Assembly: GCA_963664705.1 (NCBI GenBank)
Contig: OY761556.1
Coordinates: 704,001 to 768,000, forward strand
Direction: 5' to 3'
Length of the DNA: 64,000 nucleotides
DNA from: Acidobacteriota bacterium
GTDB lineage: Bacteria; Acidobacteriota; UBA6911
Position 1 is the first letter of the stretch. The number at the start of each line of letters is the position of its first letter. Under the pieces are notes generated by a model. The model had not been told where the DNA came from, ran no database searches, and was given only the letters and a program-made list of their open reading frames with translations. This document shows positions 1 through 64,000 of the stretch, in pieces. Made by a program: the position numbers and the translations under genes.

Positions 1-507
1 CGTTATGCGCGCAACAGCCTGGTCTTCGTAGATGGAATGGGAAGCTACAATTTGCTGTATGCATTTCTTTCCGACCATCCCGTTACGGAGGATAACTGGG
101 TAAATCTTGAAATTCTGGAGGAGTGCAACCGCTGTCATGCGTGTGAACGGACGTGTCCAACGGGATGTATTCAGCGCTGGAAATTCGGGGCCAATGTCGA
201 CAAATGTCTGACGCTCTACAATGAAAACGGCGGCGATTTTCCCAACTGGATCTATGGAAGCATGCATCATGCACTGATGGGCTGTATGAAATGTAAATCG
301 CCGTGCCCCGTGAACGAAGGAATTGCGGAACTTTCGGGTAATCTGGAGGCAGTCTCCGAGGAGGAAACCCGCAAGATTCTCAAAGGGACTCCCGATGACC
401 TGCTTTTGAAATCGTTGCAGCGGAAGTTGCGCCAGTTTCGCGCCGTCACATCTAAGGACCAGTTTCCGATTATGAGCCGCAATCTGAGAGCACTGATTCG
501 AGCGTAA
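1..507 (+). CDS. 5'-truncated epoxyqueuosine reductase (QueG)-like / 4Fe-4S double-cluster protein
   Basis: Frame is open from base 1 (RYARNSLVFVDGMGS...); CNRCHACERTCP and GCMKCKSPCP Fe-S motifs. Confidence 0.65.
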   Translation, partial: RYARNSLVFVDGMGSYNLLYAFLSDHPVTEDNWVNLEILEECNRCHACERTCPTGCIQRWKFGANVDKCLTLYNENGGDFPNWIYGSMHHALMGCMKCKSPCPVNEGIAELSGNLEAVSEEETRKILKGTPDDLLLKSLQRKLRQFRAVTSKDQFPIMSRNLRALIRA

Positions 508-593
508 TGTTGGTGACAAGAGCATCCTGCACGCGATTCGTGGCGTACCTGTATGCCGCGAATCGCGTACGATGATCTGGGGAGATAGGGGCA

Positions 594-2162
594 GTGAATG
601 CGAAGCATTCCGCTTTTTACCGACTGGTTCAACGGGGGCGTATATTAAGCCAGACGGCATTTTTCCTGCTGTTTCTCGGGTTGCTGCTGCAGACTCACTT
701 CTCAAATGAAGACTACATCGGCAATACTGAAGGCTTCTTCCGGTTTGACCCCCTTCTTGCGGTATCAACTCTATTTGCTTCCCGAACATTTGCCCAAAGT
801 ATCGCATTGGCTTTTATTTCGCTCGCGCTGACGGTCCTATTCGGGCGATTTATTTGCGGATGGGTCTGTCCCATGGGCAGCGTTTTGCAGTTTTTCTCGT
901 TCATTTTTAAGAAATCAAAACTACATGTTCCGGCGATTCAACGTAACGGACTCCTGGCTCTCAAATATGCAATTATGATGGTGGTGTTTGTCTCAAGCAT
1001 GTTTGCGCTAGATCTTGCCGGGTTGTTGGATCCGCTGAGCCTGCTCTACAGATCTTTCATTCTGGCTGTTTTGCCCGCGATTGCTGTTGTAAGCGAATCG
1101 GCTATTGCGCTCATGCCCCATCAGGGAATGCGGGAGAGCCTGTCACGAAGCCTTCAGGACCTGGCGATCGGCCATACATTCGATCAGGCTCTGCTGATTG
1201 CAATGATATTTATTTCTTTGTTGCTGCTTAATCTGCTGCGGGAGCGATTCTGGTGCCGATATCTTTGTCCTGCCGGGGCGTTGCTTGGAATTTGTGCGCG
1301 CCGAAATCTTGTACAAATCAAGGTGGATGCAAACAAATGCACAGGATGCAACCTCTGCACTCTTCAATGCCAAACTCAAGCGGAACCCTTTCCGCAAGAG
1401 AAGTGGAAATCTGGAGAATGCATCTATTGCTATACATGTGCATCGGCTTGTCCAACGGCTGCCATCCGATTGCCCGTTGAGTTTGGTTCCAAGGTATCAA
1501 GGCCCATTAGCCTGGGACGCAGACGGTGGGTTCTGTCAGCCGTGTTTGGCTGCTCTATAGTACCGTTCTTTAGGATCTCCGGTTCTTCCACGCGAGCGGG
1601 AGCAAAACTGATCCGCCCGCCGGGCTCCAAGCCCGAAGGACAATTTCTCGGCCTTTGTGTCAAATGCGGGGAGTGTATGAAGGTATGCCCCACGAATGCT
1701 CTTCAACCTGCTTTTGACCAGGCCGGACCCGAAGGTTTATGGACTCCGGTCCTTGTTCCAAGAATGGGCTATTGTGAGTATTACTGCTCTCTCTGCGGTC
1801 AGGTATGCCCAACGGGTGCCATCAAGGAGCTTAAAATCCGAGAGAAAACAAAAATTCGCATCGGCACCGCATGGATCAACAAAAACAGATGTCTCCCCTA
1901 TATTCTTGGAAAAGCCTGCCGCGTGTGCGAGGAAAAATGTCCGACTTCTCCCAAGGCAATTGAGATCGTCGAAACCGAAGTGATGCTCCCTAACGGAACT
2001 TGGGATGCCCAGGATGTTCCTGTGGTAAACCCCGACTCCTGTATTGGTTGCGGTATTTGCGAGACAAAATGCCCTGTAGCGGATGAGCCGGCAATATATT
2101 GTACCAATTTCGGGGAGTCTCGATCGGCCCAATCAGCCGCGACAGGTGATCTTTTTCAATAG
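594..2162 (+). CDS. Membrane polyferredoxin (NapH/MauN-like membrane part fused to NapG/MauM-like 4Fe-4S domains)
   Basis: TM helices, GRFICGWVCP and RFWCRYLCP motifs, RPPG motif, at least six CxxCxxCxxxCP-type motifs. Confidence 0.85.
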   Translation: MNAKHSAFYRLVQRGRILSQTAFFLLFLGLLLQTHFSNEDYIGNTEGFFRFDPLLAVSTLFASRTFAQSIALAFISLALTVLFGRFICGWVCPMGSVLQFFSFIFKKSKLHVPAIQRNGLLALKYAIMMVVFVSSMFALDLAGLLDPLSLLYRSFILAVLPAIAVVSESAIALMPHQGMRESLSRSLQDLAIGHTFDQALLIAMIFISLLLLNLLRERFWCRYLCPAGALLGICARRNLVQIKVDANKCTGCNLCTLQCQTQAEPFPQEKWKSGECIYCYTCASACPTAAIRLPVEFGSKVSRPISLGRRRWVLSAVFGCSIVPFFRISGSSTRAGAKLIRPPGSKPEGQFLGLCVKCGECMKVCPTNALQPAFDQAGPEGLWTPVLVPRMGYCEYYCSLCGQVCPTGAIKELKIREKTKIRIGTAWINKNRCLPYILGKACRVCEEKCPTSPKAIEIVETEVMLPNGTWDAQDVPVVNPDSCIGCGICETKCPVADEPAIYCTNFGESRSAQSAATGDLFQ

Positions 2163-2533
2163 TGCCCTGGAATACCGGTTTGCTATGCTGCCGTTAACTT
2201 TCGTGACGAAACATTTATCGAGAAGCAGCAGTCGGATACGGCAGGATCCCCAATCAAAGCTTTGATAAGCCTATTAGCTCCAGCGGATGTCATGACCGGC
2301 AAGCGCACGCATCTCCAAATACCGCGGATTATCTTCACGGGCACACTTTCCGAGAATCCTACGGCTTGTTCGCTGTGATTCCATGAAGATCTCAAATGAA
2401 TGGTGGCCTATTCCATTGCGCAAATTACGCTCCCTCAAATAGGCAATTTTCACAAGTATCGCCGTTAAGGCATCTTCAATAGAATCATCGAGGCAAACAG
2501 TTCTGAAGACTGTTTCCGTTAATCCGTGGCAAA

Positions 2534-3055
2534 TTGGGAAAAATCATGGGATCTCCAGAAATCTCTTACTACTGCCCATTCTGTTCAGGTGCCGGGGTGT
2601 TGCCTTCGGATTCCAGCTGTATTCATTGTGGCGTAGATTTGCATGACCGATACTTCATCATCCAGGAAGGCTTCACCTTCGGAGTTTCGCACCAGGGTGA
2701 AATTAAGGCTCGGGGCTTGAAACTGGATAAGGCTATCGGTCTTGTTACGATCCTCAATCAAAGCGGCATGGGGAAGATGGGTGTATACCTGAAAGAAGAG
2801 GACAAGTACATTGGACCCTTTCACAGTCACAAGGAGGCGGAAGGGTTTCTGGTGTTGATGGAATTGCACGGAGAGAATTGCTGTGGTATTGAGATTGTGA
2901 ACGCAAGCAACTCGGCAGAGCTGCTTATAAACGCAATTTCGGTTGAGGAGCGTCAGCAATTACTCGGGAAGGTCCGGCCCGGAAGGTCCAAACGACAGCC
3001 AAGACAGCCGCATCGGACGGCTTCTATTCCGCGGAAAGGCCGCAATATCAATTAG
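2534..3055 (+). CDS. Hypothetical protein with N-terminal zinc-ribbon-like motif
   Basis: CPFC...CIHC pairs in a 173-aa ORF; no family recognised. Confidence 0.5.
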   Translation: MGKIMGSPEISYYCPFCSGAGVLPSDSSCIHCGVDLHDRYFIIQEGFTFGVSHQGEIKARGLKLDKAIGLVTILNQSGMGKMGVYLKEEDKYIGPFHSHKEAEGFLVLMELHGENCCGIEIVNASNSAELLINAISVEERQQLLGKVRPGRSKRQPRQPHRTASIPRKGRNIN

Positions 3056-3139
3056 CCCGATCACGAGCTTTGTGCAAGACTTTGGAATCCTTGATTGTCC
3101 CGGCACAGCGGGAATCCTGGCTCTGATGGAATGATCCGA

Positions 3140-3691
3140 TCATGCCTCCCGGGCCATGCGACGGGAATTGTTAAGGACCTGTACGGCGGTTGCTGCGGAT
3201 GATCGACTCGCTTCAGGAACCGGAATGCTGATTTCTTTTTGATGCCTTCCGTGCTTGCGAGGGATGGAAATCACAAACAGCACCTGCGGGCGGGGAGCCT
3301 CAACCAATGTGACGCTCTCGAGCCGGCAGGAATAGGCAGAAAAGGTATATAATTCTCCCTCGGCATAAAGACCGGCCGATCCAATCACTATTTCTCCAAA
3401 CTCATCTTTCAGATTCTGGTCCGGTGGAGAGTCATAGGTCCATCGGGCAAGGATCTCGAACCCGGAACTCATTCGTCTGAGAATTCGAGCCCGGTTAAAC
3501 AGCGACCTGGAGGAAAGCAAGCCGATGATTGCGAACATGCTGCCAAATATGACAATGGCCGGGGCGCCGTCCTGAATGCTAATGCCCAGGAGCCAGGGCA
3601 GGAGGCAAAGCGCAATGCCGACAAGCCCGATTGCCAAAAATATTTTGGCCAGAAGCTTTTGCGATGCATGCTTTTCATCCAGGTTTTTCAT
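3140..3691 (-). CDS. Hypothetical membrane protein (2 TM plus soluble domain)
   Basis: Two hydrophobic segments; ATG preceded by GGAGTAGGA. Confidence 0.65.
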   Translation of the reverse strand: MKNLDEKHASQKLLAKIFLAIGLVGIALCLLPWLLGISIQDGAPAIVIFGSMFAIIGLLSSRSLFNRARILRRMSSGFEILARWTYDSPPDQNLKDEFGEIVIGSAGLYAEGELYTFSAYSCRLESVTLVEAPRPQVLFVISIPRKHGRHQKEISIPVPEASRSSAATAVQVLNNSRRMAREA

Positions 3692-3890
3692 TTCCTACTC
3701 CATTGCTGCCAGAAAGTGGAGGAGATCCAATATCCCGAATTATCATTGGCTTAATCAGAATATTTGATTCTCACGAACCATATTTCGACTCCTTTTTAGC
3801 ACATTTGTTCTCTGGGCCCGGCAAAGAAAGACAAGAATTTCAAAAGTCTTTCAGGTGCGGAGGTGTAATATGCCATGACATCCTTATTGA

Positions 3891-4085
3891 ATGACCCCTA
3901 AACGGAGAACTACAGACATGTTTCAGATTCATGCGATGGAAATCTTTGTTGCCCTTTTGGTGTTGATCCTGAATACGCTTCCGATTGCTCTCTCCATTTG
4001 GGTTCTCTTGACAGTAAGGCGCTTTGAAAGACGGGTGGAAATTAAACTTGCCGAGATCCAGCAATTGCTTCAAAGCAGGAATTGA
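3891..4085 (+). CDS. Small single-TM hypothetical protein (start possibly ATG 3918)
   Basis: GGAG upstream of ATG 3918; hydrophobic segment followed by a short charged tail. Confidence 0.45.
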   Translation: MTPKRRTTDMFQIHAMEIFVALLVLILNTLPIALSIWVLLTVRRFERRVEIKLAEIQQLLQSRN

Positions 4086-4138
4086 AGGGCAGCACTTGCT
4101 CTGAACATGGACAAAATACTATTCCGAAGGGAGAGGAT

Positions 4139-4642
4139 ATGGGATCCCTACTGAACGCTGCAGCAGGAGTCTATTCAGCATGGTGGAAGGATGCCGATTA
4201 TCCGGCCGTTTGCATCCAAGGCCCGAATGGAATTGAGGAATTTTGCTTTGAGATTCTTCCAGCCGTGGATCTCAAAGGAGCTCTTTGCCTAAACTCTCAA
4301 GGACAGCTTGCTGGCTGGGGTGAAGCCACCGGGGATTCTTTCGGATTTTATGCGGTGTATGGTTATGGCGGTGGACGTAAAGAGGGATGGGGGCCCGGAT
4401 TTGGTCCGGATAAAGTTATGCCCGGAGAGATCGCCACTGCCAGTTTTGGCGCCCTGGGTTTTGACAAAAATAGCCCCCTTTCAGCCGATAATTTGCCGTT
4501 GGCGGTTCAGCCCACGCATAATCCCCAGGTTTTGCGCATCGATGAAGATGGCGCTATTCATGGAGTCGTCTGTTATGGCGTGAGCGGCTCCGGTTTGCTC
4601 CGAGCCCAGGCGATTTGGCGGCTTGGTTGTGTTTGCCCCTGA
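4139..4642 (+). CDS. Hypothetical Gly-rich protein
   Basis: GGGAGAGG SD before ATG 4139 inside ORF 4082..4642. Confidence 0.5.
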   Translation: MGSLLNAAAGVYSAWWKDADYPAVCIQGPNGIEEFCFEILPAVDLKGALCLNSQGQLAGWGEATGDSFGFYAVYGYGGGRKEGWGPGFGPDKVMPGEIATASFGALGFDKNSPLSADNLPLAVQPTHNPQVLRIDEDGAIHGVVCYGVSGSGLLRAQAIWRLGCVCP

Positions 4643-4708
4643 AAGCTTCGGCTGACAAGCTGCCGTCTCGTGCCCTCAATCGACAGTCCCGGTACCTGCT
4701 TTTGAAAA

Positions 4709-5437
4709 TCAGGATTCCGCAACGCCATAGGAGACAGATGCCCAATCCGTGTCGTCGCTTTTTGTCCTCATGGTGAATTGATCGATCCTATCCTGCTCCA
4801 AAATAATGAAACCTTCTTTGGTCACTCGGATAAGCCCCCGTTGACGGAATTTTTTCAGCAGTACACCAACCCTGGGACGTGTCGCTCCGATCATAATCGA
4901 CAACTCCTGATGGGAAATGCGTTGAGGAATAAACAGCCTGCCTGATTCCTGCCGGCCCAGCTGGTGTCCAAGGTGAAGGAGAGTTTTCAAAAGAAGGTGT
5001 TCTCCGTCGGCAGTGGTGAGAGCGCCGATAATCTCCAGCTGTTCGGATACCTTTACCGCCAGGTATTGAATCAGGCTCTCCATCATCGAATTACTTTTCA
5101 TGTATCTCACAAATTCGCCAGCCTGAATCCTCTTAATTGAACAGTCCATCATGGCCACTGCCATTTCCAATCGCACGGATTGGCCCGATAAACAAGGCTC
5201 CCCAAAGATATCTCCGGATGTCCTGATTGAGGTCAGGCATTGCTTTCCTTCAGTGGAAGGCAGCAGCAGTTTGACCTGGCCGCCTTCAATGTAGTAGATC
5301 ATTCCATCCTGTTCCCCCGGCGTATAGATGAACTGTGATTTTGCATACTTGAGGGCGCGCCAGCCGGGAGCCTGGCTGCCAAGGGAATTTTTCAGCTGTT
5401 GTTTAAACCTGTCGCACGGAAGCGTGAATTCAACCAT
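4709..5437 (-). CDS. Crp/Fnr family transcriptional regulator
   Basis: cNMP-binding-type domain (G-D-I-F-G-E) and C-terminal HTH ISHQELSIMIGATRPRVG. Confidence 0.9.
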   Translation of the reverse strand: MVEFTLPCDRFKQQLKNSLGSQAPGWRALKYAKSQFIYTPGEQDGMIYYIEGGQVKLLLPSTEGKQCLTSIRTSGDIFGEPCLSGQSVRLEMAVAMMDCSIKRIQAGEFVRYMKSNSMMESLIQYLAVKVSEQLEIIGALTTADGEHLLLKTLLHLGHQLGRQESGRLFIPQRISHQELSIMIGATRPRVGVLLKKFRQRGLIRVTKEGFIILEQDRIDQFTMRTKSDDTDWASVSYGVAES

Positions 5438-5593
5438 GAAATACCCCGTTCGAATGGAAACGGTTGTAATGAAATACCGATTTCATTATTGCCAGGGGGA
5501 CGGAGATAGTTGTCGGCCGAAAGCATGTCAGGATTGGTGCGCGGGTTAACCCGCTCAGTTTGAGGACCATTCAGACATGTCCATGGCTTCCTA

Positions 5594-6226
5594 TTATAAA
5601 ACCTGACCAGTCTGTGGATTGAAGGGCTGCGGAGGACTTCTGGATCCGTATGCGAGGATGTTTGGCTGAGAGTTTTGAATCGGGATGGCGCCCGGTATAT
5701 TTCCGGACGGCTTAAGCTGCAGATCGCCGTTGGCTCGACATGGTGCTGCTGTATATTCGGGTTCAGGCAGAAGATCTCTGTTTTTTGTTTCCCTTTGATT
5801 GGAGTACTGCCCGGAATCGCCCATTGCATCAATCCGACGGATGAGCAAGTCCCCTCTGCTGAAAAGTCCATTGCCATCATTGATCCAGGTTGTAAGCAGA
5901 AACCGGAAGAACAGGTCGGATACAAGCAGATCCTCATCCCCATCGTGATCCGCATCAATGGGAGCAATGATCCCCGCAAAGGTAATCGCGGATGCTCTCA
6001 GCAAAAGTCTGTCCGACGGGCAAACAAAACTGTGTCGCGAGGCAGGATGTGAGATGAATAATGACTGGACCGCCCCTTGGGTCGTTGTGGATGCTAGATT
6101 AACAACGCGACCGCCGCCAAGGTGAGCATGATTGCTGCAGATAAAGCCATAACCATGAGTCACGAAGAAAACTGCGACGAGAAGCGTTTTCAAGGATGAA
6201 AAAATGGCTTTCCTGATGGAGGTCAT
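5594..6226 (-). CDS. Hypothetical exported protein with one FG-GAP/VCBS-like Ca-binding motif
   Basis: N-terminal hydrophobic segment; DADHDGDEDLLV...WINDGNGLF. Confidence 0.5.
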   Translation of the reverse strand: MTSIRKAIFSSLKTLLVAVFFVTHGYGFICSNHAHLGGGRVVNLASTTTQGAVQSLFISHPASRHSFVCPSDRLLLRASAITFAGIIAPIDADHDGDEDLLVSDLFFRFLLTTWINDGNGLFSRGDLLIRRIDAMGDSGQYSNQRETKNRDLLPEPEYTAAPCRANGDLQLKPSGNIPGAIPIQNSQPNILAYGSRSPPQPFNPQTGQVL

Positions 6227-6531
6227 TTTTCTATCTCGCCCGGATGGATATGTCCTCGTGCGTAATCATGCTCGATATATTTGCAGCTCGTTGAATTCAA
6301 AGAGGGAGGGTAGTGCTAAGCTAATATCCTTTGTTTAAAAACTTAGGCAATTCCAAATAGAATATATCAAAGCGATATACATCTTGAACTTATGGTGCCA
6401 GTGAAGCCTGGGCGGTTCAAGAGTCATTAGAGGAAAATAATGGCAAGGCAGGGCTGGTATGTTCGCTCGAATGACAGGCCGTTCGGTGTGCGCTGGACCG
6501 GACCGCCTTACGAGAATAGATGTTGCTTTTT

Positions 6532-8757
6532 CTAGGGGGCCGGCTGCGCCGGAATTGCGGATAGTACCGACAGGCTGTTTGTGCCGAATACTCCAAAACA
6601 GGCTATGCCCTGATCCGCGGTTATTTTTATGTAGCCCGAGAGGCGGCTCTGTCCATTCAACTGGGGAAAGTATTCCGTTAACAGTCGAGATATCCGGTTT
6701 CCTGCTGGAACTGTCAGGGTGAGGCTCTGATCCAGTTGACTAGTAGCCGTATACACCTGGATCGTCACCGTTGCATCTACAGTGTTGGGGTTCAGAATGG
6801 CCAGACCTGTAAAATAAGATGTGTCGGAAGCGAGGTCGCTAAGTATTTCCATTTGCTGCAAGGATGATATCAGAGGGAGTGATGTCAGGAAGATTCCATT
6901 CTGTGCGTCGGAGAACATTTCAATGCCGGAGAGGTGGACTCCGTCTGATGCTATCACTACATATCCGTCTGTAAGCTGAGTTGGCAAGGTACCAAAGAAG
7001 AAGGACGGGTCCGAGATAAAGATCTTCCCGTTGCCTGCGATGGACATTATTTGACGATTCCCCAAAGGAAGTCCGTTTCCCGCAAATAGTGTCAAGGTCA
7101 CTGTTCCAGGGGTTGAGTCCAGGTTCAGGATTGACAGCGAGGAATCATAGGGGCCTCCCACCGCATACTGGGGCGCATATAAAGTGGTAGCTCCCGATGT
7201 CGATGCCTGTCCTGCAACGACCGCAATGTCTTTTGAAGCGTTACCTGTGAATTCATAGGGCACTAATGGCACCGAGGCGGTCAAGCGCAGGTAATCCGAG
7301 GGTGATATTGATGCGGTCGCAAACATATTTCTTGCCAGATCCCCGGTGTATGTTGCAAACGGAGGAATACTTGTCTGGAACGTGCTGCGTATGGTTCCAT
7401 CTGTTTTAACGAGATCAATATCAACGCGGGCTGATGCGCCGTTCGGATTTCCAAGCAGGATATCGGTAAATCCCTGGCTGAGGCTTTCGGGAAAGACAAA
7501 GGAATCGAGCAGACTGGACGACATGGTTGCTCCGTCCATTAGAGTGAAGCCTGTGTCAAAGGTCAGGAAAAAACCGGATACCAGAGGACTGGAGCTATTG
7601 ATGGATGTCCACCCAAGTTGCCAGTCACCGGGAGTTACACTGAAAAGCTGATCTACCAGGATTCCCGACTGAGATCCGGGAACCAGAGTTATGGGATTAC
7701 TGGAGTGAGAGAGTTGATTGCCGGCGCCCGCGAAGGCGGAGAAGCCAATTGTCGCGCTGGATTGATCGAGATTAGTCAGCGCGACACCGGTGTATTGATT
7801 TGAAGTAAACCTCATTTGGGGAAGGTAATAGGTCAATACCGGAGTGGTGAAAGAGAGTTCTGTTGATGTCAGCACGCCGCCGGTGACATCCATCGATTGC
7901 ACGCGATAGACATAGGTTGTATTCGGAGTCAGCCCGCCTAGAGTGATTGAATGGATGGTTGTCAGTGTGGGGTCCTGTACTGTCGTGCTGCCTAATAGAA
8001 ACGAAATGCCATAGTCGACCTGTGAAGAAGACGGTGTGTCCGTGGACCAGGTTATGGTTGCCGATGTGCTTGCCAAAAAGGGAACCGCAATTGCGTTCAA
8101 GGCTGATCCCGCAGAACTCGGAAGAGTCGTGAAAATAGCGTCGCTCGAAACTCCATAACGCCCCGCAGCGTCGATGGACCACACAGAGAAATGATATGTC
8201 GTGTTTGAAGTCAGTTGACTGATCATTACAGAATGGGAAACAACCAGGGCCGGATCGAGTCCCGTCCATGTGCCGGCATTGGCTGTTGTTCCATATTGAA
8301 CTTGTGAGCTTGCCGGCGTGTTGGTCGTCCAGTTTATTATTGCCGATGATTCCGTTATCCCCGAAACGTTTACCCCGCTGACCATGCCCTGGACAATATT
8401 GGGGGAAGTCAGAAAAGTGAAGTCGCCTGCCACATATTGCGTCCCATTGCCTGTAACTGAGATCACCTGGTAATGGTAGGAGGTGTTGGGATCCAGGCCG
8501 CTGATTGTCTGGGAATGCGATGTCACCAGGGTTGAGTCGAGGGTCGTGAGATTTCCATAGCCGGGAGTCTTCCCATAGGCTAATTGCGAGGATGCCGGAA
8601 GCAGCGTTGACCAGTTGATTGTCGCCGATGCAGAGGTGATTCCCGTGGCATTGATGTTATATATGTAGACCGCTGTTCCCGCGGAATATGCGACCTGGGA
8701 TGCACTCAAAAGCAGTGCTGCAGCGATGATAAGCCACTGAATTATTGGCACTCTCAT
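6532..8757 (-). CDS. Secreted protein with three tandem fibronectin type III-like (purple acid phosphatase N-terminal-like) repeats and a beta-rich C-terminal region
   Basis: Signal peptide; three repeats SA(T/I)I(N/T)WxTxxP(A/S)SSQxxYG...HS...L..NTxYxxxVxS. Confidence 0.8.
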   Translation of the reverse strand: MRVPIIQWLIIAAALLLSASQVAYSAGTAVYIYNINATGITSASATINWSTLLPASSQLAYGKTPGYGNLTTLDSTLVTSHSQTISGLDPNTSYHYQVISVTGNGTQYVAGDFTFLTSPNIVQGMVSGVNVSGITESSAIINWTTNTPASSQVQYGTTANAGTWTGLDPALVVSHSVMISQLTSNTTYHFSVWSIDAAGRYGVSSDAIFTTLPSSAGSALNAIAVPFLASTSATITWSTDTPSSSQVDYGISFLLGSTTVQDPTLTTIHSITLGGLTPNTTYVYRVQSMDVTGGVLTSTELSFTTPVLTYYLPQMRFTSNQYTGVALTNLDQSSATIGFSAFAGAGNQLSHSSNPITLVPGSQSGILVDQLFSVTPGDWQLGWTSINSSSPLVSGFFLTFDTGFTLMDGATMSSSLLDSFVFPESLSQGFTDILLGNPNGASARVDIDLVKTDGTIRSTFQTSIPPFATYTGDLARNMFATASISPSDYLRLTASVPLVPYEFTGNASKDIAVVAGQASTSGATTLYAPQYAVGGPYDSSLSILNLDSTPGTVTLTLFAGNGLPLGNRQIMSIAGNGKIFISDPSFFFGTLPTQLTDGYVVIASDGVHLSGIEMFSDAQNGIFLTSLPLISSLQQMEILSDLASDTSYFTGLAILNPNTVDATVTIQVYTATSQLDQSLTLTVPAGNRISRLLTEYFPQLNGQSRLSGYIKITADQGIACFGVFGTNSLSVLSAIPAQPAP

Positions 8758-8996
8758 TTTGTCCTCAATTGGAAAAGTGTTTGCGGCGTCTTTTAAAGGA
8801 TCTGTCTTCTTCGAAAGATAGTCGCGAAACAGGCATCACTTGCGGGGAGGCTTGAATGGTAATTTTCCTATCGATCATTACGGGAATGCTCGAAAATATT
8901 GTGGACCGCCCTAAAATCACGTCCACGGGATAAACAACGCTAAAGAACCAACCCTTTCTCAACGAGGCAACAATGACAGATCTGGAAAAGTTCTTC

Positions 8997-9012
8997 TGTT
9001 CATTATTGAACA
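8997..9012. promoter_or_regulatory. Palindromic operator TGTTCATTATTGAACA, upstream of the FN3-repeat gene
   Basis: One mismatch to the copies at 13484 and 26817; minus-strand TGtCATTGT -10-like element 21 nt downstream. Confidence 0.7.
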
Positions 9013-9044
9013 TCTCTGGCATTTCCGTTATTGGCGGGGAGATT

Positions 9045-9821
9045 CTAGGGGCTGTCTGCCGGTTTAAACCCGCGGGCAAGAAAGTCCCGGATATTTGCCG
9101 CCAGCCTGCCAAAATCCCCGGAAGGAAGTGTTCGGGGGCTGTCTTTTAGCGATGGGAATTGTGTATACAGGTAATTTGTCAAATTCCGAATCTCAACCTT
9201 TCGCAAAATCAGATGATCGAATTCTCCTTGTTCATTTGCCCGGTTGTCATCGACCAGCATGCCCAGCGAGAGATTTATCTGGTTCGCTACAGACCGAAGA
9301 AGAGCCTGGCGCTTTGCCATCAAATCCGCGAACTGTTTTTGAGGTGACGGTCCGTTTATTTTGCGTATGGTCTTTTGCAAATGGATACCAAGCAACTCAT
9401 CGCTCATTTTGCCCAGGGCGTTGTACGAAGAAATGAGATCTCCTGCAATCGCAGCAATGGCAGGATCCTTACTGTGGTTGTAATAGGAAATGACAAAGGA
9501 TGCGCATGTGTTTTCTATGCGCTCTTCGCGCAGACCATTAATGGCTTTGTCCATATCATCCAGGGAGGCTCCGCCGGGTGTCTTGAGCATTCTGGCGTTG
9601 GCCTGTTCCCCCCGTTGCGCCAGCGACAAAGTTTGGATTTCGGCCCTTAGAAATGCATAAGGATTTTCAGGCTCCGCCGGATCCAGCAGATAACAATCTT
9701 CCGGCGGTTTCACAAAAGGCCTGATTCCGGGTCGTTGTTGCGCCCAGGCAGCATAAGGCCAGGGGAGCAGAACAAGGCCGATGAACAACCAAAGAGCTAT
9801 CGTTACACCACCGATTTTCAT
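9045..9821 (-). CDS. Hypothetical exported helical protein
   Basis: GGAGG SD before ATG 9821; signal peptide ending AWA; directly downstream of the FKBP gene. Confidence 0.65.
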   Translation of the reverse strand: MKIGGVTIALWLFIGLVLLPWPYAAWAQQRPGIRPFVKPPEDCYLLDPAEPENPYAFLRAEIQTLSLAQRGEQANARMLKTPGGASLDDMDKAINGLREERIENTCASFVISYYNHSKDPAIAAIAGDLISSYNALGKMSDELLGIHLQKTIRKINGPSPQKQFADLMAKRQALLRSVANQINLSLGMLVDDNRANEQGEFDHLILRKVEIRNLTNYLYTQFPSLKDSPRTLPSGDFGRLAANIRDFLARGFKPADSP

Positions 9822-9872
9822 GCGGGCCTCCATCTGCTCACAACATTGCCGACGTCCGCCATTTGCCATGGA

Positions 9873-10367
9873 TTACTGCAGCGCGATTAGTTCAACGTCA
9901 AATATCAGGGTGGCGTTTCGTGGTATAAGCGGCGGCACTTCGGTCGATCCGTAGGCAAGGTCGGGAGGGATTTTGATCTGTCGCCTTCCTCCTACCTTCA
10001 TTCCTTCGACTCCTTCTTCCCAGCCCGGGATAACTTGACTGGCTCCCAGTGTGAAAACGGGGAGCCGGCCATCGGAATACGAACTGGCAAATTCCCTCCC
10101 GTTTTCTACCCAGGCCTTATACTGGACCATAACCGTATGCCCCCTTCCTGCTGGCATTCCTTCACCTGTCAGGATGTCCCAATAGATTAAACCGGACGCG
10201 GTTTTTACCCCTTCGCCCGTCACTTTGGTCGGTCTTTCAATGTTGATAACGGACTGTTCCTGCGGGTTCAGCTTTCTTCGGAAATATCTCGATGCAGAAT
10301 GCTGCGATTGTGCCGGCAGGTCGGGGGCTGCCAATATCGCCAATACCAGGATCAAAATGCCGCGCAT
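9873..10367 (-). CDS. FKBP-type peptidyl-prolyl cis-trans isomerase, exported
   Basis: TASGLIY, QVIPGWEEG, IPPDLAYG, LIFDVEL motifs; signal peptide. Confidence 0.93.
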   Translation of the reverse strand: MRGILILVLAILAAPDLPAQSQHSASRYFRRKLNPQEQSVINIERPTKVTGEGVKTASGLIYWDILTGEGMPAGRGHTVMVQYKAWVENGREFASSYSDGRLPVFTLGASQVIPGWEEGVEGMKVGGRRQIKIPPDLAYGSTEVPPLIPRNATLIFDVELIALQ

Positions 10368-10388
10368 CCATCCTCCTTCTGGCAGGCG

Positions 10389-12002
10389 CTATGGGACGAT
10401 CCAATCTCCCTCCGGGATCAGGGTCCTTTCATCGGCGCCGCCGAATCTCACGATATATCCGCCCTTGGATGCAAAACGCTGCCCTGGGCCTAAGCTCAAT
10501 CGTGTGTAGTACCCATCAATCACTCTTGTGCTCAGCATGCCCTCTACATTTTCCACCAGATAATCGCGCAGGAAGTTGTCCAATACCTCATTCAGGCTCT
10601 CGGAGATTATGTTGCAGGCAATATAAGTGTCGACTTGTGTTTCTTCTGCAACGACCGGGATTTGCTGAATCCGAAACCATCCCAATGGATAATCGAGAAG
10701 GGCACCCCGGCGGGATGGTATTTCAAAAGGATAGGCCATATGAGCCACGCTTCGCCAGGAACCGGGAAGCGGAACATCGTCCAGCCCTCCCATTATTGCG
10801 GATAGAAATATGTGTGTTGCTTTCGGCGGTTCAGCCGGAAGCATTTTTAAGTCATCTGGCCGCAGCCACAAAATCAACACATCCCGAGGACGTGCTTTCC
10901 GGAGCGAATGCCTTATGAGCATTTGGCCCGGGGATGAGGGAAGAGGCTGGTCGATTACAGTAATGCCGTGAGCTGCACTCTCGGCATGAAAAGCCTTTGC
11001 GGCAGCGTCGCCCACATCATCTTTTCGGAAGACTTGCACAATGCGACGAGCGTTTTGTGGCGATGGCCCTCGGCTCAACTGCTGTGCAATCAACTGGGCC
11101 TCAAGCAGTACCCCCTTGGAGAAATAGAGATTGTAGAAGTCCTCCTCTGCCACAACCGGCAACTCCACATTGGGGAAGAAGCAGGGGATGGACTCCTGTT
11201 GGCAAAACTGATGAATGGGCTGCCAGTTTGCGCCTCCCATTCCGGAAAGAACCGCAAAAACAGGTTCGGCCTTGAGCTTCGCCCGCAATTGTTCCATCCA
11301 TCCTGTTGCGTCTCCGGACAGCTCCCAGATGTGCAGTTGCCATTTGCGGGGCACACGGTACATCATTTTGGTATATCGCGCTGGGGCTGGTATCGGGCGA
11401 TAGAAGACATTTTTTGCCGCAAAAAAATGCTGCAATACATCCAGCATGCCCTTTCGCTTTACCGGATCCGAATCAGGAGTGATGATGGTTGCGAAGTGCA
11501 GGGTATCCCCGGTAACACCTGGAACACTCCCGCTGGACAGGCTTGCGAGATAGGAAATCAGCGCGCTCATCGTGTCATTGTCAAGCGGATATCTTGGCAT
11601 GACATAGTTGAGCGGACGCCCGTCAGGAGTGATACCTTCACGAATCGCTTTTGCAAGAGTCTCGCCCGTGTAGGGTGGCCTATTAGGCGTTGTCCGCTCG
11701 GTGTGGTCCGTTGCTTCTCGCGCAAAAAGTCCTCCCGAACTGAAGAGATACTTCGCGGTAACAGGAGGGATCAGGGTTCCGCCTTCTACGCTGCCCATTC
11801 CGCTTGGCCGATGGCAGTTAACGCAGGCGGCTGTGGATCCGGAGATCGATCCGCCGCCCGGCCGTTGTGCGGTTACCTCTGCTCCCGAGGCAAGGATTCC
11901 TTTCCGGTACAGCACTTCGCCTTCGGTCAGTGCATTGGTAGCTGCCCATATCCACGCGACAAAGAGCACGATGCACGACACGAATATCAACGGAATGCGC
12001 AT
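10389..12002 (-). CDS. Monoheme c-type cytochrome fused to a periplasmic binding protein-like domain
   Basis: Signal peptide; CVNCH heme motif and MPRY distal-ligand motif; C-terminal PBP-like region ending RLSLGPGQRFASKG. Confidence 0.8.
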   Translation of the reverse strand: MRIPLIFVSCIVLFVAWIWAATNALTEGEVLYRKGILASGAEVTAQRPGGGSISGSTAACVNCHRPSGMGSVEGGTLIPPVTAKYLFSSGGLFAREATDHTERTTPNRPPYTGETLAKAIREGITPDGRPLNYVMPRYPLDNDTMSALISYLASLSSGSVPGVTGDTLHFATIITPDSDPVKRKGMLDVLQHFFAAKNVFYRPIPAPARYTKMMYRVPRKWQLHIWELSGDATGWMEQLRAKLKAEPVFAVLSGMGGANWQPIHQFCQQESIPCFFPNVELPVVAEEDFYNLYFSKGVLLEAQLIAQQLSRGPSPQNARRIVQVFRKDDVGDAAAKAFHAESAAHGITVIDQPLPSSPGQMLIRHSLRKARPRDVLILWLRPDDLKMLPAEPPKATHIFLSAIMGGLDDVPLPGSWRSVAHMAYPFEIPSRRGALLDYPLGWFRIQQIPVVAEETQVDTYIACNIISESLNEVLDNFLRDYLVENVEGMLSTRVIDGYYTRLSLGPGQRFASKGGYIVRFGGADERTLIPEGDWIVP

Positions 12003-12016
12003 GGAGGAAATCCTCG

Positions 12017-12601
12017 TTATCTGGCGGCCGCAACCTCACGGCGGACTTCGCTGAACAGCTGATCGGTGGTGGCAAATCCATCAAAACGAACCCAAGGCTT
12101 GTCTGCCGCAGGGCGCACTAGAATCACCGGCGCATGATTCATTTTGTCGCCGCGATAAACACCGAAAGCACGTGCCGCGGCAATAACCGCCTGTGTGGTC
12201 CCTGTATAGTGATGCCATTCGGATCCTGCATGCAATCTTTTTGCATAGGCTGCCAGGCGTGCAGGCGTGTCCTGTTCCGGGTCGATTGAAATAGAGAGCA
12301 TATGCACGTGATCCCGGTCCTTTCCCAGTCGGTCCTGGAACTTGGCGAGCGTCTGACTGATTATTGGACAGATCGAAGTGCAGGAAGTAAAGATGAAGGT
12401 CATCAAGGTTGGCCGGTCATCCCTGAGTTCATTTTGCAGCGTCACCTTTTCGCCATCATCTCTTACCAGTTCCACCTGGGGAACGACGTATTCCGCCGTT
12501 GAACGTTTTGCCCCCGTTTCATTTCCGCGCGCCATCGGTCCACTAAGGGCTGTGAATACAATAATCATAAGTAATGCTGTGCCGCTGGGACATCGGTTCA
12601 T
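12017..12601 (-). CDS. SCO1/SenC family copper chaperone
   Basis: FTSCTSICP (CxxxC), SISIDPEQDTP and downstream His (MNH). Confidence 0.92.
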   Translation of the reverse strand: MNRCPSGTALLMIIVFTALSGPMARGNETGAKRSTAEYVVPQVELVRDDGEKVTLQNELRDDRPTLMTFIFTSCTSICPIISQTLAKFQDRLGKDRDHVHMLSISIDPEQDTPARLAAYAKRLHAGSEWHHYTGTTQAVIAAARAFGVYRGDKMNHAPVILVRPAADKPWVRFDGFATTDQLFSEVRREVAAAR

Positions 12602-12614
12602 TCAAGGCCTCCCT

Positions 12615-13385
12615 CTAGTTTGCAGCACGGATGCCGGAATAATCCGGCTTCGCAAAAATGCTGTTTTCCAGATTCGGATTCAGATTAACTGTTTCGATCC
12701 TTATGTTGCGTGCAGGAACTACATTCTCAACCACCGTTTCCAAAACAAAAGGCATCATTAATCCGCCAACGGATCGATAGTCGCGATAGTTGATATAGAC
12801 CCTGTGTGGTTTTCCGTCGAGCATGCGCGGAAAACCCTCTACTCTGACTTCGAGAAATGTTTGGGCATCAATCCAGATATTTCGCACCTGATTATCCCTG
12901 GTTGTAAGCCTCAGCTTGTAGGCCGCGCGTTCTTCTATCGGCTCTACTCCTGCCAGTTCTATTTTGATGCCTTTAGTTTCATGGTCGATCAGGAGGCCAT
13001 CCAGTGCTTCTTGTTCCGTGGCACTTTGCATTTCGGCCTGGGTGAATGGTTCTACCTGCAGCCGATTCAGGAATGGACGTACCTTCCAGCCGTTACTGCC
13101 ATCATAGACCTGTAATGCGGTTTTTCCGGCAAACTCCAGTTCAAGCCTCGACATTCGAGGCCGTTTGAGTTTTAGCGTAAATGGCAGTTGAGCATTTTGT
13201 TTACCTCCGGCGTCCATTTTACCGGTCATGGTCATTGACTTAATTCCGCGCCAAGCTTGCAATCCACCTCGGGCAGCGATGTTCTTTTCCACCACCTGCT
13301 CTGCCGTCATGGTCTCTGCGAGAGCTGCATGGGCCGGTATTTCTATTGCTAAAGAAAGGCAAACCACAAGAAGCAGTTTGTGCAT
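12615..13385 (-). CDS. LolA-like outer-membrane lipoprotein-sorting family protein
   Basis: Signal peptide; AARGG..AW, YDGSNGW, WIDAQTFL, DYRSVGGLMMP motifs. Confidence 0.8.
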   Translation of the reverse strand: MHKLLLVVCLSLAIEIPAHAALAETMTAEQVVEKNIAARGGLQAWRGIKSMTMTGKMDAGGKQNAQLPFTLKLKRPRMSRLELEFAGKTALQVYDGSNGWKVRPFLNRLQVEPFTQAEMQSATEQEALDGLLIDHETKGIKIELAGVEPIEERAAYKLRLTTRDNQVRNIWIDAQTFLEVRVEGFPRMLDGKPHRVYINYRDYRSVGGLMMPFVLETVVENVVPARNIRIETVNLNPNLENSIFAKPDYSGIRAAN

Positions 13386-13483
13386 CTTGAATCACCTCCA
13401 AATGATCCTAAGCATTCACGATGTAAACAATCGATCACGAAAGCATCATCGCTAACAGTCTAGCCGGCGACAATACGGGAGGA

Positions 13484-13499
13484 TGTTCACTATTGAACA
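13484..13499. promoter_or_regulatory. Palindromic operator TGTTCACTATTGAACA, upstream of the LolA-like/SCO/cytochrome c/FKBP unit
   Basis: Identical 16-mer at 26817; minus-strand -10 TAGACT (13462-13457) 21 nt downstream. Confidence 0.75.
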
Positions 13500-13522
13500 T
13501 AATTCAATAAGCATAGGCATTT

Positions 13523-14053
13523 CTATTGCACCTCCAAACCCTCTGCCCTAAATAGGCCAATAGCCAGGGCAACTCGATCTCCTCGTTTTACCAGCCTTCC
13601 CTTATTGGAGAAAGCCATCCAGTAGAATTTCCCGGCCTCCGGATGATTGGTCTGGCGCAACTGCCCGATTTTATCCATGGATGGAACCACCAGTTGGACT
13701 CCAGCCCGCGGATCGATCAAAATCGGCTGATTGGTTTTTTCATTAAGCGGGGCGGCCTTGTCCGCGTCCAGGATACGATAGCTGAATCGAATGAGTTCGC
13801 CGGCTTCAGCCGTCCTGATTTGAAGAGAATCAATGCCCCAGACTCTGCTGTAATAAAGCTCCGCCCGTTTGGGAAATTGGGCGGAGCGATAGTGGCGGGC
13901 GTTTTTTGACGCGGCCGGCTGCAGGGCTGAGACCACGGATTGAGCTTTACAGGGTGAAATGAGCAGACCGCTGATTACCATTCCGAGAATCATTATTTTT
14001 GTATCATGTGTGAAGCGACGCTGGAACATGACAGGGTCTTCTCCTTTAGCCAA
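13523..14053 (-). CDS. Exported hypothetical protein of the MCO cluster
   Basis: Hydrophobic N-terminus; lies directly after the 3045-aa gene on the same strand. Confidence 0.7.
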   Translation of the reverse strand: MAKGEDPVMFQRRFTHDTKIMILGMVISGLLISPCKAQSVVSALQPAASKNARHYRSAQFPKRAELYYSRVWGIDSLQIRTAEAGELIRFSYRILDADKAAPLNEKTNQPILIDPRAGVQLVVPSMDKIGQLRQTNHPEAGKFYWMAFSNKGRLVKRGDRVALAIGLFRAEGLEVQ

Positions 14054-14079
14054 AGTTGAGGGCAGGCTTCCTGGCTAAT

Positions 14080-14117
14080 GCATAGAAGGAGCATCCATCC
14101 GGATGCCCCTTCTATGC
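14080..14117. terminator. Stem-loop after the giant gene (terminator or mRNA-stabilising hairpin)
   Basis: gcatagaagg-a-gcatcc/atcc/ggatgc-c-ccttctatgc inverted repeat; no clear U-tract. Confidence 0.5.
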
Positions 14118-14125
14118 GACCTCAC

Positions 14126-17100
14126 CTAAGGTGTGATTGTGAAACTCACATTGCCGCCGGATCCGCCGGGCGTGGTAACGCTTACGTTCCGCGTTGCATT
14201 GGATCCATTGATGTTGGCATTGGTTGCAATGGTGAACGTTGTTGTGATCGTGGTGCCATTGGCTGAAACCGCTAATGCTCCAACCGTTACGCCACTGCCG
14301 GATACATTCACCGCAGTGGCTCCCGTCAGGTTGGTGCCAGTCAATGTAACGTTGAATGCTACACCATTCCTTGCATGTGTAGCCGGACTGATGGCGCTTA
14401 ACGCCGGCGCTGGAGGAGCCGTCACCGTGAAATTCAAAGTGTTGCTGGTTCCTCCGGGAGTGGTGATGCTGACGGTCCTTGTGCCCTGGCCTCCATTGTT
14501 TCCTATGGGAATCACAAAGGTGGCGGTGGCCGTTGTGGCGTTGACAACGACAAGGTTGGTGACAGTGATTGCATTTGGCCCGCTACCTGAAACAGTCACC
14601 GATGTTGCTCCCGTCAGGTTCGTTCCAGTCAGGGTTACCGGAACACTGCTGCCTCGAGTGCCTGACGCAGGACTGATGCTTGTCAGGGTTGGGGCGGTAT
14701 TGCCTCCGCCACCAGCAGCCGAGCCCTGGATTTCGATGGCTCCGGCATCGGTGGTGTGTGGGTTTGCGCCTGGATCCGGCCTTGGATTGCCAAAAAAGTC
14801 GGTCCTTGGGGCTGTGATGGTCGGGCCATTGCCATCGGGAATTACCTGGCAGCCAACAGCTGCCGCATTTGCATTGGAGCACTCCACGAAATCAATGGCC
14901 GATGAACCCGATTGCAGCGAGTAATTGCCCAGCACTGCGTTGGTCACGGGGTTTACAAGAGACAGGGGGCCCCAACTCATGTTGATCCAGTTGTTGCCCT
15001 CATCCACGGTTGCGGCAGGAGTCAGGCTGAAAATTGGATTGGGCACCGTTGCATCGGAAATGCCCGGCGGGACCTGATAGCCCAGGCCACCGTTTTCCGG
15101 GGGAACTCTTGCCCCATTGCAATATTGCCTGATCACCGACGGATTACTATTTGCGTTGTGGCCATTGTAGCCTGCGATGCTCGTCAGCAGTGACCACTGT
15201 GCGTTCAGAGTGAATCCTGAACTGTGATTGGCGGGTCCGGTGTCGCCACGCACGCCGATATCCCAATAGTTTGACCCATTCACGCATTGGCCGGTTGCCG
15301 TTTGGCTTGCCGGTGCCGTTCCGGTTAACCCGTTGAGCAACGCGACCACGTTCTGCTGGTTGAGTGCCCCCGTTCCCAAACCTCCCACGTGAATGTCAAA
15401 CGTCCGGTTCTGCCAGAAAATATTGTCGTACAGAAGCGGATAGGAGATTTTGGTGCAGGTCCCATTCGTGGCCGTTCCGGAGTAATGACCTGCCGGGCAT
15501 GTAATGGGGCCGATACCGGCGAAGGAGGATACCAGCTGGGGGCTGTTTTGCAGCGATACCAGCCCCGCAGGTTGAGGACAGGAACCTGTGCCGTTAGCCT
15601 GCCCGGGGCAGTTGGCCGGTGGTGACTGCGAGCTTGCGAGTGGAGCTCCCAGTGTGTTGAAGAGAACACCTGCGGATGCGGTGCTGTCATTGGACATGAT
15701 CGTATTGTTCACGATGTTTACTGCCAACGAGTCTTCGAGCGAAATACCGCCGCCATCCCAGCCGGCCACATTATTGGCCAGAATATTGTTGGTGACAGCG
15801 ACAGAGTACCAGCTGGCGGGAGCACCCGGGAACCGGGCAACCTCGGTGCCATTGACCGCCTGGAAACGCAGTCCACCGCCGCTGCCGCTCTCCGCGCCAT
15901 TTCCCATGATGAGGTTTGCATTGATTACCAGACCTGGGCCGGCGCCATCGCCCAATCCCGGTACGCAATCGACGTCGGTCACAGTGCCGCATTCTGTGGC
16001 GACTCCATTGACGATCTGCGTGCCGTCAGGTGGAGCACCCATGACGATAATACCGCCGCCATTGGTCGGTATCGTCGGGTTGATACTTTGATTGAACAGG
16101 AACGTGTTGTGTTCAATGTCTCCGTTGTAGATAAAGCCGAGGTGTCCTAAGCCTCCGCCATCGCCAGTGCTCAGGTTGCCGCATACCCAGTTGTTGTTGA
16201 ACCGGTAGTAATCGGCTCCCGTGGTGAAACTTGCGCCACCCGCTCCGGCCGGTGTGGCCGTAAACAATTCATCACCAGTGGAGGAATTGTTAAAGATGGA
16301 ATTGTTGTGCACATTCGTGTGCAGGAAGAAGCAATAGGGTAATTGAGTGTTTGTGACCGTGCTGTCCTGGCAGGAACCGGGAGCGATGACTCCGCTGTTG
16401 GGTGCCAGGTAGGCATCCGTAAATTCGCCCTGCCCGATGCTTATCCCGCCGGATAGAGTGCCGGCATTGTTGTTGACCTGGTTGTTGGCGATCTGGAGGT
16501 TGTGTGCCCAGCCGTGCACCAGGATGCCGCCTCCGCCCTGGGAGCTGTTTGTGATTCCCAGCCCATCAATACTCGATGGATTGCATTGGAAGTTGCTGGG
16601 ATATGGATTGGACCCTCCTGAACTGCTCTTACAAATGGGATTGGTGTCACCCGACAGGAATATTCCTGAAGCTGTTCCCTGTCCGGAAAGCAGCGTGCTG
16701 CCGGCGGGAAAGTCTGCTTCCGCGCCGCTGCCGAAAACATCTGCGGCACCCTGTGGAATATTCACTCCCTTGGACAGGACCGTGATGGCTGCTCCTTCGT
16801 AAGCTCCCATCAGCGAGGGCTCCTGCAGCATTTCGGCCAGGTTGCCATTGAGCGTTGTATCCCATCCGACAATACCCTCTCTTGGAAGACGGTCGACCGC
16901 CATGAACGGGAAGCTGGGGCCTCCGGAGAAATAGCTCCAGGTGTTACCGTTTGGCCCAGGCTGTGAGTTTCCTGTGCCGTCCGGGCATCCGAAAGCGCCT
17001 GTGGAGTCAAAGGGGTTGGCATTGGTGCGTGGTTGGCCATTGAGCGCCAGGCCAAACAAGCAATTCACGCTGCGCCGCCATGGATCCAGCTTAGTAATTC

Positions 17101-20100
17101 CAGCCGGGTGGGTGTTGGCATTAATGATGCTGGATGCAGCGCCAACTCCCTGCAGCCGGACCGGTTTCCACATAAGCAGCAGTTCATTGTAAGTGCCGGG
17201 CGGAACGACAATGAGGTCGCCGGGAGCGGCCGCATCGAGATACGGTTGAATTGTTGACCCTGGGGCCACGGCAGTGGGCGCCTTGCCGCCAATGGTGACT
17301 GTAACCGCATCGACAGACTGCTGTCCCTTTGGGAAAGCTGTGGAAGGAGCCGTTGTAATAACCAGTTCTCCGCACTGAGCTGAAGAGCCTCCGTACTGAG
17401 CCTGTTGTTGCACATCACATAACGGCACGTTACTGGGAACATTAAGCACAATGGTTGTGTCGTTCCAGGTTGTGATCTGGTTGGATGGTACGTTGACACC
17501 TCCGATGCTGACCGTTCCTTGCGTTGTCCCGAAGCCGTAGTGACGACTGACTGTTTTTTGATTGAAGGGAGTCGTGTGTGCGGCGGGACCGGAGTAGCCG
17601 TAGTTGTTGACTATCTGATCGCCCAGTGCCGTGATTGTAATGCTATGACCGGCGGCGCTTACCCAGGGTCCCGTCCGGGCAGGGAAGCTTCCCTCCGTCG
17701 ATGTGTTGACAACCGAACTGATCGCGGGAGTGGATGCAGGAAATGCACAATCGGGGTTGTTGTATCCGGCGCCGACAAAGCCCGAGGTTGGCACTACGGG
17801 CGTGTCCATATACTGCGTTTGTCCCGGCATGAATGGGATTTCATAACAGAACTGACTATATCCCGGATTAAACAACGGATCCGTTATGGTCTGTCCCGGA
17901 TGCGCCGGATCAGCAATGGGTCCGGCATCGTTCATGCACGTTACCATCATGGTTGGCGCATAACCAGTCGGGTTGGGTGGATTTACTTCCCAGGTCGAGT
18001 AGGTAATGCCGTCATAGGATCCCCACTGATCGGAGTAGGTGCGGGAAATTTCATTGTAGTTGAAATCTCTGATGGAAACGGGAAGGTTCGCCGGCGAGAA
18101 TTTTTCGCCGAACGACGGGGAGAAGGGATCAAATTCCGAAGTGAAATCATCCGTGATGATCCCGGTAAAATGTGCGGCGGCATGGGTCGAGGTGAAAATA
18201 TAGAATTTCGCCAATGCGGAAGCTTGATCTGTGAGCGTCACCTCTTTGCGATCGCACAGGTTTCGTGTCGCACCCGCGAATGGAGCAACTTCCCTGGATT
18301 GCGGGAAAAGGCTGATGTAATCCGGAACGACGCGAGGCTCGCCTACACATGGCCAGAAGCTCTCAACACTGCCTGTATCCCCCTCATGTCTGGGGAAAGC
18401 GCCCAAATCCGTTGTCGGGTTCTGGGCATTGCTGGCATTGTACGATGCCGCCACTGCCGCCTGATCGGGTAGGATAAAAATGTTGGCCAGCGGGCCAAAC
18501 TGTTGTGTGACTGGCGCGATGTAGTTGTCGCCGATGAGTATGTTTTTGTCTTCTTCTTTCACCAGTTCGTATCCCGGAGGTACTACAATTTCCACAACAT
18601 ATTTGCCTGCCGGCAGCATGGGAAGTCCATGCCGATATGGATCCGTTGTGTCCGGATCGGGTATGCATACGGTCGGGTCGCAGTTTGTTCCGGTGGGTCT
18701 TCCCGTGTTGGGATCGAGACCGGTTACACTGGGGAATTGATACATCCCATCGTAGGGCGCAGGTTGCACCTGGTTCCAGTTGTGCATGCCGTCATAGCAT
18801 TTGAACTGAGAGTTGTTGGGCATGGCGTGAGCCGGAATACCGCTGTTGCCATACATGTCGAGCCACATTGGCTGGTTGTACAGCGAGAAGAAGAAGAGAT
18901 CGCCCGCGGAACCTGATGTTGGTGCCGGTTGCTGTCCCGGGCAGTTCATATAGGGCTTATTGGTCCCCGGGTAAAATCCCTGGGCCCAATCATCCCAACT
19001 GCTGGTTTTTGTGGTGTCAATCAGCTTGAGGCTTTTGCTCCCATCCGGCGCAGTCCCTTCCTGATACAAATTGATGGTGACTCCCGGGACGAGCGGTTCC
19101 CAACTGGTCTGCAATAGCAATTGCGGATCGTCAAAGGGACGGGTAGAGGCATACACTACGTGGCCCCTGATGCCGCCATTTTCTCCTACGGCATAGGGCT
19201 TTTTGCCGAATTCGATGAAACTGTTCTGGCCGGAAAAGCCCTGCCACCCTTCGCTTGTAACCCAGGGAGGGTCAATTCTCCCGGTAGATAACGTGCGGGT
19301 ACAGGTCGTTACCCCGGTTGTGGCATTGGTGGTACAGGTGCTGGGAGCGTCGCTGGCATTGCTGCCGTTTACCCCGCTGATCGACTTGCCAATGCAATCC
19401 GCGCCTGCGCAATACACGGCACCGGGCACTCTCAGCGCTGTCGGCAGGGATACCTGCTCCACAGTGTTGGCCATTTTCTGGCCGATGGAGGAATTGCCGC
19501 AGGGTGCAGTGGGTGGGTTTGAGGCCGAACCGCATGGAGTCCCATCGGCCGGTCCGCCCGCATCGTAAACCACATGGGTTCCGGTGTTCTTATAGCGGGT
19601 TGCATCTGTTTCAATGACATACCAGCTGAATAGCGGGAACACTTCATTGAAGCCGGCATTCCCATCCAAATCCGTGTTGTTGAAGTTTGAAAAACTCCCA
19701 TCCCGGAACCGGATGTTGGTGGGAACCAAAGTAAGTCCGTTTTCGTTACTGTCGCGCAATCCATTGCCGTTGGAATCAATAAAGGTATTGGTGTAAATAT
19801 TCGCTTGCCACTGATTGGTGGCTATCTGTCCCAGGTTGCCGGAATTTGCGACGGTGTGATCAAGTTTGACTGGTGTCGACAGGCCGTCCACAAGCATGTC
19901 ATTCCATTGATCAAAAACTGTGACTCTCCAATTGCCATCCGGAAGACCCGGAATGTTGAAGGATCCGTCTCCTGCGCATTTGGCAAACGCAAAGTCTTCG
20001 CCATCCGGATCTCCGATGCTCACATAACATTGTGTGAAGGCAAAACTGCTGTTGTCTCCGCTGCTGTAAAGCCGCTCATCGGGTGTTCGGCTCATGCGTT

Positions 20101-23100
20101 CGGTGGTGATACTGCCACTCAATGTGTTGGTGCAGCTTGTGCCGGTGATTGTCGGGTCAGTCCCCGCACACACCCCCTTCAATCGCCCATTGATGATGGT
20201 TGGATTGGCAAAGCCTATCGATACGTGGTATCCGGCCGGTCCGTATTCTTGAAAGTAGGCCGGCTCTCCGATGCGAAGGAAAGAATCGTGAGCCTTCTGT
20301 CCATCCAGCGTGTTGGTTTGCATCCATTCTTCACCGCGCGCGATCCTGTCCGCCCCTGGAGTGGCAACCACTCCATATCTTCCGGGCATAAGATTTGCAA
20401 TGACTGCTTGCCCGGCCAAAGGCGATAGCGTTGTCCCGTCAGATTCGTATCGCGGACATGTGACAATCATGCCCGTAATGCCTTTTTGACTTCCGTTGCC
20501 GCCGGTTGCGTTGGCGGTGACTTTGGTGGAAATGGGACAGGCATCTTTTCCGGTTGCCGGGTCGATTGTTCCAGCAAGACTGTTCGACAACGGCATATTG
20601 AACATGTCATAGGTCATTTGCCCCGTGGCATCACCGGTGCCTCCGGCATCGTCAAAGAGAACAATGTTGAATCCACCCAGCCCCGGTTCGTTACTGGCAA
20701 GAACATCAATGCCGCCTCCGGCATCCTGCTCGCCGTTGAGCGGGAAATCGTCTTCAAATACCTGGACCGACAACTTGGCGGGCTGAAAAGGAGTGGGATT
20801 TGTAAGCACCGTAACGCTCGTTTGCCCCGCAGCAATAGGAGCGCCGCCCATGGCATGCCCACTCTGGGCATTTCCGGTGTTAAATGGATTGGCGGCGTCT
20901 CCCGGCAATATTGAAATGTAGTAGCGCTTGGTTGGATCGAGATGAACTTGACTGGGGTTGACCGGGGACTGTTGCGCCGCACCGGTTCGACAACTTCCGT
21001 TGCCGACGTCGCACACTGCCGGTAACCCCTGAAGCGTCTGTCCCGATTCGCATGCTATGGTGCCAATGCATCCCTGTGCGACTACCGGCATGTAGCTCGT
21101 GTGAAAGTTGGTTCCAAGCGTAGGAACAATTCCGGTCACGCCCTGTCCCGGGATACTTGCAGTCGGGCAGCCGGCGGGCGGCGGATTTACCTGGCATTTG
21201 GGATCGACATAGAAGGTGCGATCCTCTTCAATGATCCAGCGATAATCCGTCACGGGAGTGCTTTTGTTGGCACCGTCCAAAACGGTCACATTGAGACCGC
21301 TTGCCGTCGGGAATATTAGTGTCACGGTTGCGGCCACAGAGCTCACGGTTCCCTGCGAGTTTTGTGCAAAGTAGGAGAACGTATAGCTTCCAGAAGCGCT
21401 GACGGCAGCGGTGAAGCCGCCGTTGGAATCCACTGTAATCGTTCCCGAACCAGGACCGGAAAGGGTTGTTACACCTGCAGAATTGTACACTTTGAGCGGA
21501 TATCCCGCGGCGTCTTTATCCGCCGACAGGATCCCCGGAGGATTGATGCGGATGCCGGAGGCCAGATTGGAGGTGTAGGTGGCGTTCTGCATCAGGATGC
21601 CCGCGGCACTTTCAATAGGCGCCGGGCCTAATGTAACCGTTGTGCAGAGACCGCCCGCCGTTGCCCCGTTTGCGCAATATCCAAAAGCATCCGATGTCGC
21701 GGTTCCGGAGGGTATGTAAGTAAATGTGCCATTCTTGTTGAGGGTTACAGTGCCGCTGGCTGCCGGAGTCGATATCTGAACTCCATAGACATTGATATCG
21801 TTGGCGATCACGCCTCTGGAAGGATCCGACACTGTGAAGGTTTGCCCCGCAATCAGGGAATTGTAGGTGTCTGGTGTGACCGTAGCGGCAAACGTGTTTG
21901 GCAGCGTTGAACCGGGGATTCCGGTTGTCGAGCCTCCTCCGGCATTGGTAGTGCCGGCCAGATTTCCATTGATGCTTATATAGGCCAGCATCCCGCCGTC
22001 GCGTGCGGTAGAGTTGCCGGATAGACTCAGTTGGCGATCAAACACCGGGAGTGCCCGCATGGTGCACGTTGTCCCCGGAGTCGCAGGAGTGCATGTGGCT
22101 GGGCCGTCTATCATCACATCAAATGTTTTGCCTGCAGCCATGAAAACATCGCTTTGCACTCGGCCTGATCCAGGCAGGGTATTGCCGTCTTCGGCCATCA
22201 GTGTGAAGCCCGGACTTGATCCGGTGGAAGCCCCTACGATGGAGGGAACATGCATGCGCAATCCCGCATTGACCATGCGCACCAGGACACTGCCTGCGGC
22301 GCCTGTAACAGGCAGACTGGCAAAATTGGAAATAGCGGGATTGTTCTTATCAAAGGCCACTCCGTTGATCAGGTAATACAAAGGAGTATAGTTCACGGCT
22401 GGCGGATAGCACTGGTGATAAGTCGAGGAACTGGGATTGCCGCATCCCCCCGGTTGACCTGACCAGACCATGGTTTCGCTGAAGTTGGCCGTGTTCACCG
22501 CGGCATTCACAGCTGCATTTTGTACAGGATCGATTTCACTAAAGAGCAGCGGTATTTCCTGGTTGTACACAACCGCCGGATTACTGCCGGAGGCAGGATA
22601 GGCTGTGCCGGGGTTTGATCCGGCCGGTGCCGAAGTGACCACAACCATTCCATATAATCCCATGGGTCCCTGAATGGATGGGTGGGTGCCGGACTCGAGA
22701 AGGTACGTGCCCGGCCGCAAACTGCTCCATGTCAATGCGGTTGTCTGACCTGTCGCCACTTCGGTTGAGAAAGATTGAATGCGAGGGCTTTGTGCTGGCG
22801 GTGATGCTGAGACACCGGTGTTTGCAATCGGCCATGTGGCATTTGCCTGAGCATTCGTATGGCTTGGGCTGGGCGTGTAGGTCGCAGCGCTTCCCAAGCC
22901 CGCTCCGATCTGCCCCACAATTACCAGCGAGGTCGGAATACCCGCCAGGGCTCCCGGTGGAACAGGCAGGCTATTTGTCAAATTAACGGTCAGGCCTTGT
23001 CCGGTTGGAACGGTAATAACAACGGGAGACCAGTTCGTAGTTCCCTGGTTCAGTTTTGCGCATGTTGCCGTTGATCCGGTTACGGCGGGTCCGCAGCTAT

Positions 23101-23263
23101 ATCCCCACATGGGTACGGCTGAACCATCGGGCAAGGTAATGCTCGTGGTTGTGGCCGTCATGTTCACCTGTTGTTGTGCTTCTGCCGCAAGTGTTCCAAT
23201 GAACAGGAAAACAGCAGCCAGTGTCGCAATGCTCCAGTTTGTCCTTAATGCTCTCGATCCCAT
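14126..23263 (-). CDS. Giant secreted protein (3045 aa): two degenerate cupredoxin/MCO-like domains, Ig/cadherin-like repeats, SdrD-B-like domains, right-handed beta-helix, IPT/TIG domains
   Basis: Signal peptide; PGTYLLESGTHPSIQGPMGLYG and YYLING cupredoxin-type segments without His/Cys ligands; GGG-rich beta-helix repeats; TDFFGNPRP...DAGAIE; C-terminal PTLTSISP/PALSAISP IPT repeats. Confidence 0.8.
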   Translation of the reverse strand: MGSRALRTNWSIATLAAVFLFIGTLAAEAQQQVNMTATTTSITLPDGSAVPMWGYSCGPAVTGSTATCAKLNQGTTNWSPVVITVPTGQGLTVNLTNSLPVPPGALAGIPTSLVIVGQIGAGLGSAATYTPSPSHTNAQANATWPIANTGVSASPPAQSPRIQSFSTEVATGQTTALTWSSLRPGTYLLESGTHPSIQGPMGLYGMVVVTSAPAGSNPGTAYPASGSNPAVVYNQEIPLLFSEIDPVQNAAVNAAVNTANFSETMVWSGQPGGCGNPSSSTYHQCYPPAVNYTPLYYLINGVAFDKNNPAISNFASLPVTGAAGSVLVRMVNAGLRMHVPSIVGASTGSSPGFTLMAEDGNTLPGSGRVQSDVFMAAGKTFDVMIDGPATCTPATPGTTCTMRALPVFDRQLSLSGNSTARDGGMLAYISINGNLAGTTNAGGGSTTGIPGSTLPNTFAATVTPDTYNSLIAGQTFTVSDPSRGVIANDINVYGVQISTPAASGTVTLNKNGTFTYIPSGTATSDAFGYCANGATAGGLCTTVTLGPAPIESAAGILMQNATYTSNLASGIRINPPGILSADKDAAGYPLKVYNSAGVTTLSGPGSGTITVDSNGGFTAAVSASGSYTFSYFAQNSQGTVSSVAATVTLIFPTASGLNVTVLDGANKSTPVTDYRWIIEEDRTFYVDPKCQVNPPPAGCPTASIPGQGVTGIVPTLGTNFHTSYMPVVAQGCIGTIACESGQTLQGLPAVCDVGNGSCRTGAAQQSPVNPSQVHLDPTKRYYISILPGDAANPFNTGNAQSGHAMGGAPIAAGQTSVTVLTNPTPFQPAKLSVQVFEDDFPLNGEQDAGGGIDVLASNEPGLGGFNIVLFDDAGGTGDATGQMTYDMFNMPLSNSLAGTIDPATGKDACPISTKVTANATGGNGSQKGITGMIVTCPRYESDGTTLSPLAGQAVIANLMPGRYGVVATPGADRIARGEEWMQTNTLDGQKAHDSFLRIGEPAYFQEYGPAGYHVSIGFANPTIINGRLKGVCAGTDPTITGTSCTNTLSGSITTERMSRTPDERLYSSGDNSSFAFTQCYVSIGDPDGEDFAFAKCAGDGSFNIPGLPDGNWRVTVFDQWNDMLVDGLSTPVKLDHTVANSGNLGQIATNQWQANIYTNTFIDSNGNGLRDSNENGLTLVPTNIRFRDGSFSNFNNTDLDGNAGFNEVFPLFSWYVIETDATRYKNTGTHVVYDAGGPADGTPCGSASNPPTAPCGNSSIGQKMANTVEQVSLPTALRVPGAVYCAGADCIGKSISGVNGSNASDAPSTCTTNATTGVTTCTRTLSTGRIDPPWVTSEGWQGFSGQNSFIEFGKKPYAVGENGGIRGHVVYASTRPFDDPQLLLQTSWEPLVPGVTINLYQEGTAPDGSKSLKLIDTTKTSSWDDWAQGFYPGTNKPYMNCPGQQPAPTSGSAGDLFFFSLYNQPMWLDMYGNSGIPAHAMPNNSQFKCYDGMHNWNQVQPAPYDGMYQFPSVTGLDPNTGRPTGTNCDPTVCIPDPDTTDPYRHGLPMLPAGKYVVEIVVPPGYELVKEEDKNILIGDNYIAPVTQQFGPLANIFILPDQAAVAASYNASNAQNPTTDLGAFPRHEGDTGSVESFWPCVGEPRVVPDYISLFPQSREVAPFAGATRNLCDRKEVTLTDQASALAKFYIFTSTHAAAHFTGIITDDFTSEFDPFSPSFGEKFSPANLPVSIRDFNYNEISRTYSDQWGSYDGITYSTWEVNPPNPTGYAPTMMVTCMNDAGPIADPAHPGQTITDPLFNPGYSQFCYEIPFMPGQTQYMDTPVVPTSGFVGAGYNNPDCAFPASTPAISSVVNTSTEGSFPARTGPWVSAAGHSITITALGDQIVNNYGYSGPAAHTTPFNQKTVSRHYGFGTTQGTVSIGGVNVPSNQITTWNDTTIVLNVPSNVPLCDVQQQAQYGGSSAQCGELVITTAPSTAFPKGQQSVDAVTVTIGGKAPTAVAPGSTIQPYLDAAAPGDLIVVPPGTYNELLLMWKPVRLQGVGAASSIINANTHPAGITKLDPWRRSVNCLFGLALNGQPRTNANPFDSTGAFGCPDGTGNSQPGPNGNTWSYFSGGPSFPFMAVDRLPREGIVGWDTTLNGNLAEMLQEPSLMGAYEGAAITVLSKGVNIPQGAADVFGSGAEADFPAGSTLLSGQGTASGIFLSGDTNPICKSSSGGSNPYPSNFQCNPSSIDGLGITNSSQGGGGILVHGWAHNLQIANNQVNNNAGTLSGGISIGQGEFTDAYLAPNSGVIAPGSCQDSTVTNTQLPYCFFLHTNVHNNSIFNNSSTGDELFTATPAGAGGASFTTGADYYRFNNNWVCGNLSTGDGGGLGHLGFIYNGDIEHNTFLFNQSINPTIPTNGGGIIVMGAPPDGTQIVNGVATECGTVTDVDCVPGLGDGAGPGLVINANLIMGNGAESGSGGGLRFQAVNGTEVARFPGAPASWYSVAVTNNILANNVAGWDGGGISLEDSLAVNIVNNTIMSNDSTASAGVLFNTLGAPLASSQSPPANCPGQANGTGSCPQPAGLVSLQNSPQLVSSFAGIGPITCPAGHYSGTATNGTCTKISYPLLYDNIFWQNRTFDIHVGGLGTGALNQQNVVALLNGLTGTAPASQTATGQCVNGSNYWDIGVRGDTGPANHSSGFTLNAQWSLLTSIAGYNGHNANSNPSVIRQYCNGARVPPENGGLGYQVPPGISDATVPNPIFSLTPAATVDEGNNWINMSWGPLSLVNPVTNAVLGNYSLQSGSSAIDFVECSNANAAAVGCQVIPDGNGPTITAPRTDFFGNPRPDPGANPHTTDAGAIEIQGSAAGGGGNTAPTLTSISPASGTRGSSVPVTLTGTNLTGATSVTVSGSGPNAITVTNLVVVNATTATATFVIPIGNNGGQGTRTVSITTPGGTSNTLNFTVTAPPAPALSAISPATHARNGVAFNVTLTGTNLTGATAVNVSGSGVTVGALAVSANGTTITTTFTIATNANINGSNATRNVSVTTPGGSGGNVSFTITP

Positions 23264-23276
23264 TCGCTCTTCTCCT

Positions 23277-24935
23277 TCAATTTGTCTCGTCTATGACAAA
23301 TTCCCGGGAGTCAACCAGCATCATCATCAACATGCCGCCAGGGAAAATGTTGTTGGTCGTGATTTCGCGTTCGTTATGTGAGTGCCACATAAATGCGAAT
23401 CCAGCTTCTGAGGAGGGATTGTTGGCAATGGTTCCGGATGGGGGCGTTGTTCCTGTTGTAGCGCAGTTGTTTCCGGCGCAGGTTCCGTAAGTCGCGCGGG
23501 TGGTTGCGTCCGGACCCAGATAGGGACTGCCGCCGAACCAGGGCCCATTGGTTAACAGATTCGGATCAGGCAGGGTCATAGGTCCGCCTGCGCCCACATC
23601 ACCGAAAGGAGCCTTCTCCATTGGCTTGTTGTGGTCCTGGCACCATTCGTAGTAATTGATCGCCGTCGGATTCCCGGTGTTATATCCATTTGCATCAGGC
23701 GTGCAGGGAAGCTTGGCATTAGGATCGCTGGAGCCCGGCGTATGGCCGTACATATCCCAGTTCAATCCCTTTCCCGTGTAGTAGAAGATTCCATCCATTG
23801 CCTGACCGGGAGTAGTCGTTGTGGTAAACAATAACGGCCCTGCGAGAGCTTGAGTCGCGGCGCTTGAGCCGGCATAAGTGATTGTGGAGCTACTGAGGAG
23901 TAGATTGCCATCGCGTGCAAGAATGCGCACATGGTTGCCATGTTCATGGAAGGGATGCTGCCATCGTCCCTGCCCTACAATCCGAAGCAGAACCAACTCT
24001 CCAGGGTGCATATGTGGATCCCCGTTGTAGGGCTGATGGGGATATTGGATCGCATAATTAGCATCCATGTCGTCGGGCATCGAACGTCCGTTGATCATGA
24101 AATATGCAGGGTGATATGGTTCTGTTGCGATGTTGAGGCTGCATCCCGTGGCACCGGCCACGCAAGCGCCCAGTGCTGTTACCTGTGCCAAGGCTTGACT
24201 GTGAATGTCAGGATCGATCTCCGAGAATTGGAATAGGTATTCCCTGTCATAGCAAGTGTCGGGATGGTTGTAGGCGGCCTTGGTCAATCGAAAATCCTTT
24301 TCCCCCCAAAACGCTTCTGCCTGGAGATTTTTGGCAGCCAGTGTTCCGGTTGCGGTGCAGTTTTGCGGAATGGAATTTGGGAGCACAATGATCGCGCCGT
24401 ACAGGCCCATCTCAATCTGAAGGTCGCCCTGGGTTCCGCTGTAATAGGAGCGAGTCCCCGGCGTGGTGGCAGTGAATGTATAGGTGACGGTTCCACCCGG
24501 CGCGGCCTCCTGCGTCAGAAGTCCGGCCACGCCGCCGCTGGTGGATACCGCAAAACCCGGGAACAGGATCGATGTGTTTCCGGCCGAACTCGGCAGATTG
24601 TTGTGCAAGGTAATCGATACTGACTGCCCTTGATTGACAATCAGAGTGGGGCCCGGGACTTGCATGGCGCCGCAAAACGGATTGTTGGCCAGGTTCGCGG
24701 GGAGATAACCGGACGGCGTACTGTTGCAGCCATAGCCCCATGAATAAACGGACTGACCATCCGGCTGGCTGATATAGGCGTCCTGGGCCGTCAAATCGAA
24801 AGTACCTGCCGCGCTGGTTCCGGTTATGCCGGGGACTGCCGAATACGCTGGTGGCGTGAGGAGCAGGGCGGCTGTCAGGATGGTCAAAGCCAGTATCCAG
24901 GGGTATTCTTTTTTTATTCGCATCACTTTCATCAC
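23277..24935 (-). CDS. Two-domain multicopper oxidase-like protein B (His ligands only in domain 2, no type-1 Cys)
   Basis: PGPTLIV; domain 1 NTSILFPG and SYYSGTQ lack ligands; domain 2 QHPFHEHG and WHSH. Confidence 0.85.
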   Translation of the reverse strand: MMKVMRIKKEYPWILALTILTAALLLTPPAYSAVPGITGTSAAGTFDLTAQDAYISQPDGQSVYSWGYGCNSTPSGYLPANLANNPFCGAMQVPGPTLIVNQGQSVSITLHNNLPSSAGNTSILFPGFAVSTSGGVAGLLTQEAAPGGTVTYTFTATTPGTRSYYSGTQGDLQIEMGLYGAIIVLPNSIPQNCTATGTLAAKNLQAEAFWGEKDFRLTKAAYNHPDTCYDREYLFQFSEIDPDIHSQALAQVTALGACVAGATGCSLNIATEPYHPAYFMINGRSMPDDMDANYAIQYPHQPYNGDPHMHPGELVLLRIVGQGRWQHPFHEHGNHVRILARDGNLLLSSSTITYAGSSAATQALAGPLLFTTTTTPGQAMDGIFYYTGKGLNWDMYGHTPGSSDPNAKLPCTPDANGYNTGNPTAINYYEWCQDHNKPMEKAPFGDVGAGGPMTLPDPNLLTNGPWFGGSPYLGPDATTRATYGTCAGNNCATTGTTPPSGTIANNPSSEAGFAFMWHSHNEREITTNNIFPGGMLMMMLVDSREFVIDETN

Positions 24936-24942
24936 CGCTCTC

Positions 24943-26544
24943 CTAATTGATGTGGATCTCGGTCATCAGACCGCCGAAATTCTCCGCGTCGTTAGACAGG
25001 TGATCGAGGTTTGGGGTGTAAAGAAAGAAAACGCTGCCCGGGGGATACATCGTTGTGTCGGTTGCATCCAGGATTGCGTCAAGGGACTCTCCGCCGCCAA
25101 GCGTGATGGAATTGGTTTTATAGGACATGTTGTTCCCAGCCTGATCCCTCAGCAGCTTGGCGTTGTATCCAATGACAGTCATTGGGATCCCCAGGGAAGC
25201 CAGCGTCTGATACTCGCTGACGTCGAGATCGGAGATCCGCAGCAGAGCCTTTTTTCCTGCAGGAATGTTGATAATGGATGGGAGTGGTTGTGAATAATGC
25301 ATCGCTCCATCCGAGGAAACGGTTGCCAACGGTCCAGCCGTTACCGTGTCAGGATAGCTCCGCCCGTTCAGAAGAAAGTATTTGTCCTTCATATCGGCGA
25401 ACCCTTCAGGGTTAAAGGTCATTCCAACGAAGTGAAAATTGGGATCAAATCCGTGGATCTGGATCGGGTATTCCACATCATAGTAGGTAGAACCATCGCC
25501 ATCGTTATAGGCGTATTTCCCTCCTCCGGTCGCGCTTGTCTGCGCCGCAGGCAATGGATTGCTGCACAGAATATCTTCTGTGGAATCGCATTTTGTGCGA
25601 TTGTCCAGTTGCTGTTGCTGCAGGCCGGCAAACAGAGTGGTGGTGCTTGGGACGCGATTCTGCCGTGGCCTTACGAAGAGCTGGCCGACCATGCCCATCT
25701 GCAGGTGCTCCGGGGGCGTGATGTGGCAGTGCCAGAAATAGGTGCCGGCATCCGGCGCCAGGTAGTAATACGTGAAGCTGGCACCGATATTGATTGCAAC
25801 GGAAGCATCGGGAACACCGTCGTAGAAGGCGGAGGCATTGGGATAGCCGTGAAAGTGGACTGTATGCTGCTCGAATAGATCGGGCCGCATGATCATCCCT
25901 ACATTAGTGAGAGTCAGAAAGAACTCGTCATCTTCATCGATTGCCATGAGTGGCGCCGGTATATTTCCGTTCATCACCCCCACATCCATAATCGGACGCG
26001 GATCCACATGCCCATTGATAGTAGGGTTGCCTGCAGTATCGATGTTTTCAGAGTAGGTATCCGGGGTTAAGCCGACCGCGCCATTGTAGGTAAATGCTCC
26101 CAGCGTGCCGGGTGAGGCTCCGCTTGAGGCTCCGTTTGTTGTGGCAGGGTCACCGGGTTGCAGCGATCCAGGCGATACCGTGTTGAACGTACTGGGAAAC
26201 TGGGTGCCAGGTAGTCCGTTGGCAATATCTGCAAGCCCTGACAAAGGTCCAAAAGAGAACATGTATGTCTGGGTGCCGTCTCCCATCGTGGCGTATCCGT
26301 CACCGCCGGAAATCTGCTGACACTTAATTGCGCCATTGATATTTGCGGGAGTTGATGGATATCCATTGGTACCGGCATAGGTCGGGCCGGTGTATGCCGG
26401 TTCCGCATTGTTTGCAGCTGCATTGGGATGGGTGATGGTGGTACTGGGGCATTGCACCCTAAATGACTGGGCACTCACTACCCCGGACAGAAGAAACAAC
26501 AAAGCCAGGGATAGACCAAGTCGATGCTGCCTATTCGGGATCAC
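24943..26544 (-). CDS. Two-domain multicopper oxidase-like protein A (type-1 site and His ligands only in domain 1)
   Basis: QHTVHFHG and YFWHCHITPPEHLQMGM in domain 1; domain 2 lacks HxH motifs. Confidence 0.88.
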   Translation of the reverse strand: MIPNRQHRLGLSLALLFLLSGVVSAQSFRVQCPSTTITHPNAAANNAEPAYTGPTYAGTNGYPSTPANINGAIKCQQISGGDGYATMGDGTQTYMFSFGPLSGLADIANGLPGTQFPSTFNTVSPGSLQPGDPATTNGASSGASPGTLGAFTYNGAVGLTPDTYSENIDTAGNPTINGHVDPRPIMDVGVMNGNIPAPLMAIDEDDEFFLTLTNVGMIMRPDLFEQHTVHFHGYPNASAFYDGVPDASVAINIGASFTYYYLAPDAGTYFWHCHITPPEHLQMGMVGQLFVRPRQNRVPSTTTLFAGLQQQQLDNRTKCDSTEDILCSNPLPAAQTSATGGGKYAYNDGDGSTYYDVEYPIQIHGFDPNFHFVGMTFNPEGFADMKDKYFLLNGRSYPDTVTAGPLATVSSDGAMHYSQPLPSIINIPAGKKALLRISDLDVSEYQTLASLGIPMTVIGYNAKLLRDQAGNNMSYKTNSITLGGGESLDAILDATDTTMYPPGSVFFLYTPNLDHLSNDAENFGGLMTEIHIN

Positions 26545-26816
26545 GCAAACCTCCTTTCGACGGCAATAGCCGCCTTCGCATTACGTGCGTGTCGGAACAA
26601 GTGGTCCGTATGCAACGGCTCGAAGGGGATGGCAGCAGGAGATCGCCGCGTTGCTGTTTTATCCCTGCCGGGTTGTCTGAACTGAGACAGGTTCTCAAGC
26701 TAGAACTCCTTGCCGTACGGCAGTCGCTCCCTTGGCCAAACCGAGCTCAATAGAGCTGACATGCTCCTGAGAGCATGTTCATTGGGGTAAATGTAGGAGG
26801 ATTTGCGTGATTGTGG

Positions 26817-26832
26817 TGTTCACTATTGAACA
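26817..26832. promoter_or_regulatory. Palindromic operator TGTTCACTATTGAACA, upstream of the MCO operon
   Basis: Identical to the copy at 13484; minus-strand -10 TACATT (26795-26790) 21 nt downstream. Confidence 0.75.
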
Positions 26833-26975
26833 CTTCAGCAATATTTGTGAATTGCAGATAAAATCAGCACCCGTTCCGGGATGCGATGGGAGTGCAGATT
26901 GACTGGTAATTTTCGACCGGATGGGGTTCTGCAAGAACTCCTGCTGTTGAGATGCGCGGATTCAGGCCACAATTG

Positions 26976-28835
26976 TTATCGCCGTCGAATTGGCAGGCTT
27001 GGATAGAGCGCAAATAAGAGCAACCCTAGAAGCGAAGCAACCGTGAGTACTTTTCCCGCTATTCGATAGCCACTTGGTTCGAAAACCAGATCAATGATGT
27101 GACTTCCCTTTGGCACATCGATCCGGATAAGGCCTGTTTCAGCGTCCGGCTTTAGGGCAATCGTGCGGCCATTTTCGTAAGCTTTCCATCGTATGTAGTA
27201 GAAAGTCCGTACCAGAACCCCGGCGGATTCCCTGGCTTCGATCTTGATTCGTCTTCTTTCCGGTTCCCAAAGAATGATTTCATAACGGCCAATGTCTGCT
27301 GGGATGCTGATTCTATTGTTTTGCAGGGCTGTGGGAATTTTGACGATTGCTTCCGGGTAATTGCGCGTCTCCAGCCAGTCATAGGTCGGGTAAATGATAT
27401 AGGAGCCGCAGGTGTCAAAAATGGCGCCGCGTATGCAGGTTGATTTCTCCGGAAGGCTCTTTGGGATAGACCATATTGGCTTGTACTCAAGCGAGTCAAT
27501 CAGCCATGGATTGGATGGCACATAGCGGGCGGAATCTTTACTGAGATTCCGTAGATAAAGATCGTACCCTTTGGCCGAGTCTTGGCGCAGTTGATCCATC
27601 TTGATGATCCAGCCGTTGCGCTTCAGGGCTTGCCCTTTTTCATACAGTGCTCCGCTCAGAGTCGGAAGGGTCCCGTAGGCGTTATGAAAAACAGCAGCGA
27701 GGAGGCCGAAAAACAACAAGCTGAACAGGACCTTTAGTTTTCGACCATACCCGTCAGAGCGAAACAGCAGCGAAGCAATGAAGCCGGAGCAAATGGAAGC
27801 ACAGAATGATGCAATTGACAAAAGCCTCCAGGGGAACTGAATCCGTTGAAGCAGCGGCGCTGCCAGCCAGAGAGGGGCAGTCCAATGGAACAGGGCTATG
27901 AAACACACAAGCCCGGATATCGCAAAGAATGCCACATGGGAACGGTCGGGAAATTTGCGGGAGCGAAGTGCCAGGGTGGCCAGGAGTCCCAAGGCGGCGA
28001 CCAAAACAATTTCCACCGCAGCCTGGTTCAATGCGGCGGTGAAACCGCCGCCTGCGTTAAAAAGAAAGTTGTCTTCGATGCGGAATTCAGACAACTGTCT
28101 GATATTGACGTATTGTTGTTCGGAAAGAGCGGGAATGAGATAGATGGCAGAAATTCCAATCCCAAAAATGAATGCAGCCTGGCGCAGACAAAATGATTTT
28201 GAGCTTTTTTCTATATAAAGGAGATATGAAACAAAGACCTCAAAGAACAGCAGGGCGAGAAGTGCCACCGGAAGGTGCGTCAAAATGAGTCCGGCAATAC
28301 AAGCCGCCAGGCAGATAAATCCGCAGGTTTTTCCCTCCCTGGTTTTCAAAATGCAGAGCGCGATCAGCGGAAGCCAGACAAAGGCCCAGAATTCAGCGAG
28401 CGTACCTCGCACATAGAGATCTATGAGGTGGTAAGAGAACGTCGTATATAGGACGGCGGCAAGGAATGCCGGAATCCTAGCCATGTGCATCCGGGAAAAT
28501 GCATACATCGCTATCCCCGAGGCCCAGAGCCCAATCCAGGCGGAAAGGCTGATAACGGTTACGACATCGCTGGTAAAGAAACCGGCAAGAATGTATGTGA
28601 AAAAAAGGAAGGGTGGATAAAAAATGAACGAGGCATCCCCGCACCCAAGAAATGCATCGGGTACCCATTGCGGGTAGAGCACGCCCAGCTTGAAAGATGC
28701 CAACCATTGATGCGCCCAGAGGAGATGATGCCATGCATCATGCCCGTCCAGGGTTCCTAGGGCGAAGAGAGGATAACAAAGAAGCGAGGCGATGATGAAG
28801 ATGCAGGCAACAGCCAGAGTCTCTCGAAGCATCAT
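26976..28835 (-). CDS. GT-C fold membrane glycosyltransferase-like protein (6-pyruvoyl-tetrahydropterin synthase-related / YfhO-like family)
   Basis: GHD, YPQW, FYPP, RGTLAE, LTHLP, QFPWR motifs; many TM helices; YfhO-like C-terminus. Confidence 0.8.
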   Translation of the reverse strand: MMLRETLAVACIFIIASLLCYPLFALGTLDGHDAWHHLLWAHQWLASFKLGVLYPQWVPDAFLGCGDASFIFYPPFLFFTYILAGFFTSDVVTVISLSAWIGLWASGIAMYAFSRMHMARIPAFLAAVLYTTFSYHLIDLYVRGTLAEFWAFVWLPLIALCILKTREGKTCGFICLAACIAGLILTHLPVALLALLFFEVFVSYLLYIEKSSKSFCLRQAAFIFGIGISAIYLIPALSEQQYVNIRQLSEFRIEDNFLFNAGGGFTAALNQAAVEIVLVAALGLLATLALRSRKFPDRSHVAFFAISGLVCFIALFHWTAPLWLAAPLLQRIQFPWRLLSIASFCASICSGFIASLLFRSDGYGRKLKVLFSLLFFGLLAAVFHNAYGTLPTLSGALYEKGQALKRNGWIIKMDQLRQDSAKGYDLYLRNLSKDSARYVPSNPWLIDSLEYKPIWSIPKSLPEKSTCIRGAIFDTCGSYIIYPTYDWLETRNYPEAIVKIPTALQNNRISIPADIGRYEIILWEPERRRIKIEARESAGVLVRTFYYIRWKAYENGRTIALKPDAETGLIRIDVPKGSHIIDLVFEPSGYRIAGKVLTVASLLGLLLFALYPSLPIRRR

Positions 28836-29032
28836 TGCGTGAACCGGCTCCTCAATCCTTTACACCTTGGGAAACTCAGAGCGCTTGCCATGGACGTCTT
28901 GGCAAGCTTTGAGCCGGGCCAGCATATCACAATGAGGCAGCCATGCCATATCGGGCAGGAAATTCGGCGGCAGTGCCCGGTGGCGCGCAATAAAGCGATG
29001 GGGGCAAGCTATGCGTCTCCGATTTTACTGCA

Positions 29033-29404
29033 TCAGTTTTTGGGAATCGGGAGCGATTTGCTTAAAACCGCTACGCCCGCGATAACCAGGAAAATGGGCC
29101 ACATGGTTCCCCAGTCCAAATCGAAGAGGAATATAAGGGCTACGGCAAGTGGAAACATCCCGCCGAAAAAAGGGCCCAGTACGGCCTGCGTCAGCCGTTG
29201 GCCATTATTTTGATAAACGTGCAGGGCGCCGCCCCATGCGGCGGCCGTACCCAACAAAATGAACAATGCCCACCAGTTGCCAATAAAAAACAAACCGTAG
29301 TTCTGCAGCAGGAAGATTACGCCCAATCCGATGAGCACAATTCCTCCAACAACAGAGCTGGCGCGGTTTGCTGAAGGTGGTTCCGGCGGCGGCAATGTGC
29401 TCAT
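29033..29404 (-). CDS. LiaI/LiaF-like (DUF5668) small membrane protein
   Basis: GIVLIGLGVIFLLQN and WP.FLVIAG motifs; AGGAG SD. Confidence 0.75.
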   Translation of the reverse strand: MSTLPPPEPPSANRASSVVGGIVLIGLGVIFLLQNYGLFFIGNWWALFILLGTAAAWGGALHVYQNNGQRLTQAVLGPFFGGMFPLAVALIFLFDLDWGTMWPIFLVIAGVAVLSKSLPIPKN

Positions 29405-29574
29405 AGGCGCTCTGCTCCTTTATTATGTGTAGTCAGCGAATGCCGGGCACCCGTTGCGAGAAGCATATCCACCCTCCCGAAATCCGGCGTCCACATTTCC
29501 ATACGGGTTTGTACACAAAAATGTTCACTATTTCAACGCTGCAATGGGCTTCGTGTCTCCGGATGAGGCGATGG

Positions 29575-30270
29575 CTATTGAACGGGGCTGAACTGTGCCG
29601 CCCTGCTATTATTATTTCCCTCTATGAACAGACCCATGTGAATATAGGCCCGATCCTTTGAATCGTAGGGCGGTTTGCCTTCATAATCATGCCAGCGAGA
29701 GAGAAATTCCTGCTGCGGAATTACTCCTCGGCTCCCAAGAAGCGATGGGTCTTCCACATAAATATTCCGGTCATCAACTCCCAGGAGCACCACATAATGG
29801 CCATCTTCCCAGTCGCTGTCCCAGGGAGGGCTGGTTTGAGGATTGTCCTGCCATGCCTGGATGTCAACGATTACGGGAATCCTTGCTTCCCATGCTTTCC
29901 GCAAGTCCGATATCCCGATTCCTTCTCTCATTTCGGCGCGCAGCCCATGTTTTCTGGCGACGCGAATGATGTCCTCCGGCTTCGTTCCATCTTCGGGGTT
30001 ACTGCGGAGCTCTTTCCTTAATGTGCTCTCGGTCATATCAATTCCCCAGTAGGCAAATACCGCCTGCAATGCGGATGCGCCGCAGGAATAGTCTGTATCC
30101 TGTCGAAGATCGGGTACGGTGAGGAGCAAGGGCGGCTCCGGCTTGATTAAAGTTTCCTTTGCTGGGAGGGATTTGGGATTACGCCGCATGGTTGAGTTCA
30201 GCCCGATACCGAAGGCAATCCCCAGTGCCAAGGAAAGGATAATCCATAGAATCCTGCTCATGCCCCGCAT
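29575..30270 (-). CDS. C39 family cysteine peptidase, membrane-anchored or exported
   Basis: QDTDYSCGA catalytic Cys, GHYVV His, EDP Asp; N-terminal TM. Confidence 0.85.
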   Translation of the reverse strand: MRGMSRILWIILSLALGIAFGIGLNSTMRRNPKSLPAKETLIKPEPPLLLTVPDLRQDTDYSCGASALQAVFAYWGIDMTESTLRKELRSNPEDGTKPEDIIRVARKHGLRAEMREGIGISDLRKAWEARIPVIVDIQAWQDNPQTSPPWDSDWEDGHYVVLLGVDDRNIYVEDPSLLGSRGVIPQQEFLSRWHDYEGKPPYDSKDRAYIHMGLFIEGNNNSRAAQFSPVQ

Positions 30271-30433
30271 AAAAAACTCCGGTTTGAGTGATGTCCGATG
30301 CTCTTCCTTAGCCGCCGCCTGAATTGCAAAAAGGCAAAACCGCAGCCCGGGAGTGTATCCTAATTCTCCAATACGCCTCCCAGTTTACGATAAAATAGAC
30401 AAATGAAGGCAAGGGCTTAAAGATAATTCGACT

Positions 30434-31015
30434 ATGGAAAAGAACCGACTGGAAGCGTTCAGTGATGGCGTGCTTGCAATTATCATTACTATTATGGTTT
30501 TGGAGCTGAAGGTGCCGCATGGCATTGAGTTGACGGCTTTGCGTCCGTTGTTGCCGGTCTTTTTGAGCTACATCCTCAGCTTTGTTTACATCGGAATCTA
30601 TTGGAATAACCACCACCACATGCTTTATGCAACCAGGCATGTCAGCGGCGGGATTCTCTGGGCAAACCTTCATCTGCTCTTCTGGCTGTCGCTATTCCCA
30701 TTCACAACTGCCTGGATGGGTGAGAACCAATTTGCTTCCACTCCGACCGCGATCTATGGAACTGTCCTGCTGATGGCTGCCATTGCCTATGTCATTTTGC
30801 AGCGAGCCATTATCGTCAGGCAAGGCCCGCAATCGCTATTGGCAAAGGCAGTCGGAAACGACTGGAAGGGAAAGCTGTCACCGATTCTTTATTTTGCTGC
30901 AATCCCCCTTGCCTTTGCGAGTCCCTGGATCTCCAATGGGATTTACATTGTTGTAGCCTTCATCTGGATCATTCCGGACCGGCGGATTGAGCGAGTACTG
31001 ACGGATCGGCAATAG
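30434..31015 (+). CDS. TMEM175 family (DUF1211) potassium channel
   Basis: RLEAFSDGVLAIIITIMVL and YWNNHHH signatures. Confidence 0.93.
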   Translation: MEKNRLEAFSDGVLAIIITIMVLELKVPHGIELTALRPLLPVFLSYILSFVYIGIYWNNHHHMLYATRHVSGGILWANLHLLFWLSLFPFTTAWMGENQFASTPTAIYGTVLLMAAIAYVILQRAIIVRQGPQSLLAKAVGNDWKGKLSPILYFAAIPLAFASPWISNGIYIVVAFIWIIPDRRIERVLTDRQ

Positions 31016-31082
31016 ACTACTGGCGTTTGGGGAGCGCCGGGCTTTCGAGCTTTGATCTGCGATTGGGCATCCCGTAATTTGG

Positions 31083-31886
31083 TTAATGCCCTGGTTTTTG
31101 CTGGTTCATATCCTCCAGCACCCAGATGAGCGCCGACTGCTCAGGTCGTATAAATCCACTTCGCGGTTTGTTTAGATCGATGACAAGCAGAATGGCAATG
31201 GTAAATCCGATCGTGAGAAGGGTTGAAAGAATCGGGTGCCTCACTCCGCAGACGCCAAAATAATAGCCCATCATGCCTGTCGACAGAAAACAGAATACCA
31301 GGAGCAGATTAAGGACATAGGGAGGGACGTGCACCTCAAGCGCCCATCGTCTTGATGTGGCCAAGTCAAACATCTCGTTCAATGATGACAGGAGCAGCGC
31401 ATTGACCGGTGTTGGTTGGGCGCCGGCAATGGTGGATGCGTGTGCCCACATGTGGTCCTGGAGTTCGGATGTCTGCCTGTAGATTGAGCTCAGGCGATTG
31501 CTGTCTTCTCCCGCCTTAAAAAACTCAATTCTCAGTTGCGTATAGTCTTTTAAGCTACGGACAATTTCCATGCCATGATCCGTGCCAACCGTAAGCGCAC
31601 GGAGACGGCTGGTGCCGATGGCATTGGCTTCAGCCAGGACAAGTTTGCGTCTGGCCTCAAAGTGCGAATCGGCCATGGAAAGGGAGACCGCCAGGATAAA
31701 TCCGAACAGCGCCAGCATGGCACCTGTGATGGTTCCCGCTGTCTTTTCGCGTTCTTCAAGCAGCTTCCCCTGTTTGCTCTGCTTTCTGCCTGCCCGGAAA
31801 CTCAGCTCGGTTACGAGAATCAGCAGCAAAATGATCACTGGAGCATTGATATAGGGGCTCTGACTGAAAAGAAGGGTTCCTTCCAT
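31083..31886 (-). CDS. DUF4239 / bestrophin-like membrane protein
   Basis: LFGFILA, EANAIGT, LNEMFD, DLNKPRSG motifs; GAGGAG SD before ATG 31886. Confidence 0.8.
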   Translation of the reverse strand: MEGTLLFSQSPYINAPVIILLLILVTELSFRAGRKQSKQGKLLEEREKTAGTITGAMLALFGFILAVSLSMADSHFEARRKLVLAEANAIGTSRLRALTVGTDHGMEIVRSLKDYTQLRIEFFKAGEDSNRLSSIYRQTSELQDHMWAHASTIAGAQPTPVNALLLSSLNEMFDLATSRRWALEVHVPPYVLNLLLVFCFLSTGMMGYYFGVCGVRHPILSTLLTIGFTIAILLVIDLNKPRSGFIRPEQSALIWVLEDMNQQKPGH

Positions 31887-32463
31887 TACTTCGATCTCCT
31901 CGTAATTGATTTCCTGCACTACCAAACAAGTCTGACCGCACACGCAATGGTCAGAAGGTCAGTCCGATTCCAATGGATATGCGCTGGTGACGCAGCATGC
32001 CGTGTTCTCGAGATTGCTCACCTGAAAGCCATCGGCGGGATCAATAAGGGCGATCAGGGATTGATAAGATTTCGACCAGAAATCAGGCTGTCTCGAGAGG
32101 ATTTCACGAAAATCTGTGCGGGGGACCAGGCGTCTTGAAAGGGAAGAAATCGTGCCGAATATCGTTTGTTGCCCAAATCGGAAAGATCGTGGTATCGCCT
32201 CCATCGTCCCTCGCTGTAAAGGTTGGATCCAATGCTACGCAAATGCATCCTGCAAGCTTCGATATCTGCGCTTTTACCTTTTGGGATTTTATACTGAAAC
32301 AATGTGACAGGAAATATCTATCGGTTAGGGATTTGCTTCTATTTGGAGACGGAGAGGATTCGTGGAACATTGTCCATCTTCATGAACAACCACAGCCGAC
32401 GTGCGCCGGATTTAGGGTAAACTATATGCTTCTCAAAAATGAGCGTCAGGTTTTGGACTTTAG

Positions 32464-34053
32464 GTGGCGAAAATGTTGAGTGCGGCTATGCGTGATGAAA
32501 AGCTCGGCAATGAAAATGCACATCGGGAACTGCCTGTGACGAATGTATCGATGCTTACGAAATGTATTTGGTGTGCCATCCTGCTGACGGGCATTCTCAT
32601 AATCCTTTCCTCCGGCGTGGGAATCCGGCCGCTGGATGCATTTGATGATTGTTTCTATGCCGAAGCATCCAGGAACATACTCAAGACAGGGGATTGGCTG
32701 AACCTCTACTGGTTGGGCGGATCTCCGTTTCTTGAAAAGCCTCCCCTGCAGTTTTGGATTACGGCAGGCCTGTTTAAGGTTATGGGAGTCACGGAATTTT
32801 CGGCTAGGCTGTTCCCCATGTTCTGTGGGCTGGGCATGGTTCTGGTGGTGATGATGTTCGCACGGCGCTTTCTGTCGTGGCAGGCATCCTGCGTTGCAGG
32901 GCTGGCCATGCTGTCGTTTCCGGCTTTTTATGAATATTCGACCAAAGCCATGCTGGATATTCCAGTCGCTTTCCTGATCAGCATCTCGCTGTTGTTTTTT
33001 CACAAGGGCATAGAGCAGGAAGGACAGCGCCGGTATTTTTGGTTTTATGGCATCTCTTTTGGTTTGGCTGTTCTGACCAAGAGCGTCGTTGGATTTGTGC
33101 CGCTGATCGCGGGAACGATGATCCTTCTCCTGAAAAGGCCGGGCCGAAATGTCTGGCGGTATTACCTGGAATCCCTGGCCATCGCATTTCTCGTGATTAT
33201 GCCCTGGCACGCTTATGCCTATGTTCGGCATGGCAATCTCTTCCTGCGCGAATACCTCTTGTATCATGTAGTGCAAAGAATGATGGGAGACATCGGGTAC
33301 CAGACAGGGAATTCCGTCTGGTTCTACTTTTTGGAAATTGGTCGGTCGAATCCACTGGGCATCTTCATCGTGCTGGGGATTGCAGTAGTGTTGGTGCGCG
33401 CCATTATCTACAGAGATTGGAACTGCATGCTGCTGGCCGGTTGGATCGCTGCCGTCTTTATCCCCATCAGCGCCTCGGCGGTAAGACTGGCCTGGTATAC
33501 GGTACCGCTCTATCCGCCCTTTGCTCTGTCTGTTGCGGTGGCCTCTGACGTGTTGATCAAGAAGGTAAACCGGCCGGTGCTGGTTTACCTTCTTGTGGCC
33601 GGAGCTGCTCTGAGTGCCCTGTGGACCGGATATCATTTTCAGCACGAGAAAATAGAACTCTTGTCAAAGGAGACAAACCCGTTTCAGCTGAAGAACCTGT
33701 TTGCCCAATTCCGCAAATCCTCAGCTAATCGAGACCTGCTTCGCATCTACGAATTCGGTGAAGCTGCTCCGCTCGCCTATTTCTATGCCGATCGACCCAT
33801 TCAGTTCCAATTTAGCAGCAAAGAATCGTTGGCGGCTCATCAGAAAATTCCCAGCAATTATCTGGAAAAGGGTGTCGTTCGCATGATTCCTGATCTCAAG
33901 GCATTGGAAATGGAAATGGAACATGAAGGCGGGTTTTATCTCTTTCAGAAGACCGTATTCAGTACCCTGCCGAACCGAAGTGCCCTATGCTCGGAGGAGT
34001 ATAAAAGCAGAGACTTCATTCTCGTGCGGTGTAGCCATTCCGGCCCCAACTAA
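32464..34053 (+). CDS. ArnT/PMT family (GT83/GT39-like) membrane glycosyltransferase
   Basis: DD..YAE.SR, FLEKPPL, EFSARL, LTKS motifs; multiple TM helices. Confidence 0.88.
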   Translation: MAKMLSAAMRDEKLGNENAHRELPVTNVSMLTKCIWCAILLTGILIILSSGVGIRPLDAFDDCFYAEASRNILKTGDWLNLYWLGGSPFLEKPPLQFWITAGLFKVMGVTEFSARLFPMFCGLGMVLVVMMFARRFLSWQASCVAGLAMLSFPAFYEYSTKAMLDIPVAFLISISLLFFHKGIEQEGQRRYFWFYGISFGLAVLTKSVVGFVPLIAGTMILLLKRPGRNVWRYYLESLAIAFLVIMPWHAYAYVRHGNLFLREYLLYHVVQRMMGDIGYQTGNSVWFYFLEIGRSNPLGIFIVLGIAVVLVRAIIYRDWNCMLLAGWIAAVFIPISASAVRLAWYTVPLYPPFALSVAVASDVLIKKVNRPVLVYLLVAGAALSALWTGYHFQHEKIELLSKETNPFQLKNLFAQFRKSSANRDLLRIYEFGEAAPLAYFYADRPIQFQFSSKESLAAHQKIPSNYLEKGVVRMIPDLKALEMEMEHEGGFYLFQKTVFSTLPNRSALCSEEYKSRDFILVRCSHSGPN

Positions 34054-34197
34054 GCTGTCTGGCCAAACTCCTCCTGCTAAGCCGCGAGGCAGCGCGGGGA
34101 GGGGCCGCCGTCCCAGCGGCATCAGCGCACGCAAGCAGCTGTGCCCTTTGTCGGCGAGCGCCCAAAATGCCATACTTTTTTGCAATTGCCGTTCTTT

Positions 34198-34286
34198 TGC
34201 CCCTTCAGGGCTCCAATATTTCAGCTGTTCTTCCCGGGGTTCGCTGCGCTCACCCCGGGCTATTTTCTGACGCGCCTCCGGCGCTT
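34198..34286. repeat. REP-like cluster of short palindromes between convergent genes
   Basis: gccccttcagggc; cccggggt-tcgctgcgctc-accccggg; gcgcctccggcgc hairpins in tandem. Confidence 0.55.
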
Positions 34287-34414
34287 AATATTTGGCATTA
34301 GGCGAGACGCCGGCAGTCCCAATGGGACCCGGCTTCATAGCAATTCTGATAAATAGCGGATCCAGTCGCAGCATAATCCGAAAATATGTGGCCTGATTCG
34401 GTCAAAGTCAGGTT

Positions 34415-35464
34415 CTAAATGGAGTAATCTTCCAAAAATACCTGCGTTTCCTTCAGACTGACATATACTTCGTGATCGCGTTCCAACGCGAGAGAACGAT
34501 AGCGTTCCTGAGTCATTTCCACTCGCACGGAGTCTCCGGCTCGGGTGATCAATTCCACTTTAACCAGCGGGCCGGCACTATTGATATGCAGAACCTTTGC
34601 GCGCAAATGGTTGCTTCCATCCGGATGATGCGTGATGTCGAGTTGGTGTGGCCGCACATAGAGAACCGCGCTCCTTCCGGTGCCGGGCGCAGATTCGTCT
34701 CCGATATAGGGGATGCCGCCTTCAACCCTGCCATGGAACAGATTGACATTTCCGAGAAAGTTATAGACAAACGAATTTGCCGGGTGCTGGTAAATATCCT
34801 CGGGCGTCCCTGTCTGGGCAATTGTTCCTTTGTTCATAACGACAACGAGATCGGCGACCTCCAGTGCTTCTTCCTGGTCGTGTGTGACAAAGACGCTTGT
34901 AATATGAATTTCATCGTGAAGCCTCCGCAGCCAGCGTCGAAGCTCATACCTCACTTTGGCATCAAGCGATCCGAATGGTTCGTCCAACAATAGGACTTTG
35001 GGTTCAACGGCGAGGGCTCTTGCGAGAGCCACACGCTGCCTTTGTCCTCCGGATAGTTGCGATGGGAGCCGGTTCGCCATTGATCGGAGTTGAACCAGGT
35101 CCAGAAGGTTGTTTACTTTCGTCTGAATCTCGCCGGATGAAGGACGCTCCTTCCGGGGTTTTACCCGGAGGCCGAAAGCGATATTCTCAAAAACGGTCAT
35201 GTGGCGAAACAAGGCATAGTGCTGAAAGACAAAGCCAACTCCGCGTTCACGAGCGTGTCTCAAGGTTGCATCATTTGCATCAAACGAAAGGTTTCCGCTA
35301 TCGGGAAATTCGAGCCCCGCAATAATGCGCAGCAAGGTTGTTTTTCCGGAGCCGGAAGGGCCTAGCAGGGCAACCAATTGGCCGGAGGGGATCGTCAAGC
35401 TGATGTTGCTGAGTGCACTAAAATTGCCAAATGTTTTTGCGATGTTATTCAATTCGATGTTCAT
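34415..35464 (-). CDS. cysA: Sulfate ABC transporter ATP-binding protein
   Basis: [24 protein letters not shown] motifs, TOBE tail; sulfate operon context. Confidence 0.95.
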
Positions 35465-35470
35465 CGAAGC

Positions 35471-36382
35471 CTACTCCGGTGCGATATTTGAGGTGGATGG
35501 CGTGTTGACGTGTCGCCGGCCTTGCCAGTCTATGATCGCTTTGGCCGCAAGGGTGATCAATGCGAGCAGCGCAAGCAGGGATGCCACTGCAAAGGACGCA
35601 ACAAACTGGTAATCGTTATAAAGTACTTCCACATGCAACGGCATTGTATTGGTCAATCCGCGGATATGTCCCGATACAACCGAAACCGCGCCAAACTCGC
35701 CCATCGCGCGCGCATTACATAAAATAATTCCATACAATAGTCCCCACTTCACATTGGGCAGGGTTACCAGCCAGAAGGTCTTCCAACCGCTGGCTCCCAG
35801 GATAAGCGCTGCCTCTTCCGCATCGCTGCCCTGTGCCTGCATGGATGGAATCAACTCGCGGGCGGCATAGGGAAAGGTTACAAATATGGTTGCCAGGATG
35901 ATCCCTGGCACGCTGAAAACAATCTGCAGATTGTGTGCGTCAAGCCATGGGCCCAGAAGCCCCCTGGCCCCAAAGAGAAGAATAAAGAGCATGCCGGAAA
36001 TGACTGGGGAGATGCTGAAAGGCAAGTCAATCAGGGAGAGTATGAAGCTCTTGCCCCGGAAATCAAACTTGGTGATTGCCCAGGAGGCTGCCAGCCCGAA
36101 CAGCACGTTGAGCGGTACGGCAATCAGGGCGGTTATCAAAGTCAGCTTAATGGCCGACCAGGCATCCGGCTCGGATATTGCCTCCCAGTATTTGGCAAAG
36201 CCCGTTTCCAGCGCCTTGGCAAATACGGTGAAGAGCGGAATCACCAGAAACAATCCCAGAAACAGCAATGCGGTCAGCGTCAGAGCCCATCGGATTATTG
36301 GAGATTCCGTGGTGTTCCGTGACTGGATCGTGCCATTCCGGATTTGAGTGGATGGAGCGTTGGCCAATGGGGATCTCCTCAA
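35471..36382 (-). CDS. cysW: Sulfate ABC transporter permease CysW
   Basis: IDLPFSISPVISG, ARAMGEFGAVSVVSGHIRG. Confidence 0.95.
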   Translation of the reverse strand: MRRSPLANAPSTQIRNGTIQSRNTTESPIIRWALTLTALLFLGLFLVIPLFTVFAKALETGFAKYWEAISEPDAWSAIKLTLITALIAVPLNVLFGLAASWAITKFDFRGKSFILSLIDLPFSISPVISGMLFILLFGARGLLGPWLDAHNLQIVFSVPGIILATIFVTFPYAARELIPSMQAQGSDAEEAALILGASGWKTFWLVTLPNVKWGLLYGIILCNARAMGEFGAVSVVSGHIRGLTNTMPLHVEVLYNDYQFVASFAVASLLALLALITLAAKAIIDWQGRRHVNTPSTSNIAPE

Positions 36383-36387
36383 TGATA

Positions 36388-37215
36388 TTATCTGGAAAGC
36401 CTGGTTCGATATCCCTGGGCAAAGTTGATGGCAAGAAGCAGTGTGAAGGAGGCCAGCAGAAATACCAGGGCGATCGCGCTGGCTTCAGCGTAATTAAACT
36501 GCTCAAGCTTGATCATGATCAGCAGGGGCGTAATCTCGGTGCGCATGGGCATATTGCCCGAGATGAAAATCACCGATCCGTATTCTCCCAGGCCGCGCGC
36601 AAAGGCAAGCACAAAACCGGTAAGTAACGCGGGGGCGAGTTCCGGAAGCAAAACCCGCGTAATCGTCTGAAAACGGGTAGCCCCCAGGCTGACGGCTGCT
36701 TCTTCGACATCAGCGTCCATAGCCTGCAATACCGGCTCAACCGTGCGGACGACAAAGGGGAGCCCAATGAAGACAAGAGCGATGGTGATTCCCAGCGGCG
36801 TATAGGCTGCTTTGATCCCGAATCCATGAAGAATTTTTCCGATCCATCCGGTTTCGGAATAAAGCGTTGTGAGCGCTATGCCGGCGACCGCCGTGGGCAA
36901 GGCAAACGGAAGGTCCACCAGCCCATCAATCAGCTTCTTGCCTGGGAATTTGTAGCGTACCAATACCCAGGCCACAAGCAGCCCGAAAAAGGTGTTCACC
37001 AGGGCTCCTGCAAAGGATGCGCCAAAGCTGAGGCGATAGGAGGCCAATGCGCGAGGAGTCGACACCGTGGCCCAGAATTGCCCCCAGCTCAGGGACATCG
37101 TTTTGATCACGAGAGTCGATAGGGGAATCAGCACAACAATGCCGAGATAGAGCACCGCATAGCCGAGAGATCCGGCAAAACCGGGAATGATGCTCCGTTT
37201 CTTGAGAATGATCAT
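36388..37215 (-). CDS. cysT: Sulfate ABC transporter permease CysT (CysU)
   Basis: VDLPFALPTAVAG, FARGLGEYGSVIFISGN. Confidence 0.95.
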   Translation of the reverse strand: MIILKKRSIIPGFAGSLGYAVLYLGIVVLIPLSTLVIKTMSLSWGQFWATVSTPRALASYRLSFGASFAGALVNTFFGLLVAWVLVRYKFPGKKLIDGLVDLPFALPTAVAGIALTTLYSETGWIGKILHGFGIKAAYTPLGITIALVFIGLPFVVRTVEPVLQAMDADVEEAAVSLGATRFQTITRVLLPELAPALLTGFVLAFARGLGEYGSVIFISGNMPMRTEITPLLIMIKLEQFNYAEASAIALVFLLASFTLLLAINFAQGYRTRLSR

Positions 37216-37275
37216 CGATCCTCTTTCTTAAGGAAGCATAAGCGCGTCAACACGATCGGGTTCTCTGTCGCTTGC

Positions 37276-38283
37276 CTAGGGGTGATAGATCCGGTCGAAA
37301 ACGCCACCGTCATCAAAATGCGTTTTCTGGGCTTTTTGCCAACCGCCAAGCTGGTCAATTCCCACGAGCGTTGACTTTTGAAAGATATTCGAATATCTGG
37401 CTGCTATCGTTGCATTCCGCGGACGGTAGTAGTGGCGGGCCGCAATCTCCTGACCTTCCTCGGTGTATAGATATTCGAGATAGGCCTGGGCCGCTGTCAG
37501 AGAGCCTTGCCTTTTAGCATTTTTATCCACCACTGCAACGGGTGGTTCGGCCAGTATCGTGACTGAAGGCATCACGATATCAAAGTTGCCTTTGCCTATT
37601 TCCTTTACGGTTAATAGCGCTTCGTTTTCCCATGCGATCAGGACATCCCCTATGCCTCGCTCGACAAATGTGGTGGTCGCTCCGCGCGCACCGGTATCGA
37701 GAACGGGAACATTTTTGAATATGGATGTAATGAACTCCTGTGCTTTCTTCTCGTCATTGCCCCATCGCTTCAAGGCATAGCTCCAGGCGGCCAGATAGTT
37801 CCATCTGGCTCCTCCGGATGTTTTGGGATTAGGCGTTATTACCGATATCCCCGTCTTTGCCAGGTCATCCCAATCCTTTATTTTTTTGGGGTTTCCTTTC
37901 CGAACCAGGAAGACGATGGTTGAGGTATAGGGAGCGCTGTTGTTCGGCAGCCGCTTTTCCCAGTTGACGTCAAGGAGTCCGGCCTTGGCGATGGCATCTA
38001 CATCGTAGGCAAGCGCCAGCGTGACAACATCTGCGCGAAGTCCATCAATAACGGCTCGTGCCTGTTTCCCGGATCCTCCGTGTGACTGGCGAATCGTTAC
38101 GGCCTGTCCCGTTCGGGCTTTCCAGTGCTTGGTGAAGGCCGCGTTGAAATCCTGGTACAGCTCGCGCGTGGGATCATAGGAAACATTCAGGAGCGTCAGG
38201 TTTCCCTGGGCTAGGGCTGAAGTGAAGGTTGCAACGACAAAAGCAATAAAGATAAGAAACCCGCGGATTCGTATATTCATCAT
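37276..38283 (-). CDS. sbp: Sulfate-binding periplasmic protein
   Basis: [35 protein letters not shown]; start moved to ATG 38283 after GGGAG. Confidence 0.95.
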
Positions 38284-38348
38284 GCCAAAACTCCCAATAT
38301 GCTTGCGGTGCCTTGTTAGTGGCCCCTGAACGGCTCTTGGACCAGAGT

Positions 38349-40130
38349 TCATATGGCAAACTCTGGTAGAATCTCTTCCTTTCTAAGAGCATTTTCTGCC
38401 TGTCGGGAAGCTTCAACCGGGTCCTCGGTTGAGATATGAAGGTCTTCGCCTTCATCCCGGTGCATCCCGGTGCTTATTCGGATTGCAAGTATTTCCTGCG
38501 GAAGAACGAGTTCCCGCAGTATTCGCAGTTCGTGTCGATCCACCTCTGGCATGGCGGTTATAAAGATCAGGCCACTGTCTGTCATGATCCGGGCCAATTC
38601 CCCCAACCTCCGAATGCTTTCTTCCCTGCGGTCAAACGTGTCGGCCACGTCTGATCCAATCCCTTTGTCCATGCTGGATACGCCAAGGTAGTAGGAGAAA
38701 AAGCCGGCATTGAACAACCGCTTTTCGAGTGCTTTGCCGACTGATTTGACATGCTCTTCTGAAGGGCCGGTCAGAAACACGAATTTGGATTTATGGCCGT
38801 GTCGCGCTTCGCGGGTGTTGAGAGGGATCGAGCCCAGTTCCCAGGCCGCTTCTCTTTCTGCGACATGCTCTGCTACGAGTGGTTGTCCAGAGGAGGCCGC
38901 TTCGAGCACGATGCCTCCACCGGCTATCTCGTAATTGTCGACGATGACGAAGCGTCCGGTTCCCTCATGATTAGTGAAGAGATCGAATGCCAGGGGTTTT
39001 ACTGTCTGGAGGATGCACTCGCCGATATCGTGGCGCTCCAATTCGTTTTTGCCTTTTTCTGCTTTCAAGTCTGCGGCGTTCAGAACGTGATTCACCCTGG
39101 AAAGATATGCCGGCACACGCGCTGCCGCGAGTTTCAGCTTGTATTTCTTGCCGGTGATCATTGGAGTTTTGCCAAGCCAGAATATATGTACGCGCAGGTT
39201 CGATCCGACTATCACTGAAGGCTCGGAATATTTACACATAATTTCGCCGGGCCGGATATACAACTCTTCCGTAAACGTAACTCCGACTGCCTGGCCTGCG
39301 GATGCGCTGAACCCGGGCGGTCGGTTGAACGATTCGATGCTTTTGATCGTGGACTTCTTTTCAGAAGGATAGAAAACCACCGGGGTTCCAACGGAAACGG
39401 ATCCGGTTTCAATTGTGCCTGCCAGGATGCGCCGGTCATCTGCTTCCTCGGTAAATTTGTACACATCCTGCACCGCGAATCGAAATGGCTGTTCTTCTTT
39501 TCCCGCTTCCTTCGTGAATGAATCCAGAAAATCGAGGGCGGTGAGTCCCTTGTACCACTCCGCTTTTTGCGTCAGATTGATGCCTTCCCGGGCGGAGACT
39601 GGCACAAATCCGAATGGATGCAACCCGATCTCTGCAAGGAATGCGGTATATTCCTGCCGGATCCGTTCAAAAACGGTCATATCGAAACCGACAAGATCCA
39701 TCTTGTTTACCAGGACGACAATCTGGCGAATTCCCAGCATCGACAGAAGGTATCCATGCCGGCGGGAGTTTTCGCGTACTCCTTCTTTGGCGTCGATCAC
39801 CAGGAGCGCCGCTTCTGCACGGGCTGCGCCGGTTACCATATTCTTAAGGAACTCGATATGACCGGGCGCGTCGAGAATGATGTAATCGCGTTGCGCGGAT
39901 TTGAAGAAGCATCGGGCGGTATCAATGGTTATGCCTTGTGCCTGTTCGTCTTTGAGTGCGTCCAGAAGGAATGCGTATTCAAAGGGGCGTGCATTCCGCT
40001 CGCACATTGCCTGAACTTGTGCGAGTTTTCCCTGGGGCAGCGATCCTGTATCCGCAAGTAGCCGCCCTATGACCGTGCTTTTGCCGTGATCCACATGACC
40101 AACAACTACTATATTCATCTGTTCGCGCAT
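38349..40130 (-). CDS. cysN: Sulfate adenylyltransferase GTPase subunit with a degenerate APS-kinase-like C-terminal domain
   Basis: [27 protein letters not shown]; C-terminal CysC-like domain with a broken P-loop. Confidence 0.9.
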
Positions 40131-40153
40131 CCGATTGCTCCAACGATATCGTT

Positions 40154-41035
40154 CTACATGTATCCTTCACGGCGCAGCGTTTCGAGGCCCCCGCCATCTT
40201 CCTTGTCCTGCGCACGCCCCGAGCGTTCCGCGATATTTGCGAATTTCCCGGTTCGCAGCTCCTCGATGATTTCCCTGACCGTACGCGCCTCGGAATCCAC
40301 CGCATGCGTACAGGGATAGCAGCCGAGAGAGCGATAACGCTTCCCGTCCCCCTGGTTGAAATACAGGGAGACAACGCCTATGCCTTCCCGCTCGATGTAC
40401 TCCCAGATATTCAGTTCCGTCCAATCAAGAAGCGGATGCACTCGTACATGAGTTCCCGGGGCAAAATCTGTTTTGAACTGATTCCATAGCTCGGGCGGCT
40501 GGTCTGCGATGTCCCATTCGTTGTCTTTGTCCCGCGAGGAGAAATAGCGCTCTTTCGAGCGACTGCCCTCTTCATCCGCGCGCACGCCGACGATCACTCC
40601 GGTATAGGGTTCCTGATGGAGCTCGCTTACATATTTCCCGGTGGAATGATCCATTCTGTAGCGGGGCCATTCGCCGGAAAGTGTTCGTTTGAGCGCTTCG
40701 CTTTTCAGGTTGCGGCAGCAGGCAATGCGATCGGCATTTCCATCCGGAAAGGTTTCCCGGCACCGGATAGCCTCAGCATTTTCACCGTAGACCATATTCA
40801 GTTTCCATTCTTTGGCCAGGCGATCCCTGTACCGGATCATTTCCGGAATTTTGAAATGTGTGTCTATGTGGACAAGCGGAAATGGTACATGGCCAAAAAA
40901 AGCTCGCCGGGCCAGCCAAAGGAGCACAGTGCTGTCCTTGCCGATCGACCAGAGCATGCAGAGATGTTTGAACTCCCGATAGGCCTCTCTCAGGATATAG
41001 ATGCTTCTTGCTTCCAATTTGTCGAGTGTATCCAT
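40154..41035 (-). CDS. cysD: Sulfate adenylyltransferase subunit 2
   Basis: [24 protein letters not shown]-terminal LRREGYM. Confidence 0.93.
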
Positions 41036-41046
41036 GGCTGTCCTCT

Positions 41047-41700
41047 TTACTGATCGCTATGTAGTCCGCACTCCATCCCATGCTGAGATGTTCCAGCAAA
41101 TCTCCCTGCGCGTTCGGAATCCCCGCCTTTGGATGTGCAGGGCAGGCATCCAAGCGAGGCATATCCCTGGTTGTACAGCGGGTGATAGCTGAGATTATTC
41201 TGCACGATGTAATTCCAGACATCTTCCTTGGTCCAGAATGCAATGGGATTGATTTTGGTGATCCGGCCTTCTGACAGAATGGGGGTGTCTTTCCTTAGCT
41301 CATTTTCATCGCGCCGCAGACCGGTTATCCAGGCGTCAAATTGAGGGAGAATGAGCGAAAGCGCGGGAGCTTTCATTTCGCAGCATTTATAGCGATCGTT
41401 CCTGATCGTGTGCTCTCCGAACTCGGTTTCTATCCGCTGACGCTCTGCATCCGGCGGCTCAATCCATCGGAAATGCATTCCGGTTTCCGCGACCAGTTGG
41501 TTTGCGTAGGCGAGGGTTTCCGGAAACTCGTAGCCGGTATCGATGCCAATGAACGGGACGTCTTTATTTACCTGCATGACGAGATCCACCAGCACCCGAG
41601 AGTCTTTACCAAATGAGCAGGAGGCAAATACCCTCGAATGTCTGGCAATGGCAACCTCTATGATAAATTTAGATAATTCGACTTTCTCCCAGAGCTTCAT
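41047..41700 (-). CDS. cysH: Adenosine 5'-phosphosulfate (APS) reductase, CysH family
   Basis: SFGKDS, KCCEMK plus GCLPCT (Fe-S ligands), ECGLH tail; GGAGA SD before ATG 41700. Confidence 0.9.
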
Positions 41701-42526
41701 TGATGTCTCCTGAATGGGTATAGAAAGGGATCGCTGCAAAAAGTTGTTCAGGCGCATTTCCTTCATGCCAGTTTAAGACCGGACTGAGCCGGACCACATT
41801 CCCGACTATCACCAGCATTGGTGTTGCCGGGTTCACATCGGTTACACCGGCGTCGATATCCTCAAGCGTCCCCAATACGGTTTGCTGATCCGGCAGCGTT
41901 GCTCTGCTGATGACCGCAATCGGAGTGTTGGGGGCGAGGCCGCCCGCCATCAGCGAACAGACGATTTCAGCCAGTTGCAGCCCGCCCATGTAAACCACCA
42001 GTGTGTCCACGGATTTGGCAATATCGGATAAGGATCGGTTCTTCGGGGCGGTCCTGAAATCCCTTGGAGTTACAAATGCAATTGAAGAGGAGATCGCGCG
42101 GTGAGTCAGCGGGATGCCCGAATAGCTGGCGGCCCCCAGTGCGGAGGTGACTCCGGGTATGATCTCAAAACGGATCCCGTGTTGCTTGCAGGCAAGAGCT
42201 TCTTCCCCTCCGCGTCCGAACAGAAGAGGATCGCCTCCCTTCAGTCTCACGACCGTCTTGCCCGATTTGGCAGAGGCAATGATCCTTTCATTGATGGCCC
42301 ACTGTTCCATCGCCCGCTTGCCGCAGCGCTTCCCGACAAAGACCCTTTCGGCTCCATGCCCGGCATATTGAAATATTTCCGGGTTGACGAGCGCATCGTA
42401 AAAGATGATGTCCGCCTTGCGAAGGGCCTGCATGCCTTTGATTGTGAGCAGATCGACGGCTCCAGGGCCCGCTCCCACGATAAAAACCTGGGGCATATCC
42501 AATTTGGTGGCAGCCTTTCTATTCAT
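41669..42526 (-). CDS. cobA: Uroporphyrinogen-III C-methyltransferase (SUMT)
   Basis: VGAGPG, VRLKGGDP, FGRGGEE, IPGVTS, IPLTHR. Confidence 0.93.
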   Translation of the reverse strand: MNRKAATKLDMPQVFIVGAGPGAVDLLTIKGMQALRKADIIFYDALVNPEIFQYAGHGAERVFVGKRCGKRAMEQWAINERIIASAKSGKTVVRLKGGDPLLFGRGGEEALACKQHGIRFEIIPGVTSALGAASYSGIPLTHRAISSSIAFVTPRDFRTAPKNRSLSDIAKSVDTLVVYMGGLQLAEIVCSLMAGGLAPNTPIAVISRATLPDQQTVLGTLEDIDAGVTDVNPATPMLVIVGNVVRLSPVLNWHEGNAPEQLFAAIPFYTHSGDINEALGESRII

Positions 42527-43130
42527 CGATCCGAATCCTCCCTGGCTGAGCCTGATCCATCTGATCCAGTACGCGGCGAATAACCGCTTTACGCTCCTGC
42601 ATATCTTCGGGAATGTGGATTTTAAGATGTCTGCGCAACTGACCTAGTTCTATGGCGAATGCATCCAGGGTGGCTGGCAGCACTTCCTCGAGCCGCTCCC
42701 GCAACCATGCCGCGAGGACCGGACTGTTGCCGTCGGTGGAAATGGAGATTTTCAGTGCGCCGCGATCCACAATGGCGGGGAAGAAGAAATCGCTTTGCTC
42801 CGCCTGATCGACAATGTTGCACAGTATGTTCCGGCGATTTGCTTCTTCGAAGATTGTCTGCTGGACTGTTCGGTCATTGGTTGCGCCTATGACGATCGAA
42901 TAGGCGTTGCAAATATCCGAACGCAATAGCGGCCGCTGATGAAGCTGAAGGGAACCCTCAACCGCAAGATCAACGATGGACGGCATGGCCTCACGGGCGA
43001 TTACCGTGACTTTTGCCGAGGCCGACAGCATTTGTGATATACGAGTGAATGCCGTTTTTCCGCCTCCAACGATCAATACATGTCGACCGCTCAATTTCAG
43101 TGAGATTGGGAAGGTTTGACTGGTGGGCAT
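42519..43130 (-). CDS. Precorrin-2 dehydrogenase / sirohydrochlorin ferrochelatase (SirC / CysG N-terminal type)
   Basis: VLIVGGG NAD-binding motif, CNIVD, ISTDGNSP; start placed at MPTSQTFP. Confidence 0.88.
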   Translation of the reverse strand: MPTSQTFPISLKLSGRHVLIVGGGKTAFTRISQMLSASAKVTVIAREAMPSIVDLAVEGSLQLHQRPLLRSDICNAYSIVIGATNDRTVQQTIFEEANRRNILCNIVDQAEQSDFFFPAIVDRGALKISISTDGNSPVLAAWLRERLEEVLPATLDAFAIELGQLRRHLKIHIPEDMQERKAVIRRVLDQMDQAQPGRIRIDE

Positions 43131-43352
43131 AGGCCTTGTTCCGAACTCCGGTTCATTCGCGATGACGCGCTGAAAAAACTTTAGAATTGAAGGATAGAGC
43201 CTTGGATTGCATGGCGGATATGCGTCATGAATTTTCAGGCCTGCCTCAATCCGGTATATGGAAACATGCAAGATCGTATGCATTTATGTATGCGGACGAT
43301 CTCAAGTAGTGGAAGCAGAAAGGAATGGATGCCGACGGGCTTGTATCGTGGT

Positions 43353-43457
43353 CTAGGACGCTGCGCAAGTCCATGCCGCGAGCCATGCCGTCGGCCGTCT
43401 ACAACAGCATCCGGGGCGGTTAGCGGTCTGGAATGTGCTTCTGCGTAATGAACTCAT
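43353..43457 (-). CDS. Putative leaderless polycysteine leader peptide MSSLRRSTFQTANRPGCCCRRPTAWLAAWTCAAS (34 aa)
   Basis: Translated by hand; TGC TGT TGT codons; the ATG follows the -10 hexamer of a consensus-like promoter after a 7-nt spacer; located ahead of the siroheme/cys operon. Confidence 0.7.
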   Translation of the reverse strand: MSSLRRSTFQTANRPGCCCRRPTAWLAAWTCAAS

Positions 43458-43464
43458 GGCGCAA

Positions 43465-43493
43465 ATTCTAAAGATGGGAAGTGTGAGTGTCAA
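43465..43493 (-). promoter_or_regulatory. Sigma70 promoter of the cys operon
   Basis: Minus strand TTGACA (43493-43488), 17-nt spacer, TAGAAT (43470-43465). Confidence 0.8.
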
Positions 43494-43595
43494 TAAAAAT
43501 GTGATAAAAAGGTGCCACAAAGTAGTAGAAGCGAATGGAGGAGTTCATAAAATAAGGAGCCGGGCACTATAAAAGCAAAAACCTATGGTAATAAC

Positions 43596-43624
43596 TTGAC
43601 ACGATATGCTTGGCATTGTACAAA
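43596..43624 (+). promoter_or_regulatory. Possible sigma70 promoter of the sulfite reductase gene
   Basis: TTGACA, 17-nt spacer, TACAAA. Confidence 0.45.
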
Positions 43625-43674
43625 GCGTCGAATCGGCAACGATGGATCGGCTATTGGGGAAAAGGCAAAGAATT

Positions 43675-45375
43675 ATGGGGAACCCAGACTACGCTTTCCC
43701 GTTGGAACTGAAAACGGATATTGACGAATACGAACGGAATGTCCGGGCGTTTCTTTCGGCGGGAATGGAGCCTGAAATATTCAAGGCAAAAAGAGTGCCA
43801 TATGGCGTTTATGAGCAAAGAAATGACGGGACCTATATGGTTCGCGTCAGGGTTACGGCCGGGCGTCTGACCTGTGAGCAGGTCCGAGTGTTGTCCGATT
43901 TGTGCATGGCCTTTGGCGATGGACGGCTGCACATTACCACGCGGCAAGACATTCAGTTTCATAGCGTGTCTATTGGGGAAACCCCGATTATCATGAGGCG
44001 ACTTCTTGAAGTGGGCCTTACCACCAAAGGGGGGGGCGGGAATACGGTTAGAAATATCACCGCATGTCCCTATGCCGGCATATGCCCCAACGAAAACCTG
44101 GATGTAAACCCACAGGCACATCAACTGACGGATTACCTTATACGGCAGGCCGGCAGCTACACGCTTCCGAGAAAATACAAGATCTCGTTCAGCGGTTGCG
44201 GGGCCGATTGCGGTCTGGCGCAAATAGCGGACCTTGGATTCATCGGCGCAATAAGACATGGAAGGCCGGGTTTCCATGTATTCGCGGGTGGCGGTTTGGG
44301 TGTCAGTTCCAGGATTGGCGCGCCGTTACTGCATTGGGTACCGACGACAGATGTGATCCGGATTGCCGAATCTGTGCGAAGAGTATTTGACCGGCACGGA
44401 GATCGCAGCAACCGAAGTCGTGCCCGGCTGCGTTTTGTTGTGGAGAGGCTCGGAGAATCGCCCTTCCGAGATGCATTTCGCGGCGAATTCGATAAGATAA
44501 TCAGAAACGGTGTTCCTGAGTCCGTTAGCTCGAATCTGCGGCGAGAGCGCGAGGCCATTCAGCCGCAGACTCCGATTCTTGAAAAAGGCTGTGGGATACG
44601 CTACCTGAAGCAGGTTCAGGATGGATACATAACGATTCCGCTCCACATAAAACTGGGGCTTGTTTCCGCAGAAGAGTTTGCGCGGCTTGGCGATCTGGCT
44701 GCGCGCTTTAGCGAAAGCCGGGATATTTACGCCACTCGAGCGCAGGGACTTCAATTGCGATTTGTCAAAGAGGAAAATCTGCCTTTGCTGGCAGGAGAAT
44801 TACTGCAAATGAAGGCCGACTATATTGACCGCGGATCATTGACCCAGCGAATAGTATCCTGCACCGGAGCTGATACCTGCCGATTGGGGCTTTGTCTCTC
44901 GCGAAATGCTTCGCTCGCCTGCGAAGAGCGACTCAAGGAAAGCGGCATTATAGAGAAGGAGCTTAAAGGACTGTCCATCTTCATCAACGGCTGCCCCAAT
45001 GGTTGCGGTCATCAGCCCATCGCGCCTGTCGGCTTTTCGGGATGTGCCCAGCGAGTTGATGGTCGCCTGGTGCCTGCCTATAAAGTAACACTTGGGGGAA
45101 GGTGCGAATTCCAGCGTGCACGGCTTGGCATTGCTATCGGTCAAATACCTGCAAAAGCGATACCTGCTTTTCTATGCGCGCTGGCCGCCGATTTCGGCGA
45201 GAAGGGGGGCGCGGGGGAAGCCTTCTCCAATTATTTCGACCGCATGGGCAAAGCCCATTTTGTGAATATTCTGAATCGACACGCGACCGTGCCGCGTTTT
45301 GAAGATGCGCCGGACTACTACTTTGATTTCGGAGCCGACGAATTGTTTTCGCTTGTCCGGCGAGACAGCAAATAG
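43675..45375 (+). CDS. Ferredoxin-dependent sulfite (or nitrite) reductase, siroheme/4Fe-4S
   Basis: YMVRVR, HITTRQDIQ, LPRKYKI, SCTGADTC and NGCPNGC ligand motifs; divergent from the cys operon; start moved from 43606 to 43675 because a promoter overlaps the longer start. Confidence 0.88.
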   Translation: MGNPDYAFPLELKTDIDEYERNVRAFLSAGMEPEIFKAKRVPYGVYEQRNDGTYMVRVRVTAGRLTCEQVRVLSDLCMAFGDGRLHITTRQDIQFHSVSIGETPIIMRRLLEVGLTTKGGGGNTVRNITACPYAGICPNENLDVNPQAHQLTDYLIRQAGSYTLPRKYKISFSGCGADCGLAQIADLGFIGAIRHGRPGFHVFAGGGLGVSSRIGAPLLHWVPTTDVIRIAESVRRVFDRHGDRSNRSRARLRFVVERLGESPFRDAFRGEFDKIIRNGVPESVSSNLRREREAIQPQTPILEKGCGIRYLKQVQDGYITIPLHIKLGLVSAEEFARLGDLAARFSESRDIYATRAQGLQLRFVKEENLPLLAGELLQMKADYIDRGSLTQRIVSCTGADTCRLGLCLSRNASLACEERLKESGIIEKELKGLSIFINGCPNGCGHQPIAPVGFSGCAQRVDGRLVPAYKVTLGGRCEFQRARLGIAIGQIPAKAIPAFLCALAADFGEKGGAGEAFSNYFDRMGKAHFVNILNRHATVPRFEDAPDYYFDFGADELFSLVRRDSK

Positions 45376-45666
45376 TAATGGCGCCCAGCCGGATTGGCTG
45401 CTTTTGATTTGTCCTATTCACCCACATGGTTGTTTGATCGGCATCACAATCCATTCGCGAGGTGCGTCCACTTTCTGCTTCATTCTTTCGCAATTCTCAT
45501 AGAGATCATCGCAGTGAGTAAAACTACCGATGCCCAATTAGGTATTTTTGCCGGTAAGTAAATAGCTGCCTCCTCCCGTCATAAGAGCTGAACACAAGAA
45601 GCATAACTGGCCCAATTGGACGCCCGCGTTGGGTTTGTGATCTCAACTGTACGTTGGAGATATGAC

Positions 45667-48600
45667 ATGAATAGATGCAGATGGTTAATGTACGTGTGCC
45701 TGCTGGCAGCAGCGGGCGTGCAGTGGTTCTGTATGGACGGGACTGCCCAGGCACAGACGAACAGCGAAAATGCGAAAGCGAAACGTAGAATTACGCAGGC
45801 TGAAAGAGAGGCTGCAGCCAACAGGCTGAAAGAGATGAAGGCAGCGGCCTCTGCCAATTCCAAAAATGCGGCGCAGGCATCTTCCGGTGCCACGAAGGCG
45901 GCGAAGCCGGCCGCTTCTTCATCCGGCCGACAGGTTGCAGGTCGCACTCCATCCGCGGCCGCGCTTGCTGCCGGTGCCGGGCTTCAGGTCGGAGCCAACG
46001 GATATCTTATCCCCGATTATTTTGGCAGCGGGAATTGGGCTTTCAGCCCGCCGATCAGGAAGTTCGTTGACACATTGCCCGGAGTTGGATCGGGTGGTTC
46101 GAACAACCTGGGCAACTACCTGCCTGTGGCCGTGCCTGAAGTGCTTGCGGCTTCCGGCGGGACTCCGGAATCGGACTATTATGTCCTTGCCCTTGTGGAA
46201 TTCAGCCAACAGATGCACCGGGATCTGGCACCCACGAGATTGAGGGGATATGTTCAGTTGGAAAGACCCGCGATTCAGGGGGCCGGCTCACATTATCCTT
46301 TGGTGTATCCGGACGGCTCGGCCATCAGGGATGCCAATGGGAACCAGCTTTATGCCATGGACAAACCCCGGTATCTGGGACCCTTGATTCTCTCTCAAAA
46401 GGACCGTCCCGTACGCGTCAAATTCATCAATAAGCTGCCACGCGGTTCCGCCGGTAATCTTTCCATTCCGACCGATACCAGTGTGATGGGGGCGGGCCCG
46501 GGGCCCAATGCCGCCTGGGGATCGGCAGGGCCGGATATCCTGTGCAAAGCCGATCCTGTTAGTGGCGCCATCCCCTATGACTGTTTTACTCAAAACCGTG
46601 CCACGCTCCATCTGCACGGCGGCCTGACGCCCTGGATTAGTGATGGAACCCCGCATCAGTGGATCACTCCTGCGGGTGAGTTGACGCCTTACGTCAAGGG
46701 AGTCAGCCTGTATAACGTTCCGGATATGCCCAATCCCGGCGATGGGGCCAACCTCGATTGCACCAGCCCGGCCGGAGATTTCTGCGGCGCTCAGACCTTC
46801 TACTGGACGAACCAGCAGAGTGCCCGAATGCTGTTTTACCATGACCACGCATCCGGACTCACACGCCTCAATGTTTACGTCGGCGAAGCAGCGGGTTACC
46901 TGATCAGCGATCCGACGGAGGCCGCCCTAGTGGCGGACGGTATCATTCCCGGGAATCAGATTCCGCTCGTCATTCAGGATAAGAGTTTCGTGGATGCCAC
47001 GCCTCTTCCTGACGGCACTCCCACCATTCTCCGGGATGATCCTACCTGGAATTGGGGGACCGGTTCATTGGCTGCGGCAAACGCCTCGGGTTATCGCCAG
47101 CGAACGCCCATAACGGGAGATCTCTGGTATCCGCATGTTTATTCACCCGCGCAAAATCCTCAGGATGCTCTCGGACTCAATGCCTATGGTCGCTGGATGT
47201 ATGGGCCATGGTTTTTCCCGCCGACCACCAACATTACTTATCCTCCGGTTGCCAATCCCTATTACGATTGCGGTCCCGGCGGGCCATGCACGGCACCCTG
47301 GCAGCCGTCTCTAATGCCGGGGACGCCTCAGCCGTCCGCTCCCGGAGAATCCTTCATGGATACGGCAATGGTGAACGGTGCGGCATTTCCTACCGTTACA
47401 CTGGATCCCAAAAGCTATCGTTTCCGGATTCTGAATGCGGCTAACGATAGATTCTTCAATCTGTCCATGTATCTGGCAGACTCTTCGGTCACCAGTGCCG
47501 ATGGCCGAACCAATACGGAAGTTAAGGTTGTTCCCGCCGCCGCCACCGCCGGTTTCCCGGCGAAATGGCCGACCGACGGGCGCGATGGGGGAGTTCCGGA
47601 CCCGGCAACGATGGGGCCGGACTGGGTTCAAATTGGGAATGAAGCCGGTTTTTTGCCCGCTCCGGCGGTGATCCCGCCGCTTCCGACCATCTTCAATGCT
47701 GATCCGACGCAGTTCACCTTTGGGAACGTGATTGATCATTCGCTGCTGCTGGCACCGGCCGAGCGCGCCGACGTTATCGTCGATTTCTCAGCCTATGCCG
47801 GGAAGACCCTGATTCTGTACAATGACGCTCCCGCTGCCTTCCCCGCGCGCGATCCTCGCGTCGATTATTTCACCGATGCCCCGGATCTTCGCTCTACCGG
47901 TGGACACAGTGGACCCAAAGCCGGCTTTGGTCCCAATACGCGCACCGTAATGCAGATCGTCATCAGAAACACAACTCCGGATCCGGCCTTTAATCTTGCA
48001 GCTCTGCAGGCCAGATTCAATCCAACCAACGGGGCAACCGGTGTGTTTGCAAGCTCGCAAAACCCGGTTATTGTCGGGCAGAGTGATTATGATACCGCCT
48101 ACAATAAGACTTTCCCCGCCACCTACCCGAATTGGGGAAAAGTGACCATCGATATGTGGAATCTGCCCTTCGAGACTGTGGATGGCCGATCCATGACAAT
48201 CCCGCTTCAGCCAAAGGCTATGCACGATGAAATGGGCGCAGCCTACGATGAATACGGAAGAATGAGCACCAAACTAGGCCTCGAGATGTTGCCTCCCACT
48301 GCAACCACCCAGAATTTCATTCTGCGCAGCTATATCGACCCACCGAGCGAAATCATCTCGGATTCAGGGACGGTTGGCTATCCGCAACTGGGGGATGGAA
48401 CACAGATATGGAGAATCACACATCATGGAGTCGACACTCACCCGATTCACTTCCATCTCTTTGATGTTCAGGTCATCAATCGCATTGGTTGGGATAACCT
48501 GATCATTCCCACAGACCCCAACGAATTGGGGTGGAAGGAAACTGTTCGAATCAGCCCGTTGCAGGATACGATTGTTGCATTGAGACCGGTTGCCCCCAAG

Positions 48601-49695
48601 TTGCCTTTTGGCATACCGGACAGCAACCGTCCATTGAATCCAGCAATGCCGCTGGGCTCTCCGGATGGATTCAGTAATGTCGGACCCGATGGCAATGCGC
48701 TGCCATCCCCGGTAACCAACCAGATCATGAATTTTGGTTGGGAATACGTGTGGCATTGCCACATCCTGAGCCATGAAGAGATGGACATGATGCGGCCGAT
48801 CTATTTCTCGGTTGCGCAGGTGGCTCCCGCGGCACCGACCCTCAATTCCGTGACCGCGCCCGCAATTGCACCGCCGACTGCCTTGCAGATCAACCTTGTG
48901 TTCCATCGTAATTCAACCAACGAGATAGGATTTCAGATCCAGCGCGCTACCGCGTTGGCTGGTCCGTTCAGCAATGTCGGGTCGGCGCTGGCAAATGCAA
49001 CATCCTATATCGATAAAACCGTCCTGCAGGGTAGAACGTACTTCTACCGGGTTGTCGCCTACAATGCCCAGGGAAACTCCGCCTCGTCGAATGTTCTCTC
49101 CGCTACCACCGCGGCCAGGATTCCTTCGATTCCCACCGGGTTGATCCCTTCCGCGACAGCAACCCCATCGCTGCGTGTGAACCTGACCTGGACGATTGTC
49201 GACGCCAATCTGACTGGGGCAACGATCCAGAGGGCGACCAATCTCGGATTTACCGCCGGGTTGACCACGTTTGCCGTCAATTCGGCCAATCCAACGGCTT
49301 ATACCGACATGACGGTAGCGGCCAACAGCACCTATTATTACCGTGTTGCGGTAACCAATTCCGCCGGAACATCGGCTTATTCAGCGGCAGTAATTGTTGT
49401 GACTCCCGGCGCTCTGGCTGCTCCGACAAACCTGAGGACCACGCTTGTGGTACAAAGGACCACCGGACAGAATAACGGGCGAATCATTCTTGCCTGGAAT
49501 GCAACGGCGGGCGCTTCCGGTTATCAAGTGTGGAGAAGCGTCAACGGCGGCGCATTTGCGCAGGTTGGAACAACCACGCTGACAACCTTCCAAAACAGCA
49601 ATCTGGCCGCGGGCACCTATCTTTACGAGGTGCGCGCAACCAATGGCACTGTGCTTTCACCTTTTTCAAACATTTTGACCGTAGTGATTAATTGA
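45667..49695 (+). CDS. Large secreted multicopper oxidase (CotA/MofA/OmpB-like) with three C-terminal fibronectin type III domains
   Basis: All four Cu motifs present: HLHGG, FYHDHA, HPIHFH, WHCHILSHEEMDMM; signal peptide; GGAGA SD before ATG 45667. Confidence 0.9.
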   Translation: MNRCRWLMYVCLLAAAGVQWFCMDGTAQAQTNSENAKAKRRITQAEREAAANRLKEMKAAASANSKNAAQASSGATKAAKPAASSSGRQVAGRTPSAAALAAGAGLQVGANGYLIPDYFGSGNWAFSPPIRKFVDTLPGVGSGGSNNLGNYLPVAVPEVLAASGGTPESDYYVLALVEFSQQMHRDLAPTRLRGYVQLERPAIQGAGSHYPLVYPDGSAIRDANGNQLYAMDKPRYLGPLILSQKDRPVRVKFINKLPRGSAGNLSIPTDTSVMGAGPGPNAAWGSAGPDILCKADPVSGAIPYDCFTQNRATLHLHGGLTPWISDGTPHQWITPAGELTPYVKGVSLYNVPDMPNPGDGANLDCTSPAGDFCGAQTFYWTNQQSARMLFYHDHASGLTRLNVYVGEAAGYLISDPTEAALVADGIIPGNQIPLVIQDKSFVDATPLPDGTPTILRDDPTWNWGTGSLAAANASGYRQRTPITGDLWYPHVYSPAQNPQDALGLNAYGRWMYGPWFFPPTTNITYPPVANPYYDCGPGGPCTAPWQPSLMPGTPQPSAPGESFMDTAMVNGAAFPTVTLDPKSYRFRILNAANDRFFNLSMYLADSSVTSADGRTNTEVKVVPAAATAGFPAKWPTDGRDGGVPDPATMGPDWVQIGNEAGFLPAPAVIPPLPTIFNADPTQFTFGNVIDHSLLLAPAERADVIVDFSAYAGKTLILYNDAPAAFPARDPRVDYFTDAPDLRSTGGHSGPKAGFGPNTRTVMQIVIRNTTPDPAFNLAALQARFNPTNGATGVFASSQNPVIVGQSDYDTAYNKTFPATYPNWGKVTIDMWNLPFETVDGRSMTIPLQPKAMHDEMGAAYDEYGRMSTKLGLEMLPPTATTQNFILRSYIDPPSEIISDSGTVGYPQLGDGTQIWRITHHGVDTHPIHFHLFDVQVINRIGWDNLIIPTDPNELGWKETVRISPLQDTIVALRPVAPKLPFGIPDSNRPLNPAMPLGSPDGFSNVGPDGNALPSPVTNQIMNFGWEYVWHCHILSHEEMDMMRPIYFSVAQVAPAAPTLNSVTAPAIAPPTALQINLVFHRNSTNEIGFQIQRATALAGPFSNVGSALANATSYIDKTVLQGRTYFYRVVAYNAQGNSASSNVLSATTAARIPSIPTGLIPSATATPSLRVNLTWTIVDANLTGATIQRATNLGFTAGLTTFAVNSANPTAYTDMTVAANSTYYYRVAVTNSAGTSAYSAAVIVVTPGALAAPTNLRTTLVVQRTTGQNNGRIILAWNATAGASGYQVWRSVNGGAFAQVGTTTLTTFQNSNLAAGTYLYEVRATNGTVLSPFSNILTVVIN

Positions 49696-49794
49696 TGCGC
49701 CTCGACTGACAGGGACGCAATCCCTGTCGGCCACGTGGCTGGTAGAGAAGCCACGCTCTACCAGCCACATCCTTTGATTATGGAGGAAGTACAG

Positions 49795-50439
49795 ATGAAA
49801 AAGTCACTAATAGCCATACCGCTTATCCTGATGGGCCTTCTGGCAACGCCTGCGTGGGCCACAATGGTGAATGTTGATTTTAATGAATTAGGGCTCGATA
49901 ACATTGACCTGACAGTGGGACGCAATCCGGCCGGATGGGTCGGGTACACGATGCAGGATGGAATTACTTTCCTGTATGACTACAGCGGAGAGGATCCGCT
50001 GGCCGCCTGGCTTAGCAATACCGGAATTTTTGGTGATACCGGCCCCGCGCTGCAGTTTGATTTCGGACTTACCAACCCGACCGGGCTTGCGAATAGCCTG
50101 TTGGTCGATTATACGCTCCTCAATGTCCCGTTTGATCCCAGCAGCCCTCCCGATCTGGTGACAGACGCCTTGTTTGTGATGTTTGATACGGGAGATTTCG
50201 TTTCTTCCAATGCGGCCTTCGTAGCGGACTCCAATGGCGTCGGCACCGCTACCGGGCAGTTGAGTTATCAGGGGCCTGCATTCAGTCAGGCGCTCCTGCT
50301 TTTTTATAGCCCCCCCACATCCTTTTTTGACGTTTCGGCTGTTTCCTATTCTCCTGTTCCGGAGCCGGGCACTCTGGTTCTGCTTGCATCGGGAATTTTA
50401 GGGATGATTGGGTTCGGAAGATATGTGAAGGTGCGCTGA
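49795..50439 (+). CDS. PEP-CTERM sorting-domain protein
   Basis: Signal peptide; C-terminal VPEPGTLVLLASGILGMIGFGRYVKVR; GGAGG SD. Confidence 0.92.
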   Translation: MKKSLIAIPLILMGLLATPAWATMVNVDFNELGLDNIDLTVGRNPAGWVGYTMQDGITFLYDYSGEDPLAAWLSNTGIFGDTGPALQFDFGLTNPTGLANSLLVDYTLLNVPFDPSSPPDLVTDALFVMFDTGDFVSSNAAFVADSNGVGTATGQLSYQGPAFSQALLLFYSPPTSFFDVSAVSYSPVPEPGTLVLLASGILGMIGFGRYVKVR

Positions 50440-50500
50440 GACCATTCCGCTAAACCAAGGGGGCGGATCCATCATTCGCTCCCTTCCTGATCGGGAGCCT

Positions 50501-51955
50501 ATGATGAAGACAACCATCCGGATATCCATACTGGCGCTGCTGACTGTGTTTTTCTATCTTGCCGGATCCTGGCGCAGCCAGAACCGAATCCAGAGCGAGG
50601 CATCAACGCAGAAAGCGCTTTATTACATGTGCCCGATGCATCCGACTTTCAGATCGGACAAGCCGGGAGTCGCTCCATGTTGTGGAATGGAGATGGAACC
50701 GGTGTATTCGGAGAATCACAAAGCCGGGACCGATTCGGGTCATGCCTCAGCAGCCGGCATTCATATCGAAGCAGACCGGCAGCAGTTGATGGGATTGCGC
50801 ACCGGAACTGTTCAACGAAGCTTCAATGCGCGATCGCTCAGAATTTTGGGCAGGGTAGCGGCGGATGAAACCAGGGTCTACAAAATCATAGCGCCGGACA
50901 GCGGGTGGATTCGCGAAATCTATCCCAATACGGTCGGCAGTTTCGTCAGGAGGGATCAGCCGCTCGCGGCATTTTATGCCACTCCTGCGCTCCAGGGCGC
51001 TCTCCTGACATACGTCAATACGCTGAACCTGGTTTCGCAGAATCCCGCCAGCAATGGTGAACTTCCGGGGCAGGCTGTTCCAGCCGAGACGCGTATCCAG
51101 GCGGCTGCGGATGCCCTGCGCAATCTTGGGGTGAGCGATTTTCAGATTGCTGAACTTACGCGCACGCGCAAGCCGATGAAAAATATCCTTGTTTGCTCGC
51201 CGGAATCCGGATTTGTCACGATCAGAAACGTATCCTTGGGACAGCGCTTTGTTGCCGGGGAAGAACTGTACCGTATCGTTAATTTGAGCAGAGTATGGGT
51301 TCTGGCAGACCTTTTTGAGAATGAGGCGGGCTTTTTGCGTCCTGGTTTGTCTGCGGAGATTCGCTATCCCGCTCTTGGCCGAACCCTCGCAGCCAAGGTC
51401 AGCGAAGTCTTGCCTCAATTTGATTCAGCAAGCCGCACACTCAAGGTAAGGCTGGAAACGGACAATCCGGAATTTTTTCTCCGCCCGGATATGTTTGTAG
51501 ATGTCCAATTATCCATCCCGTCCTCCAACGCCTTGACCATTCCCGCCGAAGCGCTATTGGATACCGGGCTGCGAAAAATGGTTTTTGTCGATTGCGGCAA
51601 CGGGGCGTTTGAAGCGCGCGAGATACAGGTCGGATGGCGATCCAATGGAAGTGTAGAAGTCAAGGCAGGGCTGGAAGAGGGAGAGAAGATTGTTGTCTCG
51701 GGAAACTTCCTGCTCGATTCGGAGAGCCGTATGCGGCAGGTGAGTGTCGAATCCCCATCCAAGACGCTACCAGTTGCGGACGGGCATACCGGAAGGAGAA
51801 TGGTGGACCCCGTTTGCGGAATGACCGTTGAGGTCAATGCCACTACTTTGCGGAGTGTGCACCTGGGGCATACCTATTATTTTTGCCTGGAGAACTGCAA
51901 ACGCCGCTTTGAGAGTAATCCATCCCGCTATCTGGCAGGCAAAACGGTTTCGTGA
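50501..51955 (+). CDS. CusB-like heavy-metal RND efflux periplasmic adaptor with N-terminal metal-binding domain and C-terminal YHS domain
   Basis: YMCPMHP...CGMEM, LRPDMF, GNFLLDSES, DPVCGM...YYFC...C. Confidence 0.9.
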   Translation: MMKTTIRISILALLTVFFYLAGSWRSQNRIQSEASTQKALYYMCPMHPTFRSDKPGVAPCCGMEMEPVYSENHKAGTDSGHASAAGIHIEADRQQLMGLRTGTVQRSFNARSLRILGRVAADETRVYKIIAPDSGWIREIYPNTVGSFVRRDQPLAAFYATPALQGALLTYVNTLNLVSQNPASNGELPGQAVPAETRIQAAADALRNLGVSDFQIAELTRTRKPMKNILVCSPESGFVTIRNVSLGQRFVAGEELYRIVNLSRVWVLADLFENEAGFLRPGLSAEIRYPALGRTLAAKVSEVLPQFDSASRTLKVRLETDNPEFFLRPDMFVDVQLSIPSSNALTIPAEALLDTGLRKMVFVDCGNGAFEAREIQVGWRSNGSVEVKAGLEEGEKIVVSGNFLLDSESRMRQVSVESPSKTLPVADGHTGRRMVDPVCGMTVEVNATTLRSVHLGHTYYFCLENCKRRFESNPSRYLAGKTVS

Positions 51956-51976
51956 AGTATAAGGGCGGATAAAGTC

Positions 51977-52525
51977 CTAGGCAGCCGCCTGGACGATGGT
52001 GCCCGTTTCCAGCGTTGCGCTCTGTTGTATCGAGATATTGGCGGACAAACCGCTGAGCGTTTTCAGATCGCCAAGCTTCTCGAGTTTATTCTGAGCTCCA
52101 TCCAGATTGCCGGATTGCATTTTTGAAGAAGCCTGTTCGAGGGTCTGCAGCGCCTTGTGAATATCCTGCAATTCCTGCTGGCTCAAATCCCCTTCAACCG
52201 AGACCGAGTATTTTTGCGTGGAGGAAGTGCTCGTTGTGTTTGTGCTGGTGGATGGGTCCTGGCGATGCATTCGTGCATGGCCGCCGTTTCTATGATGATG
52301 CGATCCATGGGAGCGACCTGCTTGATCATAGGAGGCGTAAGACTCGGAGGAGGCTTCGAATTGAAGCGTAGATGAAAGCGTTACTTTGTCTCCTTCGGCG
52401 GTGGTGATCTCTATTTCCGCAGTCTGGGTGCTCGTTATGGAGGCTTTTCGATATTGCATTGCCTCACCGCCCGCAGACGGATTAGTGGTCGCGATGCTCT
52501 GTTGTCCCAACGCTGAAATACTCAT
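51977..52525 (-). CDS. Hypothetical Ser/Thr-rich protein
   Basis: GGAGG SD; ITTAEGDKVTLS and VEGDLSQQELQDI segments; low-complexity His/Thr linker. Confidence 0.65.
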   Translation of the reverse strand: MSISALGQQSIATTNPSAGGEAMQYRKASITSTQTAEIEITTAEGDKVTLSSTLQFEASSESYASYDQAGRSHGSHHHRNGGHARMHRQDPSTSTNTTSTSSTQKYSVSVEGDLSQQELQDIHKALQTLEQASSKMQSGNLDGAQNKLEKLGDLKTLSGLSANISIQQSATLETGTIVQAAA

Positions 52526-52782
52526 ACGATGCCTCCGCCCGATAATGCACGAGAGATCATTCCCGACCTGCTCCGTGAATCATCGGCTTTGTATGATCTA
52601 CTGATCGACAGAACACGGTTCTTACTTAACGAGGATTTTTTTGACAGCAAAACCCGATCGTTCCACAACGAGTCATGCAGGCCGGTCCTATGCCGGGGAA
52701 ATGAGTTTTCAGAACTGCAATTGCCGTTTGTGCGGAGCAGGCCGCATGCTATCTTTTCTCCTTCCAGGAAAGGGGAGAGCGC

Positions 52783-52941
52783 ATGAAAAAATATTCCTGC
52801 CCTTGTGGCTATATTTATGATCCGGTAGCGGGAGATCCTGATTCGGGCATCATGCCCGGCACTCCATTCGAAGAAATACCCAATGAATGGCGCTGTCCGA
52901 CGTGCGGCGTGAGCAAGGATATCTTCTCGCCGATGGATTAG
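52783..52941 (+). CDS. Rubredoxin (52 aa; absent from the ORF track)
   Basis: Hand translation [52 protein letters not shown]; GGGGAG SD. Confidence 0.93.
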
Positions 52942-53122
52942 CGCTGTCTGCATTGCCGCTTTTGGAAAAGATGCTTCTTTTTGATCTGGTCTCGCGCAAC
53001 TGCAAGGGACGTTAATAACCTGCTGTGGGCAGGAGCCGCATCCCTGGTGCCGTCGCTCCCGCCCACTTTCCATGTCTTGTCTCGAAGAAGCCCTGATGCA
53101 GGCGAAATCCTGCATCAGAGGA

Positions 53123-53305
53123 TTACCACGAGGAGAACATCCTTTCTGGGCTGCAGAGATTCTCACGGCTTGCCGCGGATTTCCCGCATTCCGAACAAAC
53201 GTAGGAAGGGTTGTTCACCAGCCTCTTCAGTTCTTCCGAATCTGAATCAGGAGGGAAGTCACAGATCTTTCTTGTGGACTGATCCTCTGATCGCTTTTTT
53301 TCCAT
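53123..53305 (-). CDS. Small Cys-containing hypothetical protein (60 aa)
   Basis: GAGGTG SD; ELKRLVNNPSYVCSECGKSAASRENLCSP. Confidence 0.7.
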   Translation of the reverse strand: MEKKRSEDQSTRKICDFPPDSDSEELKRLVNNPSYVCSECGKSAASRENLCSPERMFSSW

Positions 53306-53544
53306 TGGCCACCTCATAGGTAGAAAAAACTTAACTAAAGGATAGAACCCTCTTGAATGTCTGTCAATGAAACGACATATCATAATGTCTGTAATAATTT
53401 GATAAATATAATGATAATATGTAGATAGTCTTATAAGCGGCTGGCATTGTCTGCCAGGAAAGGGAGGGGAAGAAGAAGCGTTGGCTGCGTGAGTTCCGCG
53501 GCATTTTCATTGCCCTTCGGGCAATTTGGTGTATATTTGGTGCT

Positions 53545-53664
53545 GTGTTCTTCGGGGCGAGGTGGAATTCCTCGACCGGCGGTGACAGCCCGCGAGCTTT
53601 GGTTAACGAAGCAGAACCTGTGCAATTCAGGTGCCGACGGCAACAGTCCGGATGGTAGAAGGAT
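53545..53664 (+). ncRNA. FMN riboswitch (RFN element)
   Basis: TTCGGGGC-GAGGTGGAATTCC-CGACCGGCGGT-AGCCCGCGAGC...GCCGACGG-AGTCCGGATGG-AGAAG conserved blocks, directly upstream of ribBA. Confidence 0.95.
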
Positions 53665-53692
53665 CGACGACTTAATAGGATAGTCCCTCCAT

Positions 53693-53720
53693 CGCCCCGT
53701 TATCCGTGCGGGGTTTTTTC
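53693..53720 (+). terminator. Intrinsic terminator of the riboswitch expression platform
   Basis: gccccg...cggggt followed by a T-tract. Confidence 0.8.
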
Positions 53721-53805
53721 ATGCCTGAACAATCCTGCACATTTTTGCAACCATTCTTTTGAGCTCGCGCCACAAGGCATAAGGGCCGGGATCTGCAACC
53801 AGCGG

Positions 53806-55047
53806 ATGATATCTATGAGTGAAGAAGATCTGAGATTTGACTCGATTCCAGAGGCGATTGAAGAGATCAGGCAAGGCAAATGCGTTATTGTGGTGGACGA
53901 TGAGGATCGCGAAAATGAAGGCGACCTGATCATGGCGGCGGAAACCACGACTCCCGAGATGGTCAATTTTTTTGCTATGCACGGACGCGGGCTGATCTGC
54001 GTTCCGATGACGGAGGAAAATCTCCAACGTCTCGATCTCGATCAGATGGTACCCAAGAACACGGCTCGCCTGGGAACGCGTTTCACGGTATCGGTGGATG
54101 CGTTTGAGGGCACCACGACCGGCATATCCGCGTTCGATCGTGCGCGGACGATTCAGGTGCTGGCGGATCCGAACAGCAAACCGGGAGACTTGGGACGCCC
54201 CGGGCATATATTCCCGCTGAAGGCTCTTAAGGGAGGAGTGCTTACAAGGGCTGGGCATACGGAAGCCTCGGTCGACCTGGCGCGCCTGGCTGGATTGAGG
54301 CCGGCGGGCGTTCTATGCGAAATCATGGATGATGATGGCTCCATGGCCAGAGTCCCGCGTCTCATGCGGATGGCGAAGCAATTCAACCTCAAATTCGTAA
54401 CGGTACGATCGCTGATTGAATACCGAAGACGCACGGAAAAGCTCATCCAAAAGATCACCACCGTGCAATTGCCCACGCAGTACGGTGACTTCAAGCTGCA
54501 TCTCTATCAGTCCGAAGTCGACGACCACCATCACCTCGCCCTGGTGCGCGGAGATGTGGCTGCAAAGGAAAACGTCATGGTTCGGGTCCACTCCAGCTGT
54601 TTGACCGGAGATGTGCTTGGTTCGCTTCGCTGCGATTGCGGCTCTCAGCTTCATGAAGCCATGAAGCGGATAGCCCAGGAAGGACTCGGCGTTGTGGTGT
54701 ATATGCGGCAGGAAGGGCGCGGAATCGGGCTAGCCAATAAGCTTCTTGCTTACAAGCTGCAGGATGAAGGGATGGATACGGTTGAGGCCAACAATGAGCT
54801 CGGCTTCGAAGCGGATTTGCGTGATTACGGCGTCGGGGCGCAAATCCTGGCGGACCTCGGGCTGACGTCGATTCGCCTTCTGACCAATAATCCCCGCAAA
54901 GTTGTAGGCCTGAGCGGATACGGACTGGTAATTACGCAACGCCTGCCGATAGAAGTTCCTGCCTCTGAGCATGCAGTCCGTTATCTCGAAACCAAACGCG
55001 ATAAACTGGGGCATCTCCTCAACCTGAATCCCATCCAGGAGCAATAA
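53806..55047 (+). CDS. ribBA: Bifunctional DHBP synthase / GTP cyclohydrolase II
   Basis: [40 protein letters not shown] motifs. Confidence 0.97.
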
Positions 55048-55072
55048 CAAAACCGCAGAACATTCGGTACAC

Positions 55073-55104
55073 AAGGCCTGAAACGATGGTTTCAGGCCTT
55101 TTGT
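55073..55104 (+). terminator. Intrinsic terminator after ribBA
   Basis: aaggcctgaaac-gatg-gtttcaggcctt followed by ttgt. Confidence 0.8.
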
Positions 55105-55112
55105 ATTTGGCA

Positions 55113-55148
55113 TTGACACGTGAAAAGCTAGATGCTAATTATTTGCAT
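55113..55148 (+). promoter_or_regulatory. Promoter (-35 TTGACA) overlapped by a Fur/Per-type dyad ATGCTAAT-T-ATTTGCAT
   Basis: TTGACA at 55113; near-palindrome at 55132-55148 immediately before the Fur-family gene. Confidence 0.6.
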
Positions 55149-55718
55149 GTGAGAAATATTTCCAACAACGGAATACCGGACGATCAGGAGGTGCGGAGCT
55201 ACTTCCTGGAGCAATGTCGGTCCCGTGGTATTCGGGTTACCACCCAGCGCCTGGCGGTTTTTCAAGCGCTGGCACAGACCGCCGATCACCCGACCGCGGA
55301 TTCCTTATATGCGCGGCTGCGAAAATCGATGCCGGCGCTGTCCCTCTCCACCGTATACCGAATTCTGGAATCTTTGGAAGGCGAGGGATTGATCCGTCGC
55401 GTGATTTCTACCAATGGCATTGTCCGATATGACGGCAACCATCGCCCGCATCAACACCTTGTATGTCGCGTTTGCGGACGCATAATTGATATTACGGATG
55501 CATCCCTGTCGGAACTGCAGATGCCCCGAGTCGATCTTGCGGGATTTGTGGCGGAAGAGCTTGAAATAAGAATTGTCGGAACGTGCACAGACTGCCTTTC
55601 GGCGCTGAAGTCACTGAGTCAAACAGGTCGTCAAAAAGGAAAACTTCCGGGAGGTAATCGATCTCCCGCAAAAAGGAGAAAAGGGAATGGCCGAATTGAA
55701 AGGTTCGAAAACACATGA
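55149..55718 (+). CDS. Fur family regulator, probably PerR
   Basis: RVTTQR, DHPTA, STVYR, HQHLVCRVCG, CTDC; precedes rubrerythrin; the track start at 55086 lies inside a terminator, so in-frame GTG 55149 was used. Confidence 0.85.
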   Translation: MRNISNNGIPDDQEVRSYFLEQCRSRGIRVTTQRLAVFQALAQTADHPTADSLYARLRKSMPALSLSTVYRILESLEGEGLIRRVISTNGIVRYDGNHRPHQHLVCRVCGRIIDITDASLSELQMPRVDLAGFVAEELEIRIVGTCTDCLSALKSLSQTGRQKGKLPGGNRSPAKRRKGNGRIERFENT

Positions 55719-56106
55719 AAATCTCAAAGCCGCATTTGCCGGTGAATCCCAGGCAAATCGCAGATATCTATATTTTGCCAAAATAGCGGATGTGGAAGGT
55801 TATCCTGAGATCGCCGGCAACTTCCGTGAAACTGCGGAAGGGGAAACCGGCCATGCACATGGTCACCTGGATTATCTGAAGAAGGTGGGCGATCCTGCAA
55901 CGGACCTGCCCTTTGGTGATACAGTGGATAACCTCAAATCGGCGGTGGCCGGAGAGACGCATGAATACACCGACATGTATCCGGGGATGGCCAAAGCGGC
56001 AAGGCAGGAAGGGTTTGCTGAAATTGCGGACTGGTTTGAAACGCTGGCCAAAGCGGAGAAGTCGCATGCCGGGCGATTTGCGCAGATGCTGAAATCCATC
56101 AGCTAG
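55687..56106 (+). CDS. rbr: Rubrerythrin, short form without rubredoxin domain
   Basis: AFAGESQANRRY, ETGHA, GETHEYTDMY, AEKSH diiron motifs; 139 aa. Confidence 0.93.
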   Translation: MAELKGSKTHENLKAAFAGESQANRRYLYFAKIADVEGYPEIAGNFRETAEGETGHAHGHLDYLKKVGDPATDLPFGDTVDNLKSAVAGETHEYTDMYPGMAKAARQEGFAEIADWFETLAKAEKSHAGRFAQMLKSIS

Positions 56107-56120
56107 TAAAAATCAGATGA

Positions 56121-56154
56121 TTTGATCCGGGGGGGGATGCCCCCCTGGATCAAA
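56121..56154. terminator. GC-rich hairpin after rubrerythrin
   Basis: tttgatcc-G-run / C-run-ggatcaaa inverted repeat. Confidence 0.55.
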
Positions 56155-56216
56155 CATACTCTTGTTCGGCTCCGTGGGATTCCCGGCGGTGCCGGCAAAT
56201 TCGGGATATTCGCGCC

Positions 56217-57557
56217 ATGAACGATACAGAGAAAACCATTTCCTATCAGCCTACCGAGGGTCTGTCCTACGATCCCGCCGAGGATAGATACTGGAACCAG
56301 GGACTTCTTGACAAAGAGATACAGCGGATTTTCGAGATTTGTCACGGATGCCGCCTCTGCTTCAAATACTGCGATACTTTTCCGAATCTGTTTTCCCTGT
56401 TGGATCAGAAGCATGACGGTAACGTACGGAAAATATCGGCGGATGAGACAGGGCAGATTCTGGATACCTGTTTCCAGTGCAAGCTCTGCGAAGTGAATTG
56501 TCCTTATACGCCGCGGGATCATCACGCCTATATGCTTGATTTCCCCAAGATGGTGAGCCGCTTCCGCGCGATCAGGGTCCAGCAGCACGGTATGTCGCTG
56601 AAAGACCGGTTTCTCGCCGACCCTGATACAAGCGCAAAGCTGGCAAGAGCCAGCCTGGGCCTGGCAAATATTGCGAATCGGATGCGGCCCCACCGGATCT
56701 TCATGGAGAAAGCGCTGGGAATTCACCGGGACAAGCTTCTTCCGGATTTTGCGAGCCAGACCTTCGAGAACTGGGCTGAGAAGACGGGACGAGTTGTGAT
56801 CTCTCCCGGTTGCGAGGCGGTGCTTTTCCAGACATGCTTCGTCCAAAATAACGACCCGGAACTCGGAAAAGATACGATTTCGGTTTTCGAAAAAAATCAG
56901 GTAGATATCAAATGCGTGAAAGGCCTGTGCTGCTGTGGAATGCCGGCCTGGGAAAAAGGGGATTTGAAATCGCTGCGGGCGCAGGCAAAGCAGAATCTCG
57001 AGATTCTGTTTCCCTTTGTCGAGAAAGGCGCCAAGGTAATAGTCATCAACCCGACCTGTTCGATGATGTTCCGACGTGAATACCTGGAACTTGTGTCGCC
57101 GGAAGACAGGGAGATGGCCGGAAAGGTCGCGCAGGCAACCATGGATCCCAGCGAGTTTTTATGGAGCATCCGTGAAGAATCTCGATTCTGCGCGGATTTC
57201 AAGAGCACTCCGGAAGGCCCCGTGGCCTATCATGCTCCATGCCATCTTCGAGCGCAGGCCATCGGTTTCCGCGGCCGGGACCTGCTGCGCAAAATCCCGG
57301 GAGTGAAACCCGTTCTGGTTCAGGAATGCTGCGGCCACAACGGAACATTTGCGATGACGGTGGAGGGGTTTGAACCTTCCAGCCGGATTGGCAAAAAGGC
57401 GTTTGATGCCATGCGCGAGGCGAACGCGGCTCTCTGGTCGACCGACTGTCCATTGGCGTCCATTCAGTTCCAACAGCATGCAGGTGTCAAACCGATGCAC
57501 CCGATGTCGATTCTGGCAAAGGCCTATCGCCAGGACGGCTTTGACAAAAAACTGTAA
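56217..57557 (+). CDS. Rubrerythrin-associated Fe-S oxidoreductase (GlpC/HdrD-like, CCG domains)
   Basis: CHGCRLCFKYC, CFQCKLCEVNCP, two CCG motifs, YHAPCH. Confidence 0.9.
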   Translation: MNDTEKTISYQPTEGLSYDPAEDRYWNQGLLDKEIQRIFEICHGCRLCFKYCDTFPNLFSLLDQKHDGNVRKISADETGQILDTCFQCKLCEVNCPYTPRDHHAYMLDFPKMVSRFRAIRVQQHGMSLKDRFLADPDTSAKLARASLGLANIANRMRPHRIFMEKALGIHRDKLLPDFASQTFENWAEKTGRVVISPGCEAVLFQTCFVQNNDPELGKDTISVFEKNQVDIKCVKGLCCCGMPAWEKGDLKSLRAQAKQNLEILFPFVEKGAKVIVINPTCSMMFRREYLELVSPEDREMAGKVAQATMDPSEFLWSIREESRFCADFKSTPEGPVAYHAPCHLRAQAIGFRGRDLLRKIPGVKPVLVQECCGHNGTFAMTVEGFEPSSRIGKKAFDAMREANAALWSTDCPLASIQFQQHAGVKPMHPMSILAKAYRQDGFDKKL

Positions 57558-57578
57558 CGATAAAGGGTTTGCCACAAT

Positions 57579-58136
57579 ATGAGAGCCGTGAACAGAAGTG
57601 AAATCCTCGATTATGTCAGTTACGAGGAGAATCGGGCCGACATCCAAAAAAAGGTATTTCCAGCCAAAGCCCGCAGGCGGATACACCTGGGGGAGCACTT
57701 TACCTTTCTTTTTGAGAATGCTTTGACCATCCGTTACCAGATCCAGGAGATGATGCGGGCCGAAAAGATTGTACGGGAGAAGGATATTCAGCACGAACTG
57801 GACACCTACAACGATGTTTTGGGTGGCGACGGCGAGATCGGATGTTGTCTGATGATCGAAGTCGAAGATCCGCAGCAAAGAAATCTGAAGCTCCGGGAGT
57901 GGCTGGATCTGCCAAAGCATCTGTTCGCTGAACTGCCGGATGGAACGAAGGCATATGCCCGTTTCGATCCCGCGCAGGTCGGTGTCGATCGCCTTTCCTC
58001 GGTTCAATATCTGAAGTTTCCGGTTGGCGGGAAAGCACCGGTTGCTCTTGGTAGCGACTTGCCGGGATGCGAAACCAGGGGAGTGTTGACCGAGGATCAG
58101 AGAATCGCACTTCAGGAAGATCTTTTGGAAAAGTAA
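57579..58136 (+). CDS. DUF3501 family protein
   Basis: FLFEN..TIRYQIQEMMRAE and LSSVQYLKF motifs; usual position after rbr-RFO. Confidence 0.9.
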   Translation: MRAVNRSEILDYVSYEENRADIQKKVFPAKARRRIHLGEHFTFLFENALTIRYQIQEMMRAEKIVREKDIQHELDTYNDVLGGDGEIGCCLMIEVEDPQQRNLKLREWLDLPKHLFAELPDGTKAYARFDPAQVGVDRLSSVQYLKFPVGGKAPVALGSDLPGCETRGVLTEDQRIALQEDLLEK

Positions 58137-58141
58137 GCTTC

Positions 58142-58185
58142 TCTGTGAAATTCGTGGCAGTGTTTCCCGCCACGAATTTCACAGA
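58142..58185. terminator. 17-bp stem hairpin between convergent operons
   Basis: tctgtgaaattcgtggc ... gccacgaatttcacaga. Confidence 0.75.
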
Positions 58186-58197
58186 TTCAATGAAAGA

Positions 58198-60225
58198 CTA
58201 GGCGTTGCCCAGTTTGCCTCTTGCTGCCATGGTGTCGGCCATTTTCTTCATGCCGTAACCTTCCAGGGTTTTCCTGGTCGGCCAGCCATGTTCTTTGTCC
58301 CAGCCTTCCAGTGCATAGTAATGATCTTTGAAATCATTGACCCCCTTTCGATCCATGAACATCTCGGGGGCCAGGTCGGAACGCCACTTGCCGTTTTCGT
58401 AGATCGGAACGCCGCCCCAGAAGGTCATGCCGGAGGCGCCGGGCTTGTACATAAATGGAGCGAGGTCTTCGGTCTGACGGCTTCTGCCATGCATGACGCG
58501 AATCGCGCGTTCCAAAGTCCAGATCTTCTGGCCGATCCGAATGGTATCGGCAAAAGAGTCCTTCTTCCCTGTAACCGCGGCATAGTACTTCATTTCGACA
58601 TCGGGGCTCAGCGTTTCAAGCGTAGGCAGGAACATTTCGCAGAAAGCCATCGATTCGTTCCAGAAGGAAGCATAATGGCGGCTCCAGGCAACTTCTTTGG
58701 CCTTATGCGGCGAATAGATCCCGGTTTTCCAGGCTTCTTCGCCCTTCCACGCGTAGTTGAACATGAAGATATCGTCGGTATAAGGGATGGTTTTCTTCGA
58801 CAGTTTGGTCAAAGATTCCTCGAGCGTACCCTCTCTGGGGGCCCCAACCGCGGTAACCAATCCGTGCCAGCTTGGATCGCCTGCGCCGAGCATGTAGTTG
58901 TAGGCCCATTCGGCGCTGGGTAGCGTCCAGTGACCGGTGGCGCCCCATGCCGGGAAGCGCAAAGCTCCGCTTTCCAGATCCTTTTCCAGCCGTCCCCATT
59001 TCTGGGCGGCACGCATACAGCCCTCTGCCAGGATATCGCCAATGCCTGTGCGGCGCGAAATGGCATCCAGCATGGCTTCTCTGAATGACAGCTCACCCCA
59101 CTGATCGAGCGGCAGTGGAGCCGAATCGATTCGTTTGCCGGGGCCGAGATCGCCGATCTCATAGAGGTACCGGAGGTACCATCCGATTCCGGTTTCCACC
59201 GGCACCTGCTTGTGGAAAAATTCTGGCGCGCCTGGGATATCGGAAACAAACAGGCCGAGGAAGTGAGCGGACCAGCCGCTGGCTCCATACCGCATCAGGG
59301 CTTGGGCTGCCAAATCCTTGGCGGTATCGCCGCGATCGCTGAGCCAATGCTGATCGACGCACATGGTTTCGCCGGCGTTATAGGAATTCCTGCGCCGATC
59401 GGCCCGGAGGCACGGGTTGCAGGAAGCGGATCCGGCGCCGGCAGGCGCGAAGCTCCCGGTGACAAGCCCGCCGCCTGTCATCTGCCACAGCCTTGCGTCC
59501 AGGATAGCCTTGGGATTGGCAACCCGAACGTTGCCGCTGCCTGTTACGCTGATGGCCTTGAGGTTCTTGGCGCCAAAGACCGCGCCATAGCCGCCGATGC
59601 GTGCGCTGACTCCGCTGCCATGAATAAGAGAGGCCAGCCTCGATTTCGCTTCGCCCACTGGACCGATGCAGACAATCTGCGGTATGCCGGTGGTATAGGA
59701 TTCGCCGAGCTTCTGCCATTCTTCGCCATAACGTGTTCTGCCGCCGACCATGGATGCGATCCGGGTCTGTGTTTCCCAGGTGTCCATGCCCCAAAGCTCT
59801 TTGGCATCTTCAATTTTAACCTGGTCATTGATGATGTTGATCCAAACCGGTTTTTCGGCTTTGCCTTCCACGACCACGCCGTCCCAGCCGGCTTGCTTCA
59901 TCATCGTGCCGAAACGGCCCCCGAAGTTGCCTCGCCAGAACTCGCAGGTTGGAAACGTTTCCGGAGAAATGCCGCAGATGTTGGTTCTGCCGGCTCCTGG
60001 AACGCCTGTAGCTGCCAGCGGGCCCGCCATGATGGGAAGAACATGTCGCGGGTCATAGGGATCCTTCAAATCCCAGTCGCCGGGAGCGACCGCAAGATCC
60101 CAGAAGATGGCGGCGCCCATGCCATAGCCGCCACCGAATTCCTCATATTTAGCGGTATCGATCGTGCTGGTTTGTTTCGTCGTCAGATTGACTCGCAGTA
60201 TCTTTCCTGTAAATCCGTTAGCCAT
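58198..60225 (-). CDS. Aldehyde:ferredoxin oxidoreductase family (W/Mo-pterin) protein
   Basis: GFTGKILRVNL, MKQAGWDG, CIGPVGE, GAVFGAKNLKAI, YYALEGWD...PTRKTL. Confidence 0.9.
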   Translation of the reverse strand: MANGFTGKILRVNLTTKQTSTIDTAKYEEFGGGYGMGAAIFWDLAVAPGDWDLKDPYDPRHVLPIMAGPLAATGVPGAGRTNICGISPETFPTCEFWRGNFGGRFGTMMKQAGWDGVVVEGKAEKPVWINIINDQVKIEDAKELWGMDTWETQTRIASMVGGRTRYGEEWQKLGESYTTGIPQIVCIGPVGEAKSRLASLIHGSGVSARIGGYGAVFGAKNLKAISVTGSGNVRVANPKAILDARLWQMTGGGLVTGSFAPAGAGSASCNPCLRADRRRNSYNAGETMCVDQHWLSDRGDTAKDLAAQALMRYGASGWSAHFLGLFVSDIPGAPEFFHKQVPVETGIGWYLRYLYEIGDLGPGKRIDSAPLPLDQWGELSFREAMLDAISRRTGIGDILAEGCMRAAQKWGRLEKDLESGALRFPAWGATGHWTLPSAEWAYNYMLGAGDPSWHGLVTAVGAPREGTLEESLTKLSKKTIPYTDDIFMFNYAWKGEEAWKTGIYSPHKAKEVAWSRHYASFWNESMAFCEMFLPTLETLSPDVEMKYYAAVTGKKDSFADTIRIGQKIWTLERAIRVMHGRSRQTEDLAPFMYKPGASGMTFWGGVPIYENGKWRSDLAPEMFMDRKGVNDFKDHYYALEGWDKEHGWPTRKTLEGYGMKKMADTMAARGKLGNA

Positions 60226-60240
60226 CTTTCTTCTCCTTCC

Positions 60241-60978
60241 CTATGATTTCGGCGCCGGTTTGGCGCTTGGCGTTCCTGGCTTGCGTGCCGGCATCTTTGG
60301 ACGCGGCGGCTCGAGATTAACGTCGTACCCGGATACGTCCTCTTGCGGAGGCGCTTCATGCACCAGCTTGAGAGCCTTGGACGGGCAGATCGTAACGCAT
60401 GCCGGTTCTCCGTTGGGACCGCCCTTTTTGCTCCAGTTGGGCGCATCAATGCACAGGTCGCATTTGGAGGATTTGTTTTTGTACGGATTCCAGACAGTCC
60501 GATGCGGTCGCTGCGGGCAGGATTGGATACACATCTTGCAGCCCACGCACTTTTCCTGGTCGATCACACGGACATTGCCGTGTTCCGCATCCACGTGCGC
60601 CGCTCCAGTAGGACAATTCTGAACGCAGAGCGGTGAAACGCACTGCCGGCAGGGAGCCATTACAACATCGAACGGATATTTCGTAAACGATGGCGCATCC
60701 CGGATGATCTGGATGCGGGACAGGGTCGGATTTGCCTCTCCCTGGTGGCTGGTTGAACAGGCAAACATGCAGCTCTGACAGCCCCAACATAGACGGCTAT
60801 CGTAGACAATATATCCCGTGGATGCAGGATAGGATACCGATGCAGGCGAAGCTGCGGCCGCAGTTCCCGGAACGCTGACCGTCAGCGCTCCAGCCGCCAG
60901 AGCGGCCCCGCTGCCGACCAGAAATTCGCGCCGGAGTACCATCTTTTTCTTGCTTTCGGCTTTTTCGGATTCAGCCAT
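60241..60978 (-). CDS. 4Fe-4S dicluster electron-transfer subunit with twin-arginine signal
   Basis: LRREFLVG Tat motif; DmsB-like Cys clusters (CWGCQSCMFAC, CRQC..PLCVQNCP, CVGCKMCIQSCP, KCDLC...CVTICP); GGAGA SD before ATG 60978. Confidence 0.9.
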   Translation of the reverse strand: MAESEKAESKKKMVLRREFLVGSGAALAAGALTVSVPGTAAAASPASVSYPASTGYIVYDSRLCWGCQSCMFACSTSHQGEANPTLSRIQIIRDAPSFTKYPFDVVMAPCRQCVSPLCVQNCPTGAAHVDAEHGNVRVIDQEKCVGCKMCIQSCPQRPHRTVWNPYKNKSSKCDLCIDAPNWSKKGGPNGEPACVTICPSKALKLVHEAPPQEDVSGYDVNLEPPRPKMPARKPGTPSAKPAPKS

Positions 60979-61277
60979 AGAGCAGTCTCCTAATGAGTGA
61001 ATAAATACAATGGAGGTTTGGGTTACAGGACTCCAGGCTGCATTGACGCAGACACGTACGCCTAAGCCTTGAGCCGATAGATTAATTTGTCTGTTGTTAT
61101 GATGCCCGCGTGCGGCATAAACCACACTATTGCCAAAATTCTGTCCCTCTGTTTAAAAAAGAGACATATTAATACAAAAAATAACAAAATAAACCAAATT
61201 AGAACAGTGTGGCGGGTTGTTGGGGCGGGAAGGATAATAGCTCAATTGGCCTATGGTATTAGCCAAATGGCAAATTT

Positions 61278-61318
61278 CATGGGATTCGTGGCAAAAACCG
61301 AAGCCGCGAATCCCATGA
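61278..61318. terminator. Hairpin downstream of the cupin gene
   Basis: tcatgggattcgtggc ... gccgcgaatcccatga. Confidence 0.6.
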
Positions 61319-61328
61319 TGTTCCGGAC

Positions 61329-61919
61329 CTATTTCTTTTTGGATCGAATAGACATTTCTTCTGAAACCCTGGCATCAATGAACACCAGCGGTTTGCCGAC
61401 GCGCTTGATGACCAACGGGCAGTGGGGAGTATTTGCGGGAATGAAGAAATAGCAGGGATAATTGATCTTTCGAACCTTGTCTCCCAGCAGCATTTCGCAG
61501 TCCGCATCAAATTCGAGGAAATTTTTCGAATTTCCGCCGATCAGGAATATCCATTGATCGTGAGGGTGGGAATGAGTGTCGCCGCCCAACGTGTCCGGCG
61601 TGGTGATGTAGGCGAATCCTACCGCAAGGTTGGATTCAGGAATATCCTTAGCGCCCCAGGATGTGATCATCGGGGAGGTGATCGTTTTGTGAATGGACCT
61701 CCACGGCTTGAATTCGACAACGCCGGGTTCGCGGACGACATTCTCCAGCTTGCTCATGTCCATCTTGTCGTTGTAAGTAGGCTTTTGAGGGCTGGCAACA
61801 GCTGCCGAATTCAGCGTGGACAGCACGCTGGCAAATGCCATACCGGCTGCGCCTGCGGAAACGTTTTGAAAGAAATCCCTGCGGCTCGAGTTTTTCTTGT
61901 CGAACTCATCAAAATTCAT
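61329..61919 (-). CDS. Tat-exported cupin-like protein
   Basis: SSRRDFF Tat motif; HSHPHDQ and IPANTPHCP cupin motifs. Confidence 0.8.
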   Translation of the reverse strand: MNFDEFDKKNSSRRDFFQNVSAGAAGMAFASVLSTLNSAAVASPQKPTYNDKMDMSKLENVVREPGVVEFKPWRSIHKTITSPMITSWGAKDIPESNLAVGFAYITTPDTLGGDTHSHPHDQWIFLIGGNSKNFLEFDADCEMLLGDKVRKINYPCYFFIPANTPHCPLVIKRVGKPLVFIDARVSEEMSIRSKKK

Positions 61920-62079
61920 TGGTTCCTCCCTTTACGAGAATGTTATGAGGTGCTTGCGTATACAGAACCGAATCGCAAAATCCTACCCGGTTCTCAGCTT
62001 TATGCCATGATTGGGGACGATATTGCACCTAAAATCGGGGAAGCCACAATAGATTCCGGATCTCATGTTTTAGTTTCGG

Positions 62080-63648
62080 TTACGGCAGATCAAGCATCTG
62101 CCGCCAGCCCAATCCGGGAGAATCTGCGGTTCTGGTTCCGGCGATATTGCCTTGATTATCCATCCAGTGGTAATCGGAGTAGTTTTCTATCTTATACTGC
62201 CTGCCGCTTGCCGGATCGACGACATCAACCGTTCCGAGAATGGCATTTTCGCGTTTGCGGGATATCTCATCGTAGGTGGCCTGTCGTTGGTTATATCCGT
62301 TAACAATGATGTCGGACGTGGCACGCAGATCTTCCTGAATGGCTCGCAGCGCGCGCTGCTGGATCTGTTGGCTGCGTGCGTAGTCCTGCTGAACCGCCGC
62401 TGCCGAAATTTGCCTTTGGCGGTTTTCCCATCCCGGATCCAGCCGGAATGAAGATGCGACTTTCTCGCAGACGGCTTTGGCCGGCTGTATGGATTGAGTG
62501 GGCGCCAGGACTCCGAAGAGATTCTCCACGTACCACAGGCCCCCCTGCATGGAAGAATAGGCGACACGCGTCACTGCGGCGACGTACCCTTCCAGGGAAC
62601 GCCCGTTCACCGTACAAGAAAAGGCAACTTCCCCTGCCGTGGTCTCGACGCGTGCAATGCCGGGAACCATTTGGGAAGGCGCTGCCAATTTGGTGAGTTC
62701 CGGGCGATTGCCGGTTGAAAGAATGCGGAGGTTCTGACACTGGCCGCGCATTGTATTCTCAACATAGTCTCTTGCGAATTGTTCACCCGAGAGATAGCCT
62801 CGAATCAGCAGTTTGCTGCCATCACCCAGCGTCGTATAAGTGCCTTCGCGCATTCCTAGCTGGGAATACATCGGTGTCGGGAGGGTAAAGGCAGGGATAT
62901 TGGCGTCCCCGTAAAGGATCCGGACTTGCCCGTCCGGGGAAAAGAGGTTCACCCCTTTGCGGATGTCGGTTGCAGTGAAGCGATAAGCTCCACCAAGGGC
63001 TTTCCAGCCTTCCGGCACGGCAAGGGTGAAGGCACTTTCGTTCGGATCCATCCATTGGACATATTTGGGCGAAGCGGCAAACCCGCTATTGATGGGTGCC
63101 TGTTTTTCGGTGGCGCTTTCGATGCGGAAGCTTTCAAAAACTCGTGCGAACATATCTGCGGAAGTCCGATAGCTGCTCGCGGGTGCCGACGAGGCATAGA
63201 CGCATACCTGGGCTCCAATCGGCTTATTGGTCCACGTGAGCAGCAGGACGCCTTTGCGCTGAGCCCCTCGGGCGGTTAGGCGGACAAAATTGGAGGTATT
63301 TTCCGGCGGGCCCCAGGCGGCTTGTGGATCCAGCCTGGGAGCGATTTGCCTGGCAAGCATGCCGGCGGAATTTGCATCCAGCTGTTGCTGAGGAAGAAAT
63401 GTCGGCCAGATTGCCGACTGTTCGCCCTGGGTGCCTTGTACCAGGATTCGCCCGGTCTGTTTCTCTGTACGGACATTCCACCCGGCCGGAATCGCGATGG
63501 TAAAGCCGGCGGAATCTCGGTGAGTGCTCCAGCCGCTCGGCAGTCCGGATGTCGTTTTGGCGGCAGATGGGGCTGTCGTGTTCTGTTCAGCGGAAAAATT
63601 GCAGGATGCTCCCAAAAGAAGGAGCAGAAGACAGGCAAATGGCTTCAT
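62080..63648 (-). CDS. Hypothetical lipoprotein with duplicated PsbP-like segments
   Basis: Lipobox LLGASC; FTIAIPAGW and FTLAVPEGW repeats; C-terminal helical region. Confidence 0.7.
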   Translation of the reverse strand: MKPFACLLLLLLGASCNFSAEQNTTAPSAAKTTSGLPSGWSTHRDSAGFTIAIPAGWNVRTEKQTGRILVQGTQGEQSAIWPTFLPQQQLDANSAGMLARQIAPRLDPQAAWGPPENTSNFVRLTARGAQRKGVLLLTWTNKPIGAQVCVYASSAPASSYRTSADMFARVFESFRIESATEKQAPINSGFAASPKYVQWMDPNESAFTLAVPEGWKALGGAYRFTATDIRKGVNLFSPDGQVRILYGDANIPAFTLPTPMYSQLGMREGTYTTLGDGSKLLIRGYLSGEQFARDYVENTMRGQCQNLRILSTGNRPELTKLAAPSQMVPGIARVETTAGEVAFSCTVNGRSLEGYVAAVTRVAYSSMQGGLWYVENLFGVLAPTQSIQPAKAVCEKVASSFRLDPGWENRQRQISAAAVQQDYARSQQIQQRALRAIQEDLRATSDIIVNGYNQRQATYDEISRKRENAILGTVDVVDPASGRQYKIENYSDYHWMDNQGNIAGTRTADSPGLGWRQMLDLP

Positions 63649-63781
63649 GAAATCATCTCCGGGCAAGATTCTGTTATGCAGATGCACTTCTTCTTTTCGT
63701 TGTAAGAGAGCATATCGGCAATTGGGGCCAAGACCTTCATATTCCGGAGTGCGGGTTTACTGCAGGAGCGTTCCGCCCGTC

Positions 63782-63836
63782 GATTCCAGATTCCCAATTG
63801 CAATCCGCAATCAGAAATCTGGAATCCGGAATCTGT
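63782..63836. repeat. Heptanucleotide repeat tract in inverted arrangement
   Basis: GATTCCA GATTCCC ... AATCCGC AATCAGA AATCTGG AATCCGG AATCTG. Confidence 0.65.
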
Positions 63837-63839
63837 CAG

Positions 63840-64000
63840 CTATTTCCAGGCGTCAATAGAGACCCCTTGACCGGTCATGAAATCGGTGATGAACCAGACG
63901 CTTGCCGTGCTGCCTCCGACCACAATCGTCCGGATATTTCTGGGATTGGGCAGGTGTTTGATCAATGCATCATTCGATACTTTCTGCCATCCGGCATAGG
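63840..64000 (-). CDS. 3' end of a gene that runs in from beyond the window (…IRTIVVGGSTASVWFITDFMTGQGVSIDAWK*)
   Basis: 53 codons read by hand, ending in TAG at 63840; protein-like composition. Confidence 0.65.
   Translation of the reverse strand, partial: YAGWQKVSNDALIKHLPNPRNIRTIVVGGSTASVWFITDFMTGQGVSIDAWK

Follow-up and report, generated by a model that had tools for sequence, protein, structure and literature searches.

A predicted Crp/Fnr regulon with class II promoter geometry over a multicopper oxidase island of an Acidobacteriota bacterium

The 64,000-nt stretch of Acidobacteriota DNA analysed here (the window) carries a minus-strand island of genes for multicopper oxidase (MCO) subunits and accessory proteins, three palindromic boxes with -10-like elements, and a gene for a Crp/Fnr-family regulator:

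26817..26832, Box 1, heading the MCO-A / MCO-B / giant / 176-aa unit; scores 22.0 with the family matrix, a tie for first place in the genome
26790..26795, minus strand, -10-like hexamer TACATT, gap 21 from Box 1; putative start near 26783
24943..26544, minus strand, MCO-A, two-domain MCO subunit; HFH at 230, HCH-x4-H-x2-M at 272
23277..24935, minus strand, MCO-B, two-domain MCO subunit; HEH at 330, HSH at 518, no HCH
14126..23263, minus strand, giant secreted-type protein, 3045 aa; first ~340 aa resemble MCO-B orthologues
13523..14053, minus strand, 176-aa conserved cassette protein; no Pfam family
13484..13499, Box 2, heading the LolA-like / SCO1 / cytochrome c / FKBP / 274-aa unit; ties with Box 1 for first place at 22.0
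13457..13462, minus strand, -10-like hexamer TAGACT, gap 21 from Box 2; putative start near 13450
12615..13385, minus strand, LolA-like protein; Pfam PF17131, below cut-off
12017..12601, minus strand, SCO1/SenC copper chaperone; CTSIC motif
10389..12002, minus strand, monoheme cytochrome c, 537 aa; CVNCH motif
9873..10367, minus strand, FKBP-type peptidyl-prolyl isomerase
9045..9869, minus strand, conserved 274-aa protein; genomes G033 and G133 likewise have homologues downstream of a box
8997..9012, Box 3, heading the FN3-repeat gene; exact match, score 18.0, fifth in the genome
8970..8978, minus strand, extended -10-like element TGtCATTGT, hexamer at gap 21; putative start near 8963
6532..8757, minus strand, fibronectin type III (FN3) repeat protein, 741 aa
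5594..6226, minus strand, 210-aa ORF without a family, lying between the genes for the FN3 protein and the regulator
4709..5437, minus strand, Crp/Fnr-family regulator, 242 aa; helix F R187-P-R-V-G-V192, likely box reader

No HxH motif occurs in the first 700 aa of the giant protein. The 537-aa cytochrome c is likely MofC-like, judging by the description in excerpts of PMC5566968 and not by alignment. A three-MCO cluster of Sideroxydans has the same accessory set of cytochrome c, SCO and FKBP proteins, and this cluster is likely the island's cassette, again matched by description rather than alignment; the source section on it gives no function or regulator. In G033, a box is followed by a SurA/DsbA-like gene and then by a homologue of the FN3 protein. 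Membership of the 210-aa ORF (5594..6226) in the regulon is uncertain.

The first-pass annotation had described three intergenic copies of TGTTCA-N4-TGAACA upstream of minus-strand units, each followed exactly 21 nt later by a -10-like hexamer. Exact matching recovered the same three sites in the window (8997-9012, 13484-13499 and 26817-26832), and TAGACT, TACATT and TG-CATTGT lie at the distance claimed. The genome scan that it had also called for (6,894,879 bases) returned only three exact 16-mers, all in the oxidase island, against about 0.5 expected from hexamer counts. All three boxes lie between genes of the same (minus) strand, 24 nt past the stop of the 176-aa gene (13484), 33 nt past that of the 274-aa gene (8997) and 144 nt past that of a YfhO-like gene (26817); the sole ORF overlapping the 8997 site is a 115-aa frame with a TTG start and without a Pfam match. 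A 5-6-5 dyad spacing and a centre at -41.5 are typical of Crp/Fnr class II activation, and E. coli CRP class II promoters have the site centre at this position. The 16-bp dyad lies near -41.5, with 21 nt to the -10 hexamer, at all three window sites, and the -35 elements are poor: at a 17-nt spacer they match TTGACA at 2/6, 1/6 and 0/6 positions (sites 8997, 13484 and 26817), and at no more than 3/6 with spacers of 16-18 nt. The hexamer of Box 3, CATTGT at 8975-8970 on the minus strand, has C instead of T at position -12 and a TG two bases upstream. A sigma-70 consensus scan of 4500-14300 found no promoter at the two boxes inside it (8997 and 13484). The 239-nt leader of MCO-A was also considered as the seat of a riboswitch or a conserved RNA, and this idea was rejected: Rfam gave no match at gathering score and one at chance level, the folding z was -1.0, and a comparison of four MCO-A leaders revealed nothing conserved except the box and the -10. 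No RNA run was listed among the sequencing runs that carry this DNA, and contigs of X5 and X1 covering 4000-14500 offered near-identical DNA only (X1 may be the source itself), which precluded footprinting.

The regulator, encoded at the end of the island (4709-5437), has a cNMP-type barrel (cNMP_binding, PF00027, 44 bits) and a Crp-type helix-turn-helix (HTH_Crp_2, PF13545, 39 bits), both over cut-off, placing it in the Crp/Fnr superfamily. Its structure model (pLDDT 82.6, pTM 0.56) puts helix F at residues 187-199 and matches the GlxR/CRP fold; the fold search returned generic CRP-like matches only and no effector clue. It is the only member of its clade in the 6.9-Mb genome and, in a quick tree, groups with cassette-linked regulators (support 98), on a long branch of its own (0.95). 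The frame and helix F are intact, although two near-invariant family residues have changed (R129 to K and R148 to L). C67 and C82 are invariant in the clade and are its only conserved cysteines. No box precedes the regulator gene itself.

We then considered 80 metagenome loci chosen by the regulator protein alone. Around these relatives, most of which have a helix R-P-R-I/V-S, TGTYCAATATTGRACA occurs 96 times in 393 kb, at 56 of the 80 loci, compared with nine occurrences in 1.59 Mb of cassette loci lacking this clade and three in the reversed loci; many of the 24 loci without a box are only 1-2 kb long. Of 74 non-redundant sites, 45 have TAnnnT at gap 21 and 29 lack it there, whereas the remaining gaps between 0 and 38 account for 0-4 sites apiece, which supports the class II geometry proposed earlier. 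The family box is a 16-bp palindrome with a conserved centre, TGTYCA-ATAT-TGRACA, with A6/T11 in 182 of 192 half-sites; the spacer first written as N4 is thus conserved rather than free. The 80 loci contain 83 Crp-type genes, 81 of them with Arg at helix position 3, and at least 77 loci have no second Crp-type gene. With a matrix trained on these loci, the window sites come first, second and fifth genome-wide, but the matrix retains some dependence on the window, since its seed was picked after matches to the window motif had shown in the same loci. Four of its 120 matches have a -10 at gap 21, namely the three window sites and one weak match in a coding region. The other 11 matches scoring at least 15 (e.g. 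8287, in the FN3 gene) all fall within coding frames, lack a -10 at that gap and were rejected as further regulon members. A sister R-S-R clade accompanies similar boxes, so the box is not unique to the R-P-R clade.

The box also recurs at related cassettes. There are six sites in G033, three in G133 and one each in G034 and G127; at each of the 11, YAnnnT (TAnnnT in nine) follows at gap 21 in the direction of a gene, and the genes behind them are MCO-A, the LolA unit, the SurA/DsbA-FN3 unit, the giant gene or the regulator. In the three related genomes with the regulator in the oxidase cassette (G033, G133 and G034), a box is present at cassette promoters, in line with the single shared Crp/Fnr activator that the first-pass annotation had inferred. 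No site was found in the cassettes of G005, G010, G021, G130, G120 and G122, where the clade is not nearby, although the G120 stretch stops at a contig end and may miss the promoter. The box tracks the R-P-R gene, occurring at 4/4 cassettes with it versus 0/6 without, these being few cassettes from related genomes that are not independent samples. The second copy in G133 lies in 39.8 kb of sequence that lacks the box.

Conservation upstream of orthologous clusters, another expectation of the first-pass annotation, therefore holds in G033, G133 and the related G034, but not farther afield: 80 distant orthologous MCO-A loci contain no exact motif anywhere and none with up to two mismatches within 1 kb upstream. 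This absence was initially taken as a refutation, a view dropped once an apparent regulator swap was recognised; the box is missing there because those clusters carry other regulators. An NnrR-like box, TTTGC-N6-GCAAA, is present at 35 of the 80 loci, and the regulators adjoining distant cassettes lack R180 and have a helix of the T-L-F-T-V-S-R type. When the 600 nt upstream of MCO-A were scanned at 80 loci, two contained a strict sigma-54 pattern, and the G005 cassette combines a sigma-54 response regulator with a -24/-12-like site. In other lineages the cassette sits with NnrR-like, sigma-54 or LuxR-type regulators, and it appears, from these sequences, to have swapped regulators.

How does this pair of box and regulator compare with known systems? 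FNR recognizes TTGAT-N4-ATCAA and carries a four-cysteine Fe-S motif; here the box is a different one, C67 and C82 are the only cysteines conserved, and no FNR model is among the NCBIfam matches. The cAMP pocket of CRP is marked by G71, E72, R82, S83, T127 and S128. With positions mapped by offset from the alignment, the window regulator keeps G79, E80 and R89 but has L90, Q133 and L134 in place of S, T and S, so that its signal is probably not cAMP. E. coli CRP binds TGTGA-N6-TCACA through helix R180-E-T-V-G-R185 (excerpts of PMC10187061). The window system resembles it in fold and domain order, in a 16-bp dyad with TGT...ACA ends centred at about -41.5 and in keeping R180. It is nevertheless not CRP proper: P and V replace E181 and R185, TTCA/TCCA replaces GA-N (positions 4-5 of the box differ), the ATAT centre is conserved, and the CRP NCBIfam model scores 53.6 bits against a cut-off of 266. 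Clr of Sinorhizobium meliloti (helix R195-P-K-V-N-R200, box HGTYHC-N4-GRWACA; excerpts of PMC10187061 and PMC10127613) likewise begins helix F with R-P and a basic third residue, and the window sites fit the first Clr box, TGTT-N8-AACA. However, the helix reads R-P-R-V-G-V in the window regulator, and the Clr core requires C6/G11 (GTNNC-N4-GNNAC) whereas all three window boxes have A6/T11; on both counts the protein does not qualify as Clr (cluster G). Clr also binds cAMP/cGMP via T140/T141 where the window regulator has Q/L, and the match to the Clr structure 7PZA reaches only 29 bits. With MrpC of Myxococcus xanthus the likeness is one of boxes: its motif TGTYN8RAC (excerpts of PMC4320627) fits the three sites and the family consensus, but leaves free the inner eight bases that are conserved in our family, and MrpC is a global developmental regulator whereas the window regulon comprises three promoters. 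According to the excerpted text of PMC1274295, HcpR2 recognizes GTAAC-N4-GTTAC with E181 replaced by Pro, and NnrR recognizes ctTTGcg-N4-cgCAAag. HcpR2 shares the R180/P181 rule with the window regulator but differs in its box at positions 4-6, and the targets are nitrosative-stress genes; the NnrR consensus matches the box of the distant cassettes, a likeness by box.

Taken together, these data indicate that the 4709-5437 protein most likely reads the three boxes, and very probably the island's own regulator binds them as a dimer and co-activates the three promoters in class II fashion. The sites might instead be genuine class II sites read in trans by one of the genome's four other Crp/Fnr proteins or an unrelated factor. 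A protein at genome position 4,792,828 (helix R-S-T-V-S-L) also keeps R180, without E181, and two matrix matches (18.6 and 16.9) are found less than 10 kb away, but both sit in coding frames and have no -10 at gap 21; this, the tracking of the R-P-R gene by the cassette box and the absence of a second Crp-type gene at nearly all family loci make a trans reader improbable. Crp/Fnr proteins can repress, and the box edge overlaps the -35 position, so the same protein could block otherwise active promoters; yet at the 17-nt spacer there is hardly a -35 to block, and a repressor needs no distance exact to one base such as most family sites keep, so that repression is very improbable.

That the regulon is a relic, its boxes having arrived with the island while the local regulator decays, draws on the two substituted residues and the long branch, but R148L is shared by P0002, P0003 and P0008, the frame and helix F are intact, and the boxes keep perfect half-sites and spacing amid leaders without conserved sequence; we give this only a very small chance. 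Finally, since two sites lie shortly past a stop codon, the palindromes could be RNA hairpins (terminators or repeat elements) following upstream genes. Their arms are A/T-rich and only 6 bp long, the two inside 4500-14300 are absent from the terminator-like list for that region, and family variants (TGTCCA..TGAACA, TGTTCA..TAGACA) break pairing while keeping the -10 distance, all of which makes hairpins extremely improbable.

On activation by the island's own regulator, the dimer would dock on the boxes 21 nt upstream of the -10-like hexamers heading three gene units. Following the recognition code in excerpts of PMC10187061 and PMC1274295, R187 (CRP R180) would read the G of TGT, Pro for E181 and Val for R185 would lift the constraint on the fourth base, much as Clr and HcpR2 do, and R189 would probably read the inner C:G pair. 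At -41.5 the dimer would touch RNA polymerase and stand in for the missing -35. As it would activate all three promoters, one signal may switch on the oxidase subunits, the copper, heme and folding helpers and the FN3 protein together. Our best guess for this signal is a general-stress or redox cue, acting via C67 and C82 or via the regulator's own level, at about even odds. A clade that precedes stress-type genes elsewhere seems to have been recruited to the cassette.

More tentatively, the cassette could be a widespread, uncharacterised extracellular copper-oxidase machine that has been repeatedly re-wired, at least four regulator types having each come with matching promoter sites: R-P-R Crp/Fnr with TGTYCA-ATAT-TGRACA, NnrR-like Crp/Fnr with TTTGC-N6-GCAAA, a sigma-54 activator and a LuxR-type response regulator. 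The R-P-R clade might then sense redox state or metals through its cysteines and serve extracellular electron-transfer genes exclusively, given that a cytochrome-porin (Cyc2-like) operon of G125 also has the clade's box in front of it.

In the literature searched, which lay outside subscription journals, RegPrecise and supplements, we found no paper with the box, the helix strings or an Acidobacteria Crp/Fnr motif, and excerpts of PMC3590769, PMC12531629 and PMC9603854 (RedB, non-palindromic motif) do not describe the box. The present work provides an unstudied Crp/Fnr clade with a DNA box and a type of promoter, and adds a point to the family recognition code, R-P-R reading TGTYCA. It also opens a way into an oxidase cassette that is common in soil bacteria: the regulator's signal, or an active form of the regulator, would reveal when the cassette is used and let its product be made. 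With regulator and site changing as a pair, this one cassette offers a natural experiment in promoter rewiring.

The 16-bp palindrome TGTTCA-N4-TGAACA (the box) was found by pattern search as three exact matches in the window, and these are the only three in the whole 6.89-Mb genome, where about 0.5 would be expected; the same half-sites separated by any other spacer of 0-20 nt give 0-2 scattered matches each. All three boxes lie between minus-strand genes, and a -10-like element follows each of them at exactly 21 nt (gap 21). Together with the nearby Crp/Fnr gene, the features are as follows.

26817: box 1, then TACATT on the minus strand; downstream unit of two two-domain multicopper oxidase genes (MCO-A, MCO-B), a 3045-aa giant and a 176-aa protein
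13484: box 2, then TAGACT on the minus strand; downstream unit of a LolA-like protein, SCO1, a monoheme cytochrome c, FKBP and a 274-aa protein
8997: box 3, then TGt-CATTGT on the minus strand; downstream unit encoding an FN3-repeat protein
4709-5437: Crp/Fnr gene, at the far end of the oxidase island

The first-pass annotation had placed three boxes upstream of minus-strand units with a -10-like hexamer 21 nt away, all of which was reproduced from the window sequence; its arithmetic, with the dyad centre at -41.5 and predicted starts near 26783, 13450 and 8963, is correct. The -35 is weak, with 0-2 of 6 positions agreeing with the consensus. A family matrix, whose independence from the window is limited since its seed was picked after matches to the window motif had been seen, puts the window sites at ranks 1, 2 and 5 genome-wide. 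Among the 120 genomic matches scoring at least 9, only the window sites and one weak coding match keep a -10 at gap 21, so the regulon in this genome comprises three promoters; the reversed genome, used as a control, gives seven weak matches with such a -10. We consider this predicted three-promoter Crp/Fnr regulon of the oxidase island to be real and well supported.

Within the oxidase genes at 14126-26544, the motifs HFH and HCH-x4-H-x2-M of MCO-A are confined to its first domain, MCO-B carries HEH and HSH, both in its second domain, and the MCO-like start of the giant has no HxH motif. This division of copper ligands over MCO-A and MCO-B would fit a three-subunit oxidase sharing one copper cluster. 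Three tandem extracellular MCO genes accompanied by mofC-like and SCO genes are described in Sideroxydans, the accessible part of the source giving no function for them (PMC5566968); compared by description, this cluster probably corresponds to the cassette of the window. The cassette's nearest homologues, the closest Atlas cluster and an Acido-Lenti-1 RNA in a genome of the same family make an acidobacterial host likely. Elsewhere the window's genome encodes one more FN3-repeat protein (C1:3,710,247-3,714,116), a longer paralogue that lacks a box. The window also holds, at 45616-51955, a second multicopper oxidase of the OmpB/MofA type (1359 aa, with FN3, no box upstream), a PEP-CTERM protein and a CusB-like gene with a YHS domain; OmpB-like and CusB-like genes likewise occur near the cassette in the related genome G133, and CusB-like genes in G034, G130, G120 and G122. 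The sulfate uptake and assimilation cluster at 34415-45375, which includes genes for siroheme synthesis and for a divergent sulfite/nitrite reductase, and the FMN riboswitch at 53544-53667 (98.9 bits), which precedes the ribBA gene at 53806, are ordinary.

Helix F of the regulator, R187-P-R-V-G-V, aligns to R180-E-T-V-G-R of CRP. According to the accessible parts of two sources (PMC10187061, PMC1274295), R180 reads G2, and E181 and R185 read G4; retention of R180 and loss of the other two thus predict TGT with a free fourth base, with which the boxes agree. Clr, with helix R-P-K, needs C6, whereas the window and family boxes lack it; the boxes also fit the MrpC motif TGTYN8RAC, which is looser. 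In a quick tree, the window regulator, the cassette-linked regulators and a metagenome set form one clade (R-P-R; support 98), sister to an R-S-R clade and separate from the four further Crp/Fnr proteins that the genome encodes, with long branches that leave the deep order unsure. The window regulator is the sole member of its clade in the genome.

Close relatives of this regulator occur in 6 of 137 genomes of the class, within or adjoining the oxidase cassette in G033, G133 and G034 and next to cassette genes on short contigs in G125 and G127. The exact box is present in 10 of 60 related genomes and several times adjoins Crp/Fnr genes with R-x-R helices. In the stretches of G033, G133, G034 and G127 the family matrix gives 11 sites scoring at least 10.5, and every one of them has, at gap 21 and directed towards a gene, a YAnnnT hexamer, which in nine cases is TAnnnT. 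These sites precede the following genes.

MCO-A: G033 (twice), G133
176-aa/LolA unit: G033, G133
SurA/DsbA-like gene: G033 (then FN3), G133
regulator gene itself: G033, one copy
outer-membrane barrel: G033, G127
giant gene: G034

Additional pattern matches lie upstream of the 274-aa homologue in G133 (CACTAT at gap 22) and of an operon in G125 (L273:637-3816; TAAAAT at gap 21). The first product of the latter, 459 aa long, bears an N-terminal FARK..CxxCH motif, has no Pfam match and no homologue in the window's genome, and we take it to be a Cyc2-like cytochrome-porin; a two-domain cytochrome c and a carboxypeptidase-regulatory-like protein follow. In the G033 C8 cassette (L134, L135), which has a regulator copy on each flank, many genes look frameshifted, through sequencing error or decay.

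None of the six cassettes without the R-P-R clade (G005, G010, G021, G130, G120, G122) has a box, the G120 stretch being possibly cut short. The G005 cassette comes with a response regulator of the sigma-54 type and has a -24/-12-like site upstream; that of G010 has a divergent LuxR-type regulator. In the related genomes, the box is therefore found at the cassette only where an R-P-R gene accompanies it, a pattern among kin rather than a statistical test. G005, G021 and G130 carry R-S-R genes away from the cassette, and some of these genes are themselves preceded by a similar box at gap 21, so this box type is common to the wider R-x-R group. Such boxes occur at L262, L266 and L268 (G021, G005), L127-L130 and L140; in L266 and L268 a box at gap 21 precedes the R-S-R gene, suggesting positive autoregulation.

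At the 80 loci with the closest MCO-A relatives (L001-L080), the exact box is absent, as are variants with up to two mismatches within 1 kb upstream. Conservation at orthologous clusters holds at the G033 and G133 cassettes, as well as at the related G034 cassette, and fails at these distant loci. When dyads were counted without bias in the upstream regions of the distant loci, another 16-bp dyad emerged, TTTGC-N6-GCAAA, which agrees with the NnrR consensus in the accessible part of PMC1274295. With one mismatch it occurs at 46 sites in the 700-nt regions upstream of MCO-A (55.9 kb in total), spread over 35 of the 80 loci, and 45 times in the remaining 1.54 Mb; TAnnnT follows 15 of the 46 at gap 20-21. 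A Crp/Fnr gene of another clade, without R180, is present in 13 loci, 11 of which have this box with a -10, versus 18 of the other 67.

The third test set comprised 80 metagenome loci of regulator relatives (80 of 549 confirmed), chosen by protein alone. TGTYCAATATTGRACA with up to three mismatches matches 96 times in 56 of these loci (393 kb), against nine times in the cassette loci (1.59 Mb) and three in the reversed regulator loci. TAnnnT lies at gap 21 in 45 of 74 non-redundant family sites with full flanks, and in at most four at any other gap. G2, T3, A6, A7 and T8 are kept in 168-187 of 192 half-sites, and conservation of A7 and T8 indicates that the centre belongs to the box: the half-sites as first read are exact, but the central N4 is not free. 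Genes behind family boxes elsewhere encode a fatty-acid desaturase, CarD-like, transglycosylase-associated and YflT-like proteins, dodecin, an anti-sigma-antagonist and response regulators. In L151-L230, G(A/C)AA often directly follows the downstream arm, an A/T-rich tract, likely an UP-like element, often lies upstream, and many boxes are 40-70 nt past the regulator's stop codon.

A regulator dimer would bind the boxes at -41.5, recruit RNA polymerase and co-activate the genes for the oxidase subunits, the maturation helpers and the FN3 protein. Read-through from the FN3 promoter into the regulator gene, should it occur, may create a feedback loop; in G033, a box precedes one regulator copy. 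The cAMP pocket is half retained (G79, E80 and R89 present; L90, Q133 and L134 instead), and cAMP is an unlikely signal. C67 is kept in 81 and C82 in 82 of 83 relatives; at two positions that are Arg in almost every relative, the window regulator has other residues (K129, L148). Our guess, with about an even chance of being right, is general stress or redox, acting via the cysteines or via regulator level. The class II Crp/Fnr regulon is a known design, and no paper describing this box or helix was found in open-access full text. What these comparisons would add is an R-P-R clade tied to the oxidase cassette, with regulator and site apparently exchanged as a pair across lineages.

What the first reader, a model, noticed from the sequence alone, without database searches (positions are those of the whole stretch)
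14126..26544. Split multicopper oxidase: three co-transcribed 2-domain cupredoxin proteins with complementary copper ligands (candidate heterotrimer)
Seen: protein A (24943..26544) has HTVHFHG (25846-25866) and WHCH-x5-H-x2-MGM (~25690-25734) in domain 1 and no HxH motifs in domain 2. Protein B (23277..24935) has ligand-less equivalents in domain 1 (NTSILFPG, SYYSGTQGDLQIEMG) but HPFHEHG (~23935-23957) and WHSH (23376-23387) in domain 2. The N-terminus of the 3045-aa protein has two more cupredoxin-like domains with no ligand set (YLLESGTHPSIQGPMGLYG). The genes are separated by only 7 and 13 bp. Established: 2-domain MCOs and NirK are homotrimeric six-domain rings, and the T2/T3 site forms between domain 1 of one chain and domain 2 of the next. 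Inference: A domain 1 plus B domain 2 supply the 8 His of one trinuclear cluster plus one T1 site, and the giant protein closes the ring as a non-catalytic third subunit tethering the enzyme to a large extracellular scaffold. No single chain would be an active oxidase.
Basis: partly seen in the sequence, partly recalled or inferred. Interest (0 to 1): 0.92.

Follow-up and report, generated by a model that had tools for sequence, protein, structure and literature searches.

The report
Copper oxidase split over three subunits
Three neighbouring genes encode related copper-oxidase subunits, one carrying half of the copper-binding residues of the oxygen-reducing site, the second the other half and the third none, so they likely work only together as one mixed ring on a giant exported protein, possibly oxidising iron or manganese at the cell surface.

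Summary
A has the type-1 site plus four cluster histidines in domain 1; B has the other four in domain 2; the giant protein starts with a ligand-less paralogue. This split is identical in 114 of 114 complete three-module loci. A and B never occurred apart in 301 genomes searched with each (16 of 16 loci). The large scaffold is fused to the third module here, fused to A or free elsewhere, and B-third-module fusions exist, which points to one machine. The operon is in print as the uncharacterised Sideroxydans lithotrophicus ES-1 cluster Slit_1812-1818 (He 2017; Keffer 2025, induced late on magnetite). Neither paper notes the split, and I found no heterotrimeric two-domain oxidase from different genes in print. 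Best reading: an A-B-C ring with one four-copper unit, derived from a homotrimeric type-C enzyme. This scan has already reported the same system on other DNA at least ten times.

The parts
24943..26544 (-). Subunit A: two-domain cupredoxin with N-terminal hydrophobic signal-like segment; domain 1 has the T1 site (H227, C273, H280, M285) and four cluster His (H230, H232, H272, H274); domain 2 has no cluster ligands. Orthologue of ES-1 Slit_1818.
25846..25866 (-). A motif 1, H-x-x-H-x-H (T1 His plus two cluster His)
   Evidence: invariant in 70 of 70 mixed rows
25690..25734 (-). A motif 2, H-C-H-x5-H-x4-M
   Evidence: invariant in 70 of 70 and 120 of 120 long homologues
23277..24935 (-). Subunit B: two-domain cupredoxin; domain 1 ligand-less; domain 2 has four cluster His (H330, H332, H518, H520) and a remnant T1 site (H327, S519 for Cys, E524 for His, plus E522). 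Orthologue of Slit_1817.
23937..23957 (-). B motif 3, H-P-x-H-x-H
23364..23387 (-). B motif 4, H-S-H followed by x-E-x-E
   Evidence: the first Glu is absent in the B-C fusion lineage
14126..23263 (-). 3045-aa protein = ligand-less module + two Ig-like (Big_9) domains + conserved scaffold + TIG repeats. Orthologue of Slit_1816 (2873 aa).
21956..23176 (-). Module C0 (residues 30-436): two-domain cupredoxin paralogue without copper ligands; a stand-alone gene in many lineages
14714..21376 (-). Scaffold (residues ~630-2850): SdrD-B/CnaB/prealbumin-like and TIG beta-sandwiches followed by a right-handed beta-helix; free, fused to A, or fused to C0 depending on lineage
   Evidence: model of a homologue
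13523..14053 (-). Small conserved partner D (176 aa), predicted Ig-like beta-sandwich, no Pfam family, no conserved metal ligand. Orthologue of Slit_1815.
12615..13385 (-). LolA-like protein (weak Pfam match); corresponds to Slit_1814
12017..12601 (-). SCO1/SenC copper chaperone
10389..12002 (-). Monohaem cytochrome c (CxxCH) with a long C-terminal part; corresponds to Slit_1812, which He et al. call MofC-like
9873..10367 (-). FKBP-type prolyl isomerase (the class of MofB); beside the cluster in some loci only

Best explanation
A carries a type-1 copper site and four histidines, B the complementary four and the third module none, and the three likely assemble into one asymmetric six-domain ring with a single oxygen-reducing four-copper unit that probably oxidises a reduced metal at the cell surface. 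Shown: the ligand partition, its conservation, the fixed gene set and the fusions. Follows from known 2dMCO structure: the trinuclear cluster lies between domain 1 of one chain and domain 2 of the next, so only an A1/B2 contact can hold it, and electrons would pass from the T1 site through H272-C273-H274 to it. Inferred: C0 fills the third place (contacts B2/A1, A2/C1, C2/B1, the reverse of gene order); the ring docks on the scaffold; SCO loads copper; all chains are Sec-exported. Inferred and weakest: the substrate is Fe(II) or Mn(II) on or near mineral surfaces, possibly bound at the acidic remnant T1 site of B. Odds by step: A needs B ~0.92; C0 is in the ring ~0.75; metal substrate ~0.4.
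For: Partition A=1100, B=0011, C0=0000 in 114 of 114 loci with three full modules, out of 185 loci examined (kin, not independent). A then B in 80 of 80 close loci and 67 of 80 distant loci; A-B-C in 79 of 80 and 49 of 80; every miss lies within 303 bases of a contig or locus end. Strong A and strong B hits coincide at 16 of 16 loci in 14 of 301 genomes. Scaffold fused in front of A in 117 of 120 long homologues, free upstream of A or fused behind C0 in loci. Six B-C0 fusion proteins. A, B and C0 each form one side of a branch (SH-aLRT 100, 95, 99), B and C0 are sisters, and undivided type-C relatives exist, one beside a D homologue. Cluster between domain 1 and the neighbour's domain 2: PMC13151041, passages. 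Orthologues co-induced in ES-1 late on magnetite, log2 differences 7.7 (C), 5.5 (B), 3.5 (A). SCO, MofC-like and FKBP partners are the set found with OmpB/MofA metal-redox oxidases; SCO also lies in Pseudomonas mnxG operons.
Against: In ES-1 the A orthologue reaches the 29.5th abundance percentile against 74.8 (B) and 79.3 (C), which does not look like 1:1:1, although only 5-7 peptides were seen for A and B. No A-B or three-module fusion was found (0 of 120; 0 of 21; weak searches). The ES-1 induction is late, not early, on magnetite (early percentiles 0, 33, 21), so growth phase or starvation may explain it. Many hosts are not known iron oxidisers: Acidobacteriota, Paraburkholderia, Cupriavidus, Ralstonia. 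An undivided relative sits beside a TonB-dependent receptor and a CusBA-like pump, a copper-handling context. No activity has been measured for any member.
Confidence: 0.62

Rival explanations
1. A and B complement each other, but without C0 in the ring: an AB heterodimer or mixed A/B rings of other stoichiometry, with C0 acting as an assembly aid or an independent adaptor to the scaffold.
For: The ligand logic needs only A and B. Unequal ES-1 abundances. C0 is the most divergent module (mean column identity 26% against 35-36%).
Against: C0 follows B wherever the contig extends, is fused to B in six proteins and keeps both full domains. Degenerate-site residues such as the S-G-T motif are 90% or more conserved, as expected for a retained interface.
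Confidence: 0.2
2. Same ring, but the substrate is organic: phenolic or humic polymers, or cross-linking of a surface matrix during stationary phase, with the beta-helix and adhesin-like domains holding the polymer.
For: The scaffold has a beta-helix and fn3_3/SdrD-like domains. The cluster is common in soil Acidobacteriota and Burkholderiaceae. A type-B 2dMCO oxidises lignin fragments as well as Fe2+. ES-1 induction is late.
Against: ES-1 induces the cluster on magnetite but not in late Fe(II)-citrate culture. Accessory genes match metal-redox clusters. No catalytic fold was found in the modelled scaffold part.
Confidence: 0.25
3. Same ring, used for copper handling (Cu(I) oxidation for uptake or detoxification) or for scavenging O2 at the cell surface.
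For: The undivided relative in L093 lies with a TonB-dependent receptor and CusB/CusA-like genes. C. metallidurans CH34 carries the cluster. Named hosts include likely anaerobes such as Bathyarchaeia and Kiritimatiellae.
Against: No copper pump or regulator is part of the conserved split operon among the queries tested (one search used only the window's neighbours as queries). A 2,000-residue conserved scaffold is not needed for cuprous oxidation (inference).
Confidence: 0.15
4. A is a stand-alone homotrimeric nitrite reductase or blue-copper electron carrier, and B and C0 are degenerate paralogues with unrelated roles.
For: NirK proteins are among the sequence hits. A has a complete T1 site.
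Against: A has His at the position of the NirK catalytic Asp and Pro/Thr where the neighbour-chain His should be (alignment; NirK residue roles recalled). Scores are far below the NirK cut-off (34.7 against 296 bits). B's four His are invariant in 70 of 70, and A was never seen without B.
Confidence: 0.04

Closest known systems
Sideroxydans lithotrophicus ES-1 cluster Slit_1812-1818 (He et al. 2017, PMC5566968; Keffer et al. 2025, PMC12016527)
   Same: Same gene set and order. Table S3 peptides of Slit_1818, 1817, 1816, 1815, 1814 and 1812 match A, B, the giant protein, D, the LolA-like protein and the cytochrome by eye. Similar sizes (515, 520, 2873, 170, 280, 535 aa).
   Different: Nothing essential. 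The papers call them three tandem MCOs, or two proteins with 'canonical' MCO motifs; in the passages read they do not note that each is half a site or propose a heterotrimer. No function was shown. The window adds an FKBP gene.
Type-C two-domain multicopper oxidases (N. europaea blue copper oxidase 3G5W, metagenomic laccase 2ZWN, Nmar_1354 9CCK)
   Same: Best PDB hits for all three modules; T1 in domain 1; same motif positions.
   Different: Those are trimers of one gene product with three full sites. Here no chain has both His sets and the ring would hold one site. Nmar_1354 is an alpha-alpha-alpha' trimer of one gene product, one copy lacking its pendant domain (PMC11761707), not three paralogues.
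Six-domain multicopper oxidases (ceruloplasmin, MnxG)
   Same: An asymmetric six-domain ring with one trinuclear cluster that oxidises metals (architecture recalled; ferroxidase and Mn-oxidase roles).
   Different: Those are single chains. Here there are three genes, one T1 site, and a separate or fused scaffold. No six-domain MCO ranked among the best sequence hits.
OmpB (Geobacter) / MofA (Leptothrix) surface MCO clusters
   Same: Exported MCO with adhesin-like domains and MofC-like cytochrome, SCO and FKBP partners.
   Different: He et al. state that the three ES-1 MCOs are not homologous to these. OmpB/MofA are single-chain enzymes.

Membership tests
Type-C two-domain MCO | Two cupredoxin domains per chain | tested here: met
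   A, B and C0 align over both domains of 3G5W/2ZWN
Type-C two-domain MCO | T1 site in the N-terminal domain | tested here: met
   Met by A only (H227, C273, H280, M285); absent in B and C0
Type-C two-domain MCO | Each chain carries all eight cluster His (four per domain), so a homotrimer is active | tested here: not met
   A 1100, B 0011, C0 0000 in 114 of 114
Type-C two-domain MCO | Trimeric ring with the cluster between domain 1 and the neighbour's domain 2 | not testable with these tools
   Complex prediction unavailable; inferred from homology
Multicopper oxidases in general | Four-electron O2 reduction at T1+T2+T3 copper | not testable with these tools
   Needs enzymology; the ligand set is complete only for A plus B
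Copper nitrite reductase (NirK) | Catalytic Asp in the domain-1 motif and one T2 His from the neighbour's domain 2 (roles recalled) | tested here: not met
   His at the Asp position, Pro/Thr at the His position; 34.7 bits against cut-off 296
Six-domain MCO (ceruloplasmin, MnxG) | Six cupredoxin domains in one polypeptide | tested here: not met
   Three separate ORFs; no three-module fusion among 120 and 21 long homologues
Slit_1812-1818 cluster | Three tandem cupredoxin genes (the third very large), small hypotheticals, SCO and cytochrome | tested here: met
OmpB/MofA | Single-chain MCO with all four motifs plus fn3 | tested here: not met
   No chain of the operon has four motifs; the separate gene at 45616-49695 does

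The most novel reading that the evidence does not exclude
This is an obligate heterotrimeric multicopper oxidase built from three paralogous genes: an unfused counterpart of the step between homotrimeric two-domain and single-chain six-domain oxidases. It is mounted on a conserved 2,000-residue surface scaffold and acts as a widespread, so far unrecognised oxidase for mineral-bound Fe(II) or Mn(II) in soils and sediments, across several bacterial phyla and some archaea.
Probability: 0.3. Interest if true: 0.9.

Novelty: new variant of a known kind. Interest (0 to 1): 0.72.

Why it matters
It would add a quaternary design not found in my literature searches for multicopper oxidases: one catalytic unit shared among different gene products. 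It explains why single-gene expression or motif screens of these proteins would fail or mislead, since each is annotated as an MCO but is half an enzyme. It also makes an open question testable: the ES-1 cluster induced on magnetite has no assigned function, and the split predicts that A, B and C0 must be co-expressed.

Tried and rejected
Complex prediction for a compact homologous trio (L135; 999 residues, three 70-row alignments) was not available: the queue was full twice, so there is no verdict on binding. Three genome surveys meant for other phyla redrew the window's own phylum and add nothing independent; one did sample another phylum, with 2 of 400 non-centre genomes positive, both with the full set. 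No relative in viral contigs. No RNA holder listed; no reads were laid. Rfam found nothing in the operon or its leader. Promoter and terminator counts for 8500-14200 equal chance. Atlas searches for D and the scaffold gave only hypothetical clusters. D has no clear fold match (best Z 6.9). The scaffold model matched adhesin-type sandwiches, not an enzyme, but it was searched whole and covers only about 1,090 residues. The cytochrome had no PDB relative. No secretin gene lies near the operon; four lie elsewhere in the genome. Literature: searches (heterotrimeric + multicopper oxidase + two-domain: 0 papers) found no description of a split or multi-gene heterotrimeric 2dMCO; subscription papers are mostly not searched. 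Lawton 2009 and Novikova 2024 were not held. Rejected: frameshift artefact (same three ORFs in 80 of 80 loci); pseudogenes (invariant ligands); NirK; 'the scaffold is part of the third subunit' as a general rule.
Full report
1. Observation. The three minus-strand ORFs exist as described: A 24943-26544 (533 aa), B 23277-24935 (552 aa) and a 3045-aa protein at 14126-23263, with gaps of 7 and 13 bp. All three begin with a hydrophobic signal-like segment (read by eye; no signal-peptide predictor was run). A has the T1 ligands H227, C273, H280, M285 and the cluster His H230, H232, H272, H274 in domain 1; its domain 2 aligns to 3G5W without the His. B has no ligands in domain 1 and has H330, H332, H518, H520 in domain 2, with Ser for the T1 Cys. 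The first ~410 residues of the giant protein (module C0) are a complete two-domain paralogue with no ligand motif.

2. Conservation. All 80 have B next and 79 have C0 after it by HMM; the exception ends 274 bases after B. A metagenome scan with a 15-row alignment confirmed 567 of 600 and kept 80 more distant loci: 67 of 80 show B and 49 of 80 show all three, and each miss lies within 303 bases of the end of the DNA. Of 185 loci examined, 114 hold three full-length modules; the other 71 were dropped as truncated, frameshifted or lacking a full module. In those 114 the four-motif pattern is 1100 for A, 0011 for B and 0000 for C0 without exception. These rows are kin and partly redundant, so this is a count, not a statistic. 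To test for solitary genes I searched the same 301 genomes of the window's phylum with A and with a B profile: 19 and 18 genomes matched. The strong hits coincide at 16 loci in 14 genomes; the weak hits I opened are other MCOs, several of them with motifs in both domains. In a second phylum 2 of 400 sampled genomes matched, both with the whole set. Named hosts include Acidobacteriota, Gallionellaceae, Steroidobacteraceae, Planctomycetota, Verrucomicrobia, Methyloprofundus, a Bathyarchaeia archaeon, Paraburkholderia, Ralstonia and Cupriavidus metallidurans CH34.

3. One machine, wired in several ways. Residues ~630-2850 of the giant protein are a scaffold conserved at about 30% identity across lineages. 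In most distant loci it is a free gene upstream of A, and C0 is a stand-alone gene. In 117 of the 120 listed long homologues of A (167 found) it is fused in front of A, whose ligand pattern is unchanged in 120 of 120. In the window's lineage it is fused behind C0. Six proteins fuse B to C0 through a linker, probably one lineage; a seventh looks like a frameshift read-through. No A-B or three-module fusion turned up, though those searches are weak. A small gene D follows C0 or the giant gene (45 homologues); its model is a confident beta-sandwich without a clear match. A model of ~1,090 residues of a free scaffold (L135; pLDDT 84, pTM 0.81) is a compact set of SdrD-B/CnaB/prealbumin-like and TIG domains, and a beta-helix follows by Pfam. 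SCO, a monohaem cytochrome, a LolA-like protein and an FKBP complete the window's operon.

4. Origin. In a quick IQ-TREE tree of 74 modules (22 of the 114 loci, the window, five other MCOs; midpoint root, no bootstrap) A, B and C0 each form one side of a branch (SH-aLRT 100, 95, 99), and B and C0 group together (100). The window-type loci group with L199, which shares the C0-scaffold fusion, in all three subtrees. Undivided type-C relatives with both His sets exist (L092/L093, L220), and L093 lies next to a D homologue. Two duplications of such a gene followed by complementary ligand loss fit these data; the order of events was not tested with a rooted test.

5. Mechanism. In two-domain MCOs the cluster is bound by domain 1 of one chain and domain 2 of the next (PMC13151041, passages). 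A homotrimer of A or of B would therefore have four His per interface and no cluster; only A1 against B2 gives eight, with the T1 site wired in through H272-C273-H274. A three-membered ring then needs A2/C1 and C2/B1 contacts, all ligand-free, which matches what is conserved. B keeps a remnant T1 pocket (H327, S519, E522, E524; invariant in 70 of 70) that could bind a substrate metal; this is untested. Against a strict 1:1:1 ring, the ES-1 orthologue of A is far less abundant than those of B and C (29.5 against 74.8 and 79.3 percentile).

6. What is known. He et al. 2017 (PMC5566968, passages) noted three tandem MCO genes with a mofC-like gene and a copper chaperone in S. lithotrophicus ES-1, predicted them to be extracellular and gave no function. 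Keffer et al. 2025 (PMC12016527; passages, the proteome section part 1 of 2, supplement rows) found Slit_1812-1818 induced late on magnetite and described Slit_1817 and Slit_1818 as having canonical MCO motifs. Their peptide lists match the window's proteins by eye; Fig. S4 was seen as a legend only. I found Keffer et al. by my own search; He et al. was in the same listing, but I read it after earlier scan notes named it. Also seen as passages: PMC11761707, PMC13689576, PMC10707984, PMC13741234, PMC10732223 (nothing relevant) and bioRxiv 10.64898/2026.01.22.701106. That preprint's closed supplement lists MCOs of a related iron oxidiser and may bear on this cluster. Nine further searches found no account of the split (see Tried and rejected). 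The domain layouts of ceruloplasmin and MnxG and the NirK residue roles are recalled, not from calls.

7. Function. The best-supported guess is oxidation of reduced Fe or Mn at surfaces (~0.4): co-induction on magnetite, the OmpB/MofA-type accessory genes, adhesin-like domains and the analogy with six-domain metal oxidases. Against it, the induction is late and may reflect starvation, and many hosts are heterotrophs or likely anaerobes. Organic polymers (~0.25) and copper handling or O2 scavenging (~0.15) remain open.

8. Verdict. The feature is real and strongly conserved. The operon is published but uncharacterised; the split-site heterotrimer reading is not in the literature I could search, but this scan has reported it on other genomes at least ten times, which is not independent support. 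New variant of a known kind; interest 0.72.

Noticed in passing
window 45616-49695 (+): A second, single-chain MCO (1359 aa) with all four motifs and an fn3 domain, resembling the OmpB/MofA layout, followed by a CusB-like gene at 50501-51955. The genome has at least three more MCO-like genes elsewhere.
   Followed up: partly
L093 9182-18921 and L092: Undivided type-C two-domain MCO beside a protein with D-like domains, a TonB-dependent receptor and CusB/CusA-like genes; a good control enzyme for the split system.
   Followed up: partly
window A 367-371, B 241-245, C 245-249 (residue numbers approximate): All three modules share an invariant Asp followed four residues later by His (A 70 of 70, B 69 of 70) or His/Asn (C0 33 and 32 of 70) at the start of domain 2; it might line the ring's centre.
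   Followed up: partly
window 53544-53667 (+): FMN riboswitch upstream of the ribBA gene at 53806.
   Followed up: no
window 34415-45375: Sulfate uptake and assimilation cluster (ABC transporter, CysN/CysD/CysH-like, sirohaem synthesis, sulfite reductase).
   Followed up: no
window 58198-61125 (-): Aldehyde:ferredoxin oxidoreductase-like gene with a 4Fe-4S partner.
   Followed up: no
window 6532-9869 (-): A 274-aa protein without a family directly after the FKBP gene, and a 741-aa fn3-repeat protein; not part of the conserved set in most loci.
   Followed up: no
G304 (four loci), G035, G147, G302, L013/L023, L179: Several genomes carry two to four copies of the operon, sometimes in tandem, and L179 has two scaffold genes in a row.
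   Followed up: no
L081, L082, L084 (C0 C-termini): Stand-alone C0 genes end in varied tails (dockerin-like repeats by eye, Ig-like domains), suggesting that lineages anchor the complex in different ways.
   Followed up: no
L013, L022, L054, L065, L097: Operons broken into many overlapping frames, typical of indel errors in long-read assemblies; left out of the full-module counts.
   Followed up: no
L060, L062, L070: Record titles name other phyla, but the genome search placed these genomes in the window's phylum, so titles overstate the taxonomic spread.
   Followed up: partly

Follow-up and report, generated by a model that had tools for sequence, protein, structure and literature searches.

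A conserved upstream ORF with consecutive cysteine codons and a predicted ribosome-controlled hairpin precedes a sulfate-assimilation operon in Acidobacteria

The predicted sulfate-assimilation operon on the minus strand of the analysed window (64,000 nt of the genome of an Acidobacteriota bacterium, contig OY761556.1, positions 704,001–768,000) is preceded by a short upstream ORF (uORF) that carries three consecutive cysteine codons and is followed by a long hairpin. Judging from sequence comparison with ten other leaders, it is real and conserved, and very probably a cysteine-sensing uORF. According to the proposed mechanism, the mRNA would begin at the ATG or no more than about 3 nt from it and would be translated without a Shine–Dalgarno (SD) sequence. 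When Cys-tRNA is scarce, the ribosome would wait on the Cys codons, segment B would be free to pair with segment C, and the nine sulfur genes would be transcribed. When cysteine is plentiful, the ribosome would cover B and bar the hairpin, leaving open a C-rich region of about 50 nt that extends from the stop codon to the end of tract D; Rho would load on this open RNA and terminate transcription in the 200-nt interval ahead of the first gene. The first three steps, a cysteine-sensing uORF with a hairpin relay, appear highly probable from the sequences and the folding models. Given these steps, the chances that Rho is the output are about even, and the complete model, in which the hairpin hides a Rho loading site when the ribosome stalls, is rated slightly below an even chance.

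The elements of the leader lie close together on the minus strand. The sequence-only reading had described a promoter TTGACA-17-TAGAAT followed after 7 nt by an ATG with no SD sequence, and all of these are present: the −35 hexamer TTGACA at 43488..43493, a 17-nt spacer, the −10 hexamer TAGAAT at 43465..43470, matching the consensus in 11 of 12 positions, and, 7 nt further, the ATG at 43457, with no SD pairing in the 14 nt 5′ of it. Transcription is predicted from the sequence to start at or next to 43457. For three Acidobacteria, the available part of an earlier survey predicts that 13.3% of genes are leaderless (PMC3160421). The uORF, the predicted sensor, has 34 codons (43353..43457; the stop ends at 43353), and codons 17–19, TGC TGT TGT at 43401..43409, form the Cys-Cys-Cys run, as had also been read. 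The fourth Cys noted in that reading is indeed present, at codon 31, but its position is not kept in the other 10 leaders.

Chance is a poor explanation of such a run. Among 10,740 intergenic ATG ORFs of 20–45 aa in the same genome, only 26 (0.24%) contain Cys-Cys-Cys. The genome has 29 strict promoter-plus-start sites, 13 of which open ORFs shorter than 60 aa; two of these 13 contain Cys-Cys, and both belong to the family of terminator-less leaders described here. The promoter count by itself does not exceed that in shuffled sequence (1 observed, 2.0 expected). Rfam curated covariance models, including T-box, SAM riboswitches and named leaders, gave no matches with E up to 5 in the interval 42900–43900, and a Pfam search with the leader peptide gave no match.

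The family of terminator-less leaders comprises 11 distinct members, eight of them in 6 of the 51 genomes of one Acidobacteria family and three on metagenome contigs; by source, three belong to the window genome (G000), five to its relatives and three to the metagenome contigs. As was found by the BLASTN search, the window genome has a paralogue before cysK-cysE, and the relative G009 has an orthologue before cysK-cysE. A scan upstream of 30 of the 66 cysK matches revealed leaders at five loci (G000, G009, G007, G002 and G034, the last from another genus of the same family), a pattern search revealed the third copy in the window genome, before a gene of a Cys/Met PLP enzyme, a pattern scan of metagenomes added the leaders of L116, L147 and L131, and a covariance model found the leader of G013. 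Ten of the 11 leaders precede cysteine or sulfur genes, in seven cases cysK, and the eleventh, that of G013, heads an operon of DUF2325 and molybdopterin oxidoreductase genes. The search for Cys-run short ORFs elsewhere, proposed as a check in the sequence-only reading, has thus uncovered a run conserved in frame before cysteine and sulfur genes. A second covariance model (R2) added no member and separated the family sharply, with 54–91 bits for the members, 86 bits for the leader of the window and 30 bits or less for the next match. The carriers are only 6 of the 51 family genomes and 5 of the 30 cysK loci examined. Contigs from sequencing runs revealed no variant sites.

Other candidates were rejected. 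Eleven weaker R2 matches and one viral match were inspected, and none linked a Cys ORF to cysteine genes; the viral match, the single one on viral contigs, was judged to be a non-member. Only one of 28 pattern matches on genome contigs, the G009 leader, lay by cysteine genes, as did four of 49 metagenome matches, from which L141 was dropped as a repeat of G009; the others were taken as chance. Cys-pair ORFs near cysK in G029 and G003 had neither the promoter nor the hairpin. No convincing member was found outside the family in 137 genomes of the class, 151 relatives and 401 genomes of the phylum searched with a loose pattern, many of these genomes being incomplete; the loose pattern matched in 71 of the 401, and three of the likeliest matches lacked the layout of promoter and start.

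All 11 leaders share TTGAC[A/T], a spacer of 17–18 nt, a −10 box and, 6–10 nt after it, an ATG without SD pairing; the −10 box starts with TA in 10 of them. In seven leaders the −10 box lacks the final T, and an upstream TG is present in those seven. The short first ORF has two or more consecutive Cys codons in every leader, and the run is in frame with the ATG, without intervening stops, at spacings of 13, 14 or 16 codons. The terminal two Cys codons are TGT TGT in all cases, and TGT makes up 24 of the 33 codons of the runs, compared with 30% of Cys codons genome-wide. All three tRNA-Cys genes of the window genome have the anticodon GCA, and reading of the TGT codons by wobble could sharpen the sensing. 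The pN/pS ratio of six collinear members is 0.98 for codons 2–15 and 0.66 for codons 20–33, against 0.10 for cysK, and the Cys codons are invariant, synonymous sites included, while codons 2–15 drift. Such near-neutral N-terminal codons next to unchanged Cys codons indicate, at the level of sequence comparison, that selection acts on the codons and the RNA and not on the peptide. The position of the stop also varies (ORFs of 22–37 aa), and two members stop right on segment B. The length of the hairpin is fixed at 62–68 nt, whereas the next start follows at distances of 76 to 200 nt; in the window this gap is the largest of the family (200 nt), and the SD is weak.

The hairpin itself occupies 43331..43395 on the minus strand and encloses the second half of the ORF together with the stop codon. 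Its 5′ arm, segment B (43388..43395), begins 5 nt past the last Cys codon, a distance fixed in all 11 leaders, and its 3′ arm is segment C (43331..43338). The predicted energy is −31.0 kcal/mol (z −2.5) in the window and ranges from −24.5 to −36.4 kcal/mol (z −1.5 to −4.2) across the leaders. Pairing is better between the arms of one leader than between arms exchanged among leaders (B:C, p = 0.012; inner stem, p = 0.003), p-values that overstate the effect since the leaders are kin. Covariation points in the same direction: 6 of 14 pairs have changed on both sides, and only 2 of 500 shuffles score as high, a figure likewise overstated by kinship. In simulations without a ribosome, B:C re-forms with a pairing probability of 0.95 or more in 8 of the 11 leaders. 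A second hairpin (43270..43303, minus strand; −13.7 kcal/mol, z −4.1) has no U tract directly after it, its sequence is not conserved, and from the folding it could possibly be a pause site.

The sequence-only reading had suggested a switch, in which the segment 43340–43327 pairs either with B (43395–43388) or with segment A (43412–43405), which covers the Gly-Cys codons. Both pairings can indeed be drawn as mutually exclusive helices of 8 bp, and the long B:C hairpin is conserved and covaries, but A:C (−13.9 kcal/mol in the window) is weaker than B:C by 7 kcal/mol, is strong only in the window and is only partly conserved. The family-wide test of A with cognate partners gave p = 0.15; 69% of the cells are paired, a level reached by 43 of 500 shuffles. 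A core of 5 bp is paired in 8–11 of the 11 leaders, depending on the position, with one change on both sides (G007), and the covariation of A:C is not significant, since 74 of 500 shuffles reach its level. Segment A is thus a minor alternative partner of C, and A:C may be a transient state within either of the main models.

The effect of the ribosome was modelled by masking its footprint from the A-site codon during folding, the footprint being 7–10 or 13–16 nt from the A site. With 7–10 nt masked, the pairing of C with B is 0.36–1.00 when the ribosome is at the Cys codons, 0.52 or less two codons further on, and 0.00 at the stop codon in all 11 leaders; the hairpin is lost one or two codons past the Cys codons in every leader. 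With 13–16 nt masked, the hairpin is tolerated at the first one or two Cys codons only. On opening, the expected number of unpaired bases in the 70 nt around C increases in all 11 leaders, from 42 to 55 in the window. The folding prediction contains the combination on which trp- and his-type leaders are recognised, control codons and an adjacent segment freed by stalling, and within these models the geometry is that of an anti-off element.

The first gene of the predicted operon (42519..43130, minus strand) encodes a siroheme dehydrogenase/ferrochelatase of the met8/cysG type with Pfam domains NAD_binding_7 and Sirohm_synth_M. Its start is probably ATG 43130, 200 nt beyond the hairpin: the Pfam domains are first matched at residue 61 of the longest ORF, and a homologue within the family has its start at the corresponding place. 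The remainder of the predicted operon (34415..42526, minus strand) comprises cobA, cysH, cysD, cysN(C), sbp, cysT, cysW and cysA, names inferred from the Pfam families and the gene order. After the met8/cysG-type dehydrogenase, the domains are TP_methylase, two PAPS_reduct, GTP_EFTU with APS_kinase, SBP, two BPD_transp_1, and ABC_tran with CysA_C, and these families fit the siroheme, cysH, cysD, cysN, sbp and cysTWA genes named earlier from the sequence.

A gene of sulfite/nitrite reductase (43606..45375, plus strand) is transcribed divergently. Relatives have a Cys leader at this gene, whereas on this side none is found in the window genome. A divergent promoter, TTGACA, 17 nt, TACAAA, was observed at 43596–43624 (plus strand), and since it overlaps the start of the longest ORF at 43606, the true start of the reductase is probably 43642 or 43675. 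By eye, a 1359-aa ORF further along the same strand (45616–49695) resembles a secreted multicopper-oxidase-type protein with repeat domains and is followed by a PEP-CTERM-type ORF.

The output step is less certain than the sensor. No intrinsic terminator was found in the leader between 43493 and 43130. Immediately after C lies tract D (43304..43330, minus strand), a candidate Rho loading site or anti-SD; this is the C/U-rich tract which the sequence-only reading had placed after the pairing segment, and it is there as a C/T tract, with 10 C and 3 G in 30 nt. In 10 of the 11 leaders, the 30 nt that follow segment C have an excess of C over G of +4 to +10, compared with −0.1 ± 3.9 in 3,618 background windows, and for seven leaders the C-richness of these 30 nt is in the top 5% of the background. 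The leader of G034 is unlike the other ten, its C-tract lying inside the hairpin and matching the G-run SD of its next gene. Segment C has no fixed partner downstream, its best partners being scattered from −84 to +28 around the start. The window genome has two matches to rho above the PF07497 cut-off (G000:C1:644007 and 3894087), which lie in open frames of 519 and 463 aa. Some features weigh on the Rho model. In 10 of the 11 leaders D is outside the hairpin, so about 27–30 C-rich bases would be single-stranded even when the ribosome stalls, and the open stretch of about 50 nt, of which the hairpin conceals only half, is below the 60–90 nt quoted for optimal rut sites in the available text of a review (PMC12360218). 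Rho would also need a kinetic window, because B:C re-forms once the ribosome leaves.

The strongest rival keeps the same sensor and hairpin and gives them a translational output: C and D, once freed by a ribosome running over B, would pair with the SD and start codon of the next gene, and polarity would silence the rest of the operon. It is a serious contender, though less probable than the model with Rho. In the masked foldings of six leaders, moving the ribosome from the first Cys codon to the stop closes the SD or AUG further, the unpaired probability falling from 0.66 to 0.05 for AUG 43130 in the window and from 0.70 to 0.03 in G002, and from 0.38 to 0.00 and from 0.50 to 0.08 for the SD in G034 and G013, respectively; four leaders, however, reveal no switch and one reveals the reverse. 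In 7 of the 11 leaders D pairs best, among downstream sites, with the region of the next start, and the core of D resembles an anti-SD; the best partner of C and D in the window is at the start codon, and the C-tract of G034 matches the SD, as noted above. The native SD is nevertheless no better a partner for D than SDs taken from other leaders (p = 0.64; C and D together, p = 0.61), in a test of low power since the SDs are all alike, and composition-shuffled D pairs equally well (mean z −0.4). Lying outside the hairpin in ten leaders, D would have to bridge 76–200 nt. The mycobacterial system is translational, as described in the available text of its report (10.1101/834739), and Rho output and SD hiding can act together. 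A toggle of C between B and the Gly-Cys codons, with A:C as the off state, appears unlikely. The perfect 8-bp helix in the window, the partly conserved core with its double change in G007, and the A after C, kept in 9 of the 11 leaders though B:C rarely needs it, speak for it, but they are outweighed by the energy deficit and the non-significant tests given above; A:C is moreover weak or absent in three leaders, has no evident off output and would hide part of D.

The two other alternatives concern the copy in the window and the nature of the signal. The family could be functional while the copy in the window is vestigial, a cysK-type leader left by rearrangement that is today no more than a long 5′ UTR. 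The same leader, divergent from sulfite reductase, leads to cysK-cysE or a cysE remnant in G009 and two metagenome contigs, and the gap of 200 nt and the weak SD of the window copy fit such a history. Against this, the window leader scores well within the range of the family, its promoter, open frame, codon run and perfect B:C helix are all kept, and it still leads to cysteine-pathway genes, and this reading is about as improbable as the toggle. Two contigs contain decayed genes behind intact leaders: at L131:1708-1870 a cysE remnant whose frame runs through a terminator, and at L116:1148-1363 a cysK without residues 25–291. Least probable of all is that the peptide itself acts, by metal binding or arrest like CruR, or that a repressor, for example of the Rrf2 type, binds the TGT-rich motif as DNA. 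Cys-Cys-Cys could bind metal, a Pro three codons past the run is invariant, and Rrf2 genes lie near related operons; but pN/pS is near 1 before the run, the peptide varies from 22 to 37 aa without a Pfam match, the Pro codon is always CCG and forms part of B, and the ATG and the motif share a frame at each of three spacings. A cysteine-sensing uORF with a hairpin relay is, on balance, the preferred reading, with Rho as its tentative output.

A second type of leader, a Cys-run ORF with an intrinsic terminator, was found at nine loci in the same Acidobacteria family. It lies before sulfite reductase in G009 and L131 and at the matching place in L116 (the gene being read in G009 and L131), after cysE or cysK in G009, L116 and G002, before cysD in G062, before met8-cobA in G035, and, in the window genome, as the second of a tandem pair whose first leader is terminator-less. 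Equilibrium folding always kept the terminator, and the antiterminators of these leaders were read by eye. In the tandem arrangement (L164; G000:C1:5000251-4999763, minus strand), a terminator-less Cys leader is followed by an SD-led 35-aa Cys-run ORF with an intrinsic terminator, before the gene of the Cys/Met PLP enzyme; an Rrf2-like gene is situated just upstream, and a tRNA-Cys gene is 2 kb away. The leaders at L031:4371-4190 (minus strand), in L131, at the matching place in L116 and at L154:1805 (plus strand) are near-leaderless Cys-rich ORFs with an intrinsic terminator and share a segment complementary to the 5′ arm of the terminator. In three loci the two types stand back to back. Cys-run ORFs with terminators also occur within operons, directly behind cysE or cysK, at L031:6400-6590 (plus strand), in L116 after cysE and at L157:4996 (minus strand), where they would make a second checkpoint. 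In G035, from another genus, the leader (L194:4431-4570, plus strand) heads met8-cobA, the two genes with which the operon of the window also begins. It may tentatively be proposed, at a level clearly below an even chance, that this lineage uses one ribosome sensor with interchangeable outputs, a Rho-gating hairpin relay and an intrinsic terminator, side by side on divergent genes and in tandem.

In the window genome, an ORF ending in three TGT codons (G000:C1:5012407, minus strand) lies about 190 nt before a large outer-membrane-receptor-like gene and a cluster of molybdopterin oxidoreductase, 4Fe-4S and aminotransferase genes, with no matching promoter seen; a similar cluster in G013 has a terminator-less leader. 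Matches to cysD occur in 11 genomes. The operons of G017 and G029 and the cysH operon of G007 are headed by an Rrf2-type gene (assigned with Pfam in G017), and no Cys ORF was found before these operons (L189, L190 and L191). Rrf2-headed sulfate-assimilation operons are an alternative control strategy in the same genus. No Cys ORF was found near cysD in G035, G034, G071, G068 and G074.

Several known systems resemble the leader in part. The sequence-only reading had proposed a mechanism analogous to that of mycobacteria in another lineage; a near-leaderless uORF with an in-frame Cys run before cysteine and sulfur genes agrees with this, but the Cys tract is not predicted to pair with an SD. As far as the accessible text of Canestrari et al. 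(10.1101/834739) describes them, the mycobacterial leaders Ms5788A and Rv2334A-cysK1-cysE likewise have a short ORF at the predicted 5′ end with consecutive Cys codons, precede cysteine genes including cysK-cysE, occur in several copies per genome and have no intrinsic terminator. In mycobacteria, however, it is the Cys tract that base-pairs with the SD of the following gene, and mutants without a start are locked off, according to the same text. In the folds of the window no such pairing occurs: the Cys codons pair locally or with C, about 200 nt short of the next start. In the Acidobacteria leader, from another phylum, the helix starts 5 nt past the Cys run and pairs inside the leader, most members carry the run in the middle of the ORF, and removal of the start is predicted to leave expression on.

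The proposed output has a precedent in the Salmonella genes mgtA (mgtL) and corA (corL), for which the text available of the review reports that stalling in the uORF gives a Rho-resistant fold; as is predicted for the Acidobacteria leader, stalling favours a fold that would hide C-rich RNA and fast translation opens it, and an intrinsic terminator is absent in both (PMC12360218). Their signal is Mg2+, as given there, whereas that of the Acidobacteria leader is predicted to be charged tRNA-Cys, its start is SD-less and Rho is a candidate only. The trp, his and Mycobacterium tuberculosis ilvB1 leaders (PMC13236596, as far as its accessible part goes) share control codons with, immediately behind them, an RNA segment whose downstream pairing is possible only during a ribosome stall, but the Acidobacteria leader has no terminator hairpin with a U tract, and its arm C has no conserved second partner. 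The cys and cbs leaders proposed for Actinobacteria also have a Cys run and no terminator, with pyrimidine tracts suggested as Rho sites, in the available portion of PMC1262725; that portion describes no conserved terminator hairpins and calls the prediction of Rho weak, whereas in the Acidobacteria leader the hairpin is conserved and the C-rich tract is fixed in position. The structural layout is new: it differs from the trp type in lacking an intrinsic terminator, and from that of mycobacteria in that no pairing of the Cys tract with the next SD is predicted.

In the literature searched, whose coverage left out most subscription journals, no Cys attenuator was reported in Acidobacteria, and the experimental cases of cysteine attenuation found were all from mycobacteria and acted by hiding the SD. 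Rho-dependent cysteine attenuation was proposed in 2005 and is not demonstrated in the literature searched. The element described here offers a direct test of that old proposal, and it makes a prediction for a non-start mutant opposite to that of the mycobacterial type. If the complete model is true, this would be the first Rho-gated attenuator of an amino-acid biosynthesis operon that is read via the cognate codons of a leaderless uORF. The leader also marks likely sulfur-supply genes, such as the operon of DUF2325 and molybdopterin oxidoreductase in G013. That a compact, covarying element of another layout exists in Acidobacteria suggests that the cysteine sensor was invented repeatedly, with different outputs.
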